A stretch of 57,001 bases of DNA from Oscillospiraceae bacterium (GCA_902785115.1 CACZXQ010000001.1:1-57001), one strand, 5' to 3'. Shown: positions 1 to 57,001, counted from the first letter of the stretch. Notes: generated by a model not told the origin, from the sequence alone. Numbers and translations are program-made.

Positions 1-568
1 GAAGTTCGTCCACAACAATGTCTGGGTATGCTTTCGTATCCGGATTGCAGGAATGTAGAATAAACTTTTTGTTTTTCGGATCGAAGCCGAGCTTTTTCAA
101 ATTGTTTTTCCCATCAAAGAGCGCGATAACAAGATCGCCCTCATTTGCGGTTTCCTGTCTTTTCACAAACACATAATCTCCGGGGAAGATGCCCGCGCCG
201 ATCATGCTTTCACCCTTGGCGATCAGAGCAAAGTAATCTCCCTTTTCCACCAGTGTCTCCGGCATGCGGATGTACTCGATAAAGCGCTGCTCCTCTTCCT
301 GCCCGGACCCGCAGGCAACGGTTCCGAGCACCTGCAGCGCATGAATCGGCGCGGCATCCTCCATCATTTTCGTGCGCGCGGTGCGGCGGCCGGAGTAATC
401 CAGCGATCCGTCTTCGCGCATCGAAATGAGATAACGATGTACGGTCGAAAGCGGAATGCCAGTGCCTTCAACGATATCTCTCACAGACGGAACCTCGTCA
501 TGCTCGCAAAAATGCTTGTCGATATACTCCGCGATGATTTCCTTTTTTGATGGATCGATCCGTCGCAT
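1..568 (-). CDS. lexA: LexA-like S24-family repressor (C-terminal end runs off the window start)
   Basis: Own translation of the minus strand from ATG at 568-566 gives MRRIDPSKKEIIAEYIDKHF, then an HTH region, a VACG cleavage-site-like motif, GESM (Ser nucleophile) and LKKL. GGAGG lies just upstream. It is absent from the ORF track because there is no stop inside the window. Confidence 0.75.
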   Translation of the reverse strand, partial: MRRIDPSKKEIIAEYIDKHFCEHDEVPSVRDIVEGTGIPLSTVHRYLISMREDGSLDYSGRRTARTKMMEDAAPIHALQVLGTVACGSGQEEEQRFIEYIRMPETLVEKGDYFALIAKGESMIGAGIFPGDYVFVKRQETANEGDLVIALFDGKNNLKKLGFDPKNKKFILHSCNPDTKAYPDIVVDEL

Positions 569-581
569 AAGGCCTCCTACT

Positions 582-610
582 AAATTCCTCATGCGCCGCA
601 TGAGGAATTT
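582..610. promoter_or_regulatory. Perfect 14-bp inverted repeat (AAATTCCTCATGCG-C-CGCATGAGGAATTT) immediately upstream of the lexA RBS
   Basis: Read directly from the sequence. It lies 14 nt from the lexA start codon. It is either a candidate operator or a 5' UTR hairpin. Confidence 0.5.
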
Positions 611-698
611 TTCGCATCCGTTCCGGTTGCCCCGCCAGGGGCGAGGAACGGGCGTTTTAATAGATTTTTAATTTGGAAGCGAAGCTTTCAAATTAAAA

Positions 699-747
699 AC
701 ACAAGATGTTTCGGTAATGAGAATATACCACGCGAAACATCTCGTGT
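699..747 (-). terminator. Rho-independent terminator downstream of the DUF554 gene
   Basis: 15-bp stem with 1 mismatch (ACACAAGATGTTTCG / CGAAACATCTCGTGT) and a 19-nt loop. On the minus strand it is followed by TTTTTAATTT. Confidence 0.6.
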
Positions 748-841
748 CAATATTGTTTTGAAAATATTTGTTTCTTTTTGTGAGAGCATTTTCTGCTTTT
801 TTTCCACTCTCTTTTCCAGCCAATTGTCGCACGAGCCCACT

Positions 842-1587
842 TTATCCGATCAGCACAGATAGCGCAGGCATAACCGCTGACTCCCAAAGGAGGCTGATTG
901 GCATGATCAGTATCATGGCTGGAAGCATATCTGCAATCGGAAACATTTTAACCTTGATCATTCGGAAACCGGTCGCCAGCATCAATATCCCTCCGCAGGC
1001 TTTGAAATCGGCAATCATACCGGGCGTTGTGTGTGTGGAATGATGACTTCGCCCAACGCAAAGAGAATCGCGAAGAAAACAAATTGGGGAACGGCAACCA
1101 CCGAAACCACCGCACCAAGCGTACAGGCAAAAATCAATGCTGTGAAGAGATCGAGGATAGACTTGGCAAAGAGCACACTGTTATCACCGCTCATACCGGC
1201 CACCATAGAGCCATAGATCCCCGTACCGCTGGCGCAGAACAACACGATTACAGTGAGCAGCGTCGCGTCAAACTCTTCTCTGGAGATCCCGGAGGAATCC
1301 GCCTTGATAAACCGGCTGACAAGCCACTGCATAACACCGCCAGCTCTGTTGATCCGTTCACCCAGTCGGACAGCAAGCCCGATACCCGTCCCGATAATGA
1401 CAGAAAACACCACGGCGGGCATGTTCTGCATCAGAACGATTGTGCTGATGCCCATGGCCATGGAGCAGCAGCCGAAAATCATGTTGATCTTCTCTTTGAA
1501 AGAATCTGTTAATCTGTTTCCAAGCGCAGCGCCGAGCAGGCCGCCGATGGCAACCGAAAGCGCATTGACGATAACTCCGATTGGCAT
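842..1587 (-). pseudogene. DUF554-family membrane protein, out of frame at a (CA)5 repeat
   Basis: The 190-aa ORF 1015-1587 has a DUF554-like N-terminal part and stops at 1015. The -2 frame continues TTPGMIADFKACGGILMLATGFRMIKVKMFPIADMLPAMILIMPISLLWE to a stop at 842-844. Removing one CA unit at 1028-1037 fuses both parts. Confidence 0.7.
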
Positions 1588-1654
1588 TTTTATATTCCTT
1601 CTCTTGCATTTGGTTAGAAAAGACTATATCTGTTTTCTCAGATAACTGGATTCG

Positions 1655-3052
1655 TTATCCTTTGCAAAGACTGTCGATCCACTCGAAAAGGTCAGGCACA
1701 TCGAAGTCGCCGCCGTGCTTTTCTCCCCAGGTCAGGGCATAATCCACATCAAGGCCGAGTTTTTTCAGCGTCAGGGCAAGGATAGCCGGTGTAGCAAAGC
1801 CGATATCCCGGTCGTCTGTTCCCTGGCGGAAGCGCCAGTGCTGTGTCAGCTTACCGCGATCTTTCATGTAATTCAGGGGATTCATCATGCGGATCACATC
1901 TGCGGACGCCATGAGCGGCTCTGCATGTTCACTTCGTTCAAAGCTGAACGCGGTAAAGTGCGCGTTGTCATGTCTCTCATCGCCGAAGAGATTGTTTTCG
2001 AAATTCAGCATGGTTACATCGTCAAAAGGCGGTGCTTCTTTCATGCGTGTAATACCTTTCATGTAAGCGGCGAAATCGACCGAGATCACACGGTCGCCTT
2101 CGACCTGGATTCCCGGCAGCGTGACGTCTTCTCCGCGTTCGAGCGCGCCCTGCGCGGATGCTGTCAGAAGCCCCAAAATATAGTCCTTAAAGCTGCCGTC
2201 TCCGTTTTCGTCAAGCGTCAACACATCACCATTGGGGCCAATCAAGCCGAGACTGTTGAGGTAGGTGGGAAAAAGAGACGCCAATTCGTTTGATAGCGAG
2301 ACCCGCTTTTCCGTCATGATGCCGTCGACAGCAGAAAACTGAGGTCTCCCTCCTTCTCCCATCTTCATGTGCATGCGGTGAAAATCCGGCAGTCCCGCAA
2401 ACTGCCATTCATAGGCAAGATCGGCGTGCTCCAGATCGGTCACCGGGCAATAGCAGGATGCGGCAAACACCTCCGCTTTAGCCTCGGCGGCACCAAGAGC
2501 TTTCAGGTAGGGCTCGTAGTCTGCGGCGTTGTCATAGAAGCCGAGCAAGGCAGAGAGACCGCCACCCGCGCTGGTTCCGTTGGAAATGATATGGTTGATG
2601 TCACCAGGAATGACGTCGGCATTATACCAAAGATAGCGCAGTGCAGCTTTCAAATCGACAATGCCCGCCTGCCCTTTGCCGTAAAAGAATCCATCCTCCG
2701 CCTGGTTTGTGCGGCCGCGAGCACCGGGCGTGGCGACCACATAGCCGTAAATCAGCGCATAAAAGGTGGTACTGGTGTGCCCAAACATCTCGTGCTCCGG
2801 TGTTCTCGGCTCGCTGGGAAAGAAGCCGCCTACGTTATTTCCGAAGAGGATCGGCGCTGTCTGCAGCGTATACCCGTTAATCTCCTCTCCCTGATAATAA
2901 CGCTCCGGAACATAGATGTTGATGCTCTGGAGGGTGGCGTCGATGGGTCTTTCCACATAGATTAGTTTTTCAAATGCGCGATAGGTAACGGCTTTCCCGC
3001 CGTCCTCCATGGTGCGGACCTCGTACTTGTCAGGATCGAATCGCAGGCTCAT
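1655..3052 (-). CDS. Subtype-B tannase (tannin acyl hydrolase), Lactobacillus plantarum TanB-like
   Basis: 465 aa. It carries an NGTSAGG nucleophile elbow, CYCPVTDLEHADLAYEWQF, an HWRFRQGTDDRD block and the C-terminal FEWIDSLC. It appears colinear with the TanB sequence as I remember it. RBS is AGGGGGG. Confidence 0.85.
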   Translation of the reverse strand: MSLRFDPDKYEVRTMEDGGKAVTYRAFEKLIYVERPIDATLQSINIYVPERYYQGEEINGYTLQTAPILFGNNVGGFFPSEPRTPEHEMFGHTSTTFYALIYGYVVATPGARGRTNQAEDGFFYGKGQAGIVDLKAALRYLWYNADVIPGDINHIISNGTSAGGGLSALLGFYDNAADYEPYLKALGAAEAKAEVFAASCYCPVTDLEHADLAYEWQFAGLPDFHRMHMKMGEGGRPQFSAVDGIMTEKRVSLSNELASLFPTYLNSLGLIGPNGDVLTLDENGDGSFKDYILGLLTASAQGALERGEDVTLPGIQVEGDRVISVDFAAYMKGITRMKEAPPFDDVTMLNFENNLFGDERHDNAHFTAFSFERSEHAEPLMASADVIRMMNPLNYMKDRGKLTQHWRFRQGTDDRDIGFATPAILALTLKKLGLDVDYALTWGEKHGGDFDVPDLFEWIDSLCKG

Positions 3053-3428
3053 ATTCCTGCCCCCCTTTTATATGATTCACATAGTCCCGTCAGAAATCGT
3101 TTTGGAGTGTGACTTCTGACCATTCAGGCGATGAATCCATTCAGCATCAGCTGAAGTATCTCCGATAAAGCGACAGCGTCATCGGACTCAGATCTGCTCT
3201 GACGCTGATTTTCTGGTGCTGGATTGTTTTCGTTATTCTATCTTTTATGCTTGCAAACTGAGGCGAATCTTGCATTCCGTAGAGAATATGAAGTTTTGTC
3301 AGAGATTCGATATCGTCGGTAATCGTTTGAAGATCCTGGTCTCGATTCGTGGTCTTTCTCCCCTTCTCTTGTGGTTCGGCGTACACGCACGTATGCGTTA
3401 TGTCCATAACAACACGCTGTACCCGATG

Positions 3429-4541
3429 TTAATTTGACTGACTGGCTGCAGGTCGACGCGTCCGAAAGTCGATCGGCGGAAGCTTGTACATCAGTTCCCC
3501 TGATTCCGGCTCCCGGCTGAATTTCTTCAAATAAGCCCAGGCGATACTCACAAATATGGGATAGATTCCATGCGGCAGGCCCCAAACACTGCAAAACCGA
3601 GCCATCGCACAATTATCCTTGGTCAAATAATCACCGGTATATACAAAGTGCTCCGGCTCTCCGTCATGCCCGCCCTCTTTGTTGATATAGCTTCTCGAGA
3701 AGTGCTGTCCAAAAAACGTTTCTACCCGATCCTTGCCTTCGGATGCATTCATATCATCATAAGAAATCGGCTCATATCCGGGGATTTTCGCCATATGAGT
3801 CAGCCAATAATTCAGATGATCCGCCGCGATTTCATCAGCCAACGGCCAGCGGTCACCACCGTCTGCGGTTCCGCCGACGCAAACAAGCGGCATACGCAGA
3901 TCGGGGTTCTCTGTATACGAGCTTCCCAGCCCATTGACGTCAACCTGATTGAACGCATTTGCGCCTGGAAAGCAGGCCACACCCGCAACTTTTCTGGGGT
4001 GAACCGCGGCTATTTCAAGAGCCGATCCGGAACCTCCGGAGAAACCCATAACATAAACGCGAGATTCATCCATGGGATATCGAGCAGCTTTAAGTTCGTT
4101 CATGATCCGCTCGAATTCCTCCGGGCCATAGAGATTCGGGCAAACATACAGAAACGACTCCTCTGCGATCCGTTCCGCGATCCCGTAGGCCTCAGCGTCA
4201 AAGGACTCCTGACCGCCGCCGTGGCAGAAATATAGGATGGGATAGGTCTTTTCCGCCTCATAGTTCACCGGGCGAATTACGGAATAATAGTTTGCTTCCC
4301 GACGGTTCCTGACTTCGGCAAGATTGCCGGGATAGTAGTCCTTTTTCAGGCCGATCGCAGCCCAGTGCGCTGTGACCGCGTCGTTCATCGGGTCAAGTTT
4401 ATACTGCCCGTAATCTTCGCTCAGTCTCTTAAGCTGACAGTATTCCTCGGACTGTAGAAACGTCTCCACATCAAAGCCCCCATCCGCAAAGCTCATCTGC
4501 CAGGTAAAATCCATCATATGCGGCGCCTTTATATACTCCAT
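3429..4541 (-). CDS. Alpha/beta-hydrolase esterase (PHB-depolymerase / feruloyl-esterase-like family)
   Basis: Start moved to the internal ATG at 4541 (MEYIKAPH), which is preceded by AAAGGAG. It contains CHGGGQ and a GFSGGSGSA nucleophile-elbow motif. Confidence 0.7.
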   Translation of the reverse strand: MEYIKAPHMMDFTWQMSFADGGFDVETFLQSEEYCQLKRLSEDYGQYKLDPMNDAVTAHWAAIGLKKDYYPGNLAEVRNRREANYYSVIRPVNYEAEKTYPILYFCHGGGQESFDAEAYGIAERIAEESFLYVCPNLYGPEEFERIMNELKAARYPMDESRVYVMGFSGGSGSALEIAAVHPRKVAGVACFPGANAFNQVDVNGLGSSYTENPDLRMPLVCVGGTADGGDRWPLADEIAADHLNYWLTHMAKIPGYEPISYDDMNASEGKDRVETFFGQHFSRSYINKEGGHDGEPEHFVYTGDYLTKDNCAMARFCSVWGLPHGIYPIFVSIAWAYLKKFSREPESGELMYKLPPIDFRTRRPAASQSN

Positions 4542-4638
4542 CTTTTCTACTCCTTTTGTCGGAATTGCTCCACAAAGCATACTTTAAGCTGTATATACTT
4601 CTTTCTGCCTGTATGGTATCACTTGAAGTGTCCGTCAA

Positions 4639-4679
4639 CAATTCCGATTACGGGGAAGAGATCGAGGAAATCGAATTGC
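4639..4679. promoter_or_regulatory. Island dyad site 1 (CAATTCCGATT-N19-AAATCGAATTGC) plus esterase promoter
   Basis: The minus strand reads AATCGGAATTGTTG-N17-TACCAT, with the -10 at 4613-4618 and the -35 at 4636-4641. See finding 1. Confidence 0.6.
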
Positions 4680-4698
4680 AAAAATATATAAAGGTACC

Positions 4699-4727
4699 TT
4701 GACAAATGATTTTGGATGTGATATTCT
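4699..4727 (+). promoter_or_regulatory. Sigma-A type promoter of the MarR gene (TTGACA-N17-TATTCT)
   Basis: -35 at 4699-4704 and -10 at 4722-4727. It is bracketed by the direct repeat TAAAGGTACC at 4689-4698 and 4741-4750. Confidence 0.6.
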
Positions 4728-4776
4728 ATGCCACGATAAATAAAGGTACCGAAACATTTTTTGAAAGGATCAACAT

Positions 4777-5523
4777 ATGTCTGAAACAAATAACAAATGT
4801 CCTGGCTGCGGCCGTCACTGTGATTTGAGTGCTCCTAATTGCCCCCGCGGCGAAGCCTATGCGAGAGGCGAGGCCCCGGAAGCGCAGAGCTTTGAGCACA
4901 CTTCACACAGACGCCCTGAGCACGCGGAAGAAAACGAACATCGCAGCGGTCATCGCCATGATCACAGCGGCGAGAATTCCTTCCCTGGATCCCATCACGG
5001 TCACGAGGGGCATGGCCCCAAGCGGCCGAAACTCAGTCCCGAACAGTACGCTACCCTCAGTACCGATGAAAAACTGGGCATTCAGCTCCGTGAACTCGGA
5101 CACATGGGCCGCTTTCATTTGGAGAGCAAAGGCGGGCGGGGCAGGATCTTACACATTCTCGCCCAGGAGGGCGGCATGACCCAGCGTACTTTGACCGAGA
5201 AGCTGGGTATTCAGCCCGGTTCTGCCAGCGAGGTCATCGGCAAGCTGGAGCGCGCCGGTCTGGTTGAACGCCAGGAGAACGCAGAGGATCGCCGCACATC
5301 GGACATCCGGCTGACGGAGCTTGGCCGGGTCCAAAGCACCGAGGCATCCGAGACCCGACCCGATCCGTTTTCCGCTTTGAGTGAAGAGGAGAAGCTGCAG
5401 CTCCTCACCCTTCTGGAAAAGCTCAGTGCCGACTGGAAGGCGCGTTTCCCGCGTGAGCACCACGGACACGGCGAGGGGAAAGCCTCTCACCACAGCGATC
5501 ATTCTGACAAGACTCGTCAATAA
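4777..5523 (+). CDS. MarR-family transcriptional regulator with an N-terminal Cys4 motif and His-rich extensions
   Basis: The winged-HTH core reads ILHILAQEGGMTQRTLTEKLGIQPGSASEVIGKLERAGLVERQENAEDRR. The N-terminus has CPGCGRHCDLSAPNCPRG followed by a His-rich linker, and the C-terminal tail is HHGHGEGKASHHSDHSD. RBS is GAAAGGA. Confidence 0.8.
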   Translation: MSETNNKCPGCGRHCDLSAPNCPRGEAYARGEAPEAQSFEHTSHRRPEHAEENEHRSGHRHDHSGENSFPGSHHGHEGHGPKRPKLSPEQYATLSTDEKLGIQLRELGHMGRFHLESKGGRGRILHILAQEGGMTQRTLTEKLGIQPGSASEVIGKLERAGLVERQENAEDRRTSDIRLTELGRVQSTEASETRPDPFSALSEEEKLQLLTLLEKLSADWKARFPREHHGHGEGKASHHSDHSDKTRQ

Positions 5524-5574
5524 ATCGAACCGGGAATCTGCTCATTCGGGCGGTTTCCGGTCACTTTTATGATG

Positions 5575-5635
5575 CCGTTTTTAAAGTCCATCGTTGAAAA
5601 GGGAATTGAACCACGCCCTGAATTCGCACTATAAT
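5575..5635 (+). promoter_or_regulatory. Island motif site 5 plus promoter of the FMN-dehydrogenase gene
   Basis: CCGTTTTT (5575-5582), then AAAGGGAATTGAAC (-35 TTGAAC at 5606-5611), N18, then TATAAT (5630-5635). Confidence 0.55.
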
Positions 5636-5666
5636 ACAAGTATCAAGGGATAACGGAGGGATTCTT

Positions 5667-6584
5667 ATGACCCAATTCAAGCCCAATAAGCTCGGACCGG
5701 TTGTCATCAAAGCAGCAAGCTCGAACACGCTCTCAGATACTTACCGCGACAGCATTGCCATTTCTTATCAGTTTATCGGAAGCTCGGTTCCGGAAACCCG
5801 CTTTCAGTGGGAAGATCGTGTCTTTTCCACGCCGATCATGGCCGGCCCGATCGGTGGCCCGGAGCGGAAAGGAGAAGACGGAACCTTGAATTATGCACGG
5901 GCAGTCAGAGACGCGGGAGCAGTTTTCTGGACAGGCTATCATGAAAAGGATATCTGGCCCCGTATCCTGTCAGAGGGGATTCCAGCAGTCCGCGTCATCA
6001 AGCCATTGGCCGATTTGAACCGCCTCTTGGAGGAAGTCCGCTTTGACACCGAGCACGGTGCCATCGGTTATGCTACCGATATTAACCACGCGTTGACCGT
6101 ATATGGTGAACTTGATTCGCAGGAGGAGGGGGACTTCGCTCCGAAAACCGTTGAAGATCTCCGACGCATTAACGACGCCTCGCCGCTGCCTTTCTTCATC
6201 AAGGGGATCCTGAGCGTACACGATGCCCTTCTGGCCAAGGAGGCGGGCGTGGCAGGGATCGTGCTGTCCGGCCACAACAACCGCTTCCCCTGCACGGTTC
6301 CTCCGCTTCGCCTGCTGCCGGAGGTACGCAAAGCTGTCGGATCGGAACTGCGTATCTTTATAGATGGCGGCTTGAACAACGGCTATGATGCCTTCAAAGC
6401 ACTGGCCCTCGGTGCTGACGGCGTCTTGACCGCACGGGGTTTGGTTGCAACCTATCTCAAAGACGGCGCAGAAGGCGCGACCAACAAGCTCCTGGAAATG
6501 ACCGCGGAGCTGAAAGGCGCAATGGCCAATACCGGTTCGACCGATTTGCAGCATATCAATTCCGGCGCCCTTGTGTTTCTGTAA
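5667..6584 (+). CDS. FMN-dependent alpha-hydroxy-acid dehydrogenase/oxidase family protein
   Basis: 305 aa with GIVLSGHNNR and IDGGLNNGYDAFKALALGADGV motifs typical of the FMN_dh TIM barrel. RBS is GGAGGG. Confidence 0.7.
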   Translation: MTQFKPNKLGPVVIKAASSNTLSDTYRDSIAISYQFIGSSVPETRFQWEDRVFSTPIMAGPIGGPERKGEDGTLNYARAVRDAGAVFWTGYHEKDIWPRILSEGIPAVRVIKPLADLNRLLEEVRFDTEHGAIGYATDINHALTVYGELDSQEEGDFAPKTVEDLRRINDASPLPFFIKGILSVHDALLAKEAGVAGIVLSGHNNRFPCTVPPLRLLPEVRKAVGSELRIFIDGGLNNGYDAFKALALGADGVLTARGLVATYLKDGAEGATNKLLEMTAELKGAMANTGSTDLQHINSGALVFL

Positions 6585-6603
6585 GTGATCATCATAATAG
6601 AAT

Positions 6604-6635
6604 CGGCTCTTTCCTTAGAAACGAGGACAGAGCCG
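6604..6635. terminator. Bidirectional stem-loop between convergent genes
   Basis: CGGCTCTTTCCT...AGGACAGAGCCG followed by GTTTT. Confidence 0.55.
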
Positions 6636-6643
6636 GTTTTGCA

Positions 6644-8347
6644 TTATAGTTTTGTATCCCAGAAGCCGCAGAAGGGGTCCACCGGGCTGACGCCCTCAAA
6701 GCTCTCTCGTCCGAGAAGTTTGCGGATCACTGCGTCTACCGTATCTTCCTTAAATTTGTAGGCGTTGATAAAGGTCTTGACGCGCGGCACATCGACCAGG
6801 TGATAGGGATTGCCGAAGGAGACGAACACCGTCGGGATCTCACTGAGATAGTTCGGTGCGTCGCGGCCCATGGACGGACCCCAATCCATCCTGCAAACTG
6901 TTTTATTGCTGATGGAGGTCTGATTGGAAACATAGAGGATCCAGTCAAAGCTTTCCTTCACGCTCTCCCATTCCGCGAAAGGCTCGCCTGCTTTGCGCAT
7001 TGTGACAGAAAAACCTTCCTGCTCCAGCTTGTTCTTCATTGTCTCGGCCACCTGCTCGGCACTGCTGCCGAAACCTCGGCCTTCCGCATAGGCGAACAAG
7101 CAGACGCGCTTATGCATATCCGGTGAGAGCGGCAACAGCTTGTCACGATCCTTAACCAAGGTCACCGAGGCGCGGGCGCAGGCTGCGGATAGCTCTTGCC
7201 CTTCCTTCCGTCCAAGTAGAGAGAGGCTCTCATCCAACGGAAGCTGCAGGGTTTTATTCTCCCGCTTTTCCGGGAGGCCAAGAGCAGCCTTGACAGCCAG
7301 TACGCGCAGTACCGCTTCATCCAGCCGTTCTATGGTCAGAAGCCCATCGTGCAGGGCGGTTCTCATGTAGCGGATGTCCTCGTCCATGTTTTCGGTAAAG
7401 AGGATCATGTCACAGCCAGCCATGATCGCCGCAGGCAGCGCCTTCCACCGAGGCAGCAGTTGATCAAAGGCCGTCATGGTGGTCGAGTCGGTGGAGATCA
7501 TACCGTTGAACCCCAGATGTTCGCGCAGAAGGCCAGTCACCAGTTCCTTCGAGGTGCTGGCCGGAAGCATATCTTCATCTTTCAGGGCGGGGTTGATGGC
7601 CCTGGCCAAGGCCGGCTGGAGCATGTGCCCCACCATGGCCGTGAGTACGCCTGCGTCGATACAGCGGCGATAGACCATGCCGAAGCTCTGATTCCATTCC
7701 TCGCAGGAAAGGCTGTTCACGCTGGGGGAAAAATGCTGATCCCGCTCATCCACGCCATCTCCCGGAAAATGCTTCATGGTAGCAGCCATGCCATATGGCT
7801 GCATTTGTCGGATAAACGCCTCGCCAAACGCGGCGACCTGTTTGCTTTTCTCCCCGAACACGCGGGTCGCGATCACGGGATTTCGCCAGTTCATGCCGAT
7901 GTCCACCACCGGCGCAAAGGCCCAGTTCATGCCGACCGCCATGCCCTCGCGCGCTGTGATCTCCCCCATTTTCCCCGCGAGGGAGTCGTCACCGGTTGCG
8001 CCAAGCTCCAGATTGTTGGCGATGTTATGCCCGCCGACAGCGTCCGCGCCTTCTTCAAGATTGCCGGCGATCAGGAGCGGAATCTTTGCCTTTTTCTGGA
8101 TCTCCGCGATCATCGCGTGATTCTTCTCCGCTGCGGAGGGGAGGCACATCACAGCGCCCATCCGGTACCGCTCCACAACAGTCTCCAGACACTCCGTGTC
8201 TCCTGCCCGAATCTCCGCGCAGAAGATCTGACCGATTTTATCCGTGTCATCCATGGCGTTCAGGGTGTTTTCCACCCAATGGATCTGTTCATCGCTCAAA
8301 AAAAAGGGCCTGCTTTTTAAAATCTCATGATGCGTCAAGCCTGTCAC
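6644..8347 (-). CDS. Glycoside hydrolase family 3 protein (beta-glucosidase / beta-N-acetylhexosaminidase-like)
   Basis: 567 aa with KIGQIF, NWAFAPVVDI and KHFPGDGVDERDQH motifs. It is a paralog of ORF 24053-25729. The start is a GTG and is uncertain. Confidence 0.85.
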   Translation of the reverse strand: MTGLTHHEILKSRPFFLSDEQIHWVENTLNAMDDTDKIGQIFCAEIRAGDTECLETVVERYRMGAVMCLPSAAEKNHAMIAEIQKKAKIPLLIAGNLEEGADAVGGHNIANNLELGATGDDSLAGKMGEITAREGMAVGMNWAFAPVVDIGMNWRNPVIATRVFGEKSKQVAAFGEAFIRQMQPYGMAATMKHFPGDGVDERDQHFSPSVNSLSCEEWNQSFGMVYRRCIDAGVLTAMVGHMLQPALARAINPALKDEDMLPASTSKELVTGLLREHLGFNGMISTDSTTMTAFDQLLPRWKALPAAIMAGCDMILFTENMDEDIRYMRTALHDGLLTIERLDEAVLRVLAVKAALGLPEKRENKTLQLPLDESLSLLGRKEGQELSAACARASVTLVKDRDKLLPLSPDMHKRVCLFAYAEGRGFGSSAEQVAETMKNKLEQEGFSVTMRKAGEPFAEWESVKESFDWILYVSNQTSISNKTVCRMDWGPSMGRDAPNYLSEIPTVFVSFGNPYHLVDVPRVKTFINAYKFKEDTVDAVIRKLLGRESFEGVSPVDPFCGFWDTKL

Positions 8348-8362
8348 TCGCTTTCTGTATCG

Positions 8363-8803
8363 TCACGCGATTCCGGAGAGAGCCTCCGTGATGGCGTTAT
8401 AATCCTCGGTTGTTTCCTTTTGATTTGAATGATTATAGATATAGGTATCGTTTTCTGTCCGGATCAGAAGAAACGGCGGTTTTTGCGTATATACGCTGAG
8501 CATTGCTTCCCCGTATTCCTCGATGCTGCAACGGCCATAGCTGAAGTTCCTGTCGCTGCTGCCGTCGAGCGAAATCCACTCACCCAGGCTCTCGATGAGC
8601 CTGACTTCCCGGACTTCCTCGAGCGGGATGAATACGGACTCATACCGGTCAACAGCAAGACCGATCTGGGTGTCGTCCACCTCCGCCGTAACGGTGTGTC
8701 CGCCGCTGGCAAACATTTGCCAGAGCGTATAAAACACAACGACCAGAAGCAGGAGCAGATAGCTTAGCTTTCTGCTGTTTTTTTCTTTCGCTTCCTCGTT
8801 CAT
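8363..8803 (-). CDS. Hypothetical membrane-anchored protein (one N-terminal TM helix)
   Basis: 146-aa ORF whose start overlaps the upstream stop (ATGA). I recognise no family with confidence. Confidence 0.6.
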   Translation of the reverse strand: MNEEAKEKNSRKLSYLLLLLVVVFYTLWQMFASGGHTVTAEVDDTQIGLAVDRYESVFIPLEEVREVRLIESLGEWISLDGSSDRNFSYGRCSIEEYGEAMLSVYTQKPPFLLIRTENDTYIYNHSNQKETTEDYNAITEALSGIA

Positions 8804-9465
8804 TGCAGTTCAAAGCCTCCTTCCGGCGCCTGATTGTTGTTTTCTCTCTCCCGGTAAGGGACTGTGCGTTCTTTCAGGAAGATCCCCAAGACAAGAGATG
8901 CAGAGAAAAGCAGGAGCAGGGCGTTGACAAGCGTGGCCGTGCTCCCGGCGTCGATCCATGTAGCGAGCAGAGTCATCAACGCTGTAGCCGCCATCAAAGA
9001 GCCGCCGTACAGACTGAGCCTGCGAAGGCGCTTCGCGCTGGATTTATACTCATAGATCGTCATGAAGGGCTTTCCCCATGTATACGAAATCAGGGCAAAC
9101 AGCATGAGAAGCAGGAATATCACAGAGAGCAGTCCCGGCGCGGCCACGTAAGGGCGGGTGTTGCTGACGATCGGAAGCACCAGACGCCAGAAATAGAGCG
9201 CCGTGCCTGCCAGATACAGCAGCCAGTACAGGGCTTTCAGGCGCAGCTGCTCCTTTTCGGGCATATCCCGCTGGATCCATGGGGCTGTGTAAACCCGCAC
9301 GATACGGGCCTTTCCGTTTTCGGTCTCTACTCTGGCCTCGGTATAGCCCTCAAAAAAGTCATGGTATCGGCTGCTGTGGCAAAAGCCGGTCTCCAGCTGG
9401 GACGAGTCATCCGCCCGTCCCCTGGATCGCACCTGATAAATATCTGTGATGTCCTTTTTTCTCAT
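8800..9465 (-). CDS. Hypothetical integral membrane protein
   Basis: ORF with 4 predicted hydrophobic helices. The start at 9465 (MRKKDITDIY) was chosen to avoid overlap with the upstream MBL gene. Confidence 0.6.
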   Translation of the reverse strand: MRKKDITDIYQVRSRGRADDSSQLETGFCHSSRYHDFFEGYTEARVETENGKARIVRVYTAPWIQRDMPEKEQLRLKALYWLLYLAGTALYFWRLVLPIVSNTRPYVAAPGLLSVIFLLLMLFALISYTWGKPFMTIYEYKSSAKRLRRLSLYGGSLMAATALMTLLATWIDAGSTATLVNALLLLFSASLVLGIFLKERTVPYRERENNNQAPEGGFELQ

Positions 9466-9482
9466 GCCGATTGCCCTCGTGT

Positions 9483-10388
9483 TCAATGCTGATGCAGCTT
9501 TGCGCAGTCAAAAATGACCAGCCGGCCAAACTTCCGCGTATGCATCATGATTTCATTGGGATCGTGCAGATGGATTTTCATGTCGCAGGGTCGAACCTTA
9601 AACCGATTATATACTGGTCTTCCGTCCAGGTATTCCTGCTCGGGCGGATGGTCGACAAATCCCATGCCCTCCTCGACCTCACCACCAGCTAAAATATACT
9701 CCAGCGTCTGGATATATTCAACAACCAGTTCCGGGCCGCAGGAGCCTCCCGGGCCGGGCCAGATCACATCAAACTCCGGGATGCGCGTCTCGAGACGCTT
9801 GAACTGCTGCAGCACATTCTCCACGCTGGTATTGATGCGTTTGAGAGGTGCCGCAAGCTCATCTCCCGAAAAGAGGATGCGCTCCCGGCTGTCCAGCAGC
9901 AGGATACTGCCGACTGCGTGATCCGGCATCTCAATGACCTCCAGCGTCCGTCCGCCCAGGTCGATGATGTCGCCGTCCTTGACGATCTCACGGGGATAAT
10001 CCCGCGGAAAGTCGATTCCCTCAAAGCTTGTAAAGGGGATAGTTGCCAACTCGCTGGTCGCCGCTGTCATGTAAGCCTCTTCGAAGTAGGCATTATTTGC
10101 GGTATGGTCAAAATGGTCGTGGGTGCTTACAATGCAGCGGACCGGCTTGTCTGTCAGCGTCTGGCAGTAGGCGCGGAGGTTGCCCGCGCCATAGCCGGAA
10201 TCAATGGCGATGGCTTCCTTGTCGCCCGCCACCAGATAGTGAGAATCCCCGTCGCTTCGGATTCGCCATGTATTGGGAGCGATAAGACTGGACTCATAGT
10301 ACGGCTCGTCCATAGGCAGGAGTTTCCCATCCTCACCACGGATCCACACGTCATGCTTGCAGGAAAAATCAATTCGTTTCACGCTCAT
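9483..10388 (-). CDS. MBL-fold metallo-hydrolase
   Basis: 301 aa with an STHDHFDH (HxHxDH) motif. RBS is GAGGCGG. Confidence 0.8.
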   Translation of the reverse strand: MSVKRIDFSCKHDVWIRGEDGKLLPMDEPYYESSLIAPNTWRIRSDGDSHYLVAGDKEAIAIDSGYGAGNLRAYCQTLTDKPVRCIVSTHDHFDHTANNAYFEEAYMTAATSELATIPFTSFEGIDFPRDYPREIVKDGDIIDLGGRTLEVIEMPDHAVGSILLLDSRERILFSGDELAAPLKRINTSVENVLQQFKRLETRIPEFDVIWPGPGGSCGPELVVEYIQTLEYILAGGEVEEGMGFVDHPPEQEYLDGRPVYNRFKVRPCDMKIHLHDPNEIMMHTRKFGRLVIFDCAKLHQH

Positions 10389-10401
10389 GGCTTACACCGC
10401 C

Positions 10402-11349
10402 TCAGTTGATCTCGTTGACACGGCAGCAGGAGACAAAGTGGCCATCCTTGGCCTCAACAAGCTGCTGCGGCTGGCGGCAGGCCTCGGTGGCATAGGGGCA
10501 GCGGGCCGCAAAGCGGCAGCCGGGCGCGGGGTTGATGGCCGAAGTGATTTCGCCCTTGAGCTGGATGCGCTGCATGGGATGCATAATGTCGGTGCTGGGG
10601 ATAGCGGAGAGCAGCGCCTTGGTGTAGGGGTGCAGGGGCTGATCGAACAGCTCCTTGGCCGGGCAGGTCTCCACCAACTGACCCAGATACATGACGCAGA
10701 TATCATCGGAAATATGCCGAACGACAGAGAGGTCATGGGTAACGAACATATAGGTAAGCTGGTATTTTTCCTGCAGATCCATCAGAAGGTTCAGAACCTG
10801 TGCCTGAATGGACACGTCCAGTGCGGAGACCGGCTCGTCACACATGATGAACTGCGGGTTGAGTGCCAGGGCGCGGGCGATACCCACACGCTGGCGGCGT
10901 CCGCCGTCCATCTCATGGGGGAAGGCCAGGCGAAGACGTTCTTCCACGCCGACCAGATCCATCATTGCCTCGGTGCGCTCCTCGATCTCTTTCTTGGAGA
11001 AACGGTGCGCCTGCTGCAGAGGCTCCATGATGGTGGCCTCCACGGTCATGCGGGGGTTCAGAGAGGAATAGGGATCCTGAAAAACGATGGACATTTTCTC
11101 GCGCAGCTCACGCAGCTTCTTGCCCTTGGCGAAGGTGATGTCCTCACCGTCAAGGCGAACCACGCCGCTGGTGGCATCATGAAGGCGGATGATGGTTCTG
11201 CCCAGCGTGGACTTGCCGCAGCCGGACTCACCGACGACGCCCATCGTATGGCCCTTTTCGATTTTGAAGGTGATATCGTCAACTGCGTGGTTCACACCGG
11301 CAGCGACATTAAAGTATTTCTTCAGATGTTCAACTTCGATCAGCGCCAT
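10402..11349 (-). CDS. oppF: Oligopeptide/dipeptide-type ABC transporter ATP-binding protein (OppF-like)
   Basis: Walker A GESGCGKST and the LSGG-like signature FPHEMDGGRRQR. The C-terminal oligopeptide-type extension carries Cys residues. Start trimmed to MALIEVEHLKKYF. Confidence 0.9.
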   Translation of the reverse strand: MALIEVEHLKKYFNVAAGVNHAVDDITFKIEKGHTMGVVGESGCGKSTLGRTIIRLHDATSGVVRLDGEDITFAKGKKLRELREKMSIVFQDPYSSLNPRMTVEATIMEPLQQAHRFSKKEIEERTEAMMDLVGVEERLRLAFPHEMDGGRRQRVGIARALALNPQFIMCDEPVSALDVSIQAQVLNLLMDLQEKYQLTYMFVTHDLSVVRHISDDICVMYLGQLVETCPAKELFDQPLHPYTKALLSAIPSTDIMHPMQRIQLKGEITSAINPAPGCRFAARCPYATEACRQPQQLVEAKDGHFVSCCRVNEIN

Positions 11350-11350
11350 C

Positions 11351-12325
11351 TTACTTCGCCTCCTTCTTCTCCGCCTGAATGCAGCGGACAAAGTGTCCCA
11401 GAGTAATCTCTACGTTCGGCATCTTTCCGCTGCGGCAGGCATCGGTCGCCTTGGGGCAGCGCGGTGCAAAGGGGCAGCCGTCGGGAAGCTTGGTGGGATC
11501 GGGCGGCAGACCGCTGATGGGTTTAAGCCGCTTGGAATCGTCATCCAGCTTGGGAATGGAGCCGAAAAGGCCATGGGTGTAGGGGTGCGTCGGGTTGAGG
11601 AACAAATCCTCTTTCGTGCCGCTCTCCATGATGTACCCGGCATAAACAATGGCCACCTTGTCACAGGTCTCCGCCACAACGCCCAGGTCATGGGTGATGA
11701 GAATCATGGTCGTGGAGTACTTCTTCTGCAGATCGCTGATCATCTCCAGCACCTGCGCCTGGATCGTCACATCCAGAGCGGTCGTGGGCTCGTCCGCCAG
11801 CAGGAGCTCCGGTTCACAGGCCAGGGCCATAGCAATCACGACGCGCTGCTTCATGCCGCCGGAGAACTGATGAGGATACTCCACATAGCGTTGCCGGGGA
11901 ATACCGACCATCTCCAGTATCTCGCAGGTACGCTCCACCGCTTCCTTCTGGCTGATCTTGTTGTGAAGCAGGATCACCTCGGTAATCTGGCTTCCAACCG
12001 ACATAATGGGGTTGAGCGCGGTCATCGGATCCTGGAAGATCATCGAGATCTTCTTGCCGCGGATTGTCAGGAGCTTCTTTTCGGGCATTTTGATGACGTC
12101 CTCGCCCTCCAGGAGGATCTCTCCGCCGCGGATCTTGGCAGGAGGATCGGGAAGGATCTGCAAAATCGCCTTCGCAATGGTGGTTTTGCCGGCACCGGTC
12201 TCACCGACGAGTCCCAGCGTTTCGCCTTTTTCCAGCTTGAAGCTGACGCCGTTGACCGCCTGCACGATCTGGCCGCCGGAGGAGTATTCAACAACCAGAT
12301 CTTTTACATTCAAAAATTCGCTCAT
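11351..12325 (-). CDS. oppD: Oligopeptide/dipeptide-type ABC transporter ATP-binding protein (OppD-like)
   Basis: Walker A GETGAGKT, signature QFSGGMKQR and Walker [13 protein letters not shown]. Confidence 0.9.
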
Positions 12326-12340
12326 GTTGTCGTCTCCTCC

Positions 12341-13213
12341 TTAATCTTTCAGTCTGGGATCCATCGCATCGCGCAAACCGTCACCGAAAAGGTTGAAGGC
12401 CAGCACCGTCAGCGCGATGGCAATGCCCGGATACACCAGCAGATAGGGGTGGTTCAGGATGTAGCTCTTGCCGTCGGAGAGCATGGCGCCCCATTCCGGC
12501 ATGGGCGGCTGAATGCCGAGGCCAATGTAGGAAAGGCTCGCGGCCTCCATGATGGTGCTGCCGATGTGCATCGTCGTACCGACGATCGTCGGGGAGAGAA
12601 CATTGGGCACCATATGCTTGAAGATGATCTTGAAGTCGCTGCTGTTCATGGCGCGGGCCGCTTCAAGATAGTCCATTTCCCGCTCCTTGAGCACCATGGC
12701 GCGGGTGCCGCGAATGCTGCCGGGAATTCCGCCTACCGTCAGAGCGATGACGGTTTGGATAAAGCCTGGGCCAAGTGCCGTTGAAATCAGAATGGCAAGC
12801 AGCATACTGGGAATCGCCTGCCAGATATCCATGACACGCATCGAGATATTGTCGACCTTGCCGCCGTAATAACCGAAGATGGCGCCGAAGAAGATGCCGA
12901 GCACCATGCCGATCAGGGAAACCAGGATGCCCAGAGCCAGACTGTAGCGCCCGCCGTAGAGCAGACGGCAGAGCACATCGCGTCCCAACTTGTCGCATCC
13001 GAAGGGATGCTGCAGAGAGGGCTCGGCAAAGACGGCTTTAGGATCCATCTTGGTGGGGCTGTAGGGAGTCAACAGAGGAGCGGCAATACAGGCCAGGATC
13101 AGAAGTACAAGCAGGATCAGGCCGAACATTGCGACCTTATCCTTTGCCAAGCGTTTCATCGTTGCGCTGAAATTACTTTCTTTGCGCTTTTTCTTTGTCT
13201 TTTCCGCGCTCAC
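12341..13213 (-). CDS. oppC: ABC transporter permease (OppC-like)
   Basis: 290 aa, multi-TM, with the EAA-like loop YLEAARAMNSSDFKIIFKHMVPN. Confidence 0.9.
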   Translation of the reverse strand: MSAEKTKKKRKESNFSATMKRLAKDKVAMFGLILLVLLILACIAAPLLTPYSPTKMDPKAVFAEPSLQHPFGCDKLGRDVLCRLLYGGRYSLALGILVSLIGMVLGIFFGAIFGYYGGKVDNISMRVMDIWQAIPSMLLAILISTALGPGFIQTVIALTVGGIPGSIRGTRAMVLKEREMDYLEAARAMNSSDFKIIFKHMVPNVLSPTIVGTTMHIGSTIMEAASLSYIGLGIQPPMPEWGAMLSDGKSYILNHPYLLVYPGIAIALTVLAFNLFGDGLRDAMDPRLKD

Positions 13214-14182
13214 TCAGGCCACCTCCTTCTGCTTGCTCTTTTTCTTGGAAGAATTCACATATTGAGCCTTGATACGGGGATCCAGGAAGGCATACACCAG
13301 ATCGACCACCAGCATCGCCAGTGTCGAGAAAATCGCGAGGATCAGAATGCAGCCGCGGACAACGGGATAGTCCAGGGCATTGATACCGGCCAGCATATAG
13401 TAGCCGATGCCGGGGAACTGGAACACGGACTCAATGACGACCGTGCCTCCTATGGCCATGGCAAAGGTGCCGCCGAGAAGGTTGATGATGGGGATCATGG
13501 CGTTAGGGAGCATGTGCTTGTAGATGACGCTGCGCTCCAGCACGCCCTTGGAGCGAGCCGTCGTAACGAAGTCTGCGCGGATGGTCTCCAGCACGGCGCT
13601 TCTGGTCTGCCGGGCGTTCATGGCAATGCCGCCGACAGAGCCCGCGATCACAGGCATGATCCAGTACTCGATACCGCCAAATCCGTAGGGCGGGAGCCAG
13701 CCGAGCTTCAGGGAAAACAGAATAACCATCAGCAGTGCCAGCCAGAACTGGGGAACGGACACACCTGCCATGGCCAGGATCATCAGGCCATGATCCGTGA
13801 TCGAATTGCGCTTAAGCGCGCACATAATGCCGAGGGGAATACCGACGACCGCGCTGATCACCATGCAGAGCAGGCCGAGGATCAGGGTGCGCGGAAGACG
13901 GGCAGCAAATTCTTCAATGACAGGGACGTGGAAACTGTAGGAAGTCCCCAGATCCAGTCGCAGGAAGGTATCGCGCAAATAGCGCACAAGCTGAACAACA
14001 AAGGGATCATGCAGGCCGAGCTGTTCCTCATAGGCATAGACCTCGGCCTCTGTTGCGGTGTTACCGAGAATCAGCTTGCCCGGACTGCCCGGAACAAAGT
14101 ACATAATAGTGAAGATCAGGATGGCGACAACGATGGTTGTCAGGACGAGCCAACCCAGACGCTTCAGTACATACCGGCTCAT
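13214..14182 (-). CDS. oppB: ABC transporter permease (OppB-like)
   Basis: MSRYVLKRLGW N-terminus after AAAGGAG, and the loop DFVTTARSKGVLERSVIYKHMLPNA. Confidence 0.9.
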   Translation of the reverse strand: MSRYVLKRLGWLVLTTIVVAILIFTIMYFVPGSPGKLILGNTATEAEVYAYEEQLGLHDPFVVQLVRYLRDTFLRLDLGTSYSFHVPVIEEFAARLPRTLILGLLCMVISAVVGIPLGIMCALKRNSITDHGLMILAMAGVSVPQFWLALLMVILFSLKLGWLPPYGFGGIEYWIMPVIAGSVGGIAMNARQTRSAVLETIRADFVTTARSKGVLERSVIYKHMLPNAMIPIINLLGGTFAMAIGGTVVIESVFQFPGIGYYMLAGINALDYPVVRGCILILAIFSTLAMLVVDLVYAFLDPRIKAQYVNSSKKKSKQKEVA

Positions 14183-14206
14183 GTGAGCACTCCTTTCCAA
14201 TTAAAA

Positions 14207-14239
14207 CCGCGCCGCCGCGGCCCAGGCCTGGCGGCGCGG
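14207..14239 (-). terminator. Intercistronic GC stem-loop after the SBP gene (partial terminator / mRNA stabiliser)
   Basis: CCGCGCCGCC...GGCGGCGCGG, followed on the minus strand by TTTTAATT. Confidence 0.5.
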
Positions 14240-14263
14240 AGAATCAAGAGCTGCCGAAGCGAA

Positions 14264-15949
14264 TCAGTTGCTGAAGCAGCAGGCGCCGGGAACAATGTAA
14301 CCCTTGTCGGTCTTGAAGACGCGGGTCATGTTATCGGGGTAAATCAGGTTGTTGTTGCTCATGCACATTGCCTTGGCATAGGCGTTGTCATCCACATACT
14401 GCAGGAAGGACGCCAGATTTTCGTCGGTGTGGGTGTCGAGCGTCATGCAGGTGTGGAGCAGATCCTGGAAGTACTGGTCGTTGATGAAGTTTTCGGTCAT
14501 ACCGTTGCTGCGGCCGTCGGCATCGAGCAGGTGAGACCAGAAGTTGACCACATAGTCGTCTGCGGCCATGAACTGATAGAAAATATCCCACTGAGTCGGA
14601 TCGGACTTCATGGTGTTGCAGGTGCCGCCGTCCATGACGTTCAGTTTGACATTGATACCGTAGGCGGAAAGCAGACCCTGGATGACCTCGGCATACTCGC
14701 CGCAGAAGGTGGCGGTCAGGAGCTGCAGCTCTTCACCGTTGTAGTTGGCTTCCTTCAGGAGGGCAGCGATCTCAGCCTCGTCCGCGGGCTTGTACAGACT
14801 GTAAGCATACTCCCAGTCGGGATCGTAGTCGGCATAGAAGTTGTTGCCGAGAGTCTTGCAGCCGACCTGACCGTTGCCGACGAAAGCGGCAAGAGCGTCG
14901 TTATCGATCGCCATCAAAATCGCCTTGCGCAGGGCGACGTTGGAGCAGGGGCTTGCAGGGTCGCAGTTGCAGTAGGCATAAACCATCATGTTGTTCTGCG
15001 TGGAGTAGACATTGAAGTTGTATCCATCCGCAGTCAGCTGAGCCATGTTGTCCTCGCCGAATTTCTCAGCCAGGTCAATCTTGCCGGTCTCAAGGCCAAT
15101 GATCTTCTGTGTATTCTCACCAATGACAGACAGCGTGATGGTCTTGACATTGGCCTGCTGAAGCTGGGCGCGAAGCTCATCGTTGGTCTGCCAGTAATCA
15201 TCGCGCTTGGTTACGGTCAGCTCGGTGCTGGCGATAAAGTTGGTGACCACGTAGGGGCCGGTGCCGCAGGCATCGTTGGCCAGGCCACTGCGGCTCTCCT
15301 TATAGGCCTCTTCCGAGAAGATAAAGGTGCGGCAGATGATGTTCTGCAGCTCGCCCATACGGTTGAGCTCACGCTCACAGTGGAGAACGATAGTGGTGTC
15401 GTCAATGACTTCCTCGCTGAGGAAGGAGCCCCAGCCAGACTCAAAGCCACCATCGCGGGCCATGTCGAAGCTGAACTTTACGTCGTCCGCGGTAATTTTG
15501 TGGCCGGCAGAGTCGGTGATGTAGTCATAGATGTAGATGGTGTAGTCGCTGCTGCCCTCTTCATGGTCCATACCAGGCAGGTAGCTGCCGCGGGTGGCGT
15601 CAGCCAGAACCGCATAATACTCGCCGTTGGCATCCACACCGTAGAGCATCTCGTAGACCTCATAGGCGATGCCAGGGGTCAGGGTACGCACATCCCAGGG
15701 GACCAGAGCGGTGATATCGGTGTCCTGGATGTAGGTCAGGTGGTCGATCTCGACGCTGTTGTCGTAATCGGTGCCGACGAGGCTTTCGTCATTGTTTGCA
15801 GCCAGAGGATTCTCAATTCCGTTTTCTCCCTGAGACTGCTCCTGAGCAGCGGGCTCCGTGGAGCTAGCTGTACTGCCTCCATTGCTGCCGCACGCCGCCA
15901 GGCCAAGGACCATGACTAGCGCGAGCAAGAACGCAAGTGCCTTCTTCAT
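14264..15949 (-). CDS. ABC transporter substrate-binding lipoprotein, family 5 (peptide/oligosaccharide type)
   Basis: 561 aa with a signal peptide and lipobox LGLAACGS. It has family-5 SBP size and position at the head of the opp-type operon. Confidence 0.85.
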   Translation of the reverse strand: MKKALAFLLALVMVLGLAACGSNGGSTASSTEPAAQEQSQGENGIENPLAANNDESLVGTDYDNSVEIDHLTYIQDTDITALVPWDVRTLTPGIAYEVYEMLYGVDANGEYYAVLADATRGSYLPGMDHEEGSSDYTIYIYDYITDSAGHKITADDVKFSFDMARDGGFESGWGSFLSEEVIDDTTIVLHCERELNRMGELQNIICRTFIFSEEAYKESRSGLANDACGTGPYVVTNFIASTELTVTKRDDYWQTNDELRAQLQQANVKTITLSVIGENTQKIIGLETGKIDLAEKFGEDNMAQLTADGYNFNVYSTQNNMMVYAYCNCDPASPCSNVALRKAILMAIDNDALAAFVGNGQVGCKTLGNNFYADYDPDWEYAYSLYKPADEAEIAALLKEANYNGEELQLLTATFCGEYAEVIQGLLSAYGINVKLNVMDGGTCNTMKSDPTQWDIFYQFMAADDYVVNFWSHLLDADGRSNGMTENFINDQYFQDLLHTCMTLDTHTDENLASFLQYVDDNAYAKAMCMSNNNLIYPDNMTRVFKTDKGYIVPGACCFSN

Positions 15950-16036
15950 TTGTTGTTCTCCTTTTCGTTTTATATTTTTCTCTGCGCTGTGCGGAGTAGG
16001 ATCATGAGTTTATGGTAGCAACCAGATTTATTTTTC

Positions 16037-16077
16037 GCAATTCCGATTAAACCCCGGAAACGCAAAATTGGAATTAC
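16037..16077. promoter_or_regulatory. Island dyad site 2 plus promoter of the SBP/opp operon
   Basis: GCAATTCCGATT-N17-AATTGGAATTAC. The minus strand reads AATCGGAATTGCGA-N17-TACCAT, with the -35 at 16035-16040 and the -10 at 16012-16017. Confidence 0.6.
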
Positions 16078-16103
16078 CTCAAATGCCCCCGCCGGCAGCT
16101 TTA

Positions 16104-17423
16104 TCAAGCGTATTTTTCCTTTGCCTTACGCAGGCTGCTGAGCGCATCCTTGGCGAAGCGCTCGGCGGTGCCCTTGGCATAGCGGCTCTTTCTGGACTGG
16201 AAGCTGATGCGGTCATAGAACAGCTCTTCCGGCAGATAGCCGCCGCCTTTTGTGGTAAACTCGAGAATCAGCGTATGCGCGAAAGGCGATTCGGACTTGA
16301 TCCTTTCCGCCGTCTCATAGCAGAGCTCAACGCCGCAGGCCAATACAGCGATCTCGCCCAGCTGCAGTACTGCGATTTCCGCTTCCTGCTCGCCGTCCTC
16401 CAGGTATTCGCACTCCCGCGTCGGCTCGCCGCCGCCAAACCCGGTCGAGGCCCGCTGTCCCGGATAGTGGAAGCAATAATAGTCCAGGTGGGGATCCAGC
16501 TCGGCTGCCGTTTCCTGGATGCTGTCCGAGGCTTTTACCACCTGCTCACCGAGGCGGGTCGCCAGCACGTCCATCAGCGCGAAGCCGGCCATGCCCAGGT
16601 CTTCCACGACCTGTTCGCCCTCTCTGGTCAGATAATCCTTTCTGGCCCGCAGAGCCTGCCACTGATCGCCGGTAAAACCGGTGAGATAAGCGGATACCGC
16701 CGAACCGCCGTAGGCCATATCGACAAAACGCTCGGAGGCTCCGGCCAGGTCGCCGGAGATCAGGCGGCCTCCGTTTACCTCGGAAAACTCCATGCAGCCC
16801 GGGGCCACATTGCAGTTATAGAGGATCGCAATGGGATCGCCGCTTGTGCTGTTAAAGCGCAAAACCGGCACGCGCTGATCGGTAGGGCCGTCCTGGTTGA
16901 CGCCCTGCCACCAGCCGTTTCGCGTCTCCACCACGCGGTTGACGGTCACGGCCGCATGGGCTTCCGCATAGCCCAAGGAAGCAGGCTGCAGGTTTTCTTT
17001 TGCCAGTCGGCAGGCCGCTTTGACTGCGTCCGCATAGGCCTGAACCATCAGGTTCTCCCGCTGCATATAGAGCATGGCCTCGCCTTCCCCGACTGCCATC
17101 CGCTTGTGCATGGGATCTTCCATCCATTCTTTTACGGACTGCCAGCGGCGGATGTGAGGGGTGGCCAGCGTGTGGGTTGCATGCAGAAGAATCTGCTGTT
17201 TGGGAAGACCCAATTCGTTGGCGGCAACATCCAACAGTTCATCCTTGCAGTCCATAATGACGATGCCGACGGAGAGAAGAGCGAAGCTGTCTTTTCCACG
17301 CAGAACGATCGCCTGCACCAGCGGCAGATCGTGTATCCCGGTGTAATTCTCTCCCAAGGTGGGCAACATCGCCTCGGTAAAGGCAATCTCGGCTCGCCCC
17401 GCGCCGCAAAAAAGTTGACTCAT
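16104..17423 (-). CDS. Uncharacterised 439-aa cytoplasmic protein (possibly neutral/alkaline-ceramidase-like fold; weak)
   Basis: Clean ORF with AGGAGAA RBS. The family assignment rests only on a by-eye resemblance. Confidence 0.6.
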   Translation of the reverse strand: MSQLFCGAGRAEIAFTEAMLPTLGENYTGIHDLPLVQAIVLRGKDSFALLSVGIVIMDCKDELLDVAANELGLPKQQILLHATHTLATPHIRRWQSVKEWMEDPMHKRMAVGEGEAMLYMQRENLMVQAYADAVKAACRLAKENLQPASLGYAEAHAAVTVNRVVETRNGWWQGVNQDGPTDQRVPVLRFNSTSGDPIAILYNCNVAPGCMEFSEVNGGRLISGDLAGASERFVDMAYGGSAVSAYLTGFTGDQWQALRARKDYLTREGEQVVEDLGMAGFALMDVLATRLGEQVVKASDSIQETAAELDPHLDYYCFHYPGQRASTGFGGGEPTRECEYLEDGEQEAEIAVLQLGEIAVLACGVELCYETAERIKSESPFAHTLILEFTTKGGGYLPEELFYDRISFQSRKSRYAKGTAERFAKDALSSLRKAKEKYA

Positions 17424-17495
17424 TTTCAGTTCTCCTATCGTGTAATAAAGGAAATTTACGGCTTAACCTGGAAAAAGGTCAAAAAATGTGCTATT

Positions 17496-18047
17496 TTATT
17501 CTTTAGAATGCGGCATAAGCTTGCTGAGTGCGTCCCAGACCCACATGACCGCAAGGCAGATCACCGCGGTTGCGACGGTGCTGAGGAAGAACATCAGACC
17601 GTAGCCATAGCAACTTTTACCCATGTTTGCATACATGGCGCCACGGAAGGTAAAAACAGTCAGTGCGAGAGAAACAGCGCCGAGCTTGCATTGAACGTAC
17701 ATTTTCCCGGTGAGTTTTTCGGCTACCAGCATTCCAACGGTGCCGAGCCCCAACAGCAGGCAGACCAGCAGATCGCTGCCGAACAGCTTGTCAAGGAACA
17801 CGACAAGGAACCCGAAAGCTACGCCGATCCCGATGATCAGGCAGCGGGCAAGTCCCGCTTCCCAGGTTTTTTTCCAGCTGTGCTCCGTAATAAAAACAGC
17901 CGCGATGGTCATAACGCAGATATTCAGATACTTGTCTGTACCCGGGATCGCCCTGAGCAGCAGCATATAAACCAGGGCAGTCACCGCCGCGTTTACACCT
18001 GCTCGAACATCAATCTCTCTGAGGCCCTTTTCCGGTTTTGGTGGCAT
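17496..18047 (-). CDS. Hypothetical integral membrane protein (183 aa, about 5 TM helices)
   Basis: GGAGGAG RBS. It is transcribed divergently from the LysR gene. Confidence 0.65.
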   Translation of the reverse strand: MPPKPEKGLREIDVRAGVNAAVTALVYMLLLRAIPGTDKYLNICVMTIAAVFITEHSWKKTWEAGLARCLIIGIGVAFGFLVVFLDKLFGSDLLVCLLLGLGTVGMLVAEKLTGKMYVQCKLGAVSLALTVFTFRGAMYANMGKSCYGYGLMFFLSTVATAVICLAVMWVWDALSKLMPHSKE

Positions 18048-18105
18048 AATTAACTCCTCCTCTGTTAATTGGTGTCTCCTTTATAAAGCACAGATCCGCC
18101 TTTCA

Positions 18106-18144
18106 GCAATTCCGTTTCCGAGTATGCTTTTTGAAAAACGAATC
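18106..18144. promoter_or_regulatory. Island dyad site 3 in the LysR / membrane-protein divergent region
   Basis: GCAATTCCGTTT-N18-AAACGAATC. The minus strand reads AAACGGAATTGCTG-N17-TTATAA, with the -35 at 18104-18109 and the -10 at 18081-18086. Confidence 0.5.
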
Positions 18145-18184
18145 ATTTAACCCAAAAATCAAAAGGAAAACAGGAGGCTCCCCC

Positions 18185-19060
18185 ATGGAACTAGAACATG
18201 TGATCGAATTTGTAGCGCTTGCGGATACGTTGAACTATCACAAAGCGGCGGACAAGCTCTTTATCTCACAATCTTCGCTCTCCAAACACATCAAAACGCT
18301 CGAGCGGGATCTTGGCGTCCCTCTGTTTGATCGGAACGTCGGCGGCGTGATGGCGACGGAGTTTGGGAAACTCTTCTATCCCTATGCCAAAAAGATTGCG
18401 CAGCTGTACTCGGATTATCAGACCGACGCGGAACTGAAGCTGCATAGTCTCAGCGGCAGTGTAAGTCTTGGAACGGAATATGATATCAGCCGACTGCTCT
18501 GCGCATTTAAAACAGAGAACCCGGATTTCGTCGTCAAGGTGTTTGATAACCCCGCTTCCAAACTGGTCAAGCGCGGACTGCGGCTCGGAGAATTTGAGCT
18601 TGCGGTCATGCATGAGGACACAGAAACCAACAACGAATTCAACAGTATCCCTTTCTGCACGGAGGAATTGGTTCTGGCTGTATCTTCCCGGGACTCGCTG
18701 GCAAGACAGGAGGGGCCGATCACGTTGGCTTCTCTGAAAGAAAAGCATTTTATTCTTCCGTCTGAGCAGGGAATGCTCTACCAGATCATCAAGCGCTGCT
18801 GCCGTGAGCGCGGTCTGAACCCGGTTTCGGTCTGTTCCGGTCTCTCGGTAGGCCGCATTCTGGATTTGGTTTCGGCCGGCGTCGGTATTGCCCTCGTACC
18901 CAAATTGGATGCCCAACTGCGAGACACACCCAATGTGACTCTGTTGGAACTGAATCAGGGATATCCGATCAAGCTCAACCTCTATTTCCGAAAGGATGTG
19001 GAATTCTCTCCCGGCGCCATGCGATTTATCAGCTTCATGCAGAAATATCGGCAGCAATAA
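18185..19060 (+). CDS. LysR-family transcriptional regulator
   Basis: MELEHVIEFVALADTLNYHKAADKLFISQSSLSKHIKTLE HTH after AGGAGG, followed by a substrate-binding domain. Start trimmed from the TTG in the ORF track. Confidence 0.9.
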   Translation: MELEHVIEFVALADTLNYHKAADKLFISQSSLSKHIKTLERDLGVPLFDRNVGGVMATEFGKLFYPYAKKIAQLYSDYQTDAELKLHSLSGSVSLGTEYDISRLLCAFKTENPDFVVKVFDNPASKLVKRGLRLGEFELAVMHEDTETNNEFNSIPFCTEELVLAVSSRDSLARQEGPITLASLKEKHFILPSEQGMLYQIIKRCCRERGLNPVSVCSGLSVGRILDLVSAGVGIALVPKLDAQLRDTPNVTLLELNQGYPIKLNLYFRKDVEFSPGAMRFISFMQKYRQQ

Positions 19061-19082
19061 TAAAGAGAATCCTTGCAAAAAA

Positions 19083-19119
19083 GAATCGCCTGAACTGACT
19101 GTTCGGGCGGTTCTTTTTT
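19083..19119. terminator. Bidirectional terminator between the LysR gene and pgmB
   Basis: GAATCGCCTGAAC...GTTCGGGCGGTTC followed by TTTTTT. Confidence 0.6.
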
Positions 19120-19120
19120 A

Positions 19121-19762
19121 TTAGTTGAGGACGTTAGCAAGATCGGCAAAGGAAAGCAGGTCGTAGTCTTCCAGTCCGCAGCCCCTGGCATCTCCAAAGA
19201 GTGCGAAAGCCGTCATGCCTGCCGCCTTGGCCGCTTGGATCCCTGCTTTTGCGTCTTCGATGACGATGCAGTCAGCCGGATCCTTGTTTATTTTTTCAGC
19301 AGCCTTCAAAAACACTTCCGGATCCGGCTTCGAGCGCGTGATATCCGTTCCGTCCGCAATGGCGTCAAAGAATCCGGCAAGGCCGATCCGCTCCAGAATG
19401 AACTTGGTGTTTTTGCTGGAGGAGCCGATGGCCATGGTGTAACCTCTGGACTTCAGCGTGTGCAGGGTCTCTCTCACCTCATCGGAAAGATCCGCAGGAC
19501 TCATGTTCTTCAGAAGCTCCCGATAGGTTTCGTTCTTCTCGGTAGTAAAGGCTTCTTTTTCCTCCTGCGTATAGGCACGATCCGCCCGCTCCAGGATGAT
19601 TTCCAGGCTCGCCATGCGGCTGACCCCGCGGAGTCTGTCATTGATCTTCTCGTCAAAGTAGATGCCGAGCCGGTCAGCCAACTGCTTCCAGGCCTGATAG
19701 TGAAAACGGTCGGTAAAGCAGATGACGCCGTCCAGGTCAAAGATGATCGCTTTTGTCTGCAT
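19121..19762 (-). CDS. pgmB: Beta-phosphoglucomutase (HAD superfamily)
   Basis: Nucleophile motif IIFDLDGVI, then LRGVSRMASLE, GSSSKN and IEDAKAGIQAAKAAGM. Confidence 0.8.
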   Translation of the reverse strand: MQTKAIIFDLDGVICFTDRFHYQAWKQLADRLGIYFDEKINDRLRGVSRMASLEIILERADRAYTQEEKEAFTTEKNETYRELLKNMSPADLSDEVRETLHTLKSRGYTMAIGSSSKNTKFILERIGLAGFFDAIADGTDITRSKPDPEVFLKAAEKINKDPADCIVIEDAKAGIQAAKAAGMTAFALFGDARGCGLEDYDLLSFADLANVLN

Positions 19763-19767
19763 CTCTG

Positions 19768-20721
19768 TCAGACCTCATACATGGCGTCGGCTTCCTCCGG
19801 TGTCAGCTCCATGTTGCCGCCGATCATGCTCTCTTCCAGCTGCGAAAGCTTCGTCGCGCCGATGATGGCCACGCCGGGCAGCTTGTTGTTGGCAATATAG
19901 GCCACGACCGGAGCTGCAATGGGGACATTGCGCTCATGCGCTACCTTCAGCGCACGCTCGTAACGCACGAGATTCTCTTCGCTGCCGTAGAACATTTTCA
20001 GATGGGGAGGAGGATTGTCAAAGCCGAGAGACTGGAGCTTGGCACAGAAGCCGGATGCCTGGGAGCTGAACGCGAAGACGGGCATGTTCTGCTCCAGATA
20101 CCAGTTGTAGGACTCATCGGTCATGACGACTGCGCCATGCTCTTTGAAGTATTCTTCCTTGGTGGACGAAAAGCTCCACTGAATCTGGCTGGCCAGGAAG
20201 CCCTGCTGGCCGGAACGTTTGGCGTAGTCATTTGCTGCCTGGATGCGGTCGATGTGCCAATTGGAGCAACCGATCAGGCGTGCCTTGCCGGCTTTGATCA
20301 CGCGGTTGATGTTGTCAATGATCTGCTCGACCGGGACAGACTCGTTGTCCTTGTGGATCCAATAAATGTCAATGCAGTCGGTATCCAAGGTCTTCAGGCT
20401 GGCGTTGATGTCGCTGTCCAGATCTTCCCAGCTGAGACGGCTGGGGCCGTTATCGCCGCCGATGGGGTGGCAGCCTTTGGTGGAGATGACGATCTGACTG
20501 CGCTTGCCGCAGTTTCTCAGGTATTCACCGACCATCTCTTCGCAGCGTCCATCACCGTAGGCGCGGGCGGTATCCAGGCAGTTGCCGCCCAGATCCAGGT
20601 AGCGGTCGAAGATGCGCCAGACCTCTTCCTTCTCCAGCCTCATCATACCCATGGCCGAACCCATGGCGATACGAGAGGTGCGAATCGTCTCCTGATATCC
20701 CTGTAAATCCAGATACTTCAT
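19768..20721 (-). CDS. Aldo/keto reductase
   Basis: 317 aa with LDTARAYGDG and IGCSNW-type motifs. RBS is AAGGAGAA. Confidence 0.85.
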   Translation of the reverse strand: MKYLDLQGYQETIRTSRIAMGSAMGMMRLEKEEVWRIFDRYLDLGGNCLDTARAYGDGRCEEMVGEYLRNCGKRSQIVISTKGCHPIGGDNGPSRLSWEDLDSDINASLKTLDTDCIDIYWIHKDNESVPVEQIIDNINRVIKAGKARLIGCSNWHIDRIQAANDYAKRSGQQGFLASQIQWSFSSTKEEYFKEHGAVVMTDESYNWYLEQNMPVFAFSSQASGFCAKLQSLGFDNPPPHLKMFYGSEENLVRYERALKVAHERNVPIAAPVVAYIANNKLPGVAIIGATKLSQLEESMIGGNMELTPEEADAMYEV

Positions 20722-20737
20722 GTGTGCTTCTCCTTTT

Positions 20738-21583
20738 TTATTTATTGTTTTCGGGTACGTTCAAAATCGCCGGGTTATAACTGATCCAGACATTGCCGTG
20801 GCTATGCTTCTTCTGGTTGGGAATGGGAGACATCGGCATGCAGACATCCTCATCGTTCTCTGTCTGGCGCAGAGAAAGCTCTCTTGCGCAGGACATCTCG
20901 TTGAGGATGATTTCCCGACTCAGCGGTTTCTTCCAGTGGCCGCCAAAGAGCGTTGTATCTGCCGGAACCTTTTCCGTAAACGCCTGGATCGCGTCGGCCA
21001 TCTCGGCAAAGGCCTCAAGCGACTTGATGGAAGACGCCGGGATTCGCTCGCCAAAGGCGTCTCCGACAAAACAGTACCCGTCCGCGCTGTTGAAAACAGC
21101 GACAGAACCGAGCGAATGACCGGGGAGCTTCAGAATCTCCAGCGTGATGCCTCCGAGATCGAAGGTATCACCGTTCTGCACGTTTTTATACTGGAAGCCG
21201 GAGCAATCGAGACAATGCGCTTCCGCATAGGCCAGCAGTTCGGGGTCTTTGTGGCTGAACATGCCTGCATCCCGCATCCTGCTCTCCTTTGAGAGACGCG
21301 GGATCTGGTTTTCGTCCCGCTCGCTCATGTAGACCTCATCGAACAGCACAGAGCCGCCGATGTGATCCGGATGACCGTGCGTGAGGATATTGACGATCGG
21401 TTTATCGGTCAGGCCGCTCACCAGCTCGCGAAGCTCGGTTCCGAATAAGCCCATGCCGCTGTCGATCAGCGCAGCCTTCTCTTCCCCGATGACAAGACCG
21501 AGGACAAGCGCGGAATCCTCCGCATAGTGCTCCCGAATCAGCCAGAGGCTGTCGGAGACCTTTTCCGTCTGATAAATATTCAT
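20738..21583 (-). CDS. MBL-fold metallo-hydrolase
   Basis: Start trimmed to MNIYQTEK (ATG at 21583 after AAAGGAGAA). Contains the LTHGHPDHIGG motif. Confidence 0.8.
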   Translation of the reverse strand: MNIYQTEKVSDSLWLIREHYAEDSALVLGLVIGEEKAALIDSGMGLFGTELRELVSGLTDKPIVNILTHGHPDHIGGSVLFDEVYMSERDENQIPRLSKESRMRDAGMFSHKDPELLAYAEAHCLDCSGFQYKNVQNGDTFDLGGITLEILKLPGHSLGSVAVFNSADGYCFVGDAFGERIPASSIKSLEAFAEMADAIQAFTEKVPADTTLFGGHWKKPLSREIILNEMSCARELSLRQTENDEDVCMPMSPIPNQKKHSHGNVWISYNPAILNVPENNK

Positions 21584-21597
21584 GTTCTTCTCCTTTT

Positions 21598-22701
21598 TTA
21601 CAGGAACGCGATGGCCGCCGGGTGCGTGATTTTCTCCGACACAGCGGCTTTTTCCAAGGTTCCGTTCTCCAGGATGCGGTAGCTGACCACATTTTCCGTA
21701 TCGTTGCATGCGAGCAGCAGGTAGTTTCCATCCGGCGAGAAAGCAGCGCCGCGCACCGCTTTGCTCTCGGTTTCCAGGCTCTGGACACACCGGAGGCTTC
21801 CGGTTTCCGGGTCAATGTCCATCACATACAAACGTCCAAGCCCACGCAGCACATCGTAGAGCTGCCGTCCGTCCGCGTTGATCAGGATCTCGGACTGGTT
21901 ATCGCGCGGCCCCAGTTCCGCATCTCCCACGGGAAGCTGTACATCCTCCTCCCAAACGCAGCTCTCTTCCGACCAGCGGAATTTGCTGACGACGCCATTG
22001 CGCTCATAGTTGAGATACAGATAGGGGAGCGTCGGATGGAAGATCAAATGCCGCGGACCGGAGCCAGCTTTGCACGGTGTTTCAAAAAGAGGCACCAGCT
22101 TTTCATTTTCGTAATCAATCTTGAAAAAACCGATCCGATCCGCCCCGAGATTGCCGTATGCAAAGCAACTTCCATCCGGCGCGAGGAAAGCTTTGTGGAT
22201 AAAGGACGGTTTTGGCGCAGTCGCATTGGAGTGATGGAGCACATCGCAGAGCTTGCCAGGGGTTCCATCTTCATTCATGCGGTACAGATTTGTGATAGTA
22301 TCGGGGAATACCTTTTCAGAATGCCAGGCTCCGTCCTCGCCCTGCGTCACTTTGATGGTCGGCATGCCGATGGCAAAATGTGTGACAACCATGTATTTGC
22401 CGGTCTTATCGAAGGTAACGCCGGACGTGTTGGACGCCATCGTAAACGTGTGGCTTTTCTCCGTCAGCTCTCCGCTGACCGGGTCAGACTCAAGGCACAG
22501 GACGCCGCCCCCACCGTCGGGACAGGTGATGATCTGCTCGTCCGTGGAATACAGCCGACCGTCTTTCACTGTCAGGCTTCCGGCATTGGTGCGCGGGGAA
22601 AGCAGCTTCCGCGGCGTGACACATCCGTTTTCGGCATCATACTCGCAAACGGTGATCCCCTCCGCGCCGGCATAGTTAAAGCTTCCTACATAGGCAAACA
22701 T
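21598..22701 (-). CDS. Lactonase, 7-bladed beta-propeller family (6-phosphogluconolactonase-like)
   Basis: 367 aa with repeated beta-propeller blade pattern, MFAYVGSFN N-terminus and GSGPRHLIFHP. Confidence 0.7.
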   Translation of the reverse strand: MFAYVGSFNYAGAEGITVCEYDAENGCVTPRKLLSPRTNAGSLTVKDGRLYSTDEQIITCPDGGGGVLCLESDPVSGELTEKSHTFTMASNTSGVTFDKTGKYMVVTHFAIGMPTIKVTQGEDGAWHSEKVFPDTITNLYRMNEDGTPGKLCDVLHHSNATAPKPSFIHKAFLAPDGSCFAYGNLGADRIGFFKIDYENEKLVPLFETPCKAGSGPRHLIFHPTLPYLYLNYERNGVVSKFRWSEESCVWEEDVQLPVGDAELGPRDNQSEILINADGRQLYDVLRGLGRLYVMDIDPETGSLRCVQSLETESKAVRGAAFSPDGNYLLLACNDTENVVSYRILENGTLEKAAVSEKITHPAAIAFL

Positions 22702-22759
22702 AGTTTCCCGCCTTTCTTCTTTTCTCTGGCTCGATTATAGGGGGAATTCTTCTATTTCC

Positions 22760-22801
22760 GCAATTCCGTTTTCCCCCGTCTCAAGCCTCAAATCGAATTG
22801 C
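22760..22801. promoter_or_regulatory. Island dyad site 4 (best dyad) between divergent operons
   Basis: GCAATTCCGTTT-N18-AAATCGAATTGC. The minus strand reads AAACGGAATTGCGG-N18-TATAAT, with the -35 at 22758-22763 and the -10 at 22734-22739. Confidence 0.65.
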
Positions 22802-22861
22802 GGGAAAAGGCGAAATGCTTCATAGTTAAGGTACAGAAAAAGAGTTTGGAGGGTTACTGCG

Positions 22862-24049
22862 ATGGCAAAGCTTCTTAACGCGACGATTCTGGCGGAAGTC
22901 AAAGCGGACGGTTTAAAAAGCACAGGCGTCGTTTTACAGTATGATGAGGCCGCTATCCATGCGGCAGCGGACTATCAGGTAGAGGGGCGGGAAATCACCG
23001 GCATTTGCCGTACGGGTGCGCAGGTCACACTCTTTCTCGCGCCAAACGCGGATGATGCCATGACCCATGAGGTAGATAAAGACGGCCTTCCTCTTCGCCG
23101 CAAACAACCAACGCAGGCAGGCAAAGAAGAAGGCAACAAGGAGGCTATGACCGGGCCGGTGGAGGATGGCCGCCACACAGCGTTCAAGGTTCCTGTTCTG
23201 TCCGTCTCCACACCGGAGGGTGAGATCCGAACCGCAGGCTTCACCTGCGAAGTGATGGAGAAGTTTCAGCTGTTCTCGCTGGGCGGCTCGGACTATATGC
23301 TCTATATTCCTGAGCATCTCGGGGCGGGGAAGCAATATCCCCTCGTTCTCTATGTGCCGGATGCACGCGGGATCGCGAGGGATCCCCGCGTCGCTTTGGC
23401 TGTCACCTGCGGCGGCACCATGTGGGTCGAAGACGATTGGCAGCAGGAGCATCCTTGCTTCGTGCTTGTTCCGGCGTTTAAGCCCATGGAGATCCTGACA
23501 CACGACGATTTTACTTATCATGAAAAGCTCCCTCTGATTCTCTCCATGATCCGCGAGGTCACAGAACGCTATCCGGTGGATGAAAACCGCATCTACGGCA
23601 TCGGCGCTTCGATGGGCTGCATGACCAACTGTCAGTTGGACATCATGGCTCCGGAGCTCTTTGCCGCTCAAATCCTGGTTGCCGGTCAATGGGACGCCGA
23701 GAAATGCGGCAAGGTCATGAAGGATAAGCCTCTCTGGATTCTGGTCAGCGACGGCGACCTGAAAGCTCATCCGGGCATGGATGCCATCACAGCCTCCATC
23801 GAAGCAAATGGCGGTACCGTCACCCGCTATGTCTGGGATGCAAAAAAAGACGATCTGGAGGCGAAGGCCCGGGAGACGCTTGTGGATACGGCCGCCTGCC
23901 GCTACGTCATTTTTGCCGGAAACAGTGTGATTCCGGAGGGTGCTCCCATCCACGGCGGAACGCATCACATTTTCAGCTTTCCCGTTGCCTATTCCATCCG
24001 CACCATCCGCGAATGGCTGTTTACAAATCATAAAGAAGCGAGGGTCTGA
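22862..24049 (+). CDS. Alpha/beta-hydrolase (esterase/peptidase-like) with an N-terminal extra domain
   Basis: 395 aa with GIGASMGC nucleophile elbow and a late GGTHH. RBS is GGAGGG. Confidence 0.7.
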   Translation: MAKLLNATILAEVKADGLKSTGVVLQYDEAAIHAAADYQVEGREITGICRTGAQVTLFLAPNADDAMTHEVDKDGLPLRRKQPTQAGKEEGNKEAMTGPVEDGRHTAFKVPVLSVSTPEGEIRTAGFTCEVMEKFQLFSLGGSDYMLYIPEHLGAGKQYPLVLYVPDARGIARDPRVALAVTCGGTMWVEDDWQQEHPCFVLVPAFKPMEILTHDDFTYHEKLPLILSMIREVTERYPVDENRIYGIGASMGCMTNCQLDIMAPELFAAQILVAGQWDAEKCGKVMKDKPLWILVSDGDLKAHPGMDAITASIEANGGTVTRYVWDAKKDDLEAKARETLVDTAACRYVIFAGNSVIPEGAPIHGGTHHIFSFPVAYSIRTIREWLFTNHKEARV

Positions 24050-24052
24050 ACC

Positions 24053-25729
24053 ATGATCGATTTACGAGCGAAACCCTTTTATCTGGACGATGAGGCGATT
24101 GCCTGGGTCGAGCAGACCATCGCCGGAATGAGCATTGATGAAAAAATCGGCCAGCTCTTCATTCCCATTTGCTATTCTTCCGATCCAGCCTTTCTGGAGC
24201 ATGTCATGCTTGGCCACCACATCGGCGGTATCATGTATCGTCCCGGCCCGGGAGCCACGCGGCAGCACGACCACCGTTTTTTGCAGGAGCACAGCAGGGT
24301 CCCCCTCCTTGTCGGCGCAAATCTGGAATACGGCGGCAACGGAGTGGCCGAGGAGGGCACCTTCTTCGGAACCCAGATGCAAGTCGCCGCGACGGGCGAT
24401 GTGAACAACGCCTATCTGCTGGGGAAGATTTCCGCCGCTGAGGGGAAGGCCTGCGGCTGCAACTGGGCCTTCGCGCCTGTCGTGGACATTGACCGCAACT
24501 GGCGCAACCCCATCACCAATGTTCGCACCTATGGCGACGACGCGGAGCGCGTTCTCGCCTGCGGTCTGGCGTTTAAAAAAGGCGTGGACGAAGCCGGAAT
24601 GGCGGTCGCCGTCAAGCACTTCCCCGGCGATGGCTGCGACGAGGTGGATCAGCACATCCTCACCTCGGTCAACACCCTGAGCTGTGAAGACTGGGACAGC
24701 AGCTATGGGAAGATCTATCAGGGACTGATCGACGACGGCGCGCTGACCGTTATGGTCGGTCATATTGCCATGCCCGCCTATGAGCATTTCTATGACGTGC
24801 ACACGCCGAAGCAGCTCATCCCCGCTTCGCTGAGCAAAGCGCTGCTCGGCGGTCTGCTGCGCGGGAAGCTGGGCTTCAACGGCCTGATCTCTACGGATTC
24901 CTCCTGCATGGTGGGCTTCTCCAGCGCCATGGCGCGCGCCGAAGCGCTGCCCCACTGCATCGAAGCTGGCTGCGACATGATCCTCTTCAATAAGGATCTG
25001 GACGAGGACTTCCGCTTCATGAAGCAGGGTTATGAACAGGGTCTGCTGTCTGAGGAGCGTCTGACCGAGGCTCTGACGCGAATTCTTGCCACCAAGGCTG
25101 CTCTGGGGCTTCATAAGCAGCGGGACGTCTCTGCCGGAGCAGACCTCTCCGTTCTTTCCGCTCCAAAGCATGTGGACGCCGCGCGCCGCTGTGCCGATGA
25201 GGCGATCACGCTGGTCAAAGACACGCAGGCGCTTCTTCCGCTCAGCCCGGAGAAGACCAAACGAGTTCTGCTGGAGGTCATGGGTGAATTCCCCGGCACC
25301 AGGCGTGTCACGGAGAGCTTTGCAGACAGGCTGCGCGCCGAGGGTTTTGAGGTTGAAATCTACGAAAAGGAGCAGCCGGGCCGTCATGATTTTTCGGTGA
25401 CCACGTTCCGCGAGAAATACGATCTGGTGCTCTATCTTGGCAACATCGAGAATGAGAGCAACCATGTGACCAACCGCCTCAGCTGGCACACCTTCTTCGG
25501 CAACGGCAACAACTGCCCTTGGTTTGTCAAGGAGCGTCCCACGCTGTTTATCAGCCTAGCCAATCCCTATCATCTGGTGGACATTCCCATGATCCAGACC
25601 TATATCAACTGTTACTGCAACAGCGAATTCATTCTGGAGGCGCTTTTAGAAAAGCTCATGGGCCGCAGTCCGTTTGTTGGGCAAAACCCGGTGGATCCCT
25701 TCTGCGGGAAGGAGTATTTGAAATACTGA
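24053..25729 (+). CDS. Glycoside hydrolase family 3 protein
   Basis: 558 aa with KIGQLF, NWAFAPVVDI and KHFPGDGCDEVDQH. It is a paralog of 6644-8347. Confidence 0.85.
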   Translation: MIDLRAKPFYLDDEAIAWVEQTIAGMSIDEKIGQLFIPICYSSDPAFLEHVMLGHHIGGIMYRPGPGATRQHDHRFLQEHSRVPLLVGANLEYGGNGVAEEGTFFGTQMQVAATGDVNNAYLLGKISAAEGKACGCNWAFAPVVDIDRNWRNPITNVRTYGDDAERVLACGLAFKKGVDEAGMAVAVKHFPGDGCDEVDQHILTSVNTLSCEDWDSSYGKIYQGLIDDGALTVMVGHIAMPAYEHFYDVHTPKQLIPASLSKALLGGLLRGKLGFNGLISTDSSCMVGFSSAMARAEALPHCIEAGCDMILFNKDLDEDFRFMKQGYEQGLLSEERLTEALTRILATKAALGLHKQRDVSAGADLSVLSAPKHVDAARRCADEAITLVKDTQALLPLSPEKTKRVLLEVMGEFPGTRRVTESFADRLRAEGFEVEIYEKEQPGRHDFSVTTFREKYDLVLYLGNIENESNHVTNRLSWHTFFGNGNNCPWFVKERPTLFISLANPYHLVDIPMIQTYINCYCNSEFILEALLEKLMGRSPFVGQNPVDPFCGKEYLKY

Positions 25730-25739
25730 GGACAAGCGT

Positions 25740-27104
25740 ATGAATCGAACCGACAGTGTGACAATGGACCTTTTGCATGAGCCAGTCGGGTCAACGCTGC
25801 TACGCTTCTCTCTCCCGTTTATGCTCAGTACGCTGCTGCAGACGCTGTACTCCACCACGGACACCATCATCGTCGGACAGTTTCTGGGCTCCGCAGGACT
25901 CTCTGCCGTGTCCAACGGCAGCCAGCTCATGCAAATGCTCTACATGATCTGCATCGGCTTTTCTTCCGCCGGGCAGATCATTATCGCACAATCGGAAGGC
26001 ATGCAGGATCACGGCAAGACACAAAAGGTCGTAGGGACCCTGCTGCTCATGGAGCTGATTCTCTCCCTTTTGCTTGGCCTTGCCAGCGTTGTGTTTGCAA
26101 AACAGCTTTTGCTTCTCCTGCACACGCCGGAAGATGCGCTTGCGCAAGCCGTATGGTACACGGTGATCTGCGGCGCGGGCATGGTATTTACAGGCCTGTA
26201 TAACATGCTGAGCGCCGTCCTGCGCGGAATGGGCGACAGCCGTCACCCGCTCCTTTTTGCCGTAATTGCCTCTGTCTGCAATCTGGTTCTGGACATAGTG
26301 TTTGTCGCCGTCTTTCACTGGAATGTGGCGGGAACAGCCCTGGCCACAGTGATCGGTCAGGCCATCAGCGTTGTGTTCAGCTTCGTCTTTCTGCGCCGAA
26401 ATGAAGAGCGCCTTGGGCTGAAGTTGGATAAAGCGAGTCTGAAGCCAGACCGTAAAATGGCAGGGATGATCGCCAAGCTGGGGATTCCGATGGCGATCCA
26501 GAGCAGCGCCATCCAGTTCAGCTTTCTGTTTGTCAGCCGTATGGTCAATTCTCTCGGCTTGACGGTCAGCGCCGCCTTTGGCGTAGCTCAAAAGCTCAGA
26601 AATCTGCCGGGCATCCTGACCCAGGGCTTGCAGCTTGGTTCCTCCAGTATGATCGGCCAAAACTGGGGCGCTGGTTTGAGCAGGCGCGTCAGCAGCACGG
26701 TAAAATGGTGTACGCTGTTTGCCTCTCTGGTCAATCTTGCCTTTGGTCTGGTTTTTGCTTTCGCACCGAACCTGTGCTTCCGCGCCTTTACGCAGGATGA
26801 GACGGTTCTCGCATATGCGGGAATGCGTATGCTTGCCCTTGTTGTCGAGCTACCGGCCAAATGCTTTATGCCCGGCTGCGGCTCGCTGATCACCGCCCAA
26901 GGATTTGTTCAATTCAGTTTTATCATGGCCTTTGTTGACGCTTTCGCTGGCCGCATCCTCTTCTGCTGGCTTCTCGGCGTCGCGATGGGTCTTGGTGCTC
27001 AAGGCTTTTTCCTCGGCTATAGCATCGGAACTTATCTGACCTCGATTCCCCAGCTGATTTACTATGTCACTGGACTTTGGGAACGTAGGAAGATTCTGAC
27101 ATAG
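25740..27104 (+). CDS. MATE-family efflux transporter
   Basis: 454 aa, 12 TM, typical MATE N-terminus (LLRFSLPFMLSTLLQTLYSTTDTIIVGQFLG). Confidence 0.9.
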   Translation: MNRTDSVTMDLLHEPVGSTLLRFSLPFMLSTLLQTLYSTTDTIIVGQFLGSAGLSAVSNGSQLMQMLYMICIGFSSAGQIIIAQSEGMQDHGKTQKVVGTLLLMELILSLLLGLASVVFAKQLLLLLHTPEDALAQAVWYTVICGAGMVFTGLYNMLSAVLRGMGDSRHPLLFAVIASVCNLVLDIVFVAVFHWNVAGTALATVIGQAISVVFSFVFLRRNEERLGLKLDKASLKPDRKMAGMIAKLGIPMAIQSSAIQFSFLFVSRMVNSLGLTVSAAFGVAQKLRNLPGILTQGLQLGSSSMIGQNWGAGLSRRVSSTVKWCTLFASLVNLAFGLVFAFAPNLCFRAFTQDETVLAYAGMRMLALVVELPAKCFMPGCGSLITAQGFVQFSFIMAFVDAFAGRILFCWLLGVAMGLGAQGFFLGYSIGTYLTSIPQLIYYVTGLWERRKILT

Positions 27105-27113
27105 GCTGAAAAA

Positions 27114-27139
27114 GGTCGCAGGTGTTTTTACCTGCGACC
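27114..27139 (+). terminator. Terminator of the plus-strand MATE gene
   Basis: GGTCGCAGG-TGTTTTTA-CCTGCGACC followed by TTTG. Confidence 0.6.
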
Positions 27140-27368
27140 TTTGCTCTATCCTGTTTATTGCAACGTACCCTTTGTGGTTGCAGTGAAACTTGAACTGGTG
27201 CCTTTAGGGCTATGAGTCTGCCCAAATTGAGTCGTTTTCCAATCCTGTCAGACAGCTACCAAGTCATTTTTACTTCAAAACTCTCTTGTGGGTGTTGGCA
27301 CAAGGGTCTCCCCTACGTGAGTGACCGGGTTTTACGCGGTTTCTCGCATTTTACAACACGTCCCTTTT

Positions 27369-28733
27369 TTAATGATTAAGCACCAGGCTCGTGCGGTCGC
27401 GCCAGCGGCCTTTACGGTAATACACCAGCATGGCGAGTCCCGTCACGATCCAGGAGGCGGGGTAGCACATGCACAATACGAACAGCGTGTGCCGCAGGAC
27501 GAAGAGCGTTCCGATCCAGATGATGCGCAGCAGGCAGATGCCGAGACCGATGATGACCACCGGGCGCACCGCGTCCCCCACGCCGCGCAGCACGGCGGAG
27601 AGCACTTCGATCAGCACCCAGGTGATGTAGAAGGGGACAAAGTAGAGCATCATGGTATAGGTCGTCTCGATCACAGCGGCGTCCTCGGTCAGAATGTGCA
27701 GCAGCGGGCGACCCAGCAGCAGGATCAGCGCGCTCAGGCTCACGGTGATGACGCTGGAGAGCACCAGCCCCTGCCGGACGCAGAGCTTGACACGATCCTG
27801 CCGTCCCGCGCCGAGGTTTTGCCCCACAAAGCTGGTGATGGCGGCGCCGAGCGCGTTGCTGACAGCCCAGAAAATGCCGTCGGTCTTGGAGGTCATCGCC
27901 CAGGAGGCCACCACCACGGTGCCGAGGGAGTTGACGCCCACCTGAATGATCATGTTCGACACCGCGTACATGGACGACTGCAGCCCGGAGGGAACGCCGA
28001 GGCGCAGCATGTTCACAAGGTATGCCCCGCGCAGACGGAGCTGGCGGATGCTGAGCCGGTAGCTCTCCTCCGTTTTCAGCAGCAGCCGCGTCAGTAGCGC
28101 CATGTTGATGAGCTGCGCCGCCACCGTGGCGATGGCGACGCCCGCCACGCCCCAGTGGAACACGATCACAAACAGCGTGTCGAGCACGATGTTGCTCACG
28201 CAGCCCACCACCATGTACAGAAAGGGGCTGACCGAGTCGCCCACGGCGCGCAGCATGTTTGACTCCATGTTCAGAATCAGCACGAAGGGAACGCCGAGAA
28301 AGTAGATGCGCAGGTAAAGCACGGCGGCGTCCATGGTGTCCTCCGGCGTTTGCAGCAGGCGCAGCAGCGCCGGGGAGGCGATAAGCCCGAACACGCTCAG
28401 CACCACGCCCGCGAGGGCGAAGACCGCGATGGCGTTGCCCGCGGCGAGCTGTACATCACGCTCGCGTCCCGCGCCGTACACCTGCGCGATCACGACGCTG
28501 GCGCCCGAGGTGATGGCGACGAAAAAGCCGATGAGCAGGTTGATGATCTGCGCCGAGCTGCCGCCGACGGCGGCAAGAGCCACGGTGCCCACGAAGCGGC
28601 CCACGATCAGGCCGTCCACGGCGTTATAGAGCTGCTGGATGCAGGTGCCGGCGGCGATGGGCAGGAAAAAGACCAGCAGCCGCTTCCAAACCACGCCCTC
28701 TGTCAGATCTTTTTTGGCAAACTGTTTGTGCAT
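27369..28733 (-). CDS. MATE-family efflux transporter
   Basis: 454 aa with FFLPIAAGTCIQQLYNAVDGLIVGRFVG. Convergent with the other MATE gene. Confidence 0.9.
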   Translation of the reverse strand: MHKQFAKKDLTEGVVWKRLLVFFLPIAAGTCIQQLYNAVDGLIVGRFVGTVALAAVGGSSAQIINLLIGFFVAITSGASVVIAQVYGAGRERDVQLAAGNAIAVFALAGVVLSVFGLIASPALLRLLQTPEDTMDAAVLYLRIYFLGVPFVLILNMESNMLRAVGDSVSPFLYMVVGCVSNIVLDTLFVIVFHWGVAGVAIATVAAQLINMALLTRLLLKTEESYRLSIRQLRLRGAYLVNMLRLGVPSGLQSSMYAVSNMIIQVGVNSLGTVVVASWAMTSKTDGIFWAVSNALGAAITSFVGQNLGAGRQDRVKLCVRQGLVLSSVITVSLSALILLLGRPLLHILTEDAAVIETTYTMMLYFVPFYITWVLIEVLSAVLRGVGDAVRPVVIIGLGICLLRIIWIGTLFVLRHTLFVLCMCYPASWIVTGLAMLVYYRKGRWRDRTSLVLNH

Positions 28734-28736
28734 GCT

Positions 28737-29360
28737 TCAGCCCTCAAACCAGCGCAGCGCAAAGTCTGCCAGCGCGCCGGTCAGCTTCTTGATGTCCCGG
28801 CCGGAGGTGTTTATCGTCAGATCGAAGCCGCTGCTGTCGGTATGCGACTTGCCGGTGAGGATCTCCCGGGTCTGGCGGCGGCTGCGGTCGATGCGGCGGA
28901 TATTGCGCAGCACTTCGCGCTCGCTGAGCTGTTCGGCGGCGGGGCGGCGCTGCTCGTGCTGCATGCAGCGGCGAAGCCGCGCCTCCATGTCCGCGCAGAC
29001 AAACACGCGGAAGGGGCGGTACTCCTCCAGGATCACGTCCGCGTCGCGCCCGATGATGACGCAGTCATTGCCGAGCGCGGCGATCTCCCGCAGGATCTCG
29101 CGCTCCCGGATCAGAAGGCGGGTGTTCACGCCCGGATCAAAGAGCATGTGGGAAAAGCTGTTGCGATAGCTCAGCTGCATATTGTGCCAGCCGTGGTTTG
29201 CCAGCGCCTTTTTCACATAATCCGGCTCCAGCCCCTGCTCGGCGGCGAGGCGGTCGATGATCTCCCGGTCATAATAGTCCCAGCCCAGCTTTTCGGCCAG
29301 ACGCTTGCCCAGCTCGCGCCCGCCGCTGCCGAACTGGCGGCTGATGGTGATGATACGCAT
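28737..29360 (-). CDS. Cytidylate-kinase-like family protein (P-loop)
   Basis: Start trimmed to MRIITISRQFGSGGRELGKRLAEKLGW after AAGGAGAA. Confidence 0.75.
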   Translation of the reverse strand: MRIITISRQFGSGGRELGKRLAEKLGWDYYDREIIDRLAAEQGLEPDYVKKALANHGWHNMQLSYRNSFSHMLFDPGVNTRLLIREREILREIAALGNDCVIIGRDADVILEEYRPFRVFVCADMEARLRRCMQHEQRRPAAEQLSEREVLRNIRRIDRSRRQTREILTGKSHTDSSGFDLTINTSGRDIKKLTGALADFALRWFEG

Positions 29361-29671
29361 GATGTGTTCTCCTTGTTCCTTGCCGCACACACGGCGGGAT
29401 CATAGCAATCTTCCATAAAGCGCTTGAAAGCAAGCGTCTTATGGAAGAACAGTATAGCACGCGAGACGGCGGCGCACAAGCTTTCCGTAAAAAAGCGGGC
29501 TGTTTGCGCTTGGCGGATGACACAAATGCTTTGCGCCTGCGTTTTTTTCTGCCCGCGACAATTTTTTGTTGACAAACGGTTCGGGGGGTAAACTCGACTT
29601 TGAGGAGCCGAGAGAGAATCCGGCTTAAGAAAACTTTTGGAGGAAAAGAACATGAAAATGGAAAAGCCGGC

Positions 29672-29700
29672 TTGCGCTCAGCATGCCGCCGTGGTATAAT
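29672..29700 (+). promoter_or_regulatory. Promoter of the riboswitch-controlled operon (TTGCGC-N17-TATAAT with TGn extension)
   Basis: -35 at 29672-29677 and -10 at 29695-29700, preceded by TGG. Confidence 0.6.
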
Positions 29701-29704
29701 CCGC

Positions 29705-29990
29705 CATGCGGCGAAACGCTGCAATCGGATCGGGATCTATTCTCTGCAATAGTCAACAGGGGAATCTGGGTGAAAATCCCTCGCGAGGCCGTCACTGTGA
29801 AGCGGCGCGCTGACGTCAGCAGCGCGCCCGAAGTCAGAAAACCTGCCCGAACAGCCGACAGATCGTTGTCTGTGTTGTGCAAAGAACCGCGTGAGCCCGG
29901 TCAAAGTGCAGCAGGCAGGGCTTCGCCATGCCTAACTCTCTTTTTCTTTGTACAATTTCCGATGCCCGACAGGGCGAACAGAGAAAGGAG
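29705..29990 (+). ncRNA. Cobalamin (B12) riboswitch
   Basis: Core CAGGGGAATCTGGGTGAAAATCCCTCGCGAGGCCGTCACTGT (29754-29800) and B12 box GAAGTCAGAAAACCTGCC (29830-29847). A downstream CTCTCTTTTTCT segment can pair with the AGAGAAAGGAGAG RBS region. Confidence 0.85.
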
Positions 29991-30000
29991 AGCATTTTAT

Positions 30001-30399
30001 ATGCAAAAGAAAACAAGAAACATGATCATCGCCGTGTGCGTGCTGATCGCGCTCGTTGTCGGCGCGCTGCTGATCTACAACGCCAACAAGCCCGCGGCGC
30101 AACTCGGCGACAAGAACATCGTGGTTACTGTGATCCACAAGGACGAGAGCACAAAGGACTTTACCATCAACACCTCCGCCGAGACCCTGCGCGCCGCCTG
30201 CGAGGAGCAGAACCTCATCGCCGGGGACGAGAGCGAGTACGGCCTCTACGTCAAGACGGTGGACGGCGAGACCGTCAACGAGGACAATCAGGAGTGGTGG
30301 AGCATTACCAAGGACGGCGAGATGCTGATGACCGGCGTGGACGATACCATGATCGCCGACGGTGAGCAGTATGCGTTCACCTTCACGATCGGCTGGTAA
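30001..30399 (+). CDS. DUF4430-domain protein (transcobalamin-like, membrane-anchored)
   Basis: Start at ATG 30001 after AAAGGAGAG. It has an N-terminal TM helix and a C-terminal WWSITKDGEMLMTGVDDTMIADGEQYAFTF pattern typical of DUF4430. Confidence 0.75.
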   Translation: MQKKTRNMIIAVCVLIALVVGALLIYNANKPAAQLGDKNIVVTVIHKDESTKDFTINTSAETLRAACEEQNLIAGDESEYGLYVKTVDGETVNEDNQEWWSITKDGEMLMTGVDDTMIADGEQYAFTFTIGW

Positions 30400-30892
30400 G
30401 CTGACGGCGAAGGAGGTCTGCGCGCTGGCTTTGATGGCCGCGCTGATCTTCTCAAGCAAGGTGGCGCTTGCAAGCCTGCCGAATATCAATGTAAATTCCG
30501 TGCTCATCATACTGACGGTGGTGTTCTTCGGATGGAAAGCCCTCTATGCGGTGTATGTCTATGTGCTGCTGGAGGGGCTGGTGTTCGGCTTTTCGGTCTG
30601 GTGGGTCGGCTACTTATATGTGTGGGACGTGCTGGTGATCGCGGCAATGCTCCTGCGCGAAAACGATTCCGCCCTTTTGTGGGCGGTGGTCGCGGGCGTG
30701 TTCGGCCTCGTTTTCGGGCCGCTGATGTATCTGGAGTATTTCGCCATCAACGGCGGCTGGGAGATGTTCTTCGCCATGTGGGTCGCGGGCATCCCCTACG
30801 ACCTGACGCACTGCGTCGGCAACTTTGTCTTCACCCTGGTGCTGTATCGACCCTTGTACAAGGTGATGGATAAAGTGTTAAGTAAACGCTGA
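30362..30892 (+). CDS. ECF-transporter S component (putative cobalamin-specific, CbrT-like)
   Basis: About 160-176 aa with 6 hydrophobic helices. It sits directly behind the B12 riboswitch and the DUF4430 gene. The start is uncertain (ATG 30362/30371 overlapping the upstream gene, or TTG/ATG at 30430-30435 after GAAGGAGG). Confidence 0.55.
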   Translation: MSSMRSPSRSAGKLTAKEVCALALMAALIFSSKVALASLPNINVNSVLIILTVVFFGWKALYAVYVYVLLEGLVFGFSVWWVGYLYVWDVLVIAAMLLRENDSALLWAVVAGVFGLVFGPLMYLEYFAINGGWEMFFAMWVAGIPYDLTHCVGNFVFTLVLYRPLYKVMDKVLSKR

Positions 30893-31051
30893 TGAAACAC
30901 GCCTTCGGCGTCTTCCGGAAAAATCACGCTCTGATTTTTCTCGGAACCTGCTCTTGCCCCATGATGCGGCATTGCCTTGGAAAACGGGAAAATCTGCGGT
31001 TTCCGTTTCCGTCCCTGTTTTTGCCTGCTCCGCACAGGCATGGTAATTTCT

Positions 31052-31639
31052 ATGAAAAAAGCAAACGCATGGAAGGTTCTTCATTTGACCCTGATGGCCG
31101 CGATGGTGATCGGTACTGTCGGCGCCGCAGTGCATTTCATCATCGAATTCAGTAAAGCGGCTGCCAGCGCCGAAAGGTTTTCAAATCTTGCGAACGTTTT
31201 CCTGATGCTGCTGGTTCTGGCTATGCTGATCGTGGGTATTTTGTACCTCTTAATGGGTTACACCAAGCGGGCAGCTGCGTATTACAAACTGTTTTTGCTC
31301 CTGAACGTTGCAGTATGTGTGCTGACGATCTTTATTGACCTGTATTGCTATCGCGTCAACGCATGGATGCTCATCATCAGCGTCCTCAATACCTGCAAGA
31401 TCGTCCTTCTTCTCCTTCTGAGCTTCGGAAAAGATCTTGGAGAGAAAAAAACCTGGATACTTTTCTACACGCTTCTGGCGGCGGATGGCTTAAAGCTGAT
31501 TTTGGCGATCTTAAATATGATAGGCGTCGGGTTTGATTTCAGCTTTGCAGGATATGTTACCGCGTTGATTTCTGACGGAACGATCGGGCTGTCGATCAAG
31601 GGAAAATATGAGAACAAGAAAAGCCGCGGAAGAACATAA
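31052..31639 (+). CDS. Hypothetical integral membrane protein (195 aa, lower GC)
   Basis: MKKANAWKVLHL start and about 5 TM helices. I recognise no family. Confidence 0.55.
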   Translation: MKKANAWKVLHLTLMAAMVIGTVGAAVHFIIEFSKAAASAERFSNLANVFLMLLVLAMLIVGILYLLMGYTKRAAAYYKLFLLLNVAVCVLTIFIDLYCYRVNAWMLIISVLNTCKIVLLLLLSFGKDLGEKKTWILFYTLLAADGLKLILAILNMIGVGFDFSFAGYVTALISDGTIGLSIKGKYENKKSRGRT

Positions 31640-31686
31640 ATCAGCTGTGCAGTCATTTCACCGGCCACCGACCACGCAATAAAAAA

Positions 31687-31722
31687 CTCCCCACGGCCTC
31701 AGTCAGCCGTGGGGATGTTTTT
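31687..31722. terminator. Bidirectional terminator
   Basis: An A-run, then CTCCCCACGGC...GCCGTGGGG, then ATGTTTTTATTT. Confidence 0.7.
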
Positions 31723-33259
31723 ATTTGGCGTAATCGACAACCTTCGTCTCGCGCAGCATGTTGACCTTGATCTGACCGGGGTAGGTAAGCTCCTCCTCGA
31801 TCTTCTTGGCGATCTCGCGGGCGAGGAGAACCATCTGATCCTCGCTGACCTTGTCGGGCTCGACCATGATGCGGATCTCGCGGCCGGCCTGAATGGCGTA
31901 GGAGCTTGCGATGCCCGGGAAGCTCTTGGAGACCTCCTCCAGTTTCTCAAGGCGCTTGACGTAGTTCTCGATGTTCTCGCGGCGGGCGCCGGGGCGGGCG
32001 GCGGAGATGGCGTCGGCCGCCTGGACAAGACAGGCGACAACGGTCTGCGGCTCCACATCGTTGTGGTGCGCTTCGATGGCGTGGATCACCGCGTCGGACT
32101 CATGGTACTTGCGGGCAATGTCCACACCGATGGTGACGTGGCTGCCCTCGACCTCGTGGTCGATGGCCTTGCCGATGTCGTGCAGGAGACCCGCGCGCTT
32201 GGCGGTGGCAACGTCCGCGCCCAGCTCGGCGGCGAGAAGCCCCGCGATGTGGCTGACCTCGATGGAGTGGTTGAGCACGTTCTGTCCGTAGCTCGTGCGG
32301 TAGCGCATACGACCCAGCAGCTTCACGAGCTCCGGATGCAGGCCGTGGATGTTCGTCTCGAACACGGCGCGCTCGCCCTCGGACTTGATGGTGGCGTTGA
32401 CTTCCTTCTGCGCCTTGGCAACCATTTCCTCGATGCGGGCGGGGTGGATGCGCCCGTCGGCGATCAGCTTCTCCAGCGCGAGACGCGCCACCTCGCGGCG
32501 GACGGGGTCGAAACTGGAGACCGTAATGGCCTCGGGTGTGTCGTCGATAATCAGGTCGCAGCCCGTCAGCGTTTCGATGCTGCGGATGTTGCGGCCCTCG
32601 CGGCCGATGATGCGGCCCTTCATCTCGTCGTTGGGGAGAGGTACGACGGAGACGGTGATCTCGCTGGTGTGGTCGGCGGCGCAGCGCTGAATCGCGGTGG
32701 TGATGATCTTGCGGGCGCGCTCGTCCGCCTCATCCTTGGCCTGCGCCTCGATCTCCTTGACCTTCATGGCCATCTCGTGGGTCACTTCGTCCCGTACGTT
32801 GGCGATGATGTAGGCCTTGGCCTCTTCCACGGAGAAGCCGGAGATGCGCTCGAGCATTTCGAGCTGGCTCTTCTTGATCTGGGCGATCTCTGCCTGCTGG
32901 GCTTCCGCCGCGGCGATCTTGTTGGACAGGGTCTCGCTCTTCTTCTCGACCGCGTCGGTCTTGCGATCCAGGCTCTCCTCCTTCTGCTGAAGGCGGCGCT
33001 CCTGCTTCTGCAGCTCGGCACGGCGAGCCTTTTCTTCCCGCTCGTACTCGGAGCGGCGTTTGTGTATTTCTTCCTTTGCCTCAACGAGAGCTTCTCTCTT
33101 CTTGCTCTCGGCGCTCTTGATTGCGTCATTGACGATCTGCTTTGCCTGTTCCTCGGCATTGGCGATCTGCTTTTCGGCGTTCTTCTCGCGCGTGATGAAG
33201 AACGCGGCAGCCGCACCCGCGCCGACGACAAGGCCGATCAAGATCCATAAAACGGGCAT
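31721..33259 (-). CDS. rny: Ribonuclease Y
   Basis: N-terminal TM helix, Lys/Glu-rich coiled coil, KH domain ([12 protein letters not shown]) and HD domain (LLHDIGKA). Confidence 0.92.
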
Positions 33260-33508
33260 CGTAAGTAAACACACCTCCATTCTTTCAGAATTTTGCGGTG
33301 GTTACTTGATTTTGCGAATGATTCTATTGTGAATCTAAAGGAAAATGAGCCATCAAGCGAACTCATCCGAAGTTGAATATCAATGGAGCCTCCCCTGGCT
33401 CCTTCAATATTATATCCAATTTATTTTAGCCCCTTACGGATGTTATGTCAAGTAAAAATTCGCAATGACGGGCAGATAGAGAACACGGATGCTGCGCATC
33501 CTCGCATT

Positions 33509-34357
33509 TTATCCGATATTCAGCAGCACCAGCGCTGCGAGGATCAGGAGGATGCCCGCAAGCTGTCGGCGCGTGAGCTTTTCGTGAAACAGCAGGGCGC
33601 TTGCCGCCATGACAAGCAGGATCGTGCCGGTGCTGGTCACCGGGTAGACCAGCACGGCGGGCAGGCTCCTCAGCGCCAGCAGCAGCCAGTAGGAGGAGAA
33701 GTAGTTCGGGATGCCCACCAGGATGCCCGAGGCCAGCTCCTTCCAGAGAAGCTTTGCCCCCGTGCGGCGCTTTTCGCGCAGGGCGAGCGCCGATGTGAGC
33801 AGGCAGGCCGTCAAAAACAGCCAGAAGAAAAACAGCGCCCCTTCCGCCGCGGTGCCGAGCTCATCAAACACCTTGCTCATCACATCCCCGGCGCCGCCGG
33901 TGAAGAGCACGAGCAGCAGCAGGAGAAAGCTGCGGTTCTCGCCCGCCTTCCCGCCGCCCCCGTGAATCAGCAGCAGCGCGGCAAACACCAGCGCGATGCC
34001 CGCAAGCTGCATCGGCGTCGCCCGCTCCCCAAAGCAGAGTACGCTCACGCCGAGCGTCACCACGAGACCGAGCTTGGCAAAGGCGGCGCTGAGCCCCGCG
34101 CCGTTTTGCCGGATGCTCGACTGCATGCTCACAAGGTTTGCCACAAAAAACACGCCGCCGACCACGCCGAGCACAAGGCTCGTCACGCTCCCGCGCAGCA
34201 GCAGCCCCGGATCGCCAAGCATCAGAAAGCCCACGATCACGCAGGTGATATAGTTACCCAATAACATGCCGTAGCGGTTGCCGCGCTGTGCGCGAAACGC
34301 CTTCATTGTCAGCGAAATCGCCGCGCTGCCGCACATGGCAAGAACCAGAAATATCAT
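33509..34357 (-). CDS. EamA/DMT-family transporter
   Basis: Start trimmed to MIFLVLAMCG after GGAGG. 10 TM helices. Confidence 0.75.
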   Translation of the reverse strand: MIFLVLAMCGSAAISLTMKAFRAQRGNRYGMLLGNYITCVIVGFLMLGDPGLLLRGSVTSLVLGVVGGVFFVANLVSMQSSIRQNGAGLSAAFAKLGLVVTLGVSVLCFGERATPMQLAGIALVFAALLLIHGGGGKAGENRSFLLLLLVLFTGGAGDVMSKVFDELGTAAEGALFFFWLFLTACLLTSALALREKRRTGAKLLWKELASGILVGIPNYFSSYWLLLALRSLPAVLVYPVTSTGTILLVMAASALLFHEKLTRRQLAGILLILAALVLLNIG

Positions 34358-34431
34358 AAAGCCGCCTCCTGTTACAGACCCGGTTATCATAGCACAGAGA
34401 CGGGCGGAACGGAAGCCGAAAAACAAAAAAG

Positions 34432-34460
34432 TTGACAGTTCGTCACTCTTTTTGTAATAT
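34432..34460 (+). promoter_or_regulatory. Promoter of the GntR gene (TTGACA-N17-TAATAT, TGn-extended)
   Basis: -35 at 34432-34437 and -10 at 34455-34460. The AT-rich ATTATTAGTATATTAC overlaps the -10 and the start region. Confidence 0.6.
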
Positions 34461-34493
34461 TATTAGTATATTACAACACAAGCGAGGGGACAC

Positions 34494-35186
34494 ATGAACG
34501 ACATGAGCCTGCACGCGGCGCGCCCTGCCGGCAACGCGCGGGAGACCGCCTATCAGATCCTGCGCGACGGGATCATCCATCTGACGCTCAAGCCCGGCGA
34601 AGCGCTGAGCGACAAGCAGATTTCCGAGGAGCTGCACATGAGCCGCACCCCCGTGCGGGAGGCGCTCATCCTGCTGGCGAGCGCCAACATGGTGCTGCTG
34701 CGCCCGCAGGTGGGCACCTTTGTCGCGCCCATCGACCTCAAGCGCATGGAGATGGAGCAGTTCGCCCGCTGCGCGGTGGAAAAGGAGATCCTGCGCCTCT
34801 GCTGCGAAAAGCCGGATGCGGACAGAGCCTGGCGTTATGAGGAAAATCTGCGCGCCTTCGCCCACTACGCCGAGGCGGAGAACCCCGACCAGCGCAAGCT
34901 GCTGGAGCTGGATAACGACTTTCACCGCATCGCCTTCGTAAGCGTCGGGCGGGAGGACAATTACGCCCATATGATGGCGGGGCTTCAGCATGTGGAGCGG
35001 ATGCGCGTGCTCTCAAACCTCGGCATGGCGCAGCTTCAGACCCTTGCGGATCACCGCGCCATCAGCGAGGCCGTTCTCGCGGGCGACGCGGAGCGGGCGC
35101 TCGCGCTGCTCGATACGCACCTCAACCGCTACCGGGAAAACCTCGACCTGCTGCGGGAGAAGTTCCCGGAGTACTTCGCGGAGTAG
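34494..35186 (+). CDS. GntR-family (FadR/FCD subfamily) transcriptional regulator, likely hexuronate regulator
   Basis: HTH SDKQISEELHMSRTPVREAL and a C-terminal FCD-like helical domain. It lies next to uxuAB. Confidence 0.85.
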   Translation: MNDMSLHAARPAGNARETAYQILRDGIIHLTLKPGEALSDKQISEELHMSRTPVREALILLASANMVLLRPQVGTFVAPIDLKRMEMEQFARCAVEKEILRLCCEKPDADRAWRYEENLRAFAHYAEAENPDQRKLLELDNDFHRIAFVSVGREDNYAHMMAGLQHVERMRVLSNLGMAQLQTLADHRAISEAVLAGDAERALALLDTHLNRYRENLDLLREKFPEYFAE

Positions 35187-35210
35187 TGAATAGTGGTCAG
35201 TGAATAGCGA
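35184..35210 (+). repeat. 7-nt-periodic stop-rich tract (TAGTGAATAGTGGTCAGTGAATAGCGA) starting at the GntR stop codon
   Basis: Read directly. TAG/TGA occur in all three frames. Confidence 0.7.
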
Positions 35211-35230
35211 AATCCGCCACAATGCACAAA

Positions 35231-35275
35231 CAAGCGCCCTCAATTCTGTGCAGAATTGAGGGCTTGTTTTTTTTT
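35231..35275 (+). terminator. Terminator after the GntR gene
   Basis: CAAGCGCCCTCAATTCTG...CAGAATTGAGGGCTTG followed by T9. Confidence 0.8.
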
Positions 35276-35345
35276 GAACTGATATATTAGAATATTAGTA
35301 GACCAAAAGCTGATTTTCTATATAAAAATATGACGGAGGGATTTT

Positions 35346-36428
35346 ATGGCAATGCAAATGGGTTTTCGCTGGTACGGCGAAGGAAACGACAAAATTTCTC
35401 TCAGCGACATCCGGCAGATCCCCGGCGTGAGCACCATCGTCTGGGCGCTGCATGACAAGATGCCCGGCGAGATCTGGCAGCCGGAGGAGATCAAAAAGGT
35501 CGTCGATCAGATTCGCGCCGCGGGCTTCAACGCCGACGTGGTGGAGTCCGTGAACGTGCATGACGATATCAAGATCGGCCTTCCCACCCGCGATGGCTAC
35601 ATTGAGAATTACATCCAGACCATTCGCAACCTCGCCCCCTTCAGCGTGAAGGTGATCTGCTACAACTTCATGCCCATCTTCGACTGGATGCGCTCCGACC
35701 TTTTCCATCCCGTGGGCGACGGCTCCACCGCGCTCTACTACCAGAAGGACATGATCCAGGACGACCACAAGGAGATGGCGGACTACGTTATGGGCTTCAC
35801 CGAGAAGTACAACATGACCTTCCCCGGCTGGGAGCCTGAGCGCATGGCGAAGCTGGACGAGCTGTTTGAGGCCTACAAGGACGTGACCAAGGAAAAACTC
35901 TGGGAGAACTTCAAGTACTTCCTCGAAAAGCTGATGCCCGTCTGCCATGCGTGCGACATCAAGATGGCCGTACACATGGACGATCCCCCCTGGGACATCT
36001 TCGGTCTGCCCCGTCTGCTGGTGGATGCCGGGAGCATCGACCGCTTCCTCAAGATGGTGGACGATCCCTACAACTGCCTGACGCTCTGCTCCGGCTCCTT
36101 AAACGCCAACCCCGCGAACAATGTGGCCGCCATCGTCCGCAAGCACTGCGACCGCATCGCCTTTGCCCACATCCGCAACGTCAAGCACTTTGAAAACGGC
36201 GACTTCTCCGAGGCCAGCCACCGCGACTGCGACGGCGACACCGGCATTCTCGACATTCTGCGCGCTTACCACGACTGCGGCTACGAGGGCTACATCCGCC
36301 CCGACCACGGCCGTCACCTCTGGGATGAGAAGCCCGGCAATGTGCGCCCCGGCTACGGCCTGTACGACCGCGCCCTCGGCATCATGTATATGCTCGGCGC
36401 GTGGGACATGATGGAGAAAACCAAATAA
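35346..36428 (+). CDS. uxuA: Mannonate dehydratase
   Basis: 360 aa with GFRWYGEGNDKISLSDIRQIPGV N-terminus and the typical UxuA layout. RBS is GGAGGG. Confidence 0.9.
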   Translation: MAMQMGFRWYGEGNDKISLSDIRQIPGVSTIVWALHDKMPGEIWQPEEIKKVVDQIRAAGFNADVVESVNVHDDIKIGLPTRDGYIENYIQTIRNLAPFSVKVICYNFMPIFDWMRSDLFHPVGDGSTALYYQKDMIQDDHKEMADYVMGFTEKYNMTFPGWEPERMAKLDELFEAYKDVTKEKLWENFKYFLEKLMPVCHACDIKMAVHMDDPPWDIFGLPRLLVDAGSIDRFLKMVDDPYNCLTLCSGSLNANPANNVAAIVRKHCDRIAFAHIRNVKHFENGDFSEASHRDCDGDTGILDILRAYHDCGYEGYIRPDHGRHLWDEKPGNVRPGYGLYDRALGIMYMLGAWDMMEKTK

Positions 36429-36435
36429 TAAAGCC

Positions 36436-36503
36436 GTAGGGGCGGCTATCAGCCGCCCGCCAGGGCTGTATCAAGTTAACGGGCGGCTGATAGCCGCCCC
36501 TAC
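36436..36503. repeat. REP-like inverted pair GTAGGGGCGGCTATCAGCCGCCCG / CGGGCGGCTGATAGCCGCCCCTAC between uxuA and uxuB
   Basis: Perfect 24-bp inverted repeat with a 20-nt spacer. Each arm also folds on itself (GGCGGCT-ATC-AGCCGCC). Confidence 0.85.
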
Positions 36504-36524
36504 AAAAGCAGGAGGCACATAAGA

Positions 36525-38057
36525 ATGTTTTTAAATAACGAATCCATCAAAAACCGTGCGGCGTGGGAAGCCAAGGGCTACCGTCTGCCGCGGTTTGACC
36601 GCGACGCGATGGTCGCGAAAACCGTCAAGAATCCCACCTGGCTGCACTTCGGCGCAGGCAATATCTTCAAGGCCTTCCAGGCCGACGCCTGCCAGCGCCT
36701 GCTGGACGCGGGGCTCTGCGAGACCGGCATCATCGCCGCCGAGCGCCGCGAGAAAAAGCCCGAGGTAAACGACAACCTCACCGTCAAGGTGACGCTCAAG
36801 GCTGACGGCGCGGTGGAGAAGGCCGTGGTCGGCTCCATCGCCGAGAAGGTCTACCTCTACGGAAACGAAGCGCGTTTGCAGGAGATCTTTGAAAATCCCA
36901 GCCTGCAGATGGTGTCCTTCACCATCACCGAGAAGGGCTACGCCCTCTATGACGCGAAGGGCGAGTTGCTGCCCGATGTTGCCGCCGATCTTGCCGCTTC
37001 CCCGGAGAATGCCAAGACCTACATGGGCAAGCTCACCGCCCTGCTCTGCGCCCGCTATAAGAAGAACAAAGCCCCTCTCGCCATGGTCAGCATGGATAAC
37101 TGCTCCCACAACGGCGACAAGCTCAAGGCCGCCATCACCTGCTTTGCCAAAGCCTGGGGCGGTGAGGGCTTCAACACCTGGCTCGAAGAAGCCGTCAGCT
37201 TCCCCTGGTCGATGATCGACAAGATCACCCCGGGTCCCGACGCCTCCGTCGCCGCGATGCTGGCGCAGGACGGCCTTGAGGCCGGCACCCCCTTCGTCAA
37301 TGCCGAGGAGAGCGAGTATCTTGTCATCGAGGATAACTTCCCCAACGGCCGCCCCTGCCTCGAGAAGGCGAGCATCTACTTCACCGCGCGCGAGACCGTA
37401 GACAAGGTGGAGCGCATGAAGGTCTGCACCTGCCTCAACCCCCTGCACACCGCGCTCGCGGTCTACGGCTGCCTGCTGGGGTATGAGCATATCTGGCAGG
37501 AGATGAAGGACGAAGACCTCCGCAAGCTGGTGGAAACCATCGGCTACCGGGAGGGTCTGCCCGTCGTGACCGATCCCGGCATCATCAAGCCGCAGGACTT
37601 CATCGACACCGTGGTGAAGGTGCGTATCCCGAACCCCTTCCTGCCAGATACCCCTCAGCGCATCGCCACCGACACCTCCCAAAAGCTGCCCATCCGCTTT
37701 GGTGAGACCATCAAGGCCTACCTCGCCTCCGACAGCCTCAAGGTCGAGGATCTCAAGCTGATCCCGCTGGTGCACGCAGGCTGGCTCCGCTACCTGATGG
37801 CGATCGACGACAAGGGCGAAGCCTTTGCACCGTCCCCCGATCCGCTGCTGAGCACCGCGCAGCCCTTCGTCGCAGACGTGATGCTCGGCGAGAAGCCCGA
37901 CTGTGCAAAGCTTGAGGGTCTGCTGCGAAATAAGACCATCTTCGGCGTCGATCTCGTCGAGGTCGGGCTTGCGGAAAAGGTCTGTGCTTATTTTGAGGAG
38001 CTCACCGCCGGCGTCGGCGCCGTGCGCGCGACCGTGCACAAGTATGTGAATCTCTGA
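36525..38057 (+). CDS. uxuB: Mannitol-dehydrogenase-family oxidoreductase (fructuronate reductase / D-mannonate oxidoreductase-like)
   Basis: 510 aa with WLHFGAGNIFKAF Rossmann start. Adjacent to uxuA. Confidence 0.75.
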   Translation: MFLNNESIKNRAAWEAKGYRLPRFDRDAMVAKTVKNPTWLHFGAGNIFKAFQADACQRLLDAGLCETGIIAAERREKKPEVNDNLTVKVTLKADGAVEKAVVGSIAEKVYLYGNEARLQEIFENPSLQMVSFTITEKGYALYDAKGELLPDVAADLAASPENAKTYMGKLTALLCARYKKNKAPLAMVSMDNCSHNGDKLKAAITCFAKAWGGEGFNTWLEEAVSFPWSMIDKITPGPDASVAAMLAQDGLEAGTPFVNAEESEYLVIEDNFPNGRPCLEKASIYFTARETVDKVERMKVCTCLNPLHTALAVYGCLLGYEHIWQEMKDEDLRKLVETIGYREGLPVVTDPGIIKPQDFIDTVVKVRIPNPFLPDTPQRIATDTSQKLPIRFGETIKAYLASDSLKVEDLKLIPLVHAGWLRYLMAIDDKGEAFAPSPDPLLSTAQPFVADVMLGEKPDCAKLEGLLRNKTIFGVDLVEVGLAEKVCAYFEELTAGVGAVRATVHKYVNL

Positions 38058-38161
38058 TGCCGTTTCCTCTCCGAACAAAAAACTGGGGCTTCCTTTCCCG
38101 GCAAACTGTGCTATAATGAAAGCACGCAACGCGGAAAATCGAAACCATGGGAGGGAATCGC

Positions 38162-38425
38162 ATGAAAATCACCAAGAGAAACGGAAACACCACCGTCTAC
38201 GATGACGAGCATGTAAAGCGCAGTATTCTCGCGGCAAACGCCGGGGCGCCTTTTGAGACGCTGACCGAGGCGCAGGCCGCCGGTATCGCAGATCAGGTCT
38301 TTCAGCGCGTCACGCTCAAGTATGAGCTCATCACCACCGAAGAGGTGCGCGACTGCGTGATCGCGGTGCTGAGGGAAAAGGGGCTGCGCCAGACCGCGAA
38401 GCTCTACGCCGAGTATAAAAAATAA
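38162..38425 (+). CDS. Stand-alone ATP-cone domain protein
   Basis: MKITKRNGNTTVYDDEHVKRSI...TTEEVRDCVIAVLREKGLRQTAKLYAEYKK. RBS is GGGAGGG. An extended -10 TGCTATAAT lies at about 38110-38118. Confidence 0.75.
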   Translation: MKITKRNGNTTVYDDEHVKRSILAANAGAPFETLTEAQAAGIADQVFQRVTLKYELITTEEVRDCVIAVLREKGLRQTAKLYAEYKK

Positions 38426-38450
38426 GTGGCCAGTGGTCAGTGACCAGTGA
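38426..38450 (+). repeat. 7-nt-periodic stop-rich tract (GTGGCCAGTGGTCAGTGACCAGTGA) directly after the ATP-cone stop codon
   Basis: Read directly. Confidence 0.7.
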
Positions 38451-38457
38451 AGAGTTC

Positions 38458-38497
38458 GGGCGAAGCCGTGGATTGTACGGCTTCGCCCGCGCTTTTT
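38458..38497 (+). terminator. Terminator after the ATP-cone gene
   Basis: GGGCGAAGCCGT-GGATTGT-ACGGCTTCGCCC followed by GCGCTTTTT. Confidence 0.8.
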
Positions 38498-38516
38498 GCA
38501 AGATATAAAATTTGCC

Positions 38517-38545
38517 GTAGGGGCGACCACAAGGGTCGCCCCTAC
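38517..38545. repeat. REP-like hairpin GTAGGGGCGACC-ACAA-GGGTCGCCCCTAC
   Basis: Perfect 12-bp stem. It lies between the convergent ATP-cone and GH2 genes. Confidence 0.8.
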
Positions 38546-38555
38546 GAGTCACTGA

Positions 38556-40185
38556 TCACGCACTCACGCTTACCACAGCCTCGGCGCGGAGGCTGTCGTT
38601 TACGGCAGAGAGCTTCACTTCGCCCTTGCCGCCCGCGCGGACGATGGCGAGGGCTTCGCCGTAGTAGGTGTCGCACTTCGTGTCAAGATAGCTCAGCTCA
38701 TAGAAGGGGCAGGCGCTGCCGAGACCCACAAGCTCGCCGCCCTCCACGCTCACGTTCAGGATGCCGCGCTCCATGGGCTTGATGACGCCGTTTTTGTCGG
38801 TGAACTTGAGGCGGATAAAGCTCAGGTGCCCGGCCTTGACGCTCTTTTCTTCGGGAACGGCCTGCAAAACGGTCTCTTCTCCGGCGGTGACAAGGCGATC
38901 GCGCCCGATCTCTCTGCCGCTTGCGTCAAAGCTCACGGCCTCGATCGTGCCGTTTTCGTAGGGGACATGGAAGGTGAAGAGGCAGTTGTTCTTCATGGCC
39001 TTCCTGCCGCGGCTGACGCCGTTTACCAGAAGCTCCACGCTTGCGGCTCTGGCGTAGACCTCCACATGCGCCTTCTTCCCCTCGCAGCCGCGCCACGACC
39101 AGCTCGGCATGGCGTTGGTCATCTTCCAGGCGGAGGGGGAGTGCCGGCCTGTGTGGCAGAGGGGACGCACGGCGATATAAGGTCCCTTTTCGCGCTCCAG
39201 CGCGACGCGGGTATAGAGCGCCTCGCCCAGGGGCTTGCCGGTCAGGTCGATGCGCCCGGAGCCCGCCGCGATCCAGCCGAGACCCGCGTCGAAGTTCTTT
39301 GCGTAGTCGCCGTACTCCCAGGAGCCGATCATTACCTCGCCCAGATAGTCGATACCGGCCCAGACAAAGTCGCCGATCAGGCGGGGATTGTCCTTTGCCA
39401 GCTCCCAGAATTTATAGGCGTCGGCGCAGAAGGTCTCGGAGCCGAGGATGATGCGCTCGGGGTAGTTTTTCAGGTCTTTCTTATAGCGTTTCTCGCCGTA
39501 GTTGTAGCCCGCGATGTCCATGTTGGCGAAGGCTTCGCGCGTCGTCACGTCGGAGCCGTGCAGCGTCGCGCCGAGCTTCATGAAGTCCGCGCCGAAGAGC
39601 CCGGCCATATCGTTGAAGAACTTGGAGCCGGTGGAGCTCTCCTTCGCCTTCTTGCCCTCGGCCTTGGCCTTGGCGGCGCGTTCGGCCTCCCTGGCGGCCT
39701 TCTCGTCGGAGTACTGGCCGAAGCCGATGTGGTTGAGGAAGTTGAAGAAAATGTTCACGCCGCAGGTGACCGGGCGCGTGTCGTCAAGCTGATGCAGAAG
39801 CTCGGTCATGTCTTTGGCAAGCCGGATGCCCTTGGGCTGGGCGGTCTCAGCCACCTCGTTGCCGGTGGAGTAGAGCACCACGCAGGGGTGGTTGTAGTCC
39901 TTGTCCACCATGTCGGTCATGTCCTGCCGCCAGAAGTCGAAAAAGAAGTCCACATAGTCGTACATGGTCTTGTGGATGTACCAGTGGTCGATATACTCGT
40001 CCATCACCAGACTCCCCACCCGGTCGCAGATCTCCAGCGCGGTCTTGGAGCAGGGGTTGTGCGCCGAACGAATGGCGTTGTAGCCGTTTTCCATCAGGAT
40101 GCGCAGGCGGCGCTCCAGCGCGTCGGGGTCACATTTGGCGCCCAGAAGCCCGTTGTCGTGGTGGATGCAGGCGCCGCGCAGAATA
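38556..40185 (-). pseudogene. Glycoside hydrolase family 2 (beta-galactosidase/glucuronidase-like), missing the N-terminal part
   Basis: The GH2 TIM-barrel starts at ILRGACIHHDNGLLGA, followed by NAIRSAHNP and NHPCVVLYSTGNE, then C-terminal beta-sandwich domains. The sugar-binding and Ig-like N-terminal domains and a start codon are absent. The track ORF 38556-40646 continues only as antisense of the response regulator. Confidence 0.75.
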
Positions 40186-40187
40186 TA

Positions 40188-40877
40188 TTGGAGGATACCC
40201 CGGAGGAGGCCAGAGCCATACGCGGCGCACTGCAGCAGTACGCCTCCGAGCATCGGCTCCCCTTCGCGCTGAGCTTTTATCCCGATGGCGCGGCTTTTTT
40301 CGAGGATGAGCTGGATTTTGACCTGGTTTTTATGGACATCGAGATGCCCGGCATGGACGGGATGGCGGCGGCTCGCAAGCTGCGGGAGCGGGACGAGGAT
40401 ATGTGCCTGATCTTCGTGACCAAGCTCTTTCAGTATGCCATCGAGGGCTACAGCGTGCGGGCGATGGATTTTCTGGTAAAGCCCGTGACGCCGGAGAAGC
40501 TCGCGCCCAAGCTGGAGCGCGCCCTTCAGACCATCGACCGGCGCCGCCGCACCCGCATTGCGGTGCAGGCCGGGGAGATGACAAAATGGCTCGACACGGC
40601 GGAGATCCTCTATGTGGAGGTCATGAACCATACCCTGTACTATCACATGAAGGAGGAGAGCTTCTCAGCCTACGGCACCATCAAGGAGAGCGAGCAGAAG
40701 CTTGCGCCCCTGGGCTTTGCCCGCTGCAGCAACAGCTTTCTCGTCAATCTTCGGTATGTCGACGCCATCAGCGGCAGCGAAGTGCTCATCGGCGGGGATC
40801 GCCTCCCCATCGGGCGCACGAAGCGCAGGGAGTTTTTGCAGCGGATGGCGGAGTTCGCGGGGGATCAGGTGTTATGA
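40188..40877 (+). CDS. LytTR-family response regulator (AgrA-like), N-terminus clipped
   Basis: Receiver motifs DLVFMDIEMPGMDG and FLVKP, then a LytTR domain (ILYVEVMNHTLYYHM...FARCSNSFLVNLRYV). The sequence begins at (NI)LEDTPEEA, lacking the usual M-x-x-I-x-I beta-1 and an ATG. TTG at 40188 is the only in-frame start candidate. Confidence 0.7.
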   Translation: MEDTPEEARAIRGALQQYASEHRLPFALSFYPDGAAFFEDELDFDLVFMDIEMPGMDGMAAARKLRERDEDMCLIFVTKLFQYAIEGYSVRAMDFLVKPVTPEKLAPKLERALQTIDRRRRTRIAVQAGEMTKWLDTAEILYVEVMNHTLYYHMKEESFSAYGTIKESEQKLAPLGFARCSNSFLVNLRYVDAISGSEVLIGGDRLPIGRTKRREFLQRMAEFAGDQVL

Positions 40878-42196
40878 GCACACTGCCGATCTATTTTAAC
40901 GCCGCAAGCCTTGTGCGCATGTTCTCCATGTTCCCCTTTGAGCTTCTGATGGCGGCACATGTGATGGGCTTCCCGACCTTTAAGCGCAGGCCGCGGTTTC
41001 CGCTGCGTGCGGTGGGACTGGCGCTGCCGGTGATGCTGGTGTTTGAATTCTGCATCCAGCTTTTCCCCGAACGCGGCGTTGAGGTCAGAATGTGGCCGGA
41101 TTCGCTGTTTTTCCTGCTCGTCTCCGCGTATACCTGCAGCTATCTGCGCGCCTGCTACCGCTGTACGCCGCGGGAGGCGGTCTATGCCGCGGCCACGGCG
41201 CACGTGGCGCAAAACATCGTCCATAACCTCGACTGGATCTTCCTCTCCCGCCTGGGACTGCGGGAGGGAAGCCTTGAAAACCTGCCCATTGCGTTGGGGC
41301 TGATGCTGCTGGTGTACACGCTGCTGTATCTCATCTATCGCAGGTGGATGGCGGATCGGGAGGGGCACACGCTGCCGCTCAGAAGTGTGATCGTAAACGC
41401 GGTGGTGATCCTGCTGCTGGTCTGTGTCTACAACAGTCCCATTGATCTGGCAAGCCGGAGCTATCAGGTCTTCGTCACTTGCGTTATTGCCGACGTGATC
41501 GGGCTTCTGATGCAGCTTTCGCTGATACGGGAGACCGCGCTCACGCTGGAAAACGAGGTGGTGCGGCAGCTTTTGGCGGCCGAGCAGAAAAAGCAGCGCA
41601 TGAGCCGCGAGAACATCGAACTCATCAACCGCAAGTGCCACGATCTCAAGCACCAGATCCATGCCCTCAAGCACATGGCCAACGAAACGGAGCGCAGCGC
41701 CTATATCAAGGAGATCGAAAACGCGGTGCTTTTCTACGAAAACGCGCCCAAAACCGGCAACGAGACGCTTGATCTGATTCTGATGGACAAGCTTCTTTAC
41801 TGCCAGGCGCACGACATCACGCTCACCTGCGTGTGCGACGGGGCGCTGCTTGCGAGGCTCGACACCCTGGACCTCTACGCCCTGTTCGGAAACGCCCTGG
41901 ACAACGCCATCGAGAGCGTCATGGGCGAGGAGAAGGAGAAGCGCTCGGTCAGCTTCCGGGTGGGAAAATACAGCTCCTTCCTCTCCATCCATTTTGAGAA
42001 CTACCTGGGTCACGGTCTTTCGCTGGTGGACGGGCTGCCGGTCACCGGCAAGGCGGATCGGGGCTACCACGGCTTCGGCGTGCGAAGCATCCGCCACATT
42101 GTGGAAAAATACGGCGGCACCATGAGCATCCGCACCGACCAGCAGCTCTTCCGCCTGGATATTCTGATCCCCCTGGATATGGACCGCCAAGAATAA
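40874..42196 (+). CDS. AgrC/HPK10-like sensor histidine kinase (GHKL ATPase)
   Basis: The ATG overlaps the RR stop (ATGA). Six or seven N-terminal TM helices, H-box NRKCHDLKHQIHALKH, N-box LFGNALDNAIES and G-box GFGVRSIRHIVEKYGG. Confidence 0.85.
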   Translation: MSTLPIYFNAASLVRMFSMFPFELLMAAHVMGFPTFKRRPRFPLRAVGLALPVMLVFEFCIQLFPERGVEVRMWPDSLFFLLVSAYTCSYLRACYRCTPREAVYAAATAHVAQNIVHNLDWIFLSRLGLREGSLENLPIALGLMLLVYTLLYLIYRRWMADREGHTLPLRSVIVNAVVILLLVCVYNSPIDLASRSYQVFVTCVIADVIGLLMQLSLIRETALTLENEVVRQLLAAEQKKQRMSRENIELINRKCHDLKHQIHALKHMANETERSAYIKEIENAVLFYENAPKTGNETLDLILMDKLLYCQAHDITLTCVCDGALLARLDTLDLYALFGNALDNAIESVMGEEKEKRSVSFRVGKYSSFLSIHFENYLGHGLSLVDGLPVTGKADRGYHGFGVRSIRHIVEKYGGTMSIRTDQQLFRLDILIPLDMDRQE

Positions 42197-42209
42197 TAGC
42201 ATAAAAACC

Positions 42210-42241
42210 AAAAGCACCCGCCTGAATGGCGGGTGCTTTTG
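42210..42241. terminator. Bidirectional terminator between the kinase gene and rpmE
   Basis: AAAAGCACCCGCC-TGAAT-GGCGGGTGCTTTT. Confidence 0.85.
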
Positions 42242-42258
42242 TATAGCCGATAACCGGA

Positions 42259-42459
42259 TTACTTGATGCCGTACTTCTTGTTGAACTTGTCAACGCGGCC
42301 GCTGGTGTCGACCAGCTTCTGCTTGCCGGTGTAGAAGGGGTGGCACTTGGAGCAGATTTCAACGGTGATGTTCTGCTTGGTGGAACCGGTCTCGATCACA
42401 TTGCCGCAGGCGCAGCGAATGGTGGTCGGCTTATAGTTGGGATGGATCCCTGCTTTCAT
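42259..42459 (-). CDS. rpmE: 50S ribosomal protein L31 (Zn-ribbon type)
   Basis: [28 protein letters not shown]...[10 protein letters not shown] after GAGGAG. A putative promoter TTGCAT-N17-TATACT lies at 42535-42563 on the minus strand. Confidence 0.95.
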
Positions 42460-42580
42460 TTTGCGTACGCTCCTCATCAAAGGCTGCCATGATTGTGCCC
42501 TCGCGAGCAGGCATAGTTACATGGCGCAAAGCGAAGTATAACACAGCAGCGGGCGGAATGCAAGGCTTTTCTTAGAAAAA

Positions 42581-42721
42581 AGTGGCCAGTGGCCAGTAGC
42601 CAGTGAATAGTGAATAGTTGCGGTGTCCCCTTTGGGGACGTATTATAATCTGTCGCGAAGCGACACCTTAACTATTTACTATTCACTCTTCTATCTTCAC
42701 TTTCTTCTATCTTCACTTTCA
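42581..42721. repeat. Composite palindromic element: heptad tract, hairpin/promoter-like core, then an inverted heptad tract containing a 16-bp tandem duplication
   Basis: Left arm 42581-42620 (AGTGGCCAGTGGCCAGTAGCCAGTGAATAGTGAATAGTTG). Core 42621-42668 (GTCCCCTTTGGGGAC and GTCGCGAAGCGAC hairpins, enclosed by GGTGTC...GACACC). The right arm is the inverse of AGTGAATAGTAAATAGTT. CTTCTATCTTCACTTT occurs twice at 42688-42719. Confidence 0.8.
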
Positions 42722-45700
42722 CGACCACCGTTTCCCCCGCAGACAAAAAGTACAGCGCGCATTCTTTGACGGGCTTTTGGAAGATGCGCGTGAGGGCGCG
42801 GGCGTAGGCGGTGAGCTGGGGCGTGTAGAGCGCCGCGCGCTCTTCGCATTCGGCGCGGCTGCGGAGCCGGTCGGTCTTGTAGTCGATGATCGTGAGCGCC
42901 CCCTCCTCCTCGAGGCAGCAGTCCACCACGCCCTGCAGCAGAAGCTCCTCTCCGGGTTCTGTGCCGAGGAGCTCTCCCGCGTCCATCAGCAGGGAGAACT
43001 TGAACTCCCGGTGCAGCGCCGGGGCGGAGAGCATCCGCTTCCCGAGGGGGGAGGCAAAGAGCTTGCAGATGGCCTCGGCGTCCACGGCCTCGGCCTCGCG
43101 GTCGGTGAGGAAGCGCTCGACGCGCAGCCGCTCGATCTCGGCGCGCACCGCGTCCAGACTGCCGCTGTGGGCAAAGTCCATGTACTGCAGGACCAAATGG
43201 GTGGCGGTGCCTTTTTCCGTGCCGCTGAGCGGCTTTTGCTGCCGCGTAAAGTCCGGCATCCGGAAGGGACGGCGCTTTTTCGGCAGCAGCGCCTGCGCCT
43301 CCTCGTCCACTTCCTCGCGCCCCTTGAGCTCGGTGGCCGTGATCTTCGAGGGGAGCGCCTGCGCCGCCTCATGCGCGTAGCGGAAGGCGAGATTGCGCCG
43401 CAGGGTCTCGGAAAGCGCTTCGTCCGCCTTGGCGGTATCCATGCTTTCCGCCTCCGTCTGCGCCTCGGCGGCAGGCTCGCAGATGCGATAACACAGATGC
43501 TCCCCGCCGTCTGCGAGCGCGGCGCGCAGCAGCCAATCCGCCGGGGACTTCGCCCTCGCCAGCACCTCCACCGCCATGGGCACGGTGAGCGTGCTGCGAG
43601 CCGACTCCACGGCCTTCTCCGGGTCTTTGAGAGAGGCGGTGATGTACAGGCGCTCTTTGGCGCGGGTCATTGCCACATACAGAAGCCGCAGCTCCTCCGA
43701 GAGCGTTTCGCGCTCCAGCCGCAGGGCGATGGCGCTGCGCGCGAGCGTTGGGTATTCGACGCGGCGCTGCAGATCCGTGCGCTTGGGGCCGAGTCCCAGC
43801 TCCGGGTGCACCAGCACGGCGGCCATGCTGTCCTGCCGGTTAAACTGCCGCCCGGCGTCACAGAGAAAGACCACGGGAAATTCCAGCCCCTTGGACTTGT
43901 GGACGGACAAAATCTGCACAGCCGCCGCCCCGTCGGAGCCGAGGGCGGGCTCTTCCCCGCGCTCGCTGCGTCGGCGCAGCCAGAGCACATAGCGGTGCAG
44001 CCCCCGGTAGCCGCTGGCCTCGAAGTCCTCGGAGAGCTTCACCATCGCCATGAGCCTTGCCCGGCGCAGACTGCCGTCATTCATCGCGGAGGCGATGGCG
44101 ATCAGATCCATCTCCTCCATGAGCCGCCAGGTGAGCTCCGCGGCGCTCAGATCCGGCGCGTCCTGCCGCAGCCGCGCGAGAAGCGCCGTAAAGGCGCGGC
44201 TCTTTTCGTTCTCCTTCGCGTCCAGCAGCAGCGCGCCGTAGAGGTCGCCCTGCCTCGCGCGGCCGCGGATGCGGGCAAGCTCGTCGGGCGCGAAGCGGAA
44301 GCTGGGGGAGCGCAGCACGGCGATGAGCGGGATGTCCTGATGGGGGTAATCCACCACCGCGAGCATACTCATCAGGGCAGAAATTTCCACGCTGCTGTAA
44401 AAGCCGCCGCCCTGCCCGCTGCCCACAGGCACGCCCGCGCGGGCAAGCTCCCGGCGGTAGACCGCGCCCGCCTTGTTCACCGAGCGCAGCAGGATCGCAA
44501 TGTCCCCATATCGCAGGGGACGCGCGGCGTCCCGCTCCATGACCGTGACACCGGCATCCACCAGCCGCCGGATCTCCCGGGCGACGAAGGCGGCCTCGAG
44601 GGCTGTCTTGTCCGGGCTTTCCTCCTCGCCGCCCTGGGGCAGCGGCAGCAGCGTCAGCTCCGGCACCGGCGCGTCGCCGGGGTAAGCGGCGCCGTAGCGC
44701 AGAGCCGCCGCCTCGTCGTAGTCGATGTCGCCGAGCGCCTTGGACATGCAGAGGGAGAAGACCGCGTTCGCGCCCTCTAAAATTTCCCGCCGGGAGCGGA
44801 AATTCTCCCGCAGCAGGATGCGCCCCGGCTCACCGTCCGTCGGCGCGTCGGCGTAGGATTCGTATTTTTCGGTGAAGATCGTGGGGTCTGCCAGGCGGAA
44901 GCGGTAGATCGACTGCTTCACGTCCCCCACGAGAAAGAGGTTTTTCCCGTCCCGGGAGACGGCGCGAAAGATGGCGTCCTGCACCCGGCTCACGTCCTGA
45001 TATTCGTCCACCATGATCTCGTCAAAGCGTTCGGAAACCGCGCGGGCAAGCGCGGTGGGGCCGCCGTCATCGTCGGTGAGAAGCTGCGCCGCCATGTGTT
45101 CCAGGTCTGCGTAGTCCACCAAGTTGGCGCGGCGCTTGTCGCGGCTGTACGCCTTTTCAAAGTCCAGCACCAGCCGCAGCAGCGCGCTCATAGCCGGTTC
45201 GGTCGCCGCCATGTCGGCAAGGAGCTTTTCTGAGGAAGCGGCAAAGACCTTTTGCAGCTTCTCCATGGCCTCCTTGCAGGCCTTGCGCCGCTCCTTGACA
45301 AAATCCGCCGTCTCGGGATCGTCGTATTTGACCAGCCGCCCCAGCGCGGGGAAGGGGAGGGGCAGCGCCTTACGCACCGCGTCCCAGCCGCCATCCAGCG
45401 CCCGGCGGAGATCGCGCAGCGCCGTCGCCGTCTCATCAAAGCTGGGGTAATAGGCTTTTTTGATTTTTTCGTCCTGACAGACGAGGGGCGTCAGGCGCTC
45501 AAACGCCGCGCACCAGTAGTCAAGCTGCTCGCGGGCGCGGCCGAGGATCTCCTTCCCCCAGTCGGTCTCTCCCGCGTCGCTGTGCGGCTCGCGCAAAAGC
45601 CGAACCTGCTCACTCGCCCATTTCTCCGGCCGCGCGTGGCACTGCATCTTGTCGTAGAGCGTCAGCGCAAGCTCCGCGAGCCGCCGGTCGTCCCGCCCCG

Positions 45701-46199
45701 CGCCCACGGTGTCCGCCAGCAGCGCAAAGCCCGGCAGCTCCTCCTGCCGGTCGTAGCAGCGCTCCAGCGTGCGCTCCAGCGCGGCGGCCTTCATGGCGTC
45801 GGCGCGTTCGGTATCCACGATTTTGAAATCGGGGCTGAGCGAGAGCAGATGGGCGTTTTCCCGCAGAAGGTCGGCGCAGAAGCTGTGGATCGTGCCGATC
45901 TTCGCACGGCGCACCAGGGCGCTCTGCCGCCGCAGACGGCGGTTCGTCGGGTCGGCCGCCACGGCCTCGCTCAGCTCCTGGGTGATGCGGCCGCGCAGCT
46001 CCCCGGCAGCGGCGCGGGTAAAGGTGATGATGAGGAAGCGATCCAGATCCAGGGGCTTCTCTCCGTCCCGGATGCGGTGCATGAGCCGTTCGGTGAGCAC
46101 CTTGGTCTTGCCGCTGCCCGCCCCGGCGGAGATCAGTGTCGCGCCGCCCAGGCGCTCAATGGCGGCTTTTTGTGCTGTTGTGGGTTTAAATTCAGCCAT
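42672..46199 (-). CDS. addA: ATP-dependent helicase/nuclease subunit A (AddA)
   Basis: Start trimmed to MAEFKPTTAQKAAIERLGGATLISAGAGSGKTKVL (UvrD-type Walker A), overlapping the addB stop. C-terminal PD-(D/E)XK nuclease (GVVDCCLEE...IIDYKTD). The last 17 codons are encoded by the repeat element. Confidence 0.93.
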   Translation of the reverse strand: MAEFKPTTAQKAAIERLGGATLISAGAGSGKTKVLTERLMHRIRDGEKPLDLDRFLIITFTRAAAGELRGRITQELSEAVAADPTNRRLRRQSALVRRAKIGTIHSFCADLLRENAHLLSLSPDFKIVDTERADAMKAAALERTLERCYDRQEELPGFALLADTVGAGRDDRRLAELALTLYDKMQCHARPEKWASEQVRLLREPHSDAGETDWGKEILGRAREQLDYWCAAFERLTPLVCQDEKIKKAYYPSFDETATALRDLRRALDGGWDAVRKALPLPFPALGRLVKYDDPETADFVKERRKACKEAMEKLQKVFAASSEKLLADMAATEPAMSALLRLVLDFEKAYSRDKRRANLVDYADLEHMAAQLLTDDDGGPTALARAVSERFDEIMVDEYQDVSRVQDAIFRAVSRDGKNLFLVGDVKQSIYRFRLADPTIFTEKYESYADAPTDGEPGRILLRENFRSRREILEGANAVFSLCMSKALGDIDYDEAAALRYGAAYPGDAPVPELTLLPLPQGGEEESPDKTALEAAFVAREIRRLVDAGVTVMERDAARPLRYGDIAILLRSVNKAGAVYRRELARAGVPVGSGQGGGFYSSVEISALMSMLAVVDYPHQDIPLIAVLRSPSFRFAPDELARIRGRARQGDLYGALLLDAKENEKSRAFTALLARLRQDAPDLSAAELTWRLMEEMDLIAIASAMNDGSLRRARLMAMVKLSEDFEASGYRGLHRYVLWLRRRSERGEEPALGSDGAAAVQILSVHKSKGLEFPVVFLCDAGRQFNRQDSMAAVLVHPELGLGPKRTDLQRRVEYPTLARSAIALRLERETLSEELRLLYVAMTRAKERLYITASLKDPEKAVESARSTLTVPMAVEVLARAKSPADWLLRAALADGGEHLCYRICEPAAEAQTEAESMDTAKADEALSETLRRNLAFRYAHEAAQALPSKITATELKGREEVDEEAQALLPKKRRPFRMPDFTRQQKPLSGTEKGTATHLVLQYMDFAHSGSLDAVRAEIERLRVERFLTDREAEAVDAEAICKLFASPLGKRMLSAPALHREFKFSLLMDAGELLGTEPGEELLLQGVVDCCLEEEGALTIIDYKTDRLRSRAECEERAALYTPQLTAYARALTRIFQKPVKECALYFLSAGETVVVKVKIEESEDRRVNSK

Positions 46200-49100
46200 G
46201 GCGATCACCAAGCGGTCTGGCAAGGCGCTGCTCGTCGAGCATGCCCCAGACCTCCTTCTCGGAATATTTCGGCAGATAGCGGGCGTGTTCGCCGTTCTCG
46301 CCGTCGATGAAGTGGCAGGCGTCAAAGTATTCGCAGTGGAGACAGGCATTCTCCCGCTGGCTGCGGTAATAGGGGTCGGCGGCGATGCTGCCCTTCGAGA
46401 GCGCCTCCGCCATGCCGCCCAGGGTCTCGCGGATATGCTCCTCCAGCTCTCCCAGCCGCGCAAGCGAGGCGAGCGAGTCCGCCCCGGGCTTGCCGTTTTT
46501 GAACTTCACGGGGATGTAGCGCTTCTCTTCGCCGCGCTCCCAGGCCTCCATCAGCGCCGGATCGTCCAGCACCAGACCGCTGCGGCGCAGCTTTTTCTGC
46601 CGCTCGGCAAGGATGCTGTCGTCATCGGGTTCCTCGCCGAGGGAGAGGATGGGATCGCGCGCCGGGATGTACATCACGCCCGCCGGGACAATCTCGCGCC
46701 CGTAGCGCCCGGCGCCGTCGGCGTCCAGCGCGAAGAGATATAAAAGCATCTGAAGCCCCATCCCGTGCCAAACGTCGGACAGGGAAAACTCCTTTTTGCC
46801 GGTCTTGTAGTCCACCACCCGCAGGTAGAGCTTGTCGCCGTGTACCCAGCCGTCCACCCGGTCGGCGATGCCGGTGAGGGTGACGGCGGCTTCGCCGCCC
46901 GAAATCTCCACGGGCTTCATGTCGCTGGCCTTGGCAAAGTCCAGCTCAAAATCCAGCGGCGCAAAATCCGAACGCCGCAGCTCGCCCGCCATGTCCGCCA
47001 CCACCCGGTGCACGTCCCGGGTCAGACGGCGGAAGAGGTGCAGAAAGCGGCTGCTCTTCTCCTTGAAATCGTTGAGCTCCTCGTGCACATAGGCCTGCAC
47101 GGTCTCCTCCGTGAGCGCAGAAAGCTCCTCGTCCGACAAAGCCGCAAAGCCTCCGCGTTCGGACGCGGCGCGCGCCACATGCTCGAGCACATAATGCATG
47201 AAGGTGCCGATCTCGGGCGGCTGGAAGCCTGCCGGCTCGTATTTTTTGGCTTTCAGGCCATATTGGCAAAAATAGGCAAAGCGGCAGGCGGCAAATTTGT
47301 CGATCCGCGAGGCGGAGAGGCGGGGCTTGCTGCCGTAGAGAGCGCGTACCGCCTCCGGCGAGAGTCTGCCGCGGCTCATCTCCGCCGCGTCACGCAGACG
47401 GGAAAAGCGCTCCGGCTCAATCTCGCGGAAAAGCGCCGCCGCGCTCTGGAAAGCGGCGCTGCCGCCGTGCAGCGCCTGCGCCGCCAGCGTCAGCGCCGGC
47501 GCCTTCGCCGCAAGACGCAGGGTCTCAATGTTCGGCGCTTCCACCGAAAGGTCAAAGAGCGCCCTTGCGCGTGTGAACACCAGCGAGGGGCGCAGCGGCT
47601 CCCCGTCCGTATCGGTCACGGGGTAGCTCAGCTCCAGCCCCCGATCCGGCAGAGTCAGGGTGTTGTAGATCAGCGAAAACTCCCGCCAAAGCTCACCGTC
47701 CCCCGCGCCGAGGTCGATGTCAAGCTGCAGCAGGCGCTCCCGCTCCTCGTCGGTGAAAACGCGCTTTGTCTCACCTGCCATGGGCAGACGGTTATCGCTG
47801 CAGCCCAGCACCAGCAGATGCCGGATCGTCCGGCGACGCATCCGGTCGAAGTCGCCCGCGGAGACCCGATCCAGCGCCACCGGAATGAGCCCGATGTCGT
47901 ACTGGCTCAGCATCCGGAGGAAGAGCCGCCCGAAATCGCCCATCTCCATGGCGCTCGTGCCAAGGATGGCGGCGGCCTGCTCCAGCGCCGAGACGATAAG
48001 CTCCCAGAGCTGGCGGTATTCGCCCGCAAGCGCCTGCTGCCCGTCCGCTTCCAGGGCGGCGGCGCGGCGGTCAAGCTGTTCGGGAAGGTGAAGCTCCTCC
48101 AGCAAGCCCGCGAGCGCCGCGGCCTGCGCTTCGGCGGTTTCGGCGGCAAGGGCGCGCTCGCGAAAATGCAGCAGCGGCTCTGAAACCCTGCGCCGCAGGG
48201 CATTGACGCGCCGCAGCTTTTCCTCGGCGGCCTCGTCGTACTCGTTCCCGTAGCCCTCCGGGTGTTGCCGCCAGTCGCTTTCGCGCTCCCAGGCGGCGGC
48301 GCGAAGCTGCCATTTGTAGACATAGTCGCCCAGGAGGTCGCTCTCCTCGCGGTCTAAGCCGGTCAGTCCCGCGCGCAGATAGCTCAGCACGTCGTCCACT
48401 TCCCAGCCGCCCTCGAGGATCTCATAGGCGAGTGAGAGCAGCGCCGGCAGCGGCTTTTGCAGCAGCTCACTGCGCCGCGTGGTGAAAAGCGGGATCTCAT
48501 AGTGGCGAAACACGCTCTCAAGCGTGCCGCGATAGTCCTCAAAGCCGCGCACGGCGATGGCAATATCCCGCCAGCGGCAGCCGCCCTCGCGCACCAGCGC
48601 CAGAACGCGCGCCGCGGCGTATTCACACTCGGCGCTCATGCTCTCGGCGGCGGCGAGACGGATGGGGGGCGTGTCTCCCGCCCAGCGCTCACGGGAAAAG
48701 GAGAAGACTTCGTCGCTGAAAAAGCGCAGCGCGTCGGGCTTAGAAGCGCCGGTAAGCGTCACGGTTTCGGTCGGGATGCCCAGCGCCTTCGCCTCGTCCA
48801 GCAGACGGCGGCAGGAGATGCGCGAGAGTGCGAAAATCTCGCTCTCGCTTTCCAGGCTGTCCACCGTCATACAGACGGTGAGCTGTACGCCCTTTTTCAG
48901 CAGCGCCGTCAGCACCTCCTGCTCCTGGCGCGTAAAGTCGATAAAGCCGTCCACATAGATATGGTTTTCCGCTCCCAGGGGGGAGCTTGCGATCTTTTCC
49001 GCAAGCACCGTGAGCCGGTCGGCGGGATCGGCGTGTCCGTTTGCCACCACGGCGTCAAAGGCGCTCTGAATGAGCGCGAGATCATAGAGCTTGTCGCCCA

Positions 49101-49542
49101 GGCTGTCGGAGCAGGCCGCGGCGGCGCACTCCAGCGCCTCAGCGCTGATGCAGGCGCTCTTGAGCTCGTCCACCGCGGCGAGCAGCATCCCCTGCAGCTC
49201 GCTGGAGCGCCGGGCGGCGTTGTAGATGCGCAGGCGGGAGCCGATCTGCTCCAGCGCAAGCTGCATGCAGAGAAGCCGTCCGCCCTTGTCGAGCCACTGC
49301 ACCGCGGCGCCGCCCTGCTGCTGCAAAACGCGGCGGGCAAGCCCTGTGAAGCTGAACACCTCCGCATAGCGCGAGAGCATGTCCCCGCAGGCGCGGCAAA
49401 GCTCGCGCTCGGCCTCGTGGCTGTACTGCTCGGGCACCAGAAGCATCGCGCCGCCCCGCCCGGCCTGTACCGCCGCGCGGATCTCCGATATGACAGCGGC
49501 GGTCTTGCCCGTGCCCGCCTTTCCGATCATCAGTCGAAGCAT
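46192..49542 (-). CDS. addB: ATP-dependent helicase/nuclease subunit B (AddB)
   Basis: Start trimmed to MLRLMIGKAGTGKT after AAGGAG. C-terminal nuclease with Fe-S Cys cluster (FAACRFAYF...CLHCEYFDAC). Confidence 0.93.
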   Translation of the reverse strand: MLRLMIGKAGTGKTAAVISEIRAAVQAGRGGAMLLVPEQYSHEAERELCRACGDMLSRYAEVFSFTGLARRVLQQQGGAAVQWLDKGGRLLCMQLALEQIGSRLRIYNAARRSSELQGMLLAAVDELKSACISAEALECAAAACSDSLGDKLYDLALIQSAFDAVVANGHADPADRLTVLAEKIASSPLGAENHIYVDGFIDFTRQEQEVLTALLKKGVQLTVCMTVDSLESESEIFALSRISCRRLLDEAKALGIPTETVTLTGASKPDALRFFSDEVFSFSRERWAGDTPPIRLAAAESMSAECEYAAARVLALVREGGCRWRDIAIAVRGFEDYRGTLESVFRHYEIPLFTTRRSELLQKPLPALLSLAYEILEGGWEVDDVLSYLRAGLTGLDREESDLLGDYVYKWQLRAAAWERESDWRQHPEGYGNEYDEAAEEKLRRVNALRRRVSEPLLHFRERALAAETAEAQAAALAGLLEELHLPEQLDRRAAALEADGQQALAGEYRQLWELIVSALEQAAAILGTSAMEMGDFGRLFLRMLSQYDIGLIPVALDRVSAGDFDRMRRRTIRHLLVLGCSDNRLPMAGETKRVFTDEERERLLQLDIDLGAGDGELWREFSLIYNTLTLPDRGLELSYPVTDTDGEPLRPSLVFTRARALFDLSVEAPNIETLRLAAKAPALTLAAQALHGGSAAFQSAAALFREIEPERFSRLRDAAEMSRGRLSPEAVRALYGSKPRLSASRIDKFAACRFAYFCQYGLKAKKYEPAGFQPPEIGTFMHYVLEHVARAASERGGFAALSDEELSALTEETVQAYVHEELNDFKEKSSRFLHLFRRLTRDVHRVVADMAGELRRSDFAPLDFELDFAKASDMKPVEISGGEAAVTLTGIADRVDGWVHGDKLYLRVVDYKTGKKEFSLSDVWHGMGLQMLLYLFALDADGAGRYGREIVPAGVMYIPARDPILSLGEEPDDDSILAERQKKLRRSGLVLDDPALMEAWERGEEKRYIPVKFKNGKPGADSLASLARLGELEEHIRETLGGMAEALSKGSIAADPYYRSQRENACLHCEYFDACHFIDGENGEHARYLPKYSEKEVWGMLDEQRLARPLGDRHG

Positions 49543-49677
49543 CTTGTCGCTCCTTAAAAAATTCTTTCCTGTATCATAACAGATTTGAGCTGCTGCGGCA
49601 AGTGCGCGGGGAAAAAACGCTCTTGCGCGGCGCGGGGATGTATAGTAAAATACAGGCATACAAAAGGAGGATGCGCT

Positions 49678-50868
49678 ATGAAATACTCATCGAAAATGGA
49701 ACGCTGCGGTCTTTCTCCCATGAGAAAGTTTAACGGCGAGGCTGCCAAGGCCGTGGAACGCGGCAAAAAGATCTATCATCTGAACATCGGCCAGCCGGAT
49801 ATTATCACGCCCCAGGCTTACTATGACGCGCTCAAGAACTTTGCCCAGCCGGTACTCTCCTACGCCCCGTCCCCCGGCACGGAGGAGCTGCTCGAAGCGG
49901 TGCGCGATTACTACGCCCGCATCGGGGTGGAGCTAAAAAAGGGCGAGATTTTTGCCACCACCGGCGGCAGCGAGGCGCTGCAGATGACGATGGCGGCGAT
50001 CCTCGACGACGGGGACGAGATCGTGATCCCCGAGCCCTTCTACCCGAACTACCACACCTCCGTCACCCTCGCGGGCGCGACGATCTACCCCGTCCCCACC
50101 AGCCCCGAGGAGGGCTACCGCTACGCCGTGCGCGAGCGGGTGGAGGCCTGCATCAACGAGCATACCCGCGCCATCATGATCACAAATCCCGGCAACCCCA
50201 CCGGCGCGGTGCTGAATCCGGATGAGCTCAAGCTCATGTTGGACATTGCGAAGGAGCATGACCTTCTCATCATCTGCGATGAGGTGTACCGCGAGTTTGT
50301 CTACGGCGGGGAGCCGCTGATGAGCGCGCTGCAGTTTGAGGGCTATGAGCAGAACGTCGTCGTCATCGACTCGGTGTCCAAGCGCTTTTCCGCCTGCGGC
50401 GCGCGCGTGGGCATGCTCATTTCCCGCAACAAGGCCTTTATGGAGCAGGCCATGAAGTGGTGCCAGTGCCGCCTCTGTTCGGCGACGGTCGATCAGGTGG
50501 CCTCCGCCGCACTCTACCGCCTCGATCCCAGCTACTTTGACGAGGTGCGCGAGGAGTATAAGCGCCGCCGCGACACGCTCATGCGCTGCCTCAAGAAGAT
50601 CCCCGGCGTTGTCTGCGAGGAGCCGAAGGGTGCCTTCTACGTCATGGCGGCTCTGCCCATCGACGACGCCGATACCTTCCAGCACTGGCTCTTGAATGAG
50701 TTTGACGACAAGGGCGACACGGTGCTCTTCGCCTGCGGCGAGCCCTTCTATGGCACCCCCGGCAAGGGCAAAAACGAGGTGCGCATGGCCTACACGATCA
50801 ACTGCGCCGATATCGAGCGCGCCATGGAGATCCTTGCCCACGCGATCGAAAAGTATAACGCGAGATAA
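49678..50868 (+). CDS. Class I/II PLP-dependent aminotransferase (aspartate-aminotransferase-like)
   Basis: Start at MKYSSKMERCGLSPMRKF after AAAGGAGG. Contains NPGNPTG and SVSKRFSACGARVG (PLP lysine). Confidence 0.88.
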   Translation: MKYSSKMERCGLSPMRKFNGEAAKAVERGKKIYHLNIGQPDIITPQAYYDALKNFAQPVLSYAPSPGTEELLEAVRDYYARIGVELKKGEIFATTGGSEALQMTMAAILDDGDEIVIPEPFYPNYHTSVTLAGATIYPVPTSPEEGYRYAVRERVEACINEHTRAIMITNPGNPTGAVLNPDELKLMLDIAKEHDLLIICDEVYREFVYGGEPLMSALQFEGYEQNVVVIDSVSKRFSACGARVGMLISRNKAFMEQAMKWCQCRLCSATVDQVASAALYRLDPSYFDEVREEYKRRRDTLMRCLKKIPGVVCEEPKGAFYVMAALPIDDADTFQHWLLNEFDDKGDTVLFACGEPFYGTPGKGKNEVRMAYTINCADIERAMEILAHAIEKYNAR

Positions 50869-50894
50869 GCGCCCCTATCAGGAGAACGAAAAGC

Positions 50895-50937
50895 AACGGA
50901 TTGCCGCGACAATGCGGCAATCCGTTTATCCTTTTTT
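50895..50937. terminator. Bidirectional terminator
   Basis: AACGGATTGCCGC-GACAAT-GCGGCAATCCGTT followed by TATCCTTTTTT. Confidence 0.8.
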
Positions 50938-51827
50938 GTCTCGTTTTTGAGCGATCCGGCTGCGCAGAACATTTGCCCCGTAGCGCCCGAGCATCCCGAG
51001 CACCGGGCGCAGGCCGCCGACCTGCTCAACGAAGGTGACGCTTTTGAGATCTTTGGGATCGACCTTGTTGTCCACCGCGTCGTGCAGGCGCACGTTGTCG
51101 CCGGTGAAGGGCTGTACCTCCGCGCCGCCGAGGGCGATCACACCGTCGGCAATGGCCTCGGCGTCCCGCTGCTGCGCGGCGGTGGGAGCGGAACCGGAGA
51201 CGGGGAAGACGGCCTGAACACTCTGCTCAAAGGCGCCGTTGTAGGCTGGCCCCAGGGAGCGCGCCTGCGGCGCGGCGGCGAGGTAGAGCTCCATGGAGCT
51301 GCCGTTGCCGCGTGTTGGGTAATAGCGCTGGGGGCCGAAGTAAGTGCCGAAGGGGTTCATGCTGACGATGCGCGTTTTCCCCTCGGTTTTGAGCCGCATC
51401 GGACAGTGCGCCATGCTGCCCAGCACCTGCCGCGCATGGGCAAGCAGCAGCCCGCCGCCCTCGCCCGCGAGGCACAGCGTGCCGCCCGTGAGCTGGTGGT
51501 TGATCGAGGAAATGTTCTCGTTCTGCGGGAAAGCACGCCAGAAATCCGCCATTTCGTAGCGGCTGATCGCTCCGGCGAAGTTGCGCTTTGTGACTGCGAG
51601 ACTGTCGTCCCCGCGCAGGGTCAGCTCCAGGGGCGCCGCTTGCCGCCACTTGGGATCGCTGAAGCGCCCCAGGTTCGAGGCCTGAGAGGAGATCTCGTGA
51701 TCCTCCCTGGTGTAATGTGCCGCATGATGCGGATGTCACCGCCGAAGCCCAGGGCGTCGTTGGTGTCGCCCCGGTAGGAGTGATAGCAGTTGACGTGAAA
51801 GCCGAAGCCGATATGTACCTTGCTCAT
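50926..51827 (-). pseudogene. Frameshifted unknown (carbohydrate-enzyme-like) gene
   Basis: The 68-aa ORF (MSKVHIGFGFHVNCYHSYRGDTNDALGFGGDIRIMRHIT) and the frame containing the 208-aa ORF join into one frame of about 300 aa with a 1-nt shift near 51700-51715 (...REDHEISSQASNLGRFSDPKWRQ...YEMADFW...). Confidence 0.55.
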
Positions 51828-52345
51828 TTTGCGCTGCCGAAGGCCTTTTCCTTCTCAAGCTGCAGCTCTTCCACCCGCTTTTTAGACAGGGGGTACCAGA
51901 AGCGCAGGATCAGAAATACCAGCAGAAACAGCACCGCCGGGATCATCACGGAGGAGTTGTACATGCTCTGCAGCTTCGCGGCGCTCAGCCCCTCGGTCTT
52001 GAGCTCGGAGCCGTTGTAGCCGATGCGAAGCAGGGGGACGTTGATCAGGATCGTCGCCACGGTCTGCCCCAGCTTGCGCATGAAGGAGTAGAAGGCGTAG
52101 CTGGTGGCCTCGTCGTTCAAGCCGTAGGTGACCTTGTTGTAGTCGATGGCGTCGGTGGCCATGACCCAGATGAGCAGGAAGATGAAGGCGGTGCCGATGC
52201 CGGAGGCGAGGCAGGCCGCGAGATAGAGCCACACGTTCGTCACGCCGAAGAGGGCGAGGACGAAGAGCGCGATGTAGAACACCGCCGCGAGCAGCACACC
52301 GTAGGAGCAGACAGTCCCGGTTGGAGAAGTCCGAAAGCCCGTCAC
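51824..52345 (-). pseudogene. C-terminal remnant of a GPH/MFS sugar:cation symporter
   Basis: It contains only the last 4 or so TM helices, including the ATDAIDYNKVTYGLNDEATSYAFYSFMRKLGQ loop typical of MelB/YicJ-type carriers. There is no credible start (GTG). Another frame just upstream reads LILFDTACDGLSDFSNR, which resembles the TM2-3 loop of the same family. Confidence 0.5.
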
Positions 52346-52363
52346 AGGCGGTGTCGAAGAGGA

Positions 52364-52897
52364 TCAGCCGCCCCGGTCGGTGAGGAAAACGGGCATGGGG
52401 GCGTAGCTTCCGATCTGGCTGTGCGCCTTTTCCCGGTAGAGCGGGCGCGGCACCAGCGCCTTTTCCACGATGGTGGTGGCCTTGATGTGCTCGGAGACGA
52501 AGTTCACCACCTGCTCGCCGCGCAGATTCATCTGGCGGTACTGCTCGCCGCCGCCGAAAACGGCCTCGTCCGGTTCGGCGGGCAGGCGAAACTCGTAGCT
52601 CCAATCCGCCTCGCCCTCCAGATACAGCTTTACGCCGCCCTTCTCCTCTGCGAGCGTGACGCGCAGGCGGCGCTCGCCGCCTGAGAAAAGGAAGCGGTTC
52701 TCTTCCTCCTGTGTCAGCTCCGTGAGCGGAACGCGCTCAGACTCCACCACCTCGGTCTTGACGCTGCCACGGCTTGCGGAGTAGCTTTTCTCCTGACGCA
52801 CGGCGGAGACAAAGGACGCGCCGGGTCGGTGGGTCAGCAAAACGCGCCCGCCCTCGGACAGCAGCCACTCATTGCCGGAAACACGCGAATGGTACAT
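52364..52897 (-). pseudogene. N-terminal remnant of a GH31 glycosidase (YicI/YihQ-like)
   Basis: 177 aa ending in FGGGEQYRQMNLRGEQVVNFVSEH...YAPMPVFLTDRGG and then a stop, at the point where the GH31 catalytic barrel should begin. Confidence 0.5.
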
Positions 52898-53024
52898 GCA
52901 ATTCCCCCTTCTGTTCTATTTTCCGCAATCAATACCATCATTTTAGCCCCGGCGCGGTGGCTTGTCAACCGAAGAAAAGGGGGTGTGAGCATTTCCCATG
53001 GTCGCGGGACGTTTTGGAAAGACA

Positions 53025-53071
53025 GCAGGGATCGGGCGAGTCCGTACAAATTCGGACGCGCCCGATCCTGC
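53025..53071. repeat. Long GC hairpin (GCAGGGATCGGGCG...CGCCCGATCCTGC with inner GTCCG...CGGAC)
   Basis: Read directly. Confidence 0.7.
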
Positions 53072-53079
53072 GGCAATAT

Positions 53080-53122
53080 AAAAAGTTGACCGCCCGGCTG
53101 GCACCCGAGCGGTCAACTTTTT
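53080..53122. terminator. Bidirectional terminator (AAAAAGTTGACCGC...GCGGTCAACTTTTT)
   Basis: 9-bp perfect stem flanked by an A-run and a T-run. It lies downstream of the spoIIE operon. Confidence 0.75.
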
Positions 53123-53234
53123 GCAGATGCTTCCATGTTACCGCCGGGAGGCTGATAGCGACGCAAAGCTAGTCCTTTAGGGCCTCCCCTACATTCTCAC
53201 GCAGACTTTTGAGACAGCCCCATTTTTATGGGGA

Positions 53235-53537
53235 TCACAGCAGAAAATGCCACGCAAGCCCCAAAAGCACCGCGAGCAGCGGCACGAGCGCCCAGAGCCA
53301 GCGCTTCGGCCTGTGCGGCGGGACGCCGGTGAAGCTTGCCGCCGCCTCGCGCGCCTGACGCAGGAGCGCCTCCCGGTCGCGGTTCGGGTCGGTGAGGTAG
53401 TCATCCCGCAGGATGAAGAGCGCCTCCCGGAAGCAGGGCGCGGGGTTTTTCACCACGATCAGGTTGCTCACCGTGCCGCGCACCGGCGGAGCCTTCTGCC
53501 GCCGCCGAAACAGGCGCTGCCGCAGCCGCGACATCAT
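53235..53537 (-). CDS. Small tail-anchored membrane protein (100 aa), translationally coupled to spoIIE
   Basis: Its ATG overlaps the spoIIE stop (ATGA), with GGAGGAG upstream. It has a basic N-terminus and a C-terminal TM helix (WLWALVPLLAVLLGLAWHFLL). Confidence 0.6.
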   Translation of the reverse strand: MMSRLRQRLFRRRQKAPPVRGTVSNLIVVKNPAPCFREALFILRDDYLTDPNRDREALLRQAREAAASFTGVPPHRPKRWLWALVPLLAVLLGLAWHFLL

Positions 53538-55870
53538 ACGCGCTCCTCCACCCGGACGGTGAGGACGGTCATGTCGTCCGCCGCGCCGAAGCGCTCCTCC
53601 GCCTGGCGCAGAACCAGCCGCGCCAGCGCCTTCATGTCCGTGCTCTCCTGCTGCAAAAGGGTCTTGAGCCAGTCGTCCTCCGCGTCCGCGATCACGCCGT
53701 CCGAGGCCACCAGCGCCAGCGACCCGGGCTTTAAGCGCATGCGCACCGTGTCCGGCGCGATGCCGGCGCCGTCCCCGGCGCTCAGACCCACGGCAAGGCT
53801 TTCGCCGCGGATGCGCCGGATGCTCTTGCCCTCCCGGACGTAGGAGGGCGCCGCGCCGTATTTGTAGAAGCAGGCGTCCCCGCTGAAAAGGTCGATGCAC
53901 AAGAGGTCAACCGTGGCATAGCCCCAGGAGTCCGGGCTTTGCAGCAGCATCACGGAGTTTAACAGCTTCATCGCCACCGCCGGATCGACCCCCGAGCGCA
54001 GGAACTTCTCCAGGATCGCTACGATACGCCCGCTGTCCCGCGCGGCCTCGTCCCCGGTGCCCATGCCGTCGGAGAGGATCACGCACAGCACGCCCGTGTC
54101 CGTCTTAAAGTAGCTGCCCTTGTCGCCGCTGACCTTCTCGCCCCGCTTCTTGAGCGCCGCGATCCCCACCGACACGGCGAGCGGCTCCGCCTCCAGCAGC
54201 GTCAGGCGGGAAGCCCCGGCGGATAGCTCCTCCGGCTGGCAGAGCCGCGCGCCCACCACCGCCGAGAGCTTTTCTAGATAATCCTCCTCCTTCGTCAGCG
54301 GCGTGAGCCGCCCGCTCTCGATCACCACACGCAGCCGCCCGCTTCCGTCCCGGTAGACGGAGGTCTCCGCGTCGATGTCCAGCGTGCGCAGATAGCGCAG
54401 CAGCCGCCGCTCCGCCAGGGGGTCGGCGCCGTTGATGCTGCCAAGCTCGTCCGCCACGCTCCCCAGCACCTGGGCAATGTCGGCGTACTGACTCCAGGCC
54501 ACGCTCCGGTTTTCCGAGAGCCGCGCGCGAAGCTGCCGCCGGTAGGCCATGGCGCGCAATTCCCCGTTCACCGCCGTGACGAAAGCGCCGAGATGCTCGC
54601 AGCCCGCGCGAAAGTGACCGGGCAGATCCTCCGCCGCGAGGCTCCCCTTCGAGACCATGGCGCGCGTCGCGTCGTTCATGGCCGAGAGCGTGTCCAGATA
54701 GTCCGCGTTCCAGCAGCGGTTCTTGCTCTTGCACTTGACGCACACCGCGTCCGCCGCCCGGTCAAAGACCCGCGCCACGTTCTCGTCGTTCGCGGGCTCC
54801 TCCACCGTCTTGCGCACGGTCTCATAGAGCTCCCGGTAGGCTTCCGACAGATTCTTGACCCGCCGTGCCGCAAAGCGCCGCAGGCCGGATTCGCCGCTGC
54901 CGCGCTCCATGGCCTGCAGGAGCAGCCCCAGATGCCCCAGCCAGGATACGGGCAGCAGCATGAACAGCACCGATGCGCAAAAAGTCTCAAACAGGGCGCT
55001 GATGTAGATCTCCGTCGTCCAGACGCAGACCACCGCCAACGCCCCGCTTACAATGAACGAGAGCACGAAGAGAAAGCGCCCGTGCCGCCCGAATACGCCC
55101 GAGAGAAGCCCCGAAAGGGCGTAAGCCATCGTGTAAAAGGGCGCGCCGGGGTTTCCGATGTCCATGGCAAGCCCCAGCACCGTGCCCACCGCCGCGCCCG
55201 TGAGCATCCCGCCCTTCATGGCCGAGGCCATCACCAGGAGCAGCGCCAGCACCCGCCCGAGCGAGACCGTGTCAAAAACGATCAGCCGGGAGAAGGTCAT
55301 CAGCAGCACCGCAAGCAAAATCATCACCGATACGCCGTGCCGCAGCTCGCCGCCCTCCGTCCCGGCGGATGTGCCCGCCAGCGCTTCCCGAAAGAAATAC
55401 GCCCCGCCGAAGGCCAGCGCCGTCTCCAGAAACAGCGCCGAGAGCAGATCCACAAGATCCCGCGCCAGACTCACCCCGCCCAGCCACGCCGTCACCGCCA
55501 TGACCGCCCCGGCGGCCGAGGGCATGAAATACGGCGTCTTGTAGATCGGCATCTCGTGAAACACGAAAGCCACCGTGTACACCAGCACCGCCCCCGCCAC
55601 ACAGCGGATGCCCCACTCCAGCCCGCTGGAGGCCAGATAGCCCAGCGTCGCCCCCAGCAGCGCCGCCACGCCGCTTAAGCCCGGTCCCGCCGCCGCCACC
55701 AGCGCCACGCCAAAGGGCGCGCCGTTATCCAGCACGCGCGCGCAGGCCGCCACAAAGCCCAGCGTGAAGTAAATGGCGCAGTGCGCCACGGTGAAAAAGC
55801 GCCGGTCAATTTGCACGCCGCCCTTGACTTTTTGCAGACTCAGCGCCTGCCCCTGTTCTTCCATCGCCAT
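53534..55870 (-). CDS. spoIIE: Stage II sporulation protein E (PP2C phosphatase, polytopic)
   Basis: Start trimmed to MAMEEQGQ after AGGAGG. About 10 TM helices, then the PP2C domain (VILSDGMGTGDEAARDS...LVASDGV...DDMTVLTVRVE). Confidence 0.9.
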   Translation of the reverse strand: MAMEEQGQALSLQKVKGGVQIDRRFFTVAHCAIYFTLGFVAACARVLDNGAPFGVALVAAAGPGLSGVAALLGATLGYLASSGLEWGIRCVAGAVLVYTVAFVFHEMPIYKTPYFMPSAAGAVMAVTAWLGGVSLARDLVDLLSALFLETALAFGGAYFFREALAGTSAGTEGGELRHGVSVMILLAVLLMTFSRLIVFDTVSLGRVLALLLVMASAMKGGMLTGAAVGTVLGLAMDIGNPGAPFYTMAYALSGLLSGVFGRHGRFLFVLSFIVSGALAVVCVWTTEIYISALFETFCASVLFMLLPVSWLGHLGLLLQAMERGSGESGLRRFAARRVKNLSEAYRELYETVRKTVEEPANDENVARVFDRAADAVCVKCKSKNRCWNADYLDTLSAMNDATRAMVSKGSLAAEDLPGHFRAGCEHLGAFVTAVNGELRAMAYRRQLRARLSENRSVAWSQYADIAQVLGSVADELGSINGADPLAERRLLRYLRTLDIDAETSVYRDGSGRLRVVIESGRLTPLTKEEDYLEKLSAVVGARLCQPEELSAGASRLTLLEAEPLAVSVGIAALKKRGEKVSGDKGSYFKTDTGVLCVILSDGMGTGDEAARDSGRIVAILEKFLRSGVDPAVAMKLLNSVMLLQSPDSWGYATVDLLCIDLFSGDACFYKYGAAPSYVREGKSIRRIRGESLAVGLSAGDGAGIAPDTVRMRLKPGSLALVASDGVIADAEDDWLKTLLQQESTDMKALARLVLRQAEERFGAADDMTVLTVRVEERV

Positions 55871-56019
55871 AAAAACTCGCCTCCTGAGTTTACATAAATG
55901 TGAGTTCATTATAATTATGTAATTTTGCGAGGCCTGTCACATGGCGCTGTTGAAGGGGCAAAGTTTGCATGGGAAAATGGGGGATAATAGTTTTCGGTTT
56001 TCAGGTATGAACTGAAAAC

Positions 56020-56070
56020 GGAAATACAAAGGACTCTGAAAACTTCGTTTTCAGAGTCCTTTGTATTTCC
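56020..56070 (-). terminator. spoIIID terminator: perfect 24-bp stem overlapping the last codons
   Basis: GGAAATACAAAGGACTCTGAAAAC-TTC-GTTTTCAGAGTCCTTTGTATTTCC. A second related hairpin lies at 55992-56024. Confidence 0.75.
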
Positions 56071-56299
56071 TGCGCGTGGCGAGGCCGCCGCGGATATGCC
56101 GCTCGGCCTTGTTCAGATCCAGAAGCCGCCGCACCTCGTGATAGAGCGCCGGGCTGACACGCGGCAGCCGTTCGGTCAGATCCTTGTGTACGGTGGATTT
56201 GCTGATGCCGAACCGCGCCGCCGCGGCGCGGACGGTGGCCTTGTTCTCAATGATGTAAACCGCCAGATCTTTGGCGCGATCCTCGATACTCGTGTGCAC
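56051..56299 (-). CDS. spoIIID: Sporulation transcriptional regulator SpoIIID
   Basis: 82 aa: IEDRAKDLAVYIIENKATVRAAAARFGISKSTVHKDLTERL. Confidence 0.92.
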   Translation of the reverse strand: MHTSIEDRAKDLAVYIIENKATVRAAAARFGISKSTVHKDLTERLPRVSPALYHEVRRLLDLNKAERHIRGGLATRRKYKGL

Positions 56300-56347
56300 T
56301 TACACCACTCCCTGAGCGCGGCAGAGCCGCCGCGCGTTTCCTGCTCC

Positions 56348-56617
56348 ATGTATATGAGCGGGGGAGGGGTTTTATCCGTGCAATGCGCACTTGCGGAAAG
56401 CGCCCGCGCCGCGAAAGCCATCCACGCGGTCTTTCACCCCGAAAAGCTCAACTACGGCGCTTACGGCGATACGGGCTGCCACCTGCACGTCCATCTTGTG
56501 CCGAAGTATCGGGACGGCTTTGAGTGGGGCGGCGTCTTTGCCATGAACCCCGGCCAGAAAAAGCTCAGCGAGAGCGAGTACGCCGAGATGGCCGAGAAGA
56601 TCAGAGCGGCGCTGTAA
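56348..56617 (+). pseudogene. HIT-family hydrolase, C-terminal half only
   Basis: KAIHAVFHPEKLNYGAYGDTGCHLHVHLVPKYRDGFEWGGVF contains the histidine triad. The N-terminal segment of about 55 aa is missing, and the spoIIID gene and promoter region occupy the expected position. Confidence 0.6.
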
Positions 56618-56635
56618 CGACATAGCCCGGTTTTT

Positions 56636-56796
56636 ATACTAAGTCTCAATAGAACGGTTTGAAATCTTCCGGCCAGATTTGCGCCATACTGCGTTACAGT
56701 CCTTGAAAATACACAAAGTATTCCCTGCGGTCTGCGCCTTGTCTGGCACAAATCTGCCTCGGAATCTTTCTAAACCATCTTATTGAGACTTAGTAT
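56636..56796. mobile_element. MITE-like 161-bp imperfect long palindrome
   Basis: Terminal inverted repeats ATACTAAGTCTCAATA (16/16 identical). Pairing continues at about 80 percent over roughly 50 bp per arm. It is flanked by T-runs, has no coding capacity and has lower GC. Confidence 0.55.
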
Positions 56797-56897
56797 TTTT
56801 GAGTTTTCGCATTTTTGAAACGTCGCACTTTTCCACACGAAATAATTTCAAATAGTCTCAAAAAAGTGAAAAAAGAGAAGAATTCCGTCCTGAAATG

Positions 56898-56906
56898 TGG
56901 TATAAT
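56898..56906 (+). promoter_or_regulatory. Extended -10 promoter (TGGTATAAT) with an A-rich upstream region, reading out of the window
   Basis: AAAAAAGTGAAAAAAGAGAAG...TGTGGTATAAT. The downstream 95 nt contain no ORF start. Confidence 0.45.
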
Positions 56907-57001
56907 ACTATTCTCCATTAAAACAGCTTAAAATCCAAGTTCTGGCGGTGATGCTGTTAACGAGGTCATTTGTCAGTTCGCAGATAGTATCACAAAGGCG
57001 A

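Follow-up and report, generated by a model that had tools for sequence, protein, structure and literature searches.

Which protein reads the two-armed motif that recurs upstream of genes in one part of this DNA, and what would it do to the promoters there? The part in question, at 3.4-27 kb of the window (the whole 57-kb metagenome contig analyzed herein, to which copy counts refer), is an island for tannin and polyphenol-ester breakdown from an uncultured gut Clostridium. An initial annotation had described the motif as an inverted pair of elements joined to the -35 of several promoters, and all of the sequences that it quoted were found where it had placed them. Our analyses suggest that the dyad is a genuine and previously undescribed predicted operator, albeit of a familiar kind. 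We give about even chances to the reading that an island-specific factor uses it as its operator, the best candidate being the LysR-type regulator (LTTR) whose gene lies within the island.

Distribution and structure of the dyad

The exact string AAWSGGAATTG occurs six times in the 57-kb window, compared with 0.13 expected, and none of 100 shuffles reached six. A PWM scan for the 11-nt arm, AAW-ys-GAATTG, with an inverted arm at 17 or 18 nt, returned exactly five dyads per 57 kb, compared with 0.25 per shuffled window (Table 1). All five lie inside the island; the same scan returned no dyad in the right-hand 34 kb of the window, in agreement with the initial annotation, which had not seen the full motif at housekeeping promoters in the right half. 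Every non-regulator transcription unit at 3.4-27.1 kb has a dyad upstream, as would be expected if one regulator co-controlled the island operons, which the initial annotation had also inferred. The subtype B tannase gene (1655-3052), downstream of the esterase gene, has no dyad of its own. As side observations, the 439-aa protein of the 16104-18047 unit has no Pfam family, and homologues of the 395-aa esterase carry EstA_Ig_like.

Table 1. Dyads, predicted promoters, and genes of the island, in window coordinates
Feature	Position	Strand	Details
Dyad S1	4639-4649 / 4668-4678		18 nt between arms
S1 arm, proximal to esterase promoter	4639-4649	minus	AATCGGAATTG
S1 arm, distal	4668-4678		AAATCGAATTG; faces MarR gene
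Predicted sigma-A promoter, esterase	4613-4641	minus	TTGTTG (4641-4636), 17 nt, TGaTACCAT (-10 at 4618-4613)
Dyad S2	5570-5580 / 5598-5608		17 nt between arms; distal TGATGCCGTTT (weak), proximal AAAGGGAATTG
Predicted promoter, FMN-dependent dehydrogenase gene	5606-5635	plus	TTGAAC, 18 nt, TATAAT
Dyad S3	16038-16048 / 16066-16076		17 nt between arms; kept in L071
S3 arm, proximal	16038-16048	minus	AATCGGAATTG
S3 arm, distal			AATTGGAATTA
Predicted promoter, SBP/opp-ABC/MBL/GH3 operon	16012-16040	minus	TTGCGA, 17 nt, TGcTACCAT
Dyad S4	18107-18117 / 18135-18145		17 nt between arms
S4 arm, proximal	18107-18117	minus	AAACGGAATTG
S4 arm, distal	18135-18145		AAAACGAATCA (weak)
Predicted promoter, 17496-18047 and probably also 16104-17423	18080-18109	minus	TTGCTG, 18 nt, TATAAA
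Candidate lysR promoter	18131-18159	plus	TTGAAA, 17 nt, AAAAAT; consensus scan only
LysR-type regulator gene	18185-19060	plus	HTH_1 and LysR_substrate domains
Dyad S5	22761-22771 / 22790-22800		18 nt between arms
Predicted promoter, lactonase/MBL/AKR/HAD operon	22734-22763	minus	TTGCGG, 18 nt, TATAAT
Predicted promoter, esterase/GH3/MATE operon	22798-22826	plus	TTGCGG, 17 nt, CATAGT
Target: alpha/beta-hydrolase esterase	3429-4541	minus	
Target: FMN-dependent dehydrogenase-family gene	5667-6584	plus	
Target operon	6644-15949	minus	SBP_bac_5, two permeases, two ATPases, MBL-fold hydrolase, two small proteins, GH3
Target	16104-18047	minus	183-aa membrane protein, 439-aa protein
Target operon	19121-22701	minus	lactonase, MBL-fold hydrolase, aldo/keto reductase, HAD hydrolase
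Target operon	22862-27104	plus	395-aa esterase, GH3, MATE transporter

Each arm comprises 11 contiguous nt, and in a profile of 28 arms, information is confined to these 11 positions per arm, with about 0 bits elsewhere. The inverted-arm score peaks only at a spacer of 17 or 18 nt, in 10/10 promoters; the range originally given was 17-19 nt. Arm centers lie 28-29 bp apart and GAATT cores 32-33 bp apart. The five annotated arm pairs were all recovered as dyads, although S2 and S4 each have a weak distal arm (that of S4 has also been written TGATTCGTTTT), and in unidirectional promoters, the proximal arm is better conserved than the distal. S2 lies just 3' of a terminator-like hairpin (5546-5560), itself after the MarR gene, and S4 separates the FUSC_2-like membrane-protein gene from the divergent LysR gene. 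S5, annotated as a dyad between divergent operons with a minus-strand promoter, has a predicted plus-strand promoter as well, forming two back-to-back promoters with one -35-fused arm apiece, such that the five promoter regions hold six promoters. The two isolated half-sites that had been reported exist, at 4557-4568 and 15814-15824, but only at chance level: CGGAATTG occurs 7 times versus 3.1 expected, with 4/7 within dyads, and the half-site at 15814 is absent from the orthologous SBP (substrate-binding protein) gene.

Fusion to the -35 element

The two-armed motif is fused to the -35 in each of the six promoters. When related loci are included, the TTG of the proximal arm is followed by a -10-like hexamer at 17-18 nt in 17/17 promoters, and 16 of these meet a strict -10 criterion (at least 4/6 matches, with A2 and T6). 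By comparison, 4.1% of all TTGs in the window meet the same register, which bears out the earlier proposal that the arm's TTG is the -35 TTG. The overlap between proximal arm and -35 amounts to 3 nt, and the -35 hexamers (TTGTTG, TTGAAC, TTGCGA, TTGCTG, and TTGCGG) are poor outside the TTG, which is why a sigma-70 consensus scan passes only one of the six dyad-fused promoters. The -10 elements, on the other side, are sigma-A-like (TATAAT, TACCAT, TACAAT, TATCAT, and similar). The distal arm lies at about -67, outside the core promoter. A sigma-H-like GAATTC is also present at S2 and S5.

Conservation in related loci and controls

In a syntenic contig (L071/L074), whose proteins are approximately 77% identical to those of the window, the arms and -10 elements have been retained, but the sequence between the arms has not; at S5, for example, only a few of the 18 spacer positions match. 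The -10 of S3 is identical in L071, where the -10 at the S4 promoter reads TATCAT (TATAAA in the window) and that at the esterase/GH3/MATE promoter CATATT (CATAGT in the window). This retention of arms over spacers, together with the fixed -10 register, upholds the initial view that the element is a site for a transcription factor and no scattered repeat.

Across the loci scanned, the dyad tracks one LTTR clade. Approximately 200 kb of control loci, comprising those of other LTTRs (L084-L090, L096), MarR proteins (L080-L083), and esterase homologues (L072, L073, L091-L093), held no intergenic dyad by PWM scan, the sole match being one weak dyad in a coding region of L093. Independently, an unbiased pattern scan of 185,579 genomes turned up a Lachnospiraceae dyad ahead of an operon of FUSC_2, BD-FAE, and SBP_bac_5; an LTTR gene lies 1.5 kb upstream.

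The LysR-type gene as candidate regulator

The dyad occurs in the divergent intergenic region of the LTTR relatives P0046 (77%), P0047 (66%), P0048 (54%), and P0050 (37% overall), the last being a distant clade member that carries an N-terminal NYHRAADKLFISQS as in the orthologues. These relatives represent four other kinds of contig, and their divergent targets vary, including a FUSC_2-like membrane protein, a 439-aa enzyme, a 213-aa protein with GH3, and an MFS transporter. Among the regulators that had been listed as candidates, LysR is strongly supported by this co-occurrence as the probable regulator, whereas MarR is disfavored by its own palindrome (see below), and a regulator encoded elsewhere is possible. 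S4 lies between lysR and its divergent neighbor (17496-18047), and the predicted lysR promoter holds the S4 distal arm in its spacer, so a protein bound at S4 would probably repress lysR. In L078, the dyad directly adjoins the ribosome-binding site of lysR. S1 and S2 are 13 kb away from lysR.

The site deviates from the LTTR norm in several respects. Neither the canonical LTTR box (T-N11-A, or a 15-bp local dyad near -65) nor an inner or partner half-site approximately 11 bp from the arm was found in the 28-arm profile. The LTTR-type second site (ABS) at -35 does have a counterpart, in that the -35 TTG forms the end of the proximal arm at every promoter. LTTR promoters usually pair a strong RBS with a weak ABS; the conservation seen in the unidirectional promoters, proximal over distal, is the opposite of this. 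The recognition helix, ISQSSLSKHIK, is common to many paralogues that lack the dyad, so that another part, for instance the unusual wing ERNxSGV, would have to confer specificity. With limited confidence, we propose that a small clade of clostridial LTTRs, with the wing ERNxSGV instead of DRTTRKV, may have dropped T-N11-A for a 40-bp two-arm palindrome, may activate two back-to-back promoters at S5, and may govern tannin/polyphenol-ester islands of Oscillospiraceae and Lachnospiraceae from rumen and gut.

Alternative readings of the dyad

Alternatively, a protein encoded outside the window could use this operator and activate in the same way, overlapping the -35: a RhaS/RhaR-type AraC/XylS dimer, for instance, or some other dimer whose DNA-binding domains lie far apart. 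The LTTR would then be just one member of the regulon. We regard this as unlikely, albeit the most serious of the alternatives. The geometry of the dyad comes closest to that of RhaS/RhaR at Escherichia coli rhaBAD/rhaSR, where inverted half-sites lie approximately 14-16 bp apart (17-18 nt between arms here), partially overlap the -35, and draw their greatest contribution from the proximal half-site, at promoters that depend on an activator, as we infer for the island (PMC11983282). Further, two arms alone fit a dimer better than an LTTR tetramer, the dyads of L020/L061 precede an AraC-type response-regulator/kinase operon, and no LTTR gene was found within the 6-8 kb examined around the dyad-like sites of L037 and L020/L061. 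However, none of 50 window ORFs scanned has an AraC-family domain (HTH_18/HTH_AraC), the island arms are 11 contiguous nt whereas RhaS half-sites span 17-18 bp in two sub-motifs one helical turn apart, and the phylum and pathway both differ. The dyad also follows the LTTR clade through four rearranged contexts, which for an unlinked factor would be coincidence. Repression is less probable still: the LTTR or another protein would block the -35 of promoters that are otherwise constitutive through good or extended -10 elements. The operator does overlap the promoter, S2 and S5 have a near-consensus -10 TATAAT, and three promoters (S1 and S3 in the window and S3 in L071) have a TGn extended -10, which could permit activator-free firing and so leaves room for repression. 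Yet the arm-to--10 register of 17-18 nt is invariant across 17 promoters of several families, as expected for an activator that touches RNA polymerase and needless for a repressor; moreover, the poor -35 hexamers and a distal arm beyond the core promoter speak against it.

The remaining readings fare worse. An extended -35 for a dedicated alternative sigma factor, with distal arms that are divergent copies or fortuitous, is very unlikely, even if the -35 position falls within a conserved 8-11-nt block and GGAAT resembles some -35 elements of the ECF type (extracytoplasmic-function sigma factor). The -10 elements are not of an ECF or sporulation type, S1, S2, and S3 have an inverted partner at fixed spacing despite no divergent gene or -10 there, and strong arms are paired with weak ones, as L078 shows, which suggests binding by a dimer; nor is the sigma-H-like GAATTC of S2 and S5 conserved in L071. 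The MarR-family protein (4777-5523) is flanked by S1 and S2 and thus adjoins two of the five sites, but it is a most improbable binder because it has a conserved operator of its own. The palindrome AAAGGTACC(TT) stands in its promoter at -35 and about +10 (4690 and 4742), and the pair is kept in a 69% orthologue beside a trp operon, a dyad-less locus; the palindrome is conserved in L080. The family is widespread (456 homologues) while the dyad is rare, and the PWM scan found no dyad at MarR-orthologue loci. Chance, an RNA hairpin, or a REP-like or mobile-element repeat has next to no likelihood, notwithstanding the inverted-repeat form and the matches of the strict palindrome pattern to unrelated repeat families in other phyla: all five copies are upstream of genes in fixed register with the -10, they are conserved at orthologous positions, RNA folding is unremarkable in 4/5 dyads (z +0.16 to -1.28), and the dyad has no Rfam match. 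A REP/MITE-type intergenic repeat was rejected on this placement, register, and hairpin evidence.

Proposed mechanism and comparison with known systems

For the favored reading, an operator of the LysR-type regulator, the geometry of a -35-overlapping activator or LTTR that had originally been put forward survives all computational tests made. We infer binding of one winged-helix domain per 11-nt arm, with the GAATT core in the major groove and the AAW tract in the neighboring minor groove. The centers of the inverted arms are nearly three helical turns apart, which would place the arms on roughly one face of the DNA, and, given that the proximal arm ends in the TTG of a poor -35, the regulator would sit at about -33 to -72, where it may aid the binding of sigma-A RNA polymerase as class II activators do. 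Gallate or another phenolic product would presumably serve as the inducer. The dyads would drive six transcription units, one symmetric site at S5 serving both of its promoters, and the overlap of S4 with the predicted lysR promoter may bring about autorepression.

TanR (lp_2942) of Lactiplantibacillus plantarum is said to have been placed in the LysR family by Reveron et al. in 2017. It has been called a putative tannase regulator (PMC8004764), and GalR, of the Pseudomonas putida gallate regulon, is an LTTR with an RBS at about -65 and an ABS at about -35 (PMC9942251). As in the island, such promoters combine a regulator gene divergent from the target promoter, a region from about -33 to -72 with its proximal part at -35, a predicted lysR promoter that overlaps the site, and a regulon for tannin, gallate, or aromatic-compound catabolism. 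In contrast to them, the island dyad lacks the T-N11-A local dyad and has just two informative inverted arms, of which the proximal is usually the stronger, and the wing of the island LysR clade lacks the R-K residues of related LTTRs. Class II CRP/FNR sites share symmetry, a proximal half that abuts the -35, and weak -35 promoters; however, they are 22 bp long, with half-site centers approximately 11 bp apart and centered at -41.5, whereas the island dyad is centered at about -52 with its arms 28-29 bp apart. The PurBox pairs of Bacillus subtilis PurR, inverted boxes of approximately 14 bp that lie 16-17 bp apart and bind one dimer, form a wide-spaced dyad too, but PurR, which has a PRT fold, represses purine genes, the PurBox sequence AWWWCCGAACWWT is unlike the island arm, and the boxes are not fused to the -35 in any fixed way.

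Shared operators read by a local regulator are commonplace, and the dyad would be a real but ordinary regulon signal. In L093, a comparable island, the local regulator differs, being an OmpR-type response regulator, which fits the rule of an island under its local regulator.

A wide-spaced dyad is fused to the -35 of predicted promoters in the island

The left-hand island of the window (about 3.4-27 kb) carries five copies, S1 to S5, of a dyad whose two inverted 11-nt arms lie 17-18 nt apart. The sequences quoted in an initial annotation, which was made from the DNA alone, are present where it placed them, and the proximal element AAWSGGAATTG has six exact matches in the window, against 0.13 expected. 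Further, a dyad scan of the 57 kb, using a position-weight matrix derived from the window's arms and demanding a second arm, inverted, at an upstream spacing of 17 or 18 nt, returned the five sites that the annotation had proposed and nothing more, compared with 0.25 calls in shuffled windows. When the spacer length was varied in ten promoters, the inverted arm of each scored a single sharp maximum, at 17 or 18 nt, and around -18 bits at other lengths. In the 28 arms of 14 dyads, just 11 positions (A-A-W-y-s-G-A-A-T-T-G) carry information, with approximately zero in the spacer and flanks. The distance between arm centers is 28-29 bp, and that between GAATT cores 32-33 bp, or nearly three helical turns. 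Arm strengths are uneven within dyads, with a perfect distal and a weak proximal arm at L078, the locus of a LysR orthologue; such pairing of strong and weak arms is predicted for cooperative binding by a dimer or higher oligomer.

With the -35 hexamer set to begin at the TTG that ends the proximal arm, 17 of the 17 promoters examined have a -10-like hexamer 17-18 nt further on, which upholds the fusion to the -35 that had been proposed. Of these, 16 satisfy a strict -10 definition (at least four of six matches, with A2 and T6), as do just 4.1% of the TTG triplets across the window. The -10 elements are sigma-A-like (TATAAT, TACCAT, TACAAT, TATCAT), and a TGn extension is present in three, those of the window's S1 and S3 and of S3 in the syntenic contig L071. 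The -35 positions beyond the TTG are poor and variable, so that a standard sigma-70 scan called only S2 among the six dyad-fused promoters.

The isolated half-sites that the annotation had counted as part of the feature did not hold up. Specifically, CGGAATTG occurs 7 times, against 3.1 expected, and four copies lie in dyads; the three outside are at chance level, and the half-site inside the substrate-binding protein (SBP) gene is missing from the orthologous gene. Two candidate additional elements were likewise rejected: a GAATTC 12 nt after GGAATT at S2 and S5, between the -35 and the -10, considered as a sigma-H-like element or a third half-site, is not kept in L071, and the inner half-sites of an OxyR-like four-element model would fall in a spacer that carries no information.

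Gene content of the island

The window makes up nearly all of a metagenome contig of 57,064 bp (ENA ERZ27280358 k141_707310) and has a GC content of 50-65%. Its genes for RNase Y and SpoIIE mark it as deriving from a member of the Bacillota. Judged by their predicted products, the left-half genes look like an island for the use of hydrolysable tannins or phenolic esters and glycosides. Because the 376-bp gap between the tannase gene and the upstream esterase gene lacks the dyad, the tannase gene would be either cotranscribed from S1 or served by a separate, unrecognized promoter. At L078 (187-1780), the LysR orthologue has as neighbors an FMN_dh gene resembling that of the window and a gene of the LpdD-chaperone family, whose members are accessory to gallate decarboxylase; this neighborhood hints at a part for the window's FMN_dh gene in gallate metabolism.

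Features of the window, with coordinates and strands
Feature	Position	Strand	Remark
Subtype B tannase	1655-3052	-	NCBIfam equivalog, 563 bits vs cut-off 300
Alpha/beta-hydrolase esterase	3429-4541	-	
MarR-family gene	4777-5523	+	Cys/His-rich N-terminus
FMN-dependent dehydrogenase family (FMN_dh)	5667-6584	+	
Operon: SBP_bac_5, opp-type ABC transporter, MBL-fold hydrolase, two small proteins, GH3	15949 down to 6644	-	
439-aa protein and 183-aa membrane protein	16104-18047	-	
LysR-type regulator (lysR)	18185-19060	+	
Lactonase, MBL, aldo/keto reductase, HAD	22701 down to 19121	-	
395-aa esterase, GH3, MATE	22862-27104	+	Esterase EstA_Ig_like in homologues
Dyad S1	4639-4678		
Dyad S2	5570-5608		
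Dyad S3	16038-16076		
Dyad S4	18107-18145		
Dyad S5	22761-22800		
Predicted -10 elements (ends)	4613, 5635, 16012, 18080, 22734, 22826		
MarR promoter region	4686-4755		TTGACA (4699-4704), 17 nt, TATTCT
AAAGGTACC copies	4690-4698, 4742-4750		
Cobalamin riboswitch	29715-29864	+	Rfam RF00174, 31.8 bits

Conservation and spread of the dyad

L071 (also L074/L075), a contig of another sample that is syntenic with the window, encodes proteins approximately 77-78% identical to the window's own. At S3, S4, and S5, the arms and -10 regions are kept in L071, while the intervening DNA has diverged. Specifically, the two arms of S5 are identical, as are the TATAAT on the left and the GAAATGCwTCATA block on the right, with only a few matches among the 18 inter-arm positions, and at S3 the block AAWCGGAATTGCG and also TGCTACCATA are conserved.

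A strict palindrome scan of 185,579 GTDB genomes, a collection without the source species, gave 66 matches, most of which are chance occurrences in AT-rich Bacteroidota or belong to unrelated repeat or hairpin families (in a Desulfovibrionaceae MAG, a Chlamydiae MAG, and Treponema). Among the 66, only L037, L038, and L020/L061 look related. In a Lachnospiraceae MAG (L038), a dyad at 3365-3404 lies directly upstream of an operon for a FUSC_2 membrane protein, a BD-FAE esterase, and SBP_bac_5, with an LTTR (LysR-type transcriptional regulator) gene 1.5 kb upstream; in another Lachnospiraceae locus (L037, also from a MAG), a dyad at 2034-2073 precedes an operon for an SDR, an unknown protein, and SBP_bac_5. 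Both share the design CAATTCGGTTT-N18-AAWTCGAATTG, followed by 17 nt to the -10, from which the motif class seems to reach beyond the source lineage. Clostridiales MAGs L020 (1136-1175) and L061 (5391-5430) carry a similar dyad, CAATTCCRWTT...AAAATGGAATTG, with 17 nt to TATAAT, upstream of an AraC-type response-regulator/histidine-kinase operon; its left arm sits within a tighter ATTCC-N5-GGAAT palindrome.

Candidate regulators

Three candidates had been named for the regulator: the LysR, the MarR, and a factor encoded elsewhere. The LysR gained from the comparison, since the dyad tracks its relatives; the MarR lost, having a probable operator of its own; and the outside factor is a less likely candidate than the LysR. 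Close relatives of the window's LTTR are rare. At the loci of the four relatives compared, the dyad is present in the LysR-divergent intergenic region, with the proximal arm 17-18 nt from a -10 throughout. At 77% identity (P0046; L071/L074), the divergent target context is as in the window; at 66% (P0047; L078), the target is a gene for a 439-aa enzyme, with LpdD-chaperone and FMN_dh genes nearby; at 54% (P0048; L079), it is a 213-aa gene and GH3; and at 37% overall (P0050; L094), it is an MFS transporter, the regulator there having a wing similar to the clade's, as well as its N-terminal signature NYHRAADKLFISQS. The other loci scanned, about 200 kb in all (seven other LTTR loci, MarR loci, and four esterase-homologue loci), yielded one weak dyad call, within an L093 coding region. 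None of the esterase homologues (52%, L091; 50%, L072; 43%, L092; 40%, L093) has the dyad, and hence the motif does not simply track enzyme genes. The LTTR P0077 (33% identity, similar N-terminus) also lacks it and has an unrelated gene neighborhood, and a metagenome scan with the LysR-clade alignment found distant LTTRs only, with no orthologues among the matches listed. On these comparisons, the window's LTTR is a good candidate binder of the dyad.

Several points call for caution over the LTTR, and the site departs from those usual for the family. The 28-arm information profile lacks a canonical LTTR box: it shows neither a local T-N11-A dyad nor inner half-sites. LTTR promoters usually pair a strong RBS (the site near -65) with a weak ABS (near -35) (PMC9942251), whereas here, in unidirectional promoters, the pattern is inverted, the proximal arm being better conserved than the distal. 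The clade's recognition helix is common to many paralogues, and one paralogue locus with the same helix (L096) has no dyad. The wing reads ERN(V/S)(S/G)GV in the window's LTTR and P0046-P0048 and DRSTKGV in P0050; it lacks the usual basic residues, in contrast to the DRTTRKV of the broader Firmicute subfamily, and this atypical wing might be related to the non-canonical site.

The MarR is a poor candidate, given a probable operator of its own. One copy of AAAGGTACC lies inside a palindrome, AAAGGTACCTT, that covers the MarR -35, and a second lies at approximately +10 of the MarR promoter. The pair also flanks the promoter of a 69% MarR orthologue (L080, 9909 and 9963) beside the trp operon of another MAG, at a locus without the dyad, and is probably an autoregulatory operator.

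A comparable island at L093 (767-13100; SBP_bac_5/opp, esterase, MBL, and BD-FAE) has an OmpR-type response regulator at its flank and no intergenic dyad, which fits the idea that each lineage wires such catabolic islands to its local regulator.

A proposed mechanism and its alternatives

In the mechanism we propose, a regulator would bind both arms on approximately one DNA face, from about -33 to -72, and it is more likely than not the island's LTTR. Once bound, it would activate sigma-A promoters whose -35 has nothing usable beyond the TTG; activation is quite likely, rather than simple occlusion, because the register from arm to -10 is invariant. At S5, a single symmetric site would serve two back-to-back promoters, while at S4 the overlap with the predicted lysR promoter suggests autorepression. 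By analogy with GalR, and from the context of tannase and LpdD, our guess for the inducer would be gallate or a related phenolic. The most interesting reading remaining is that the LTTR clade would use a non-canonical palindrome of two arms and, from a single site, activate promoters in both directions.

Among the layouts compared, the dyad's geometry is closest to that of RhaS, whose inverted half-sites, 14-16 bp apart, overlap the -35, with the proximal half-site contributing most (PMC11983282). The similar dyads of L020/L061 have an AraC-type setting; no AraC-family domain was found in the 50 ORFs scanned across the window. A factor encoded elsewhere would be a less likely binder than the island's LTTR. 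A hairpin RNA or a REP-type element was rejected: folding z-scores are unremarkable in four of five dyads, Rfam has no match at the dyads, and each copy precedes a gene and keeps its register to a -10. Promoters of an alternative sigma factor were rejected on the sigma-A-like -10 elements and on the inverted partner, which is present even without a divergent gene (S1, S2, and S3).

That the targets of a local regulator share one operator is a textbook arrangement, and the dyad opens no new class of regulation; the motif is a new operator within this familiar kind of system, serving a catabolic island. Literature searches found no description of it, and its arm sequences, used as search strings, returned primer matches and other noise and no described operator. 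If confirmed, the motif would offer a simple sequence handle for tannin and polyphenol-ester utilization genes in uncultured rumen and gut Clostridia. It would lead to dyad-preceded genes for enzymes without a family assignment, the 439-aa protein and the 395-aa esterase among them. For phenolic-compound sensing in anaerobes, the regulator and its promoter would form a candidate inducible pair. The system would further add an LTTR, or an unknown dimer, that reads a wide palindrome of two arms and can drive divergent promoters from one site.

Additional observations

The palindrome scan also recovered families of multi-copy palindromic repeats unrelated to the dyad, namely L011, L017, L047, L051, and L058 (one Desulfovibrionaceae MAG), L029, L044, L057, and L067 (one Chlamydiae MAG), and L006, L016, L039, and L059 (Bacteroidota); CAATTCCATTTCAAACAAACCGTAATTCCAAATGGAATTG is an example, with at least five copies in one MAG. 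The window's MarR-family protein has an N-terminal extension of approximately 110 aa (encoded at 4777-5110) with a CxxC...C...C motif and a His-rich tract, which may sense metal or redox state; with 456 homologues at E<=1e-10, this architecture is found widely in Clostridia. Finally, the cobalamin riboswitch, just over its gathering score, is followed downstream by a DUF4430-containing gene cluster.
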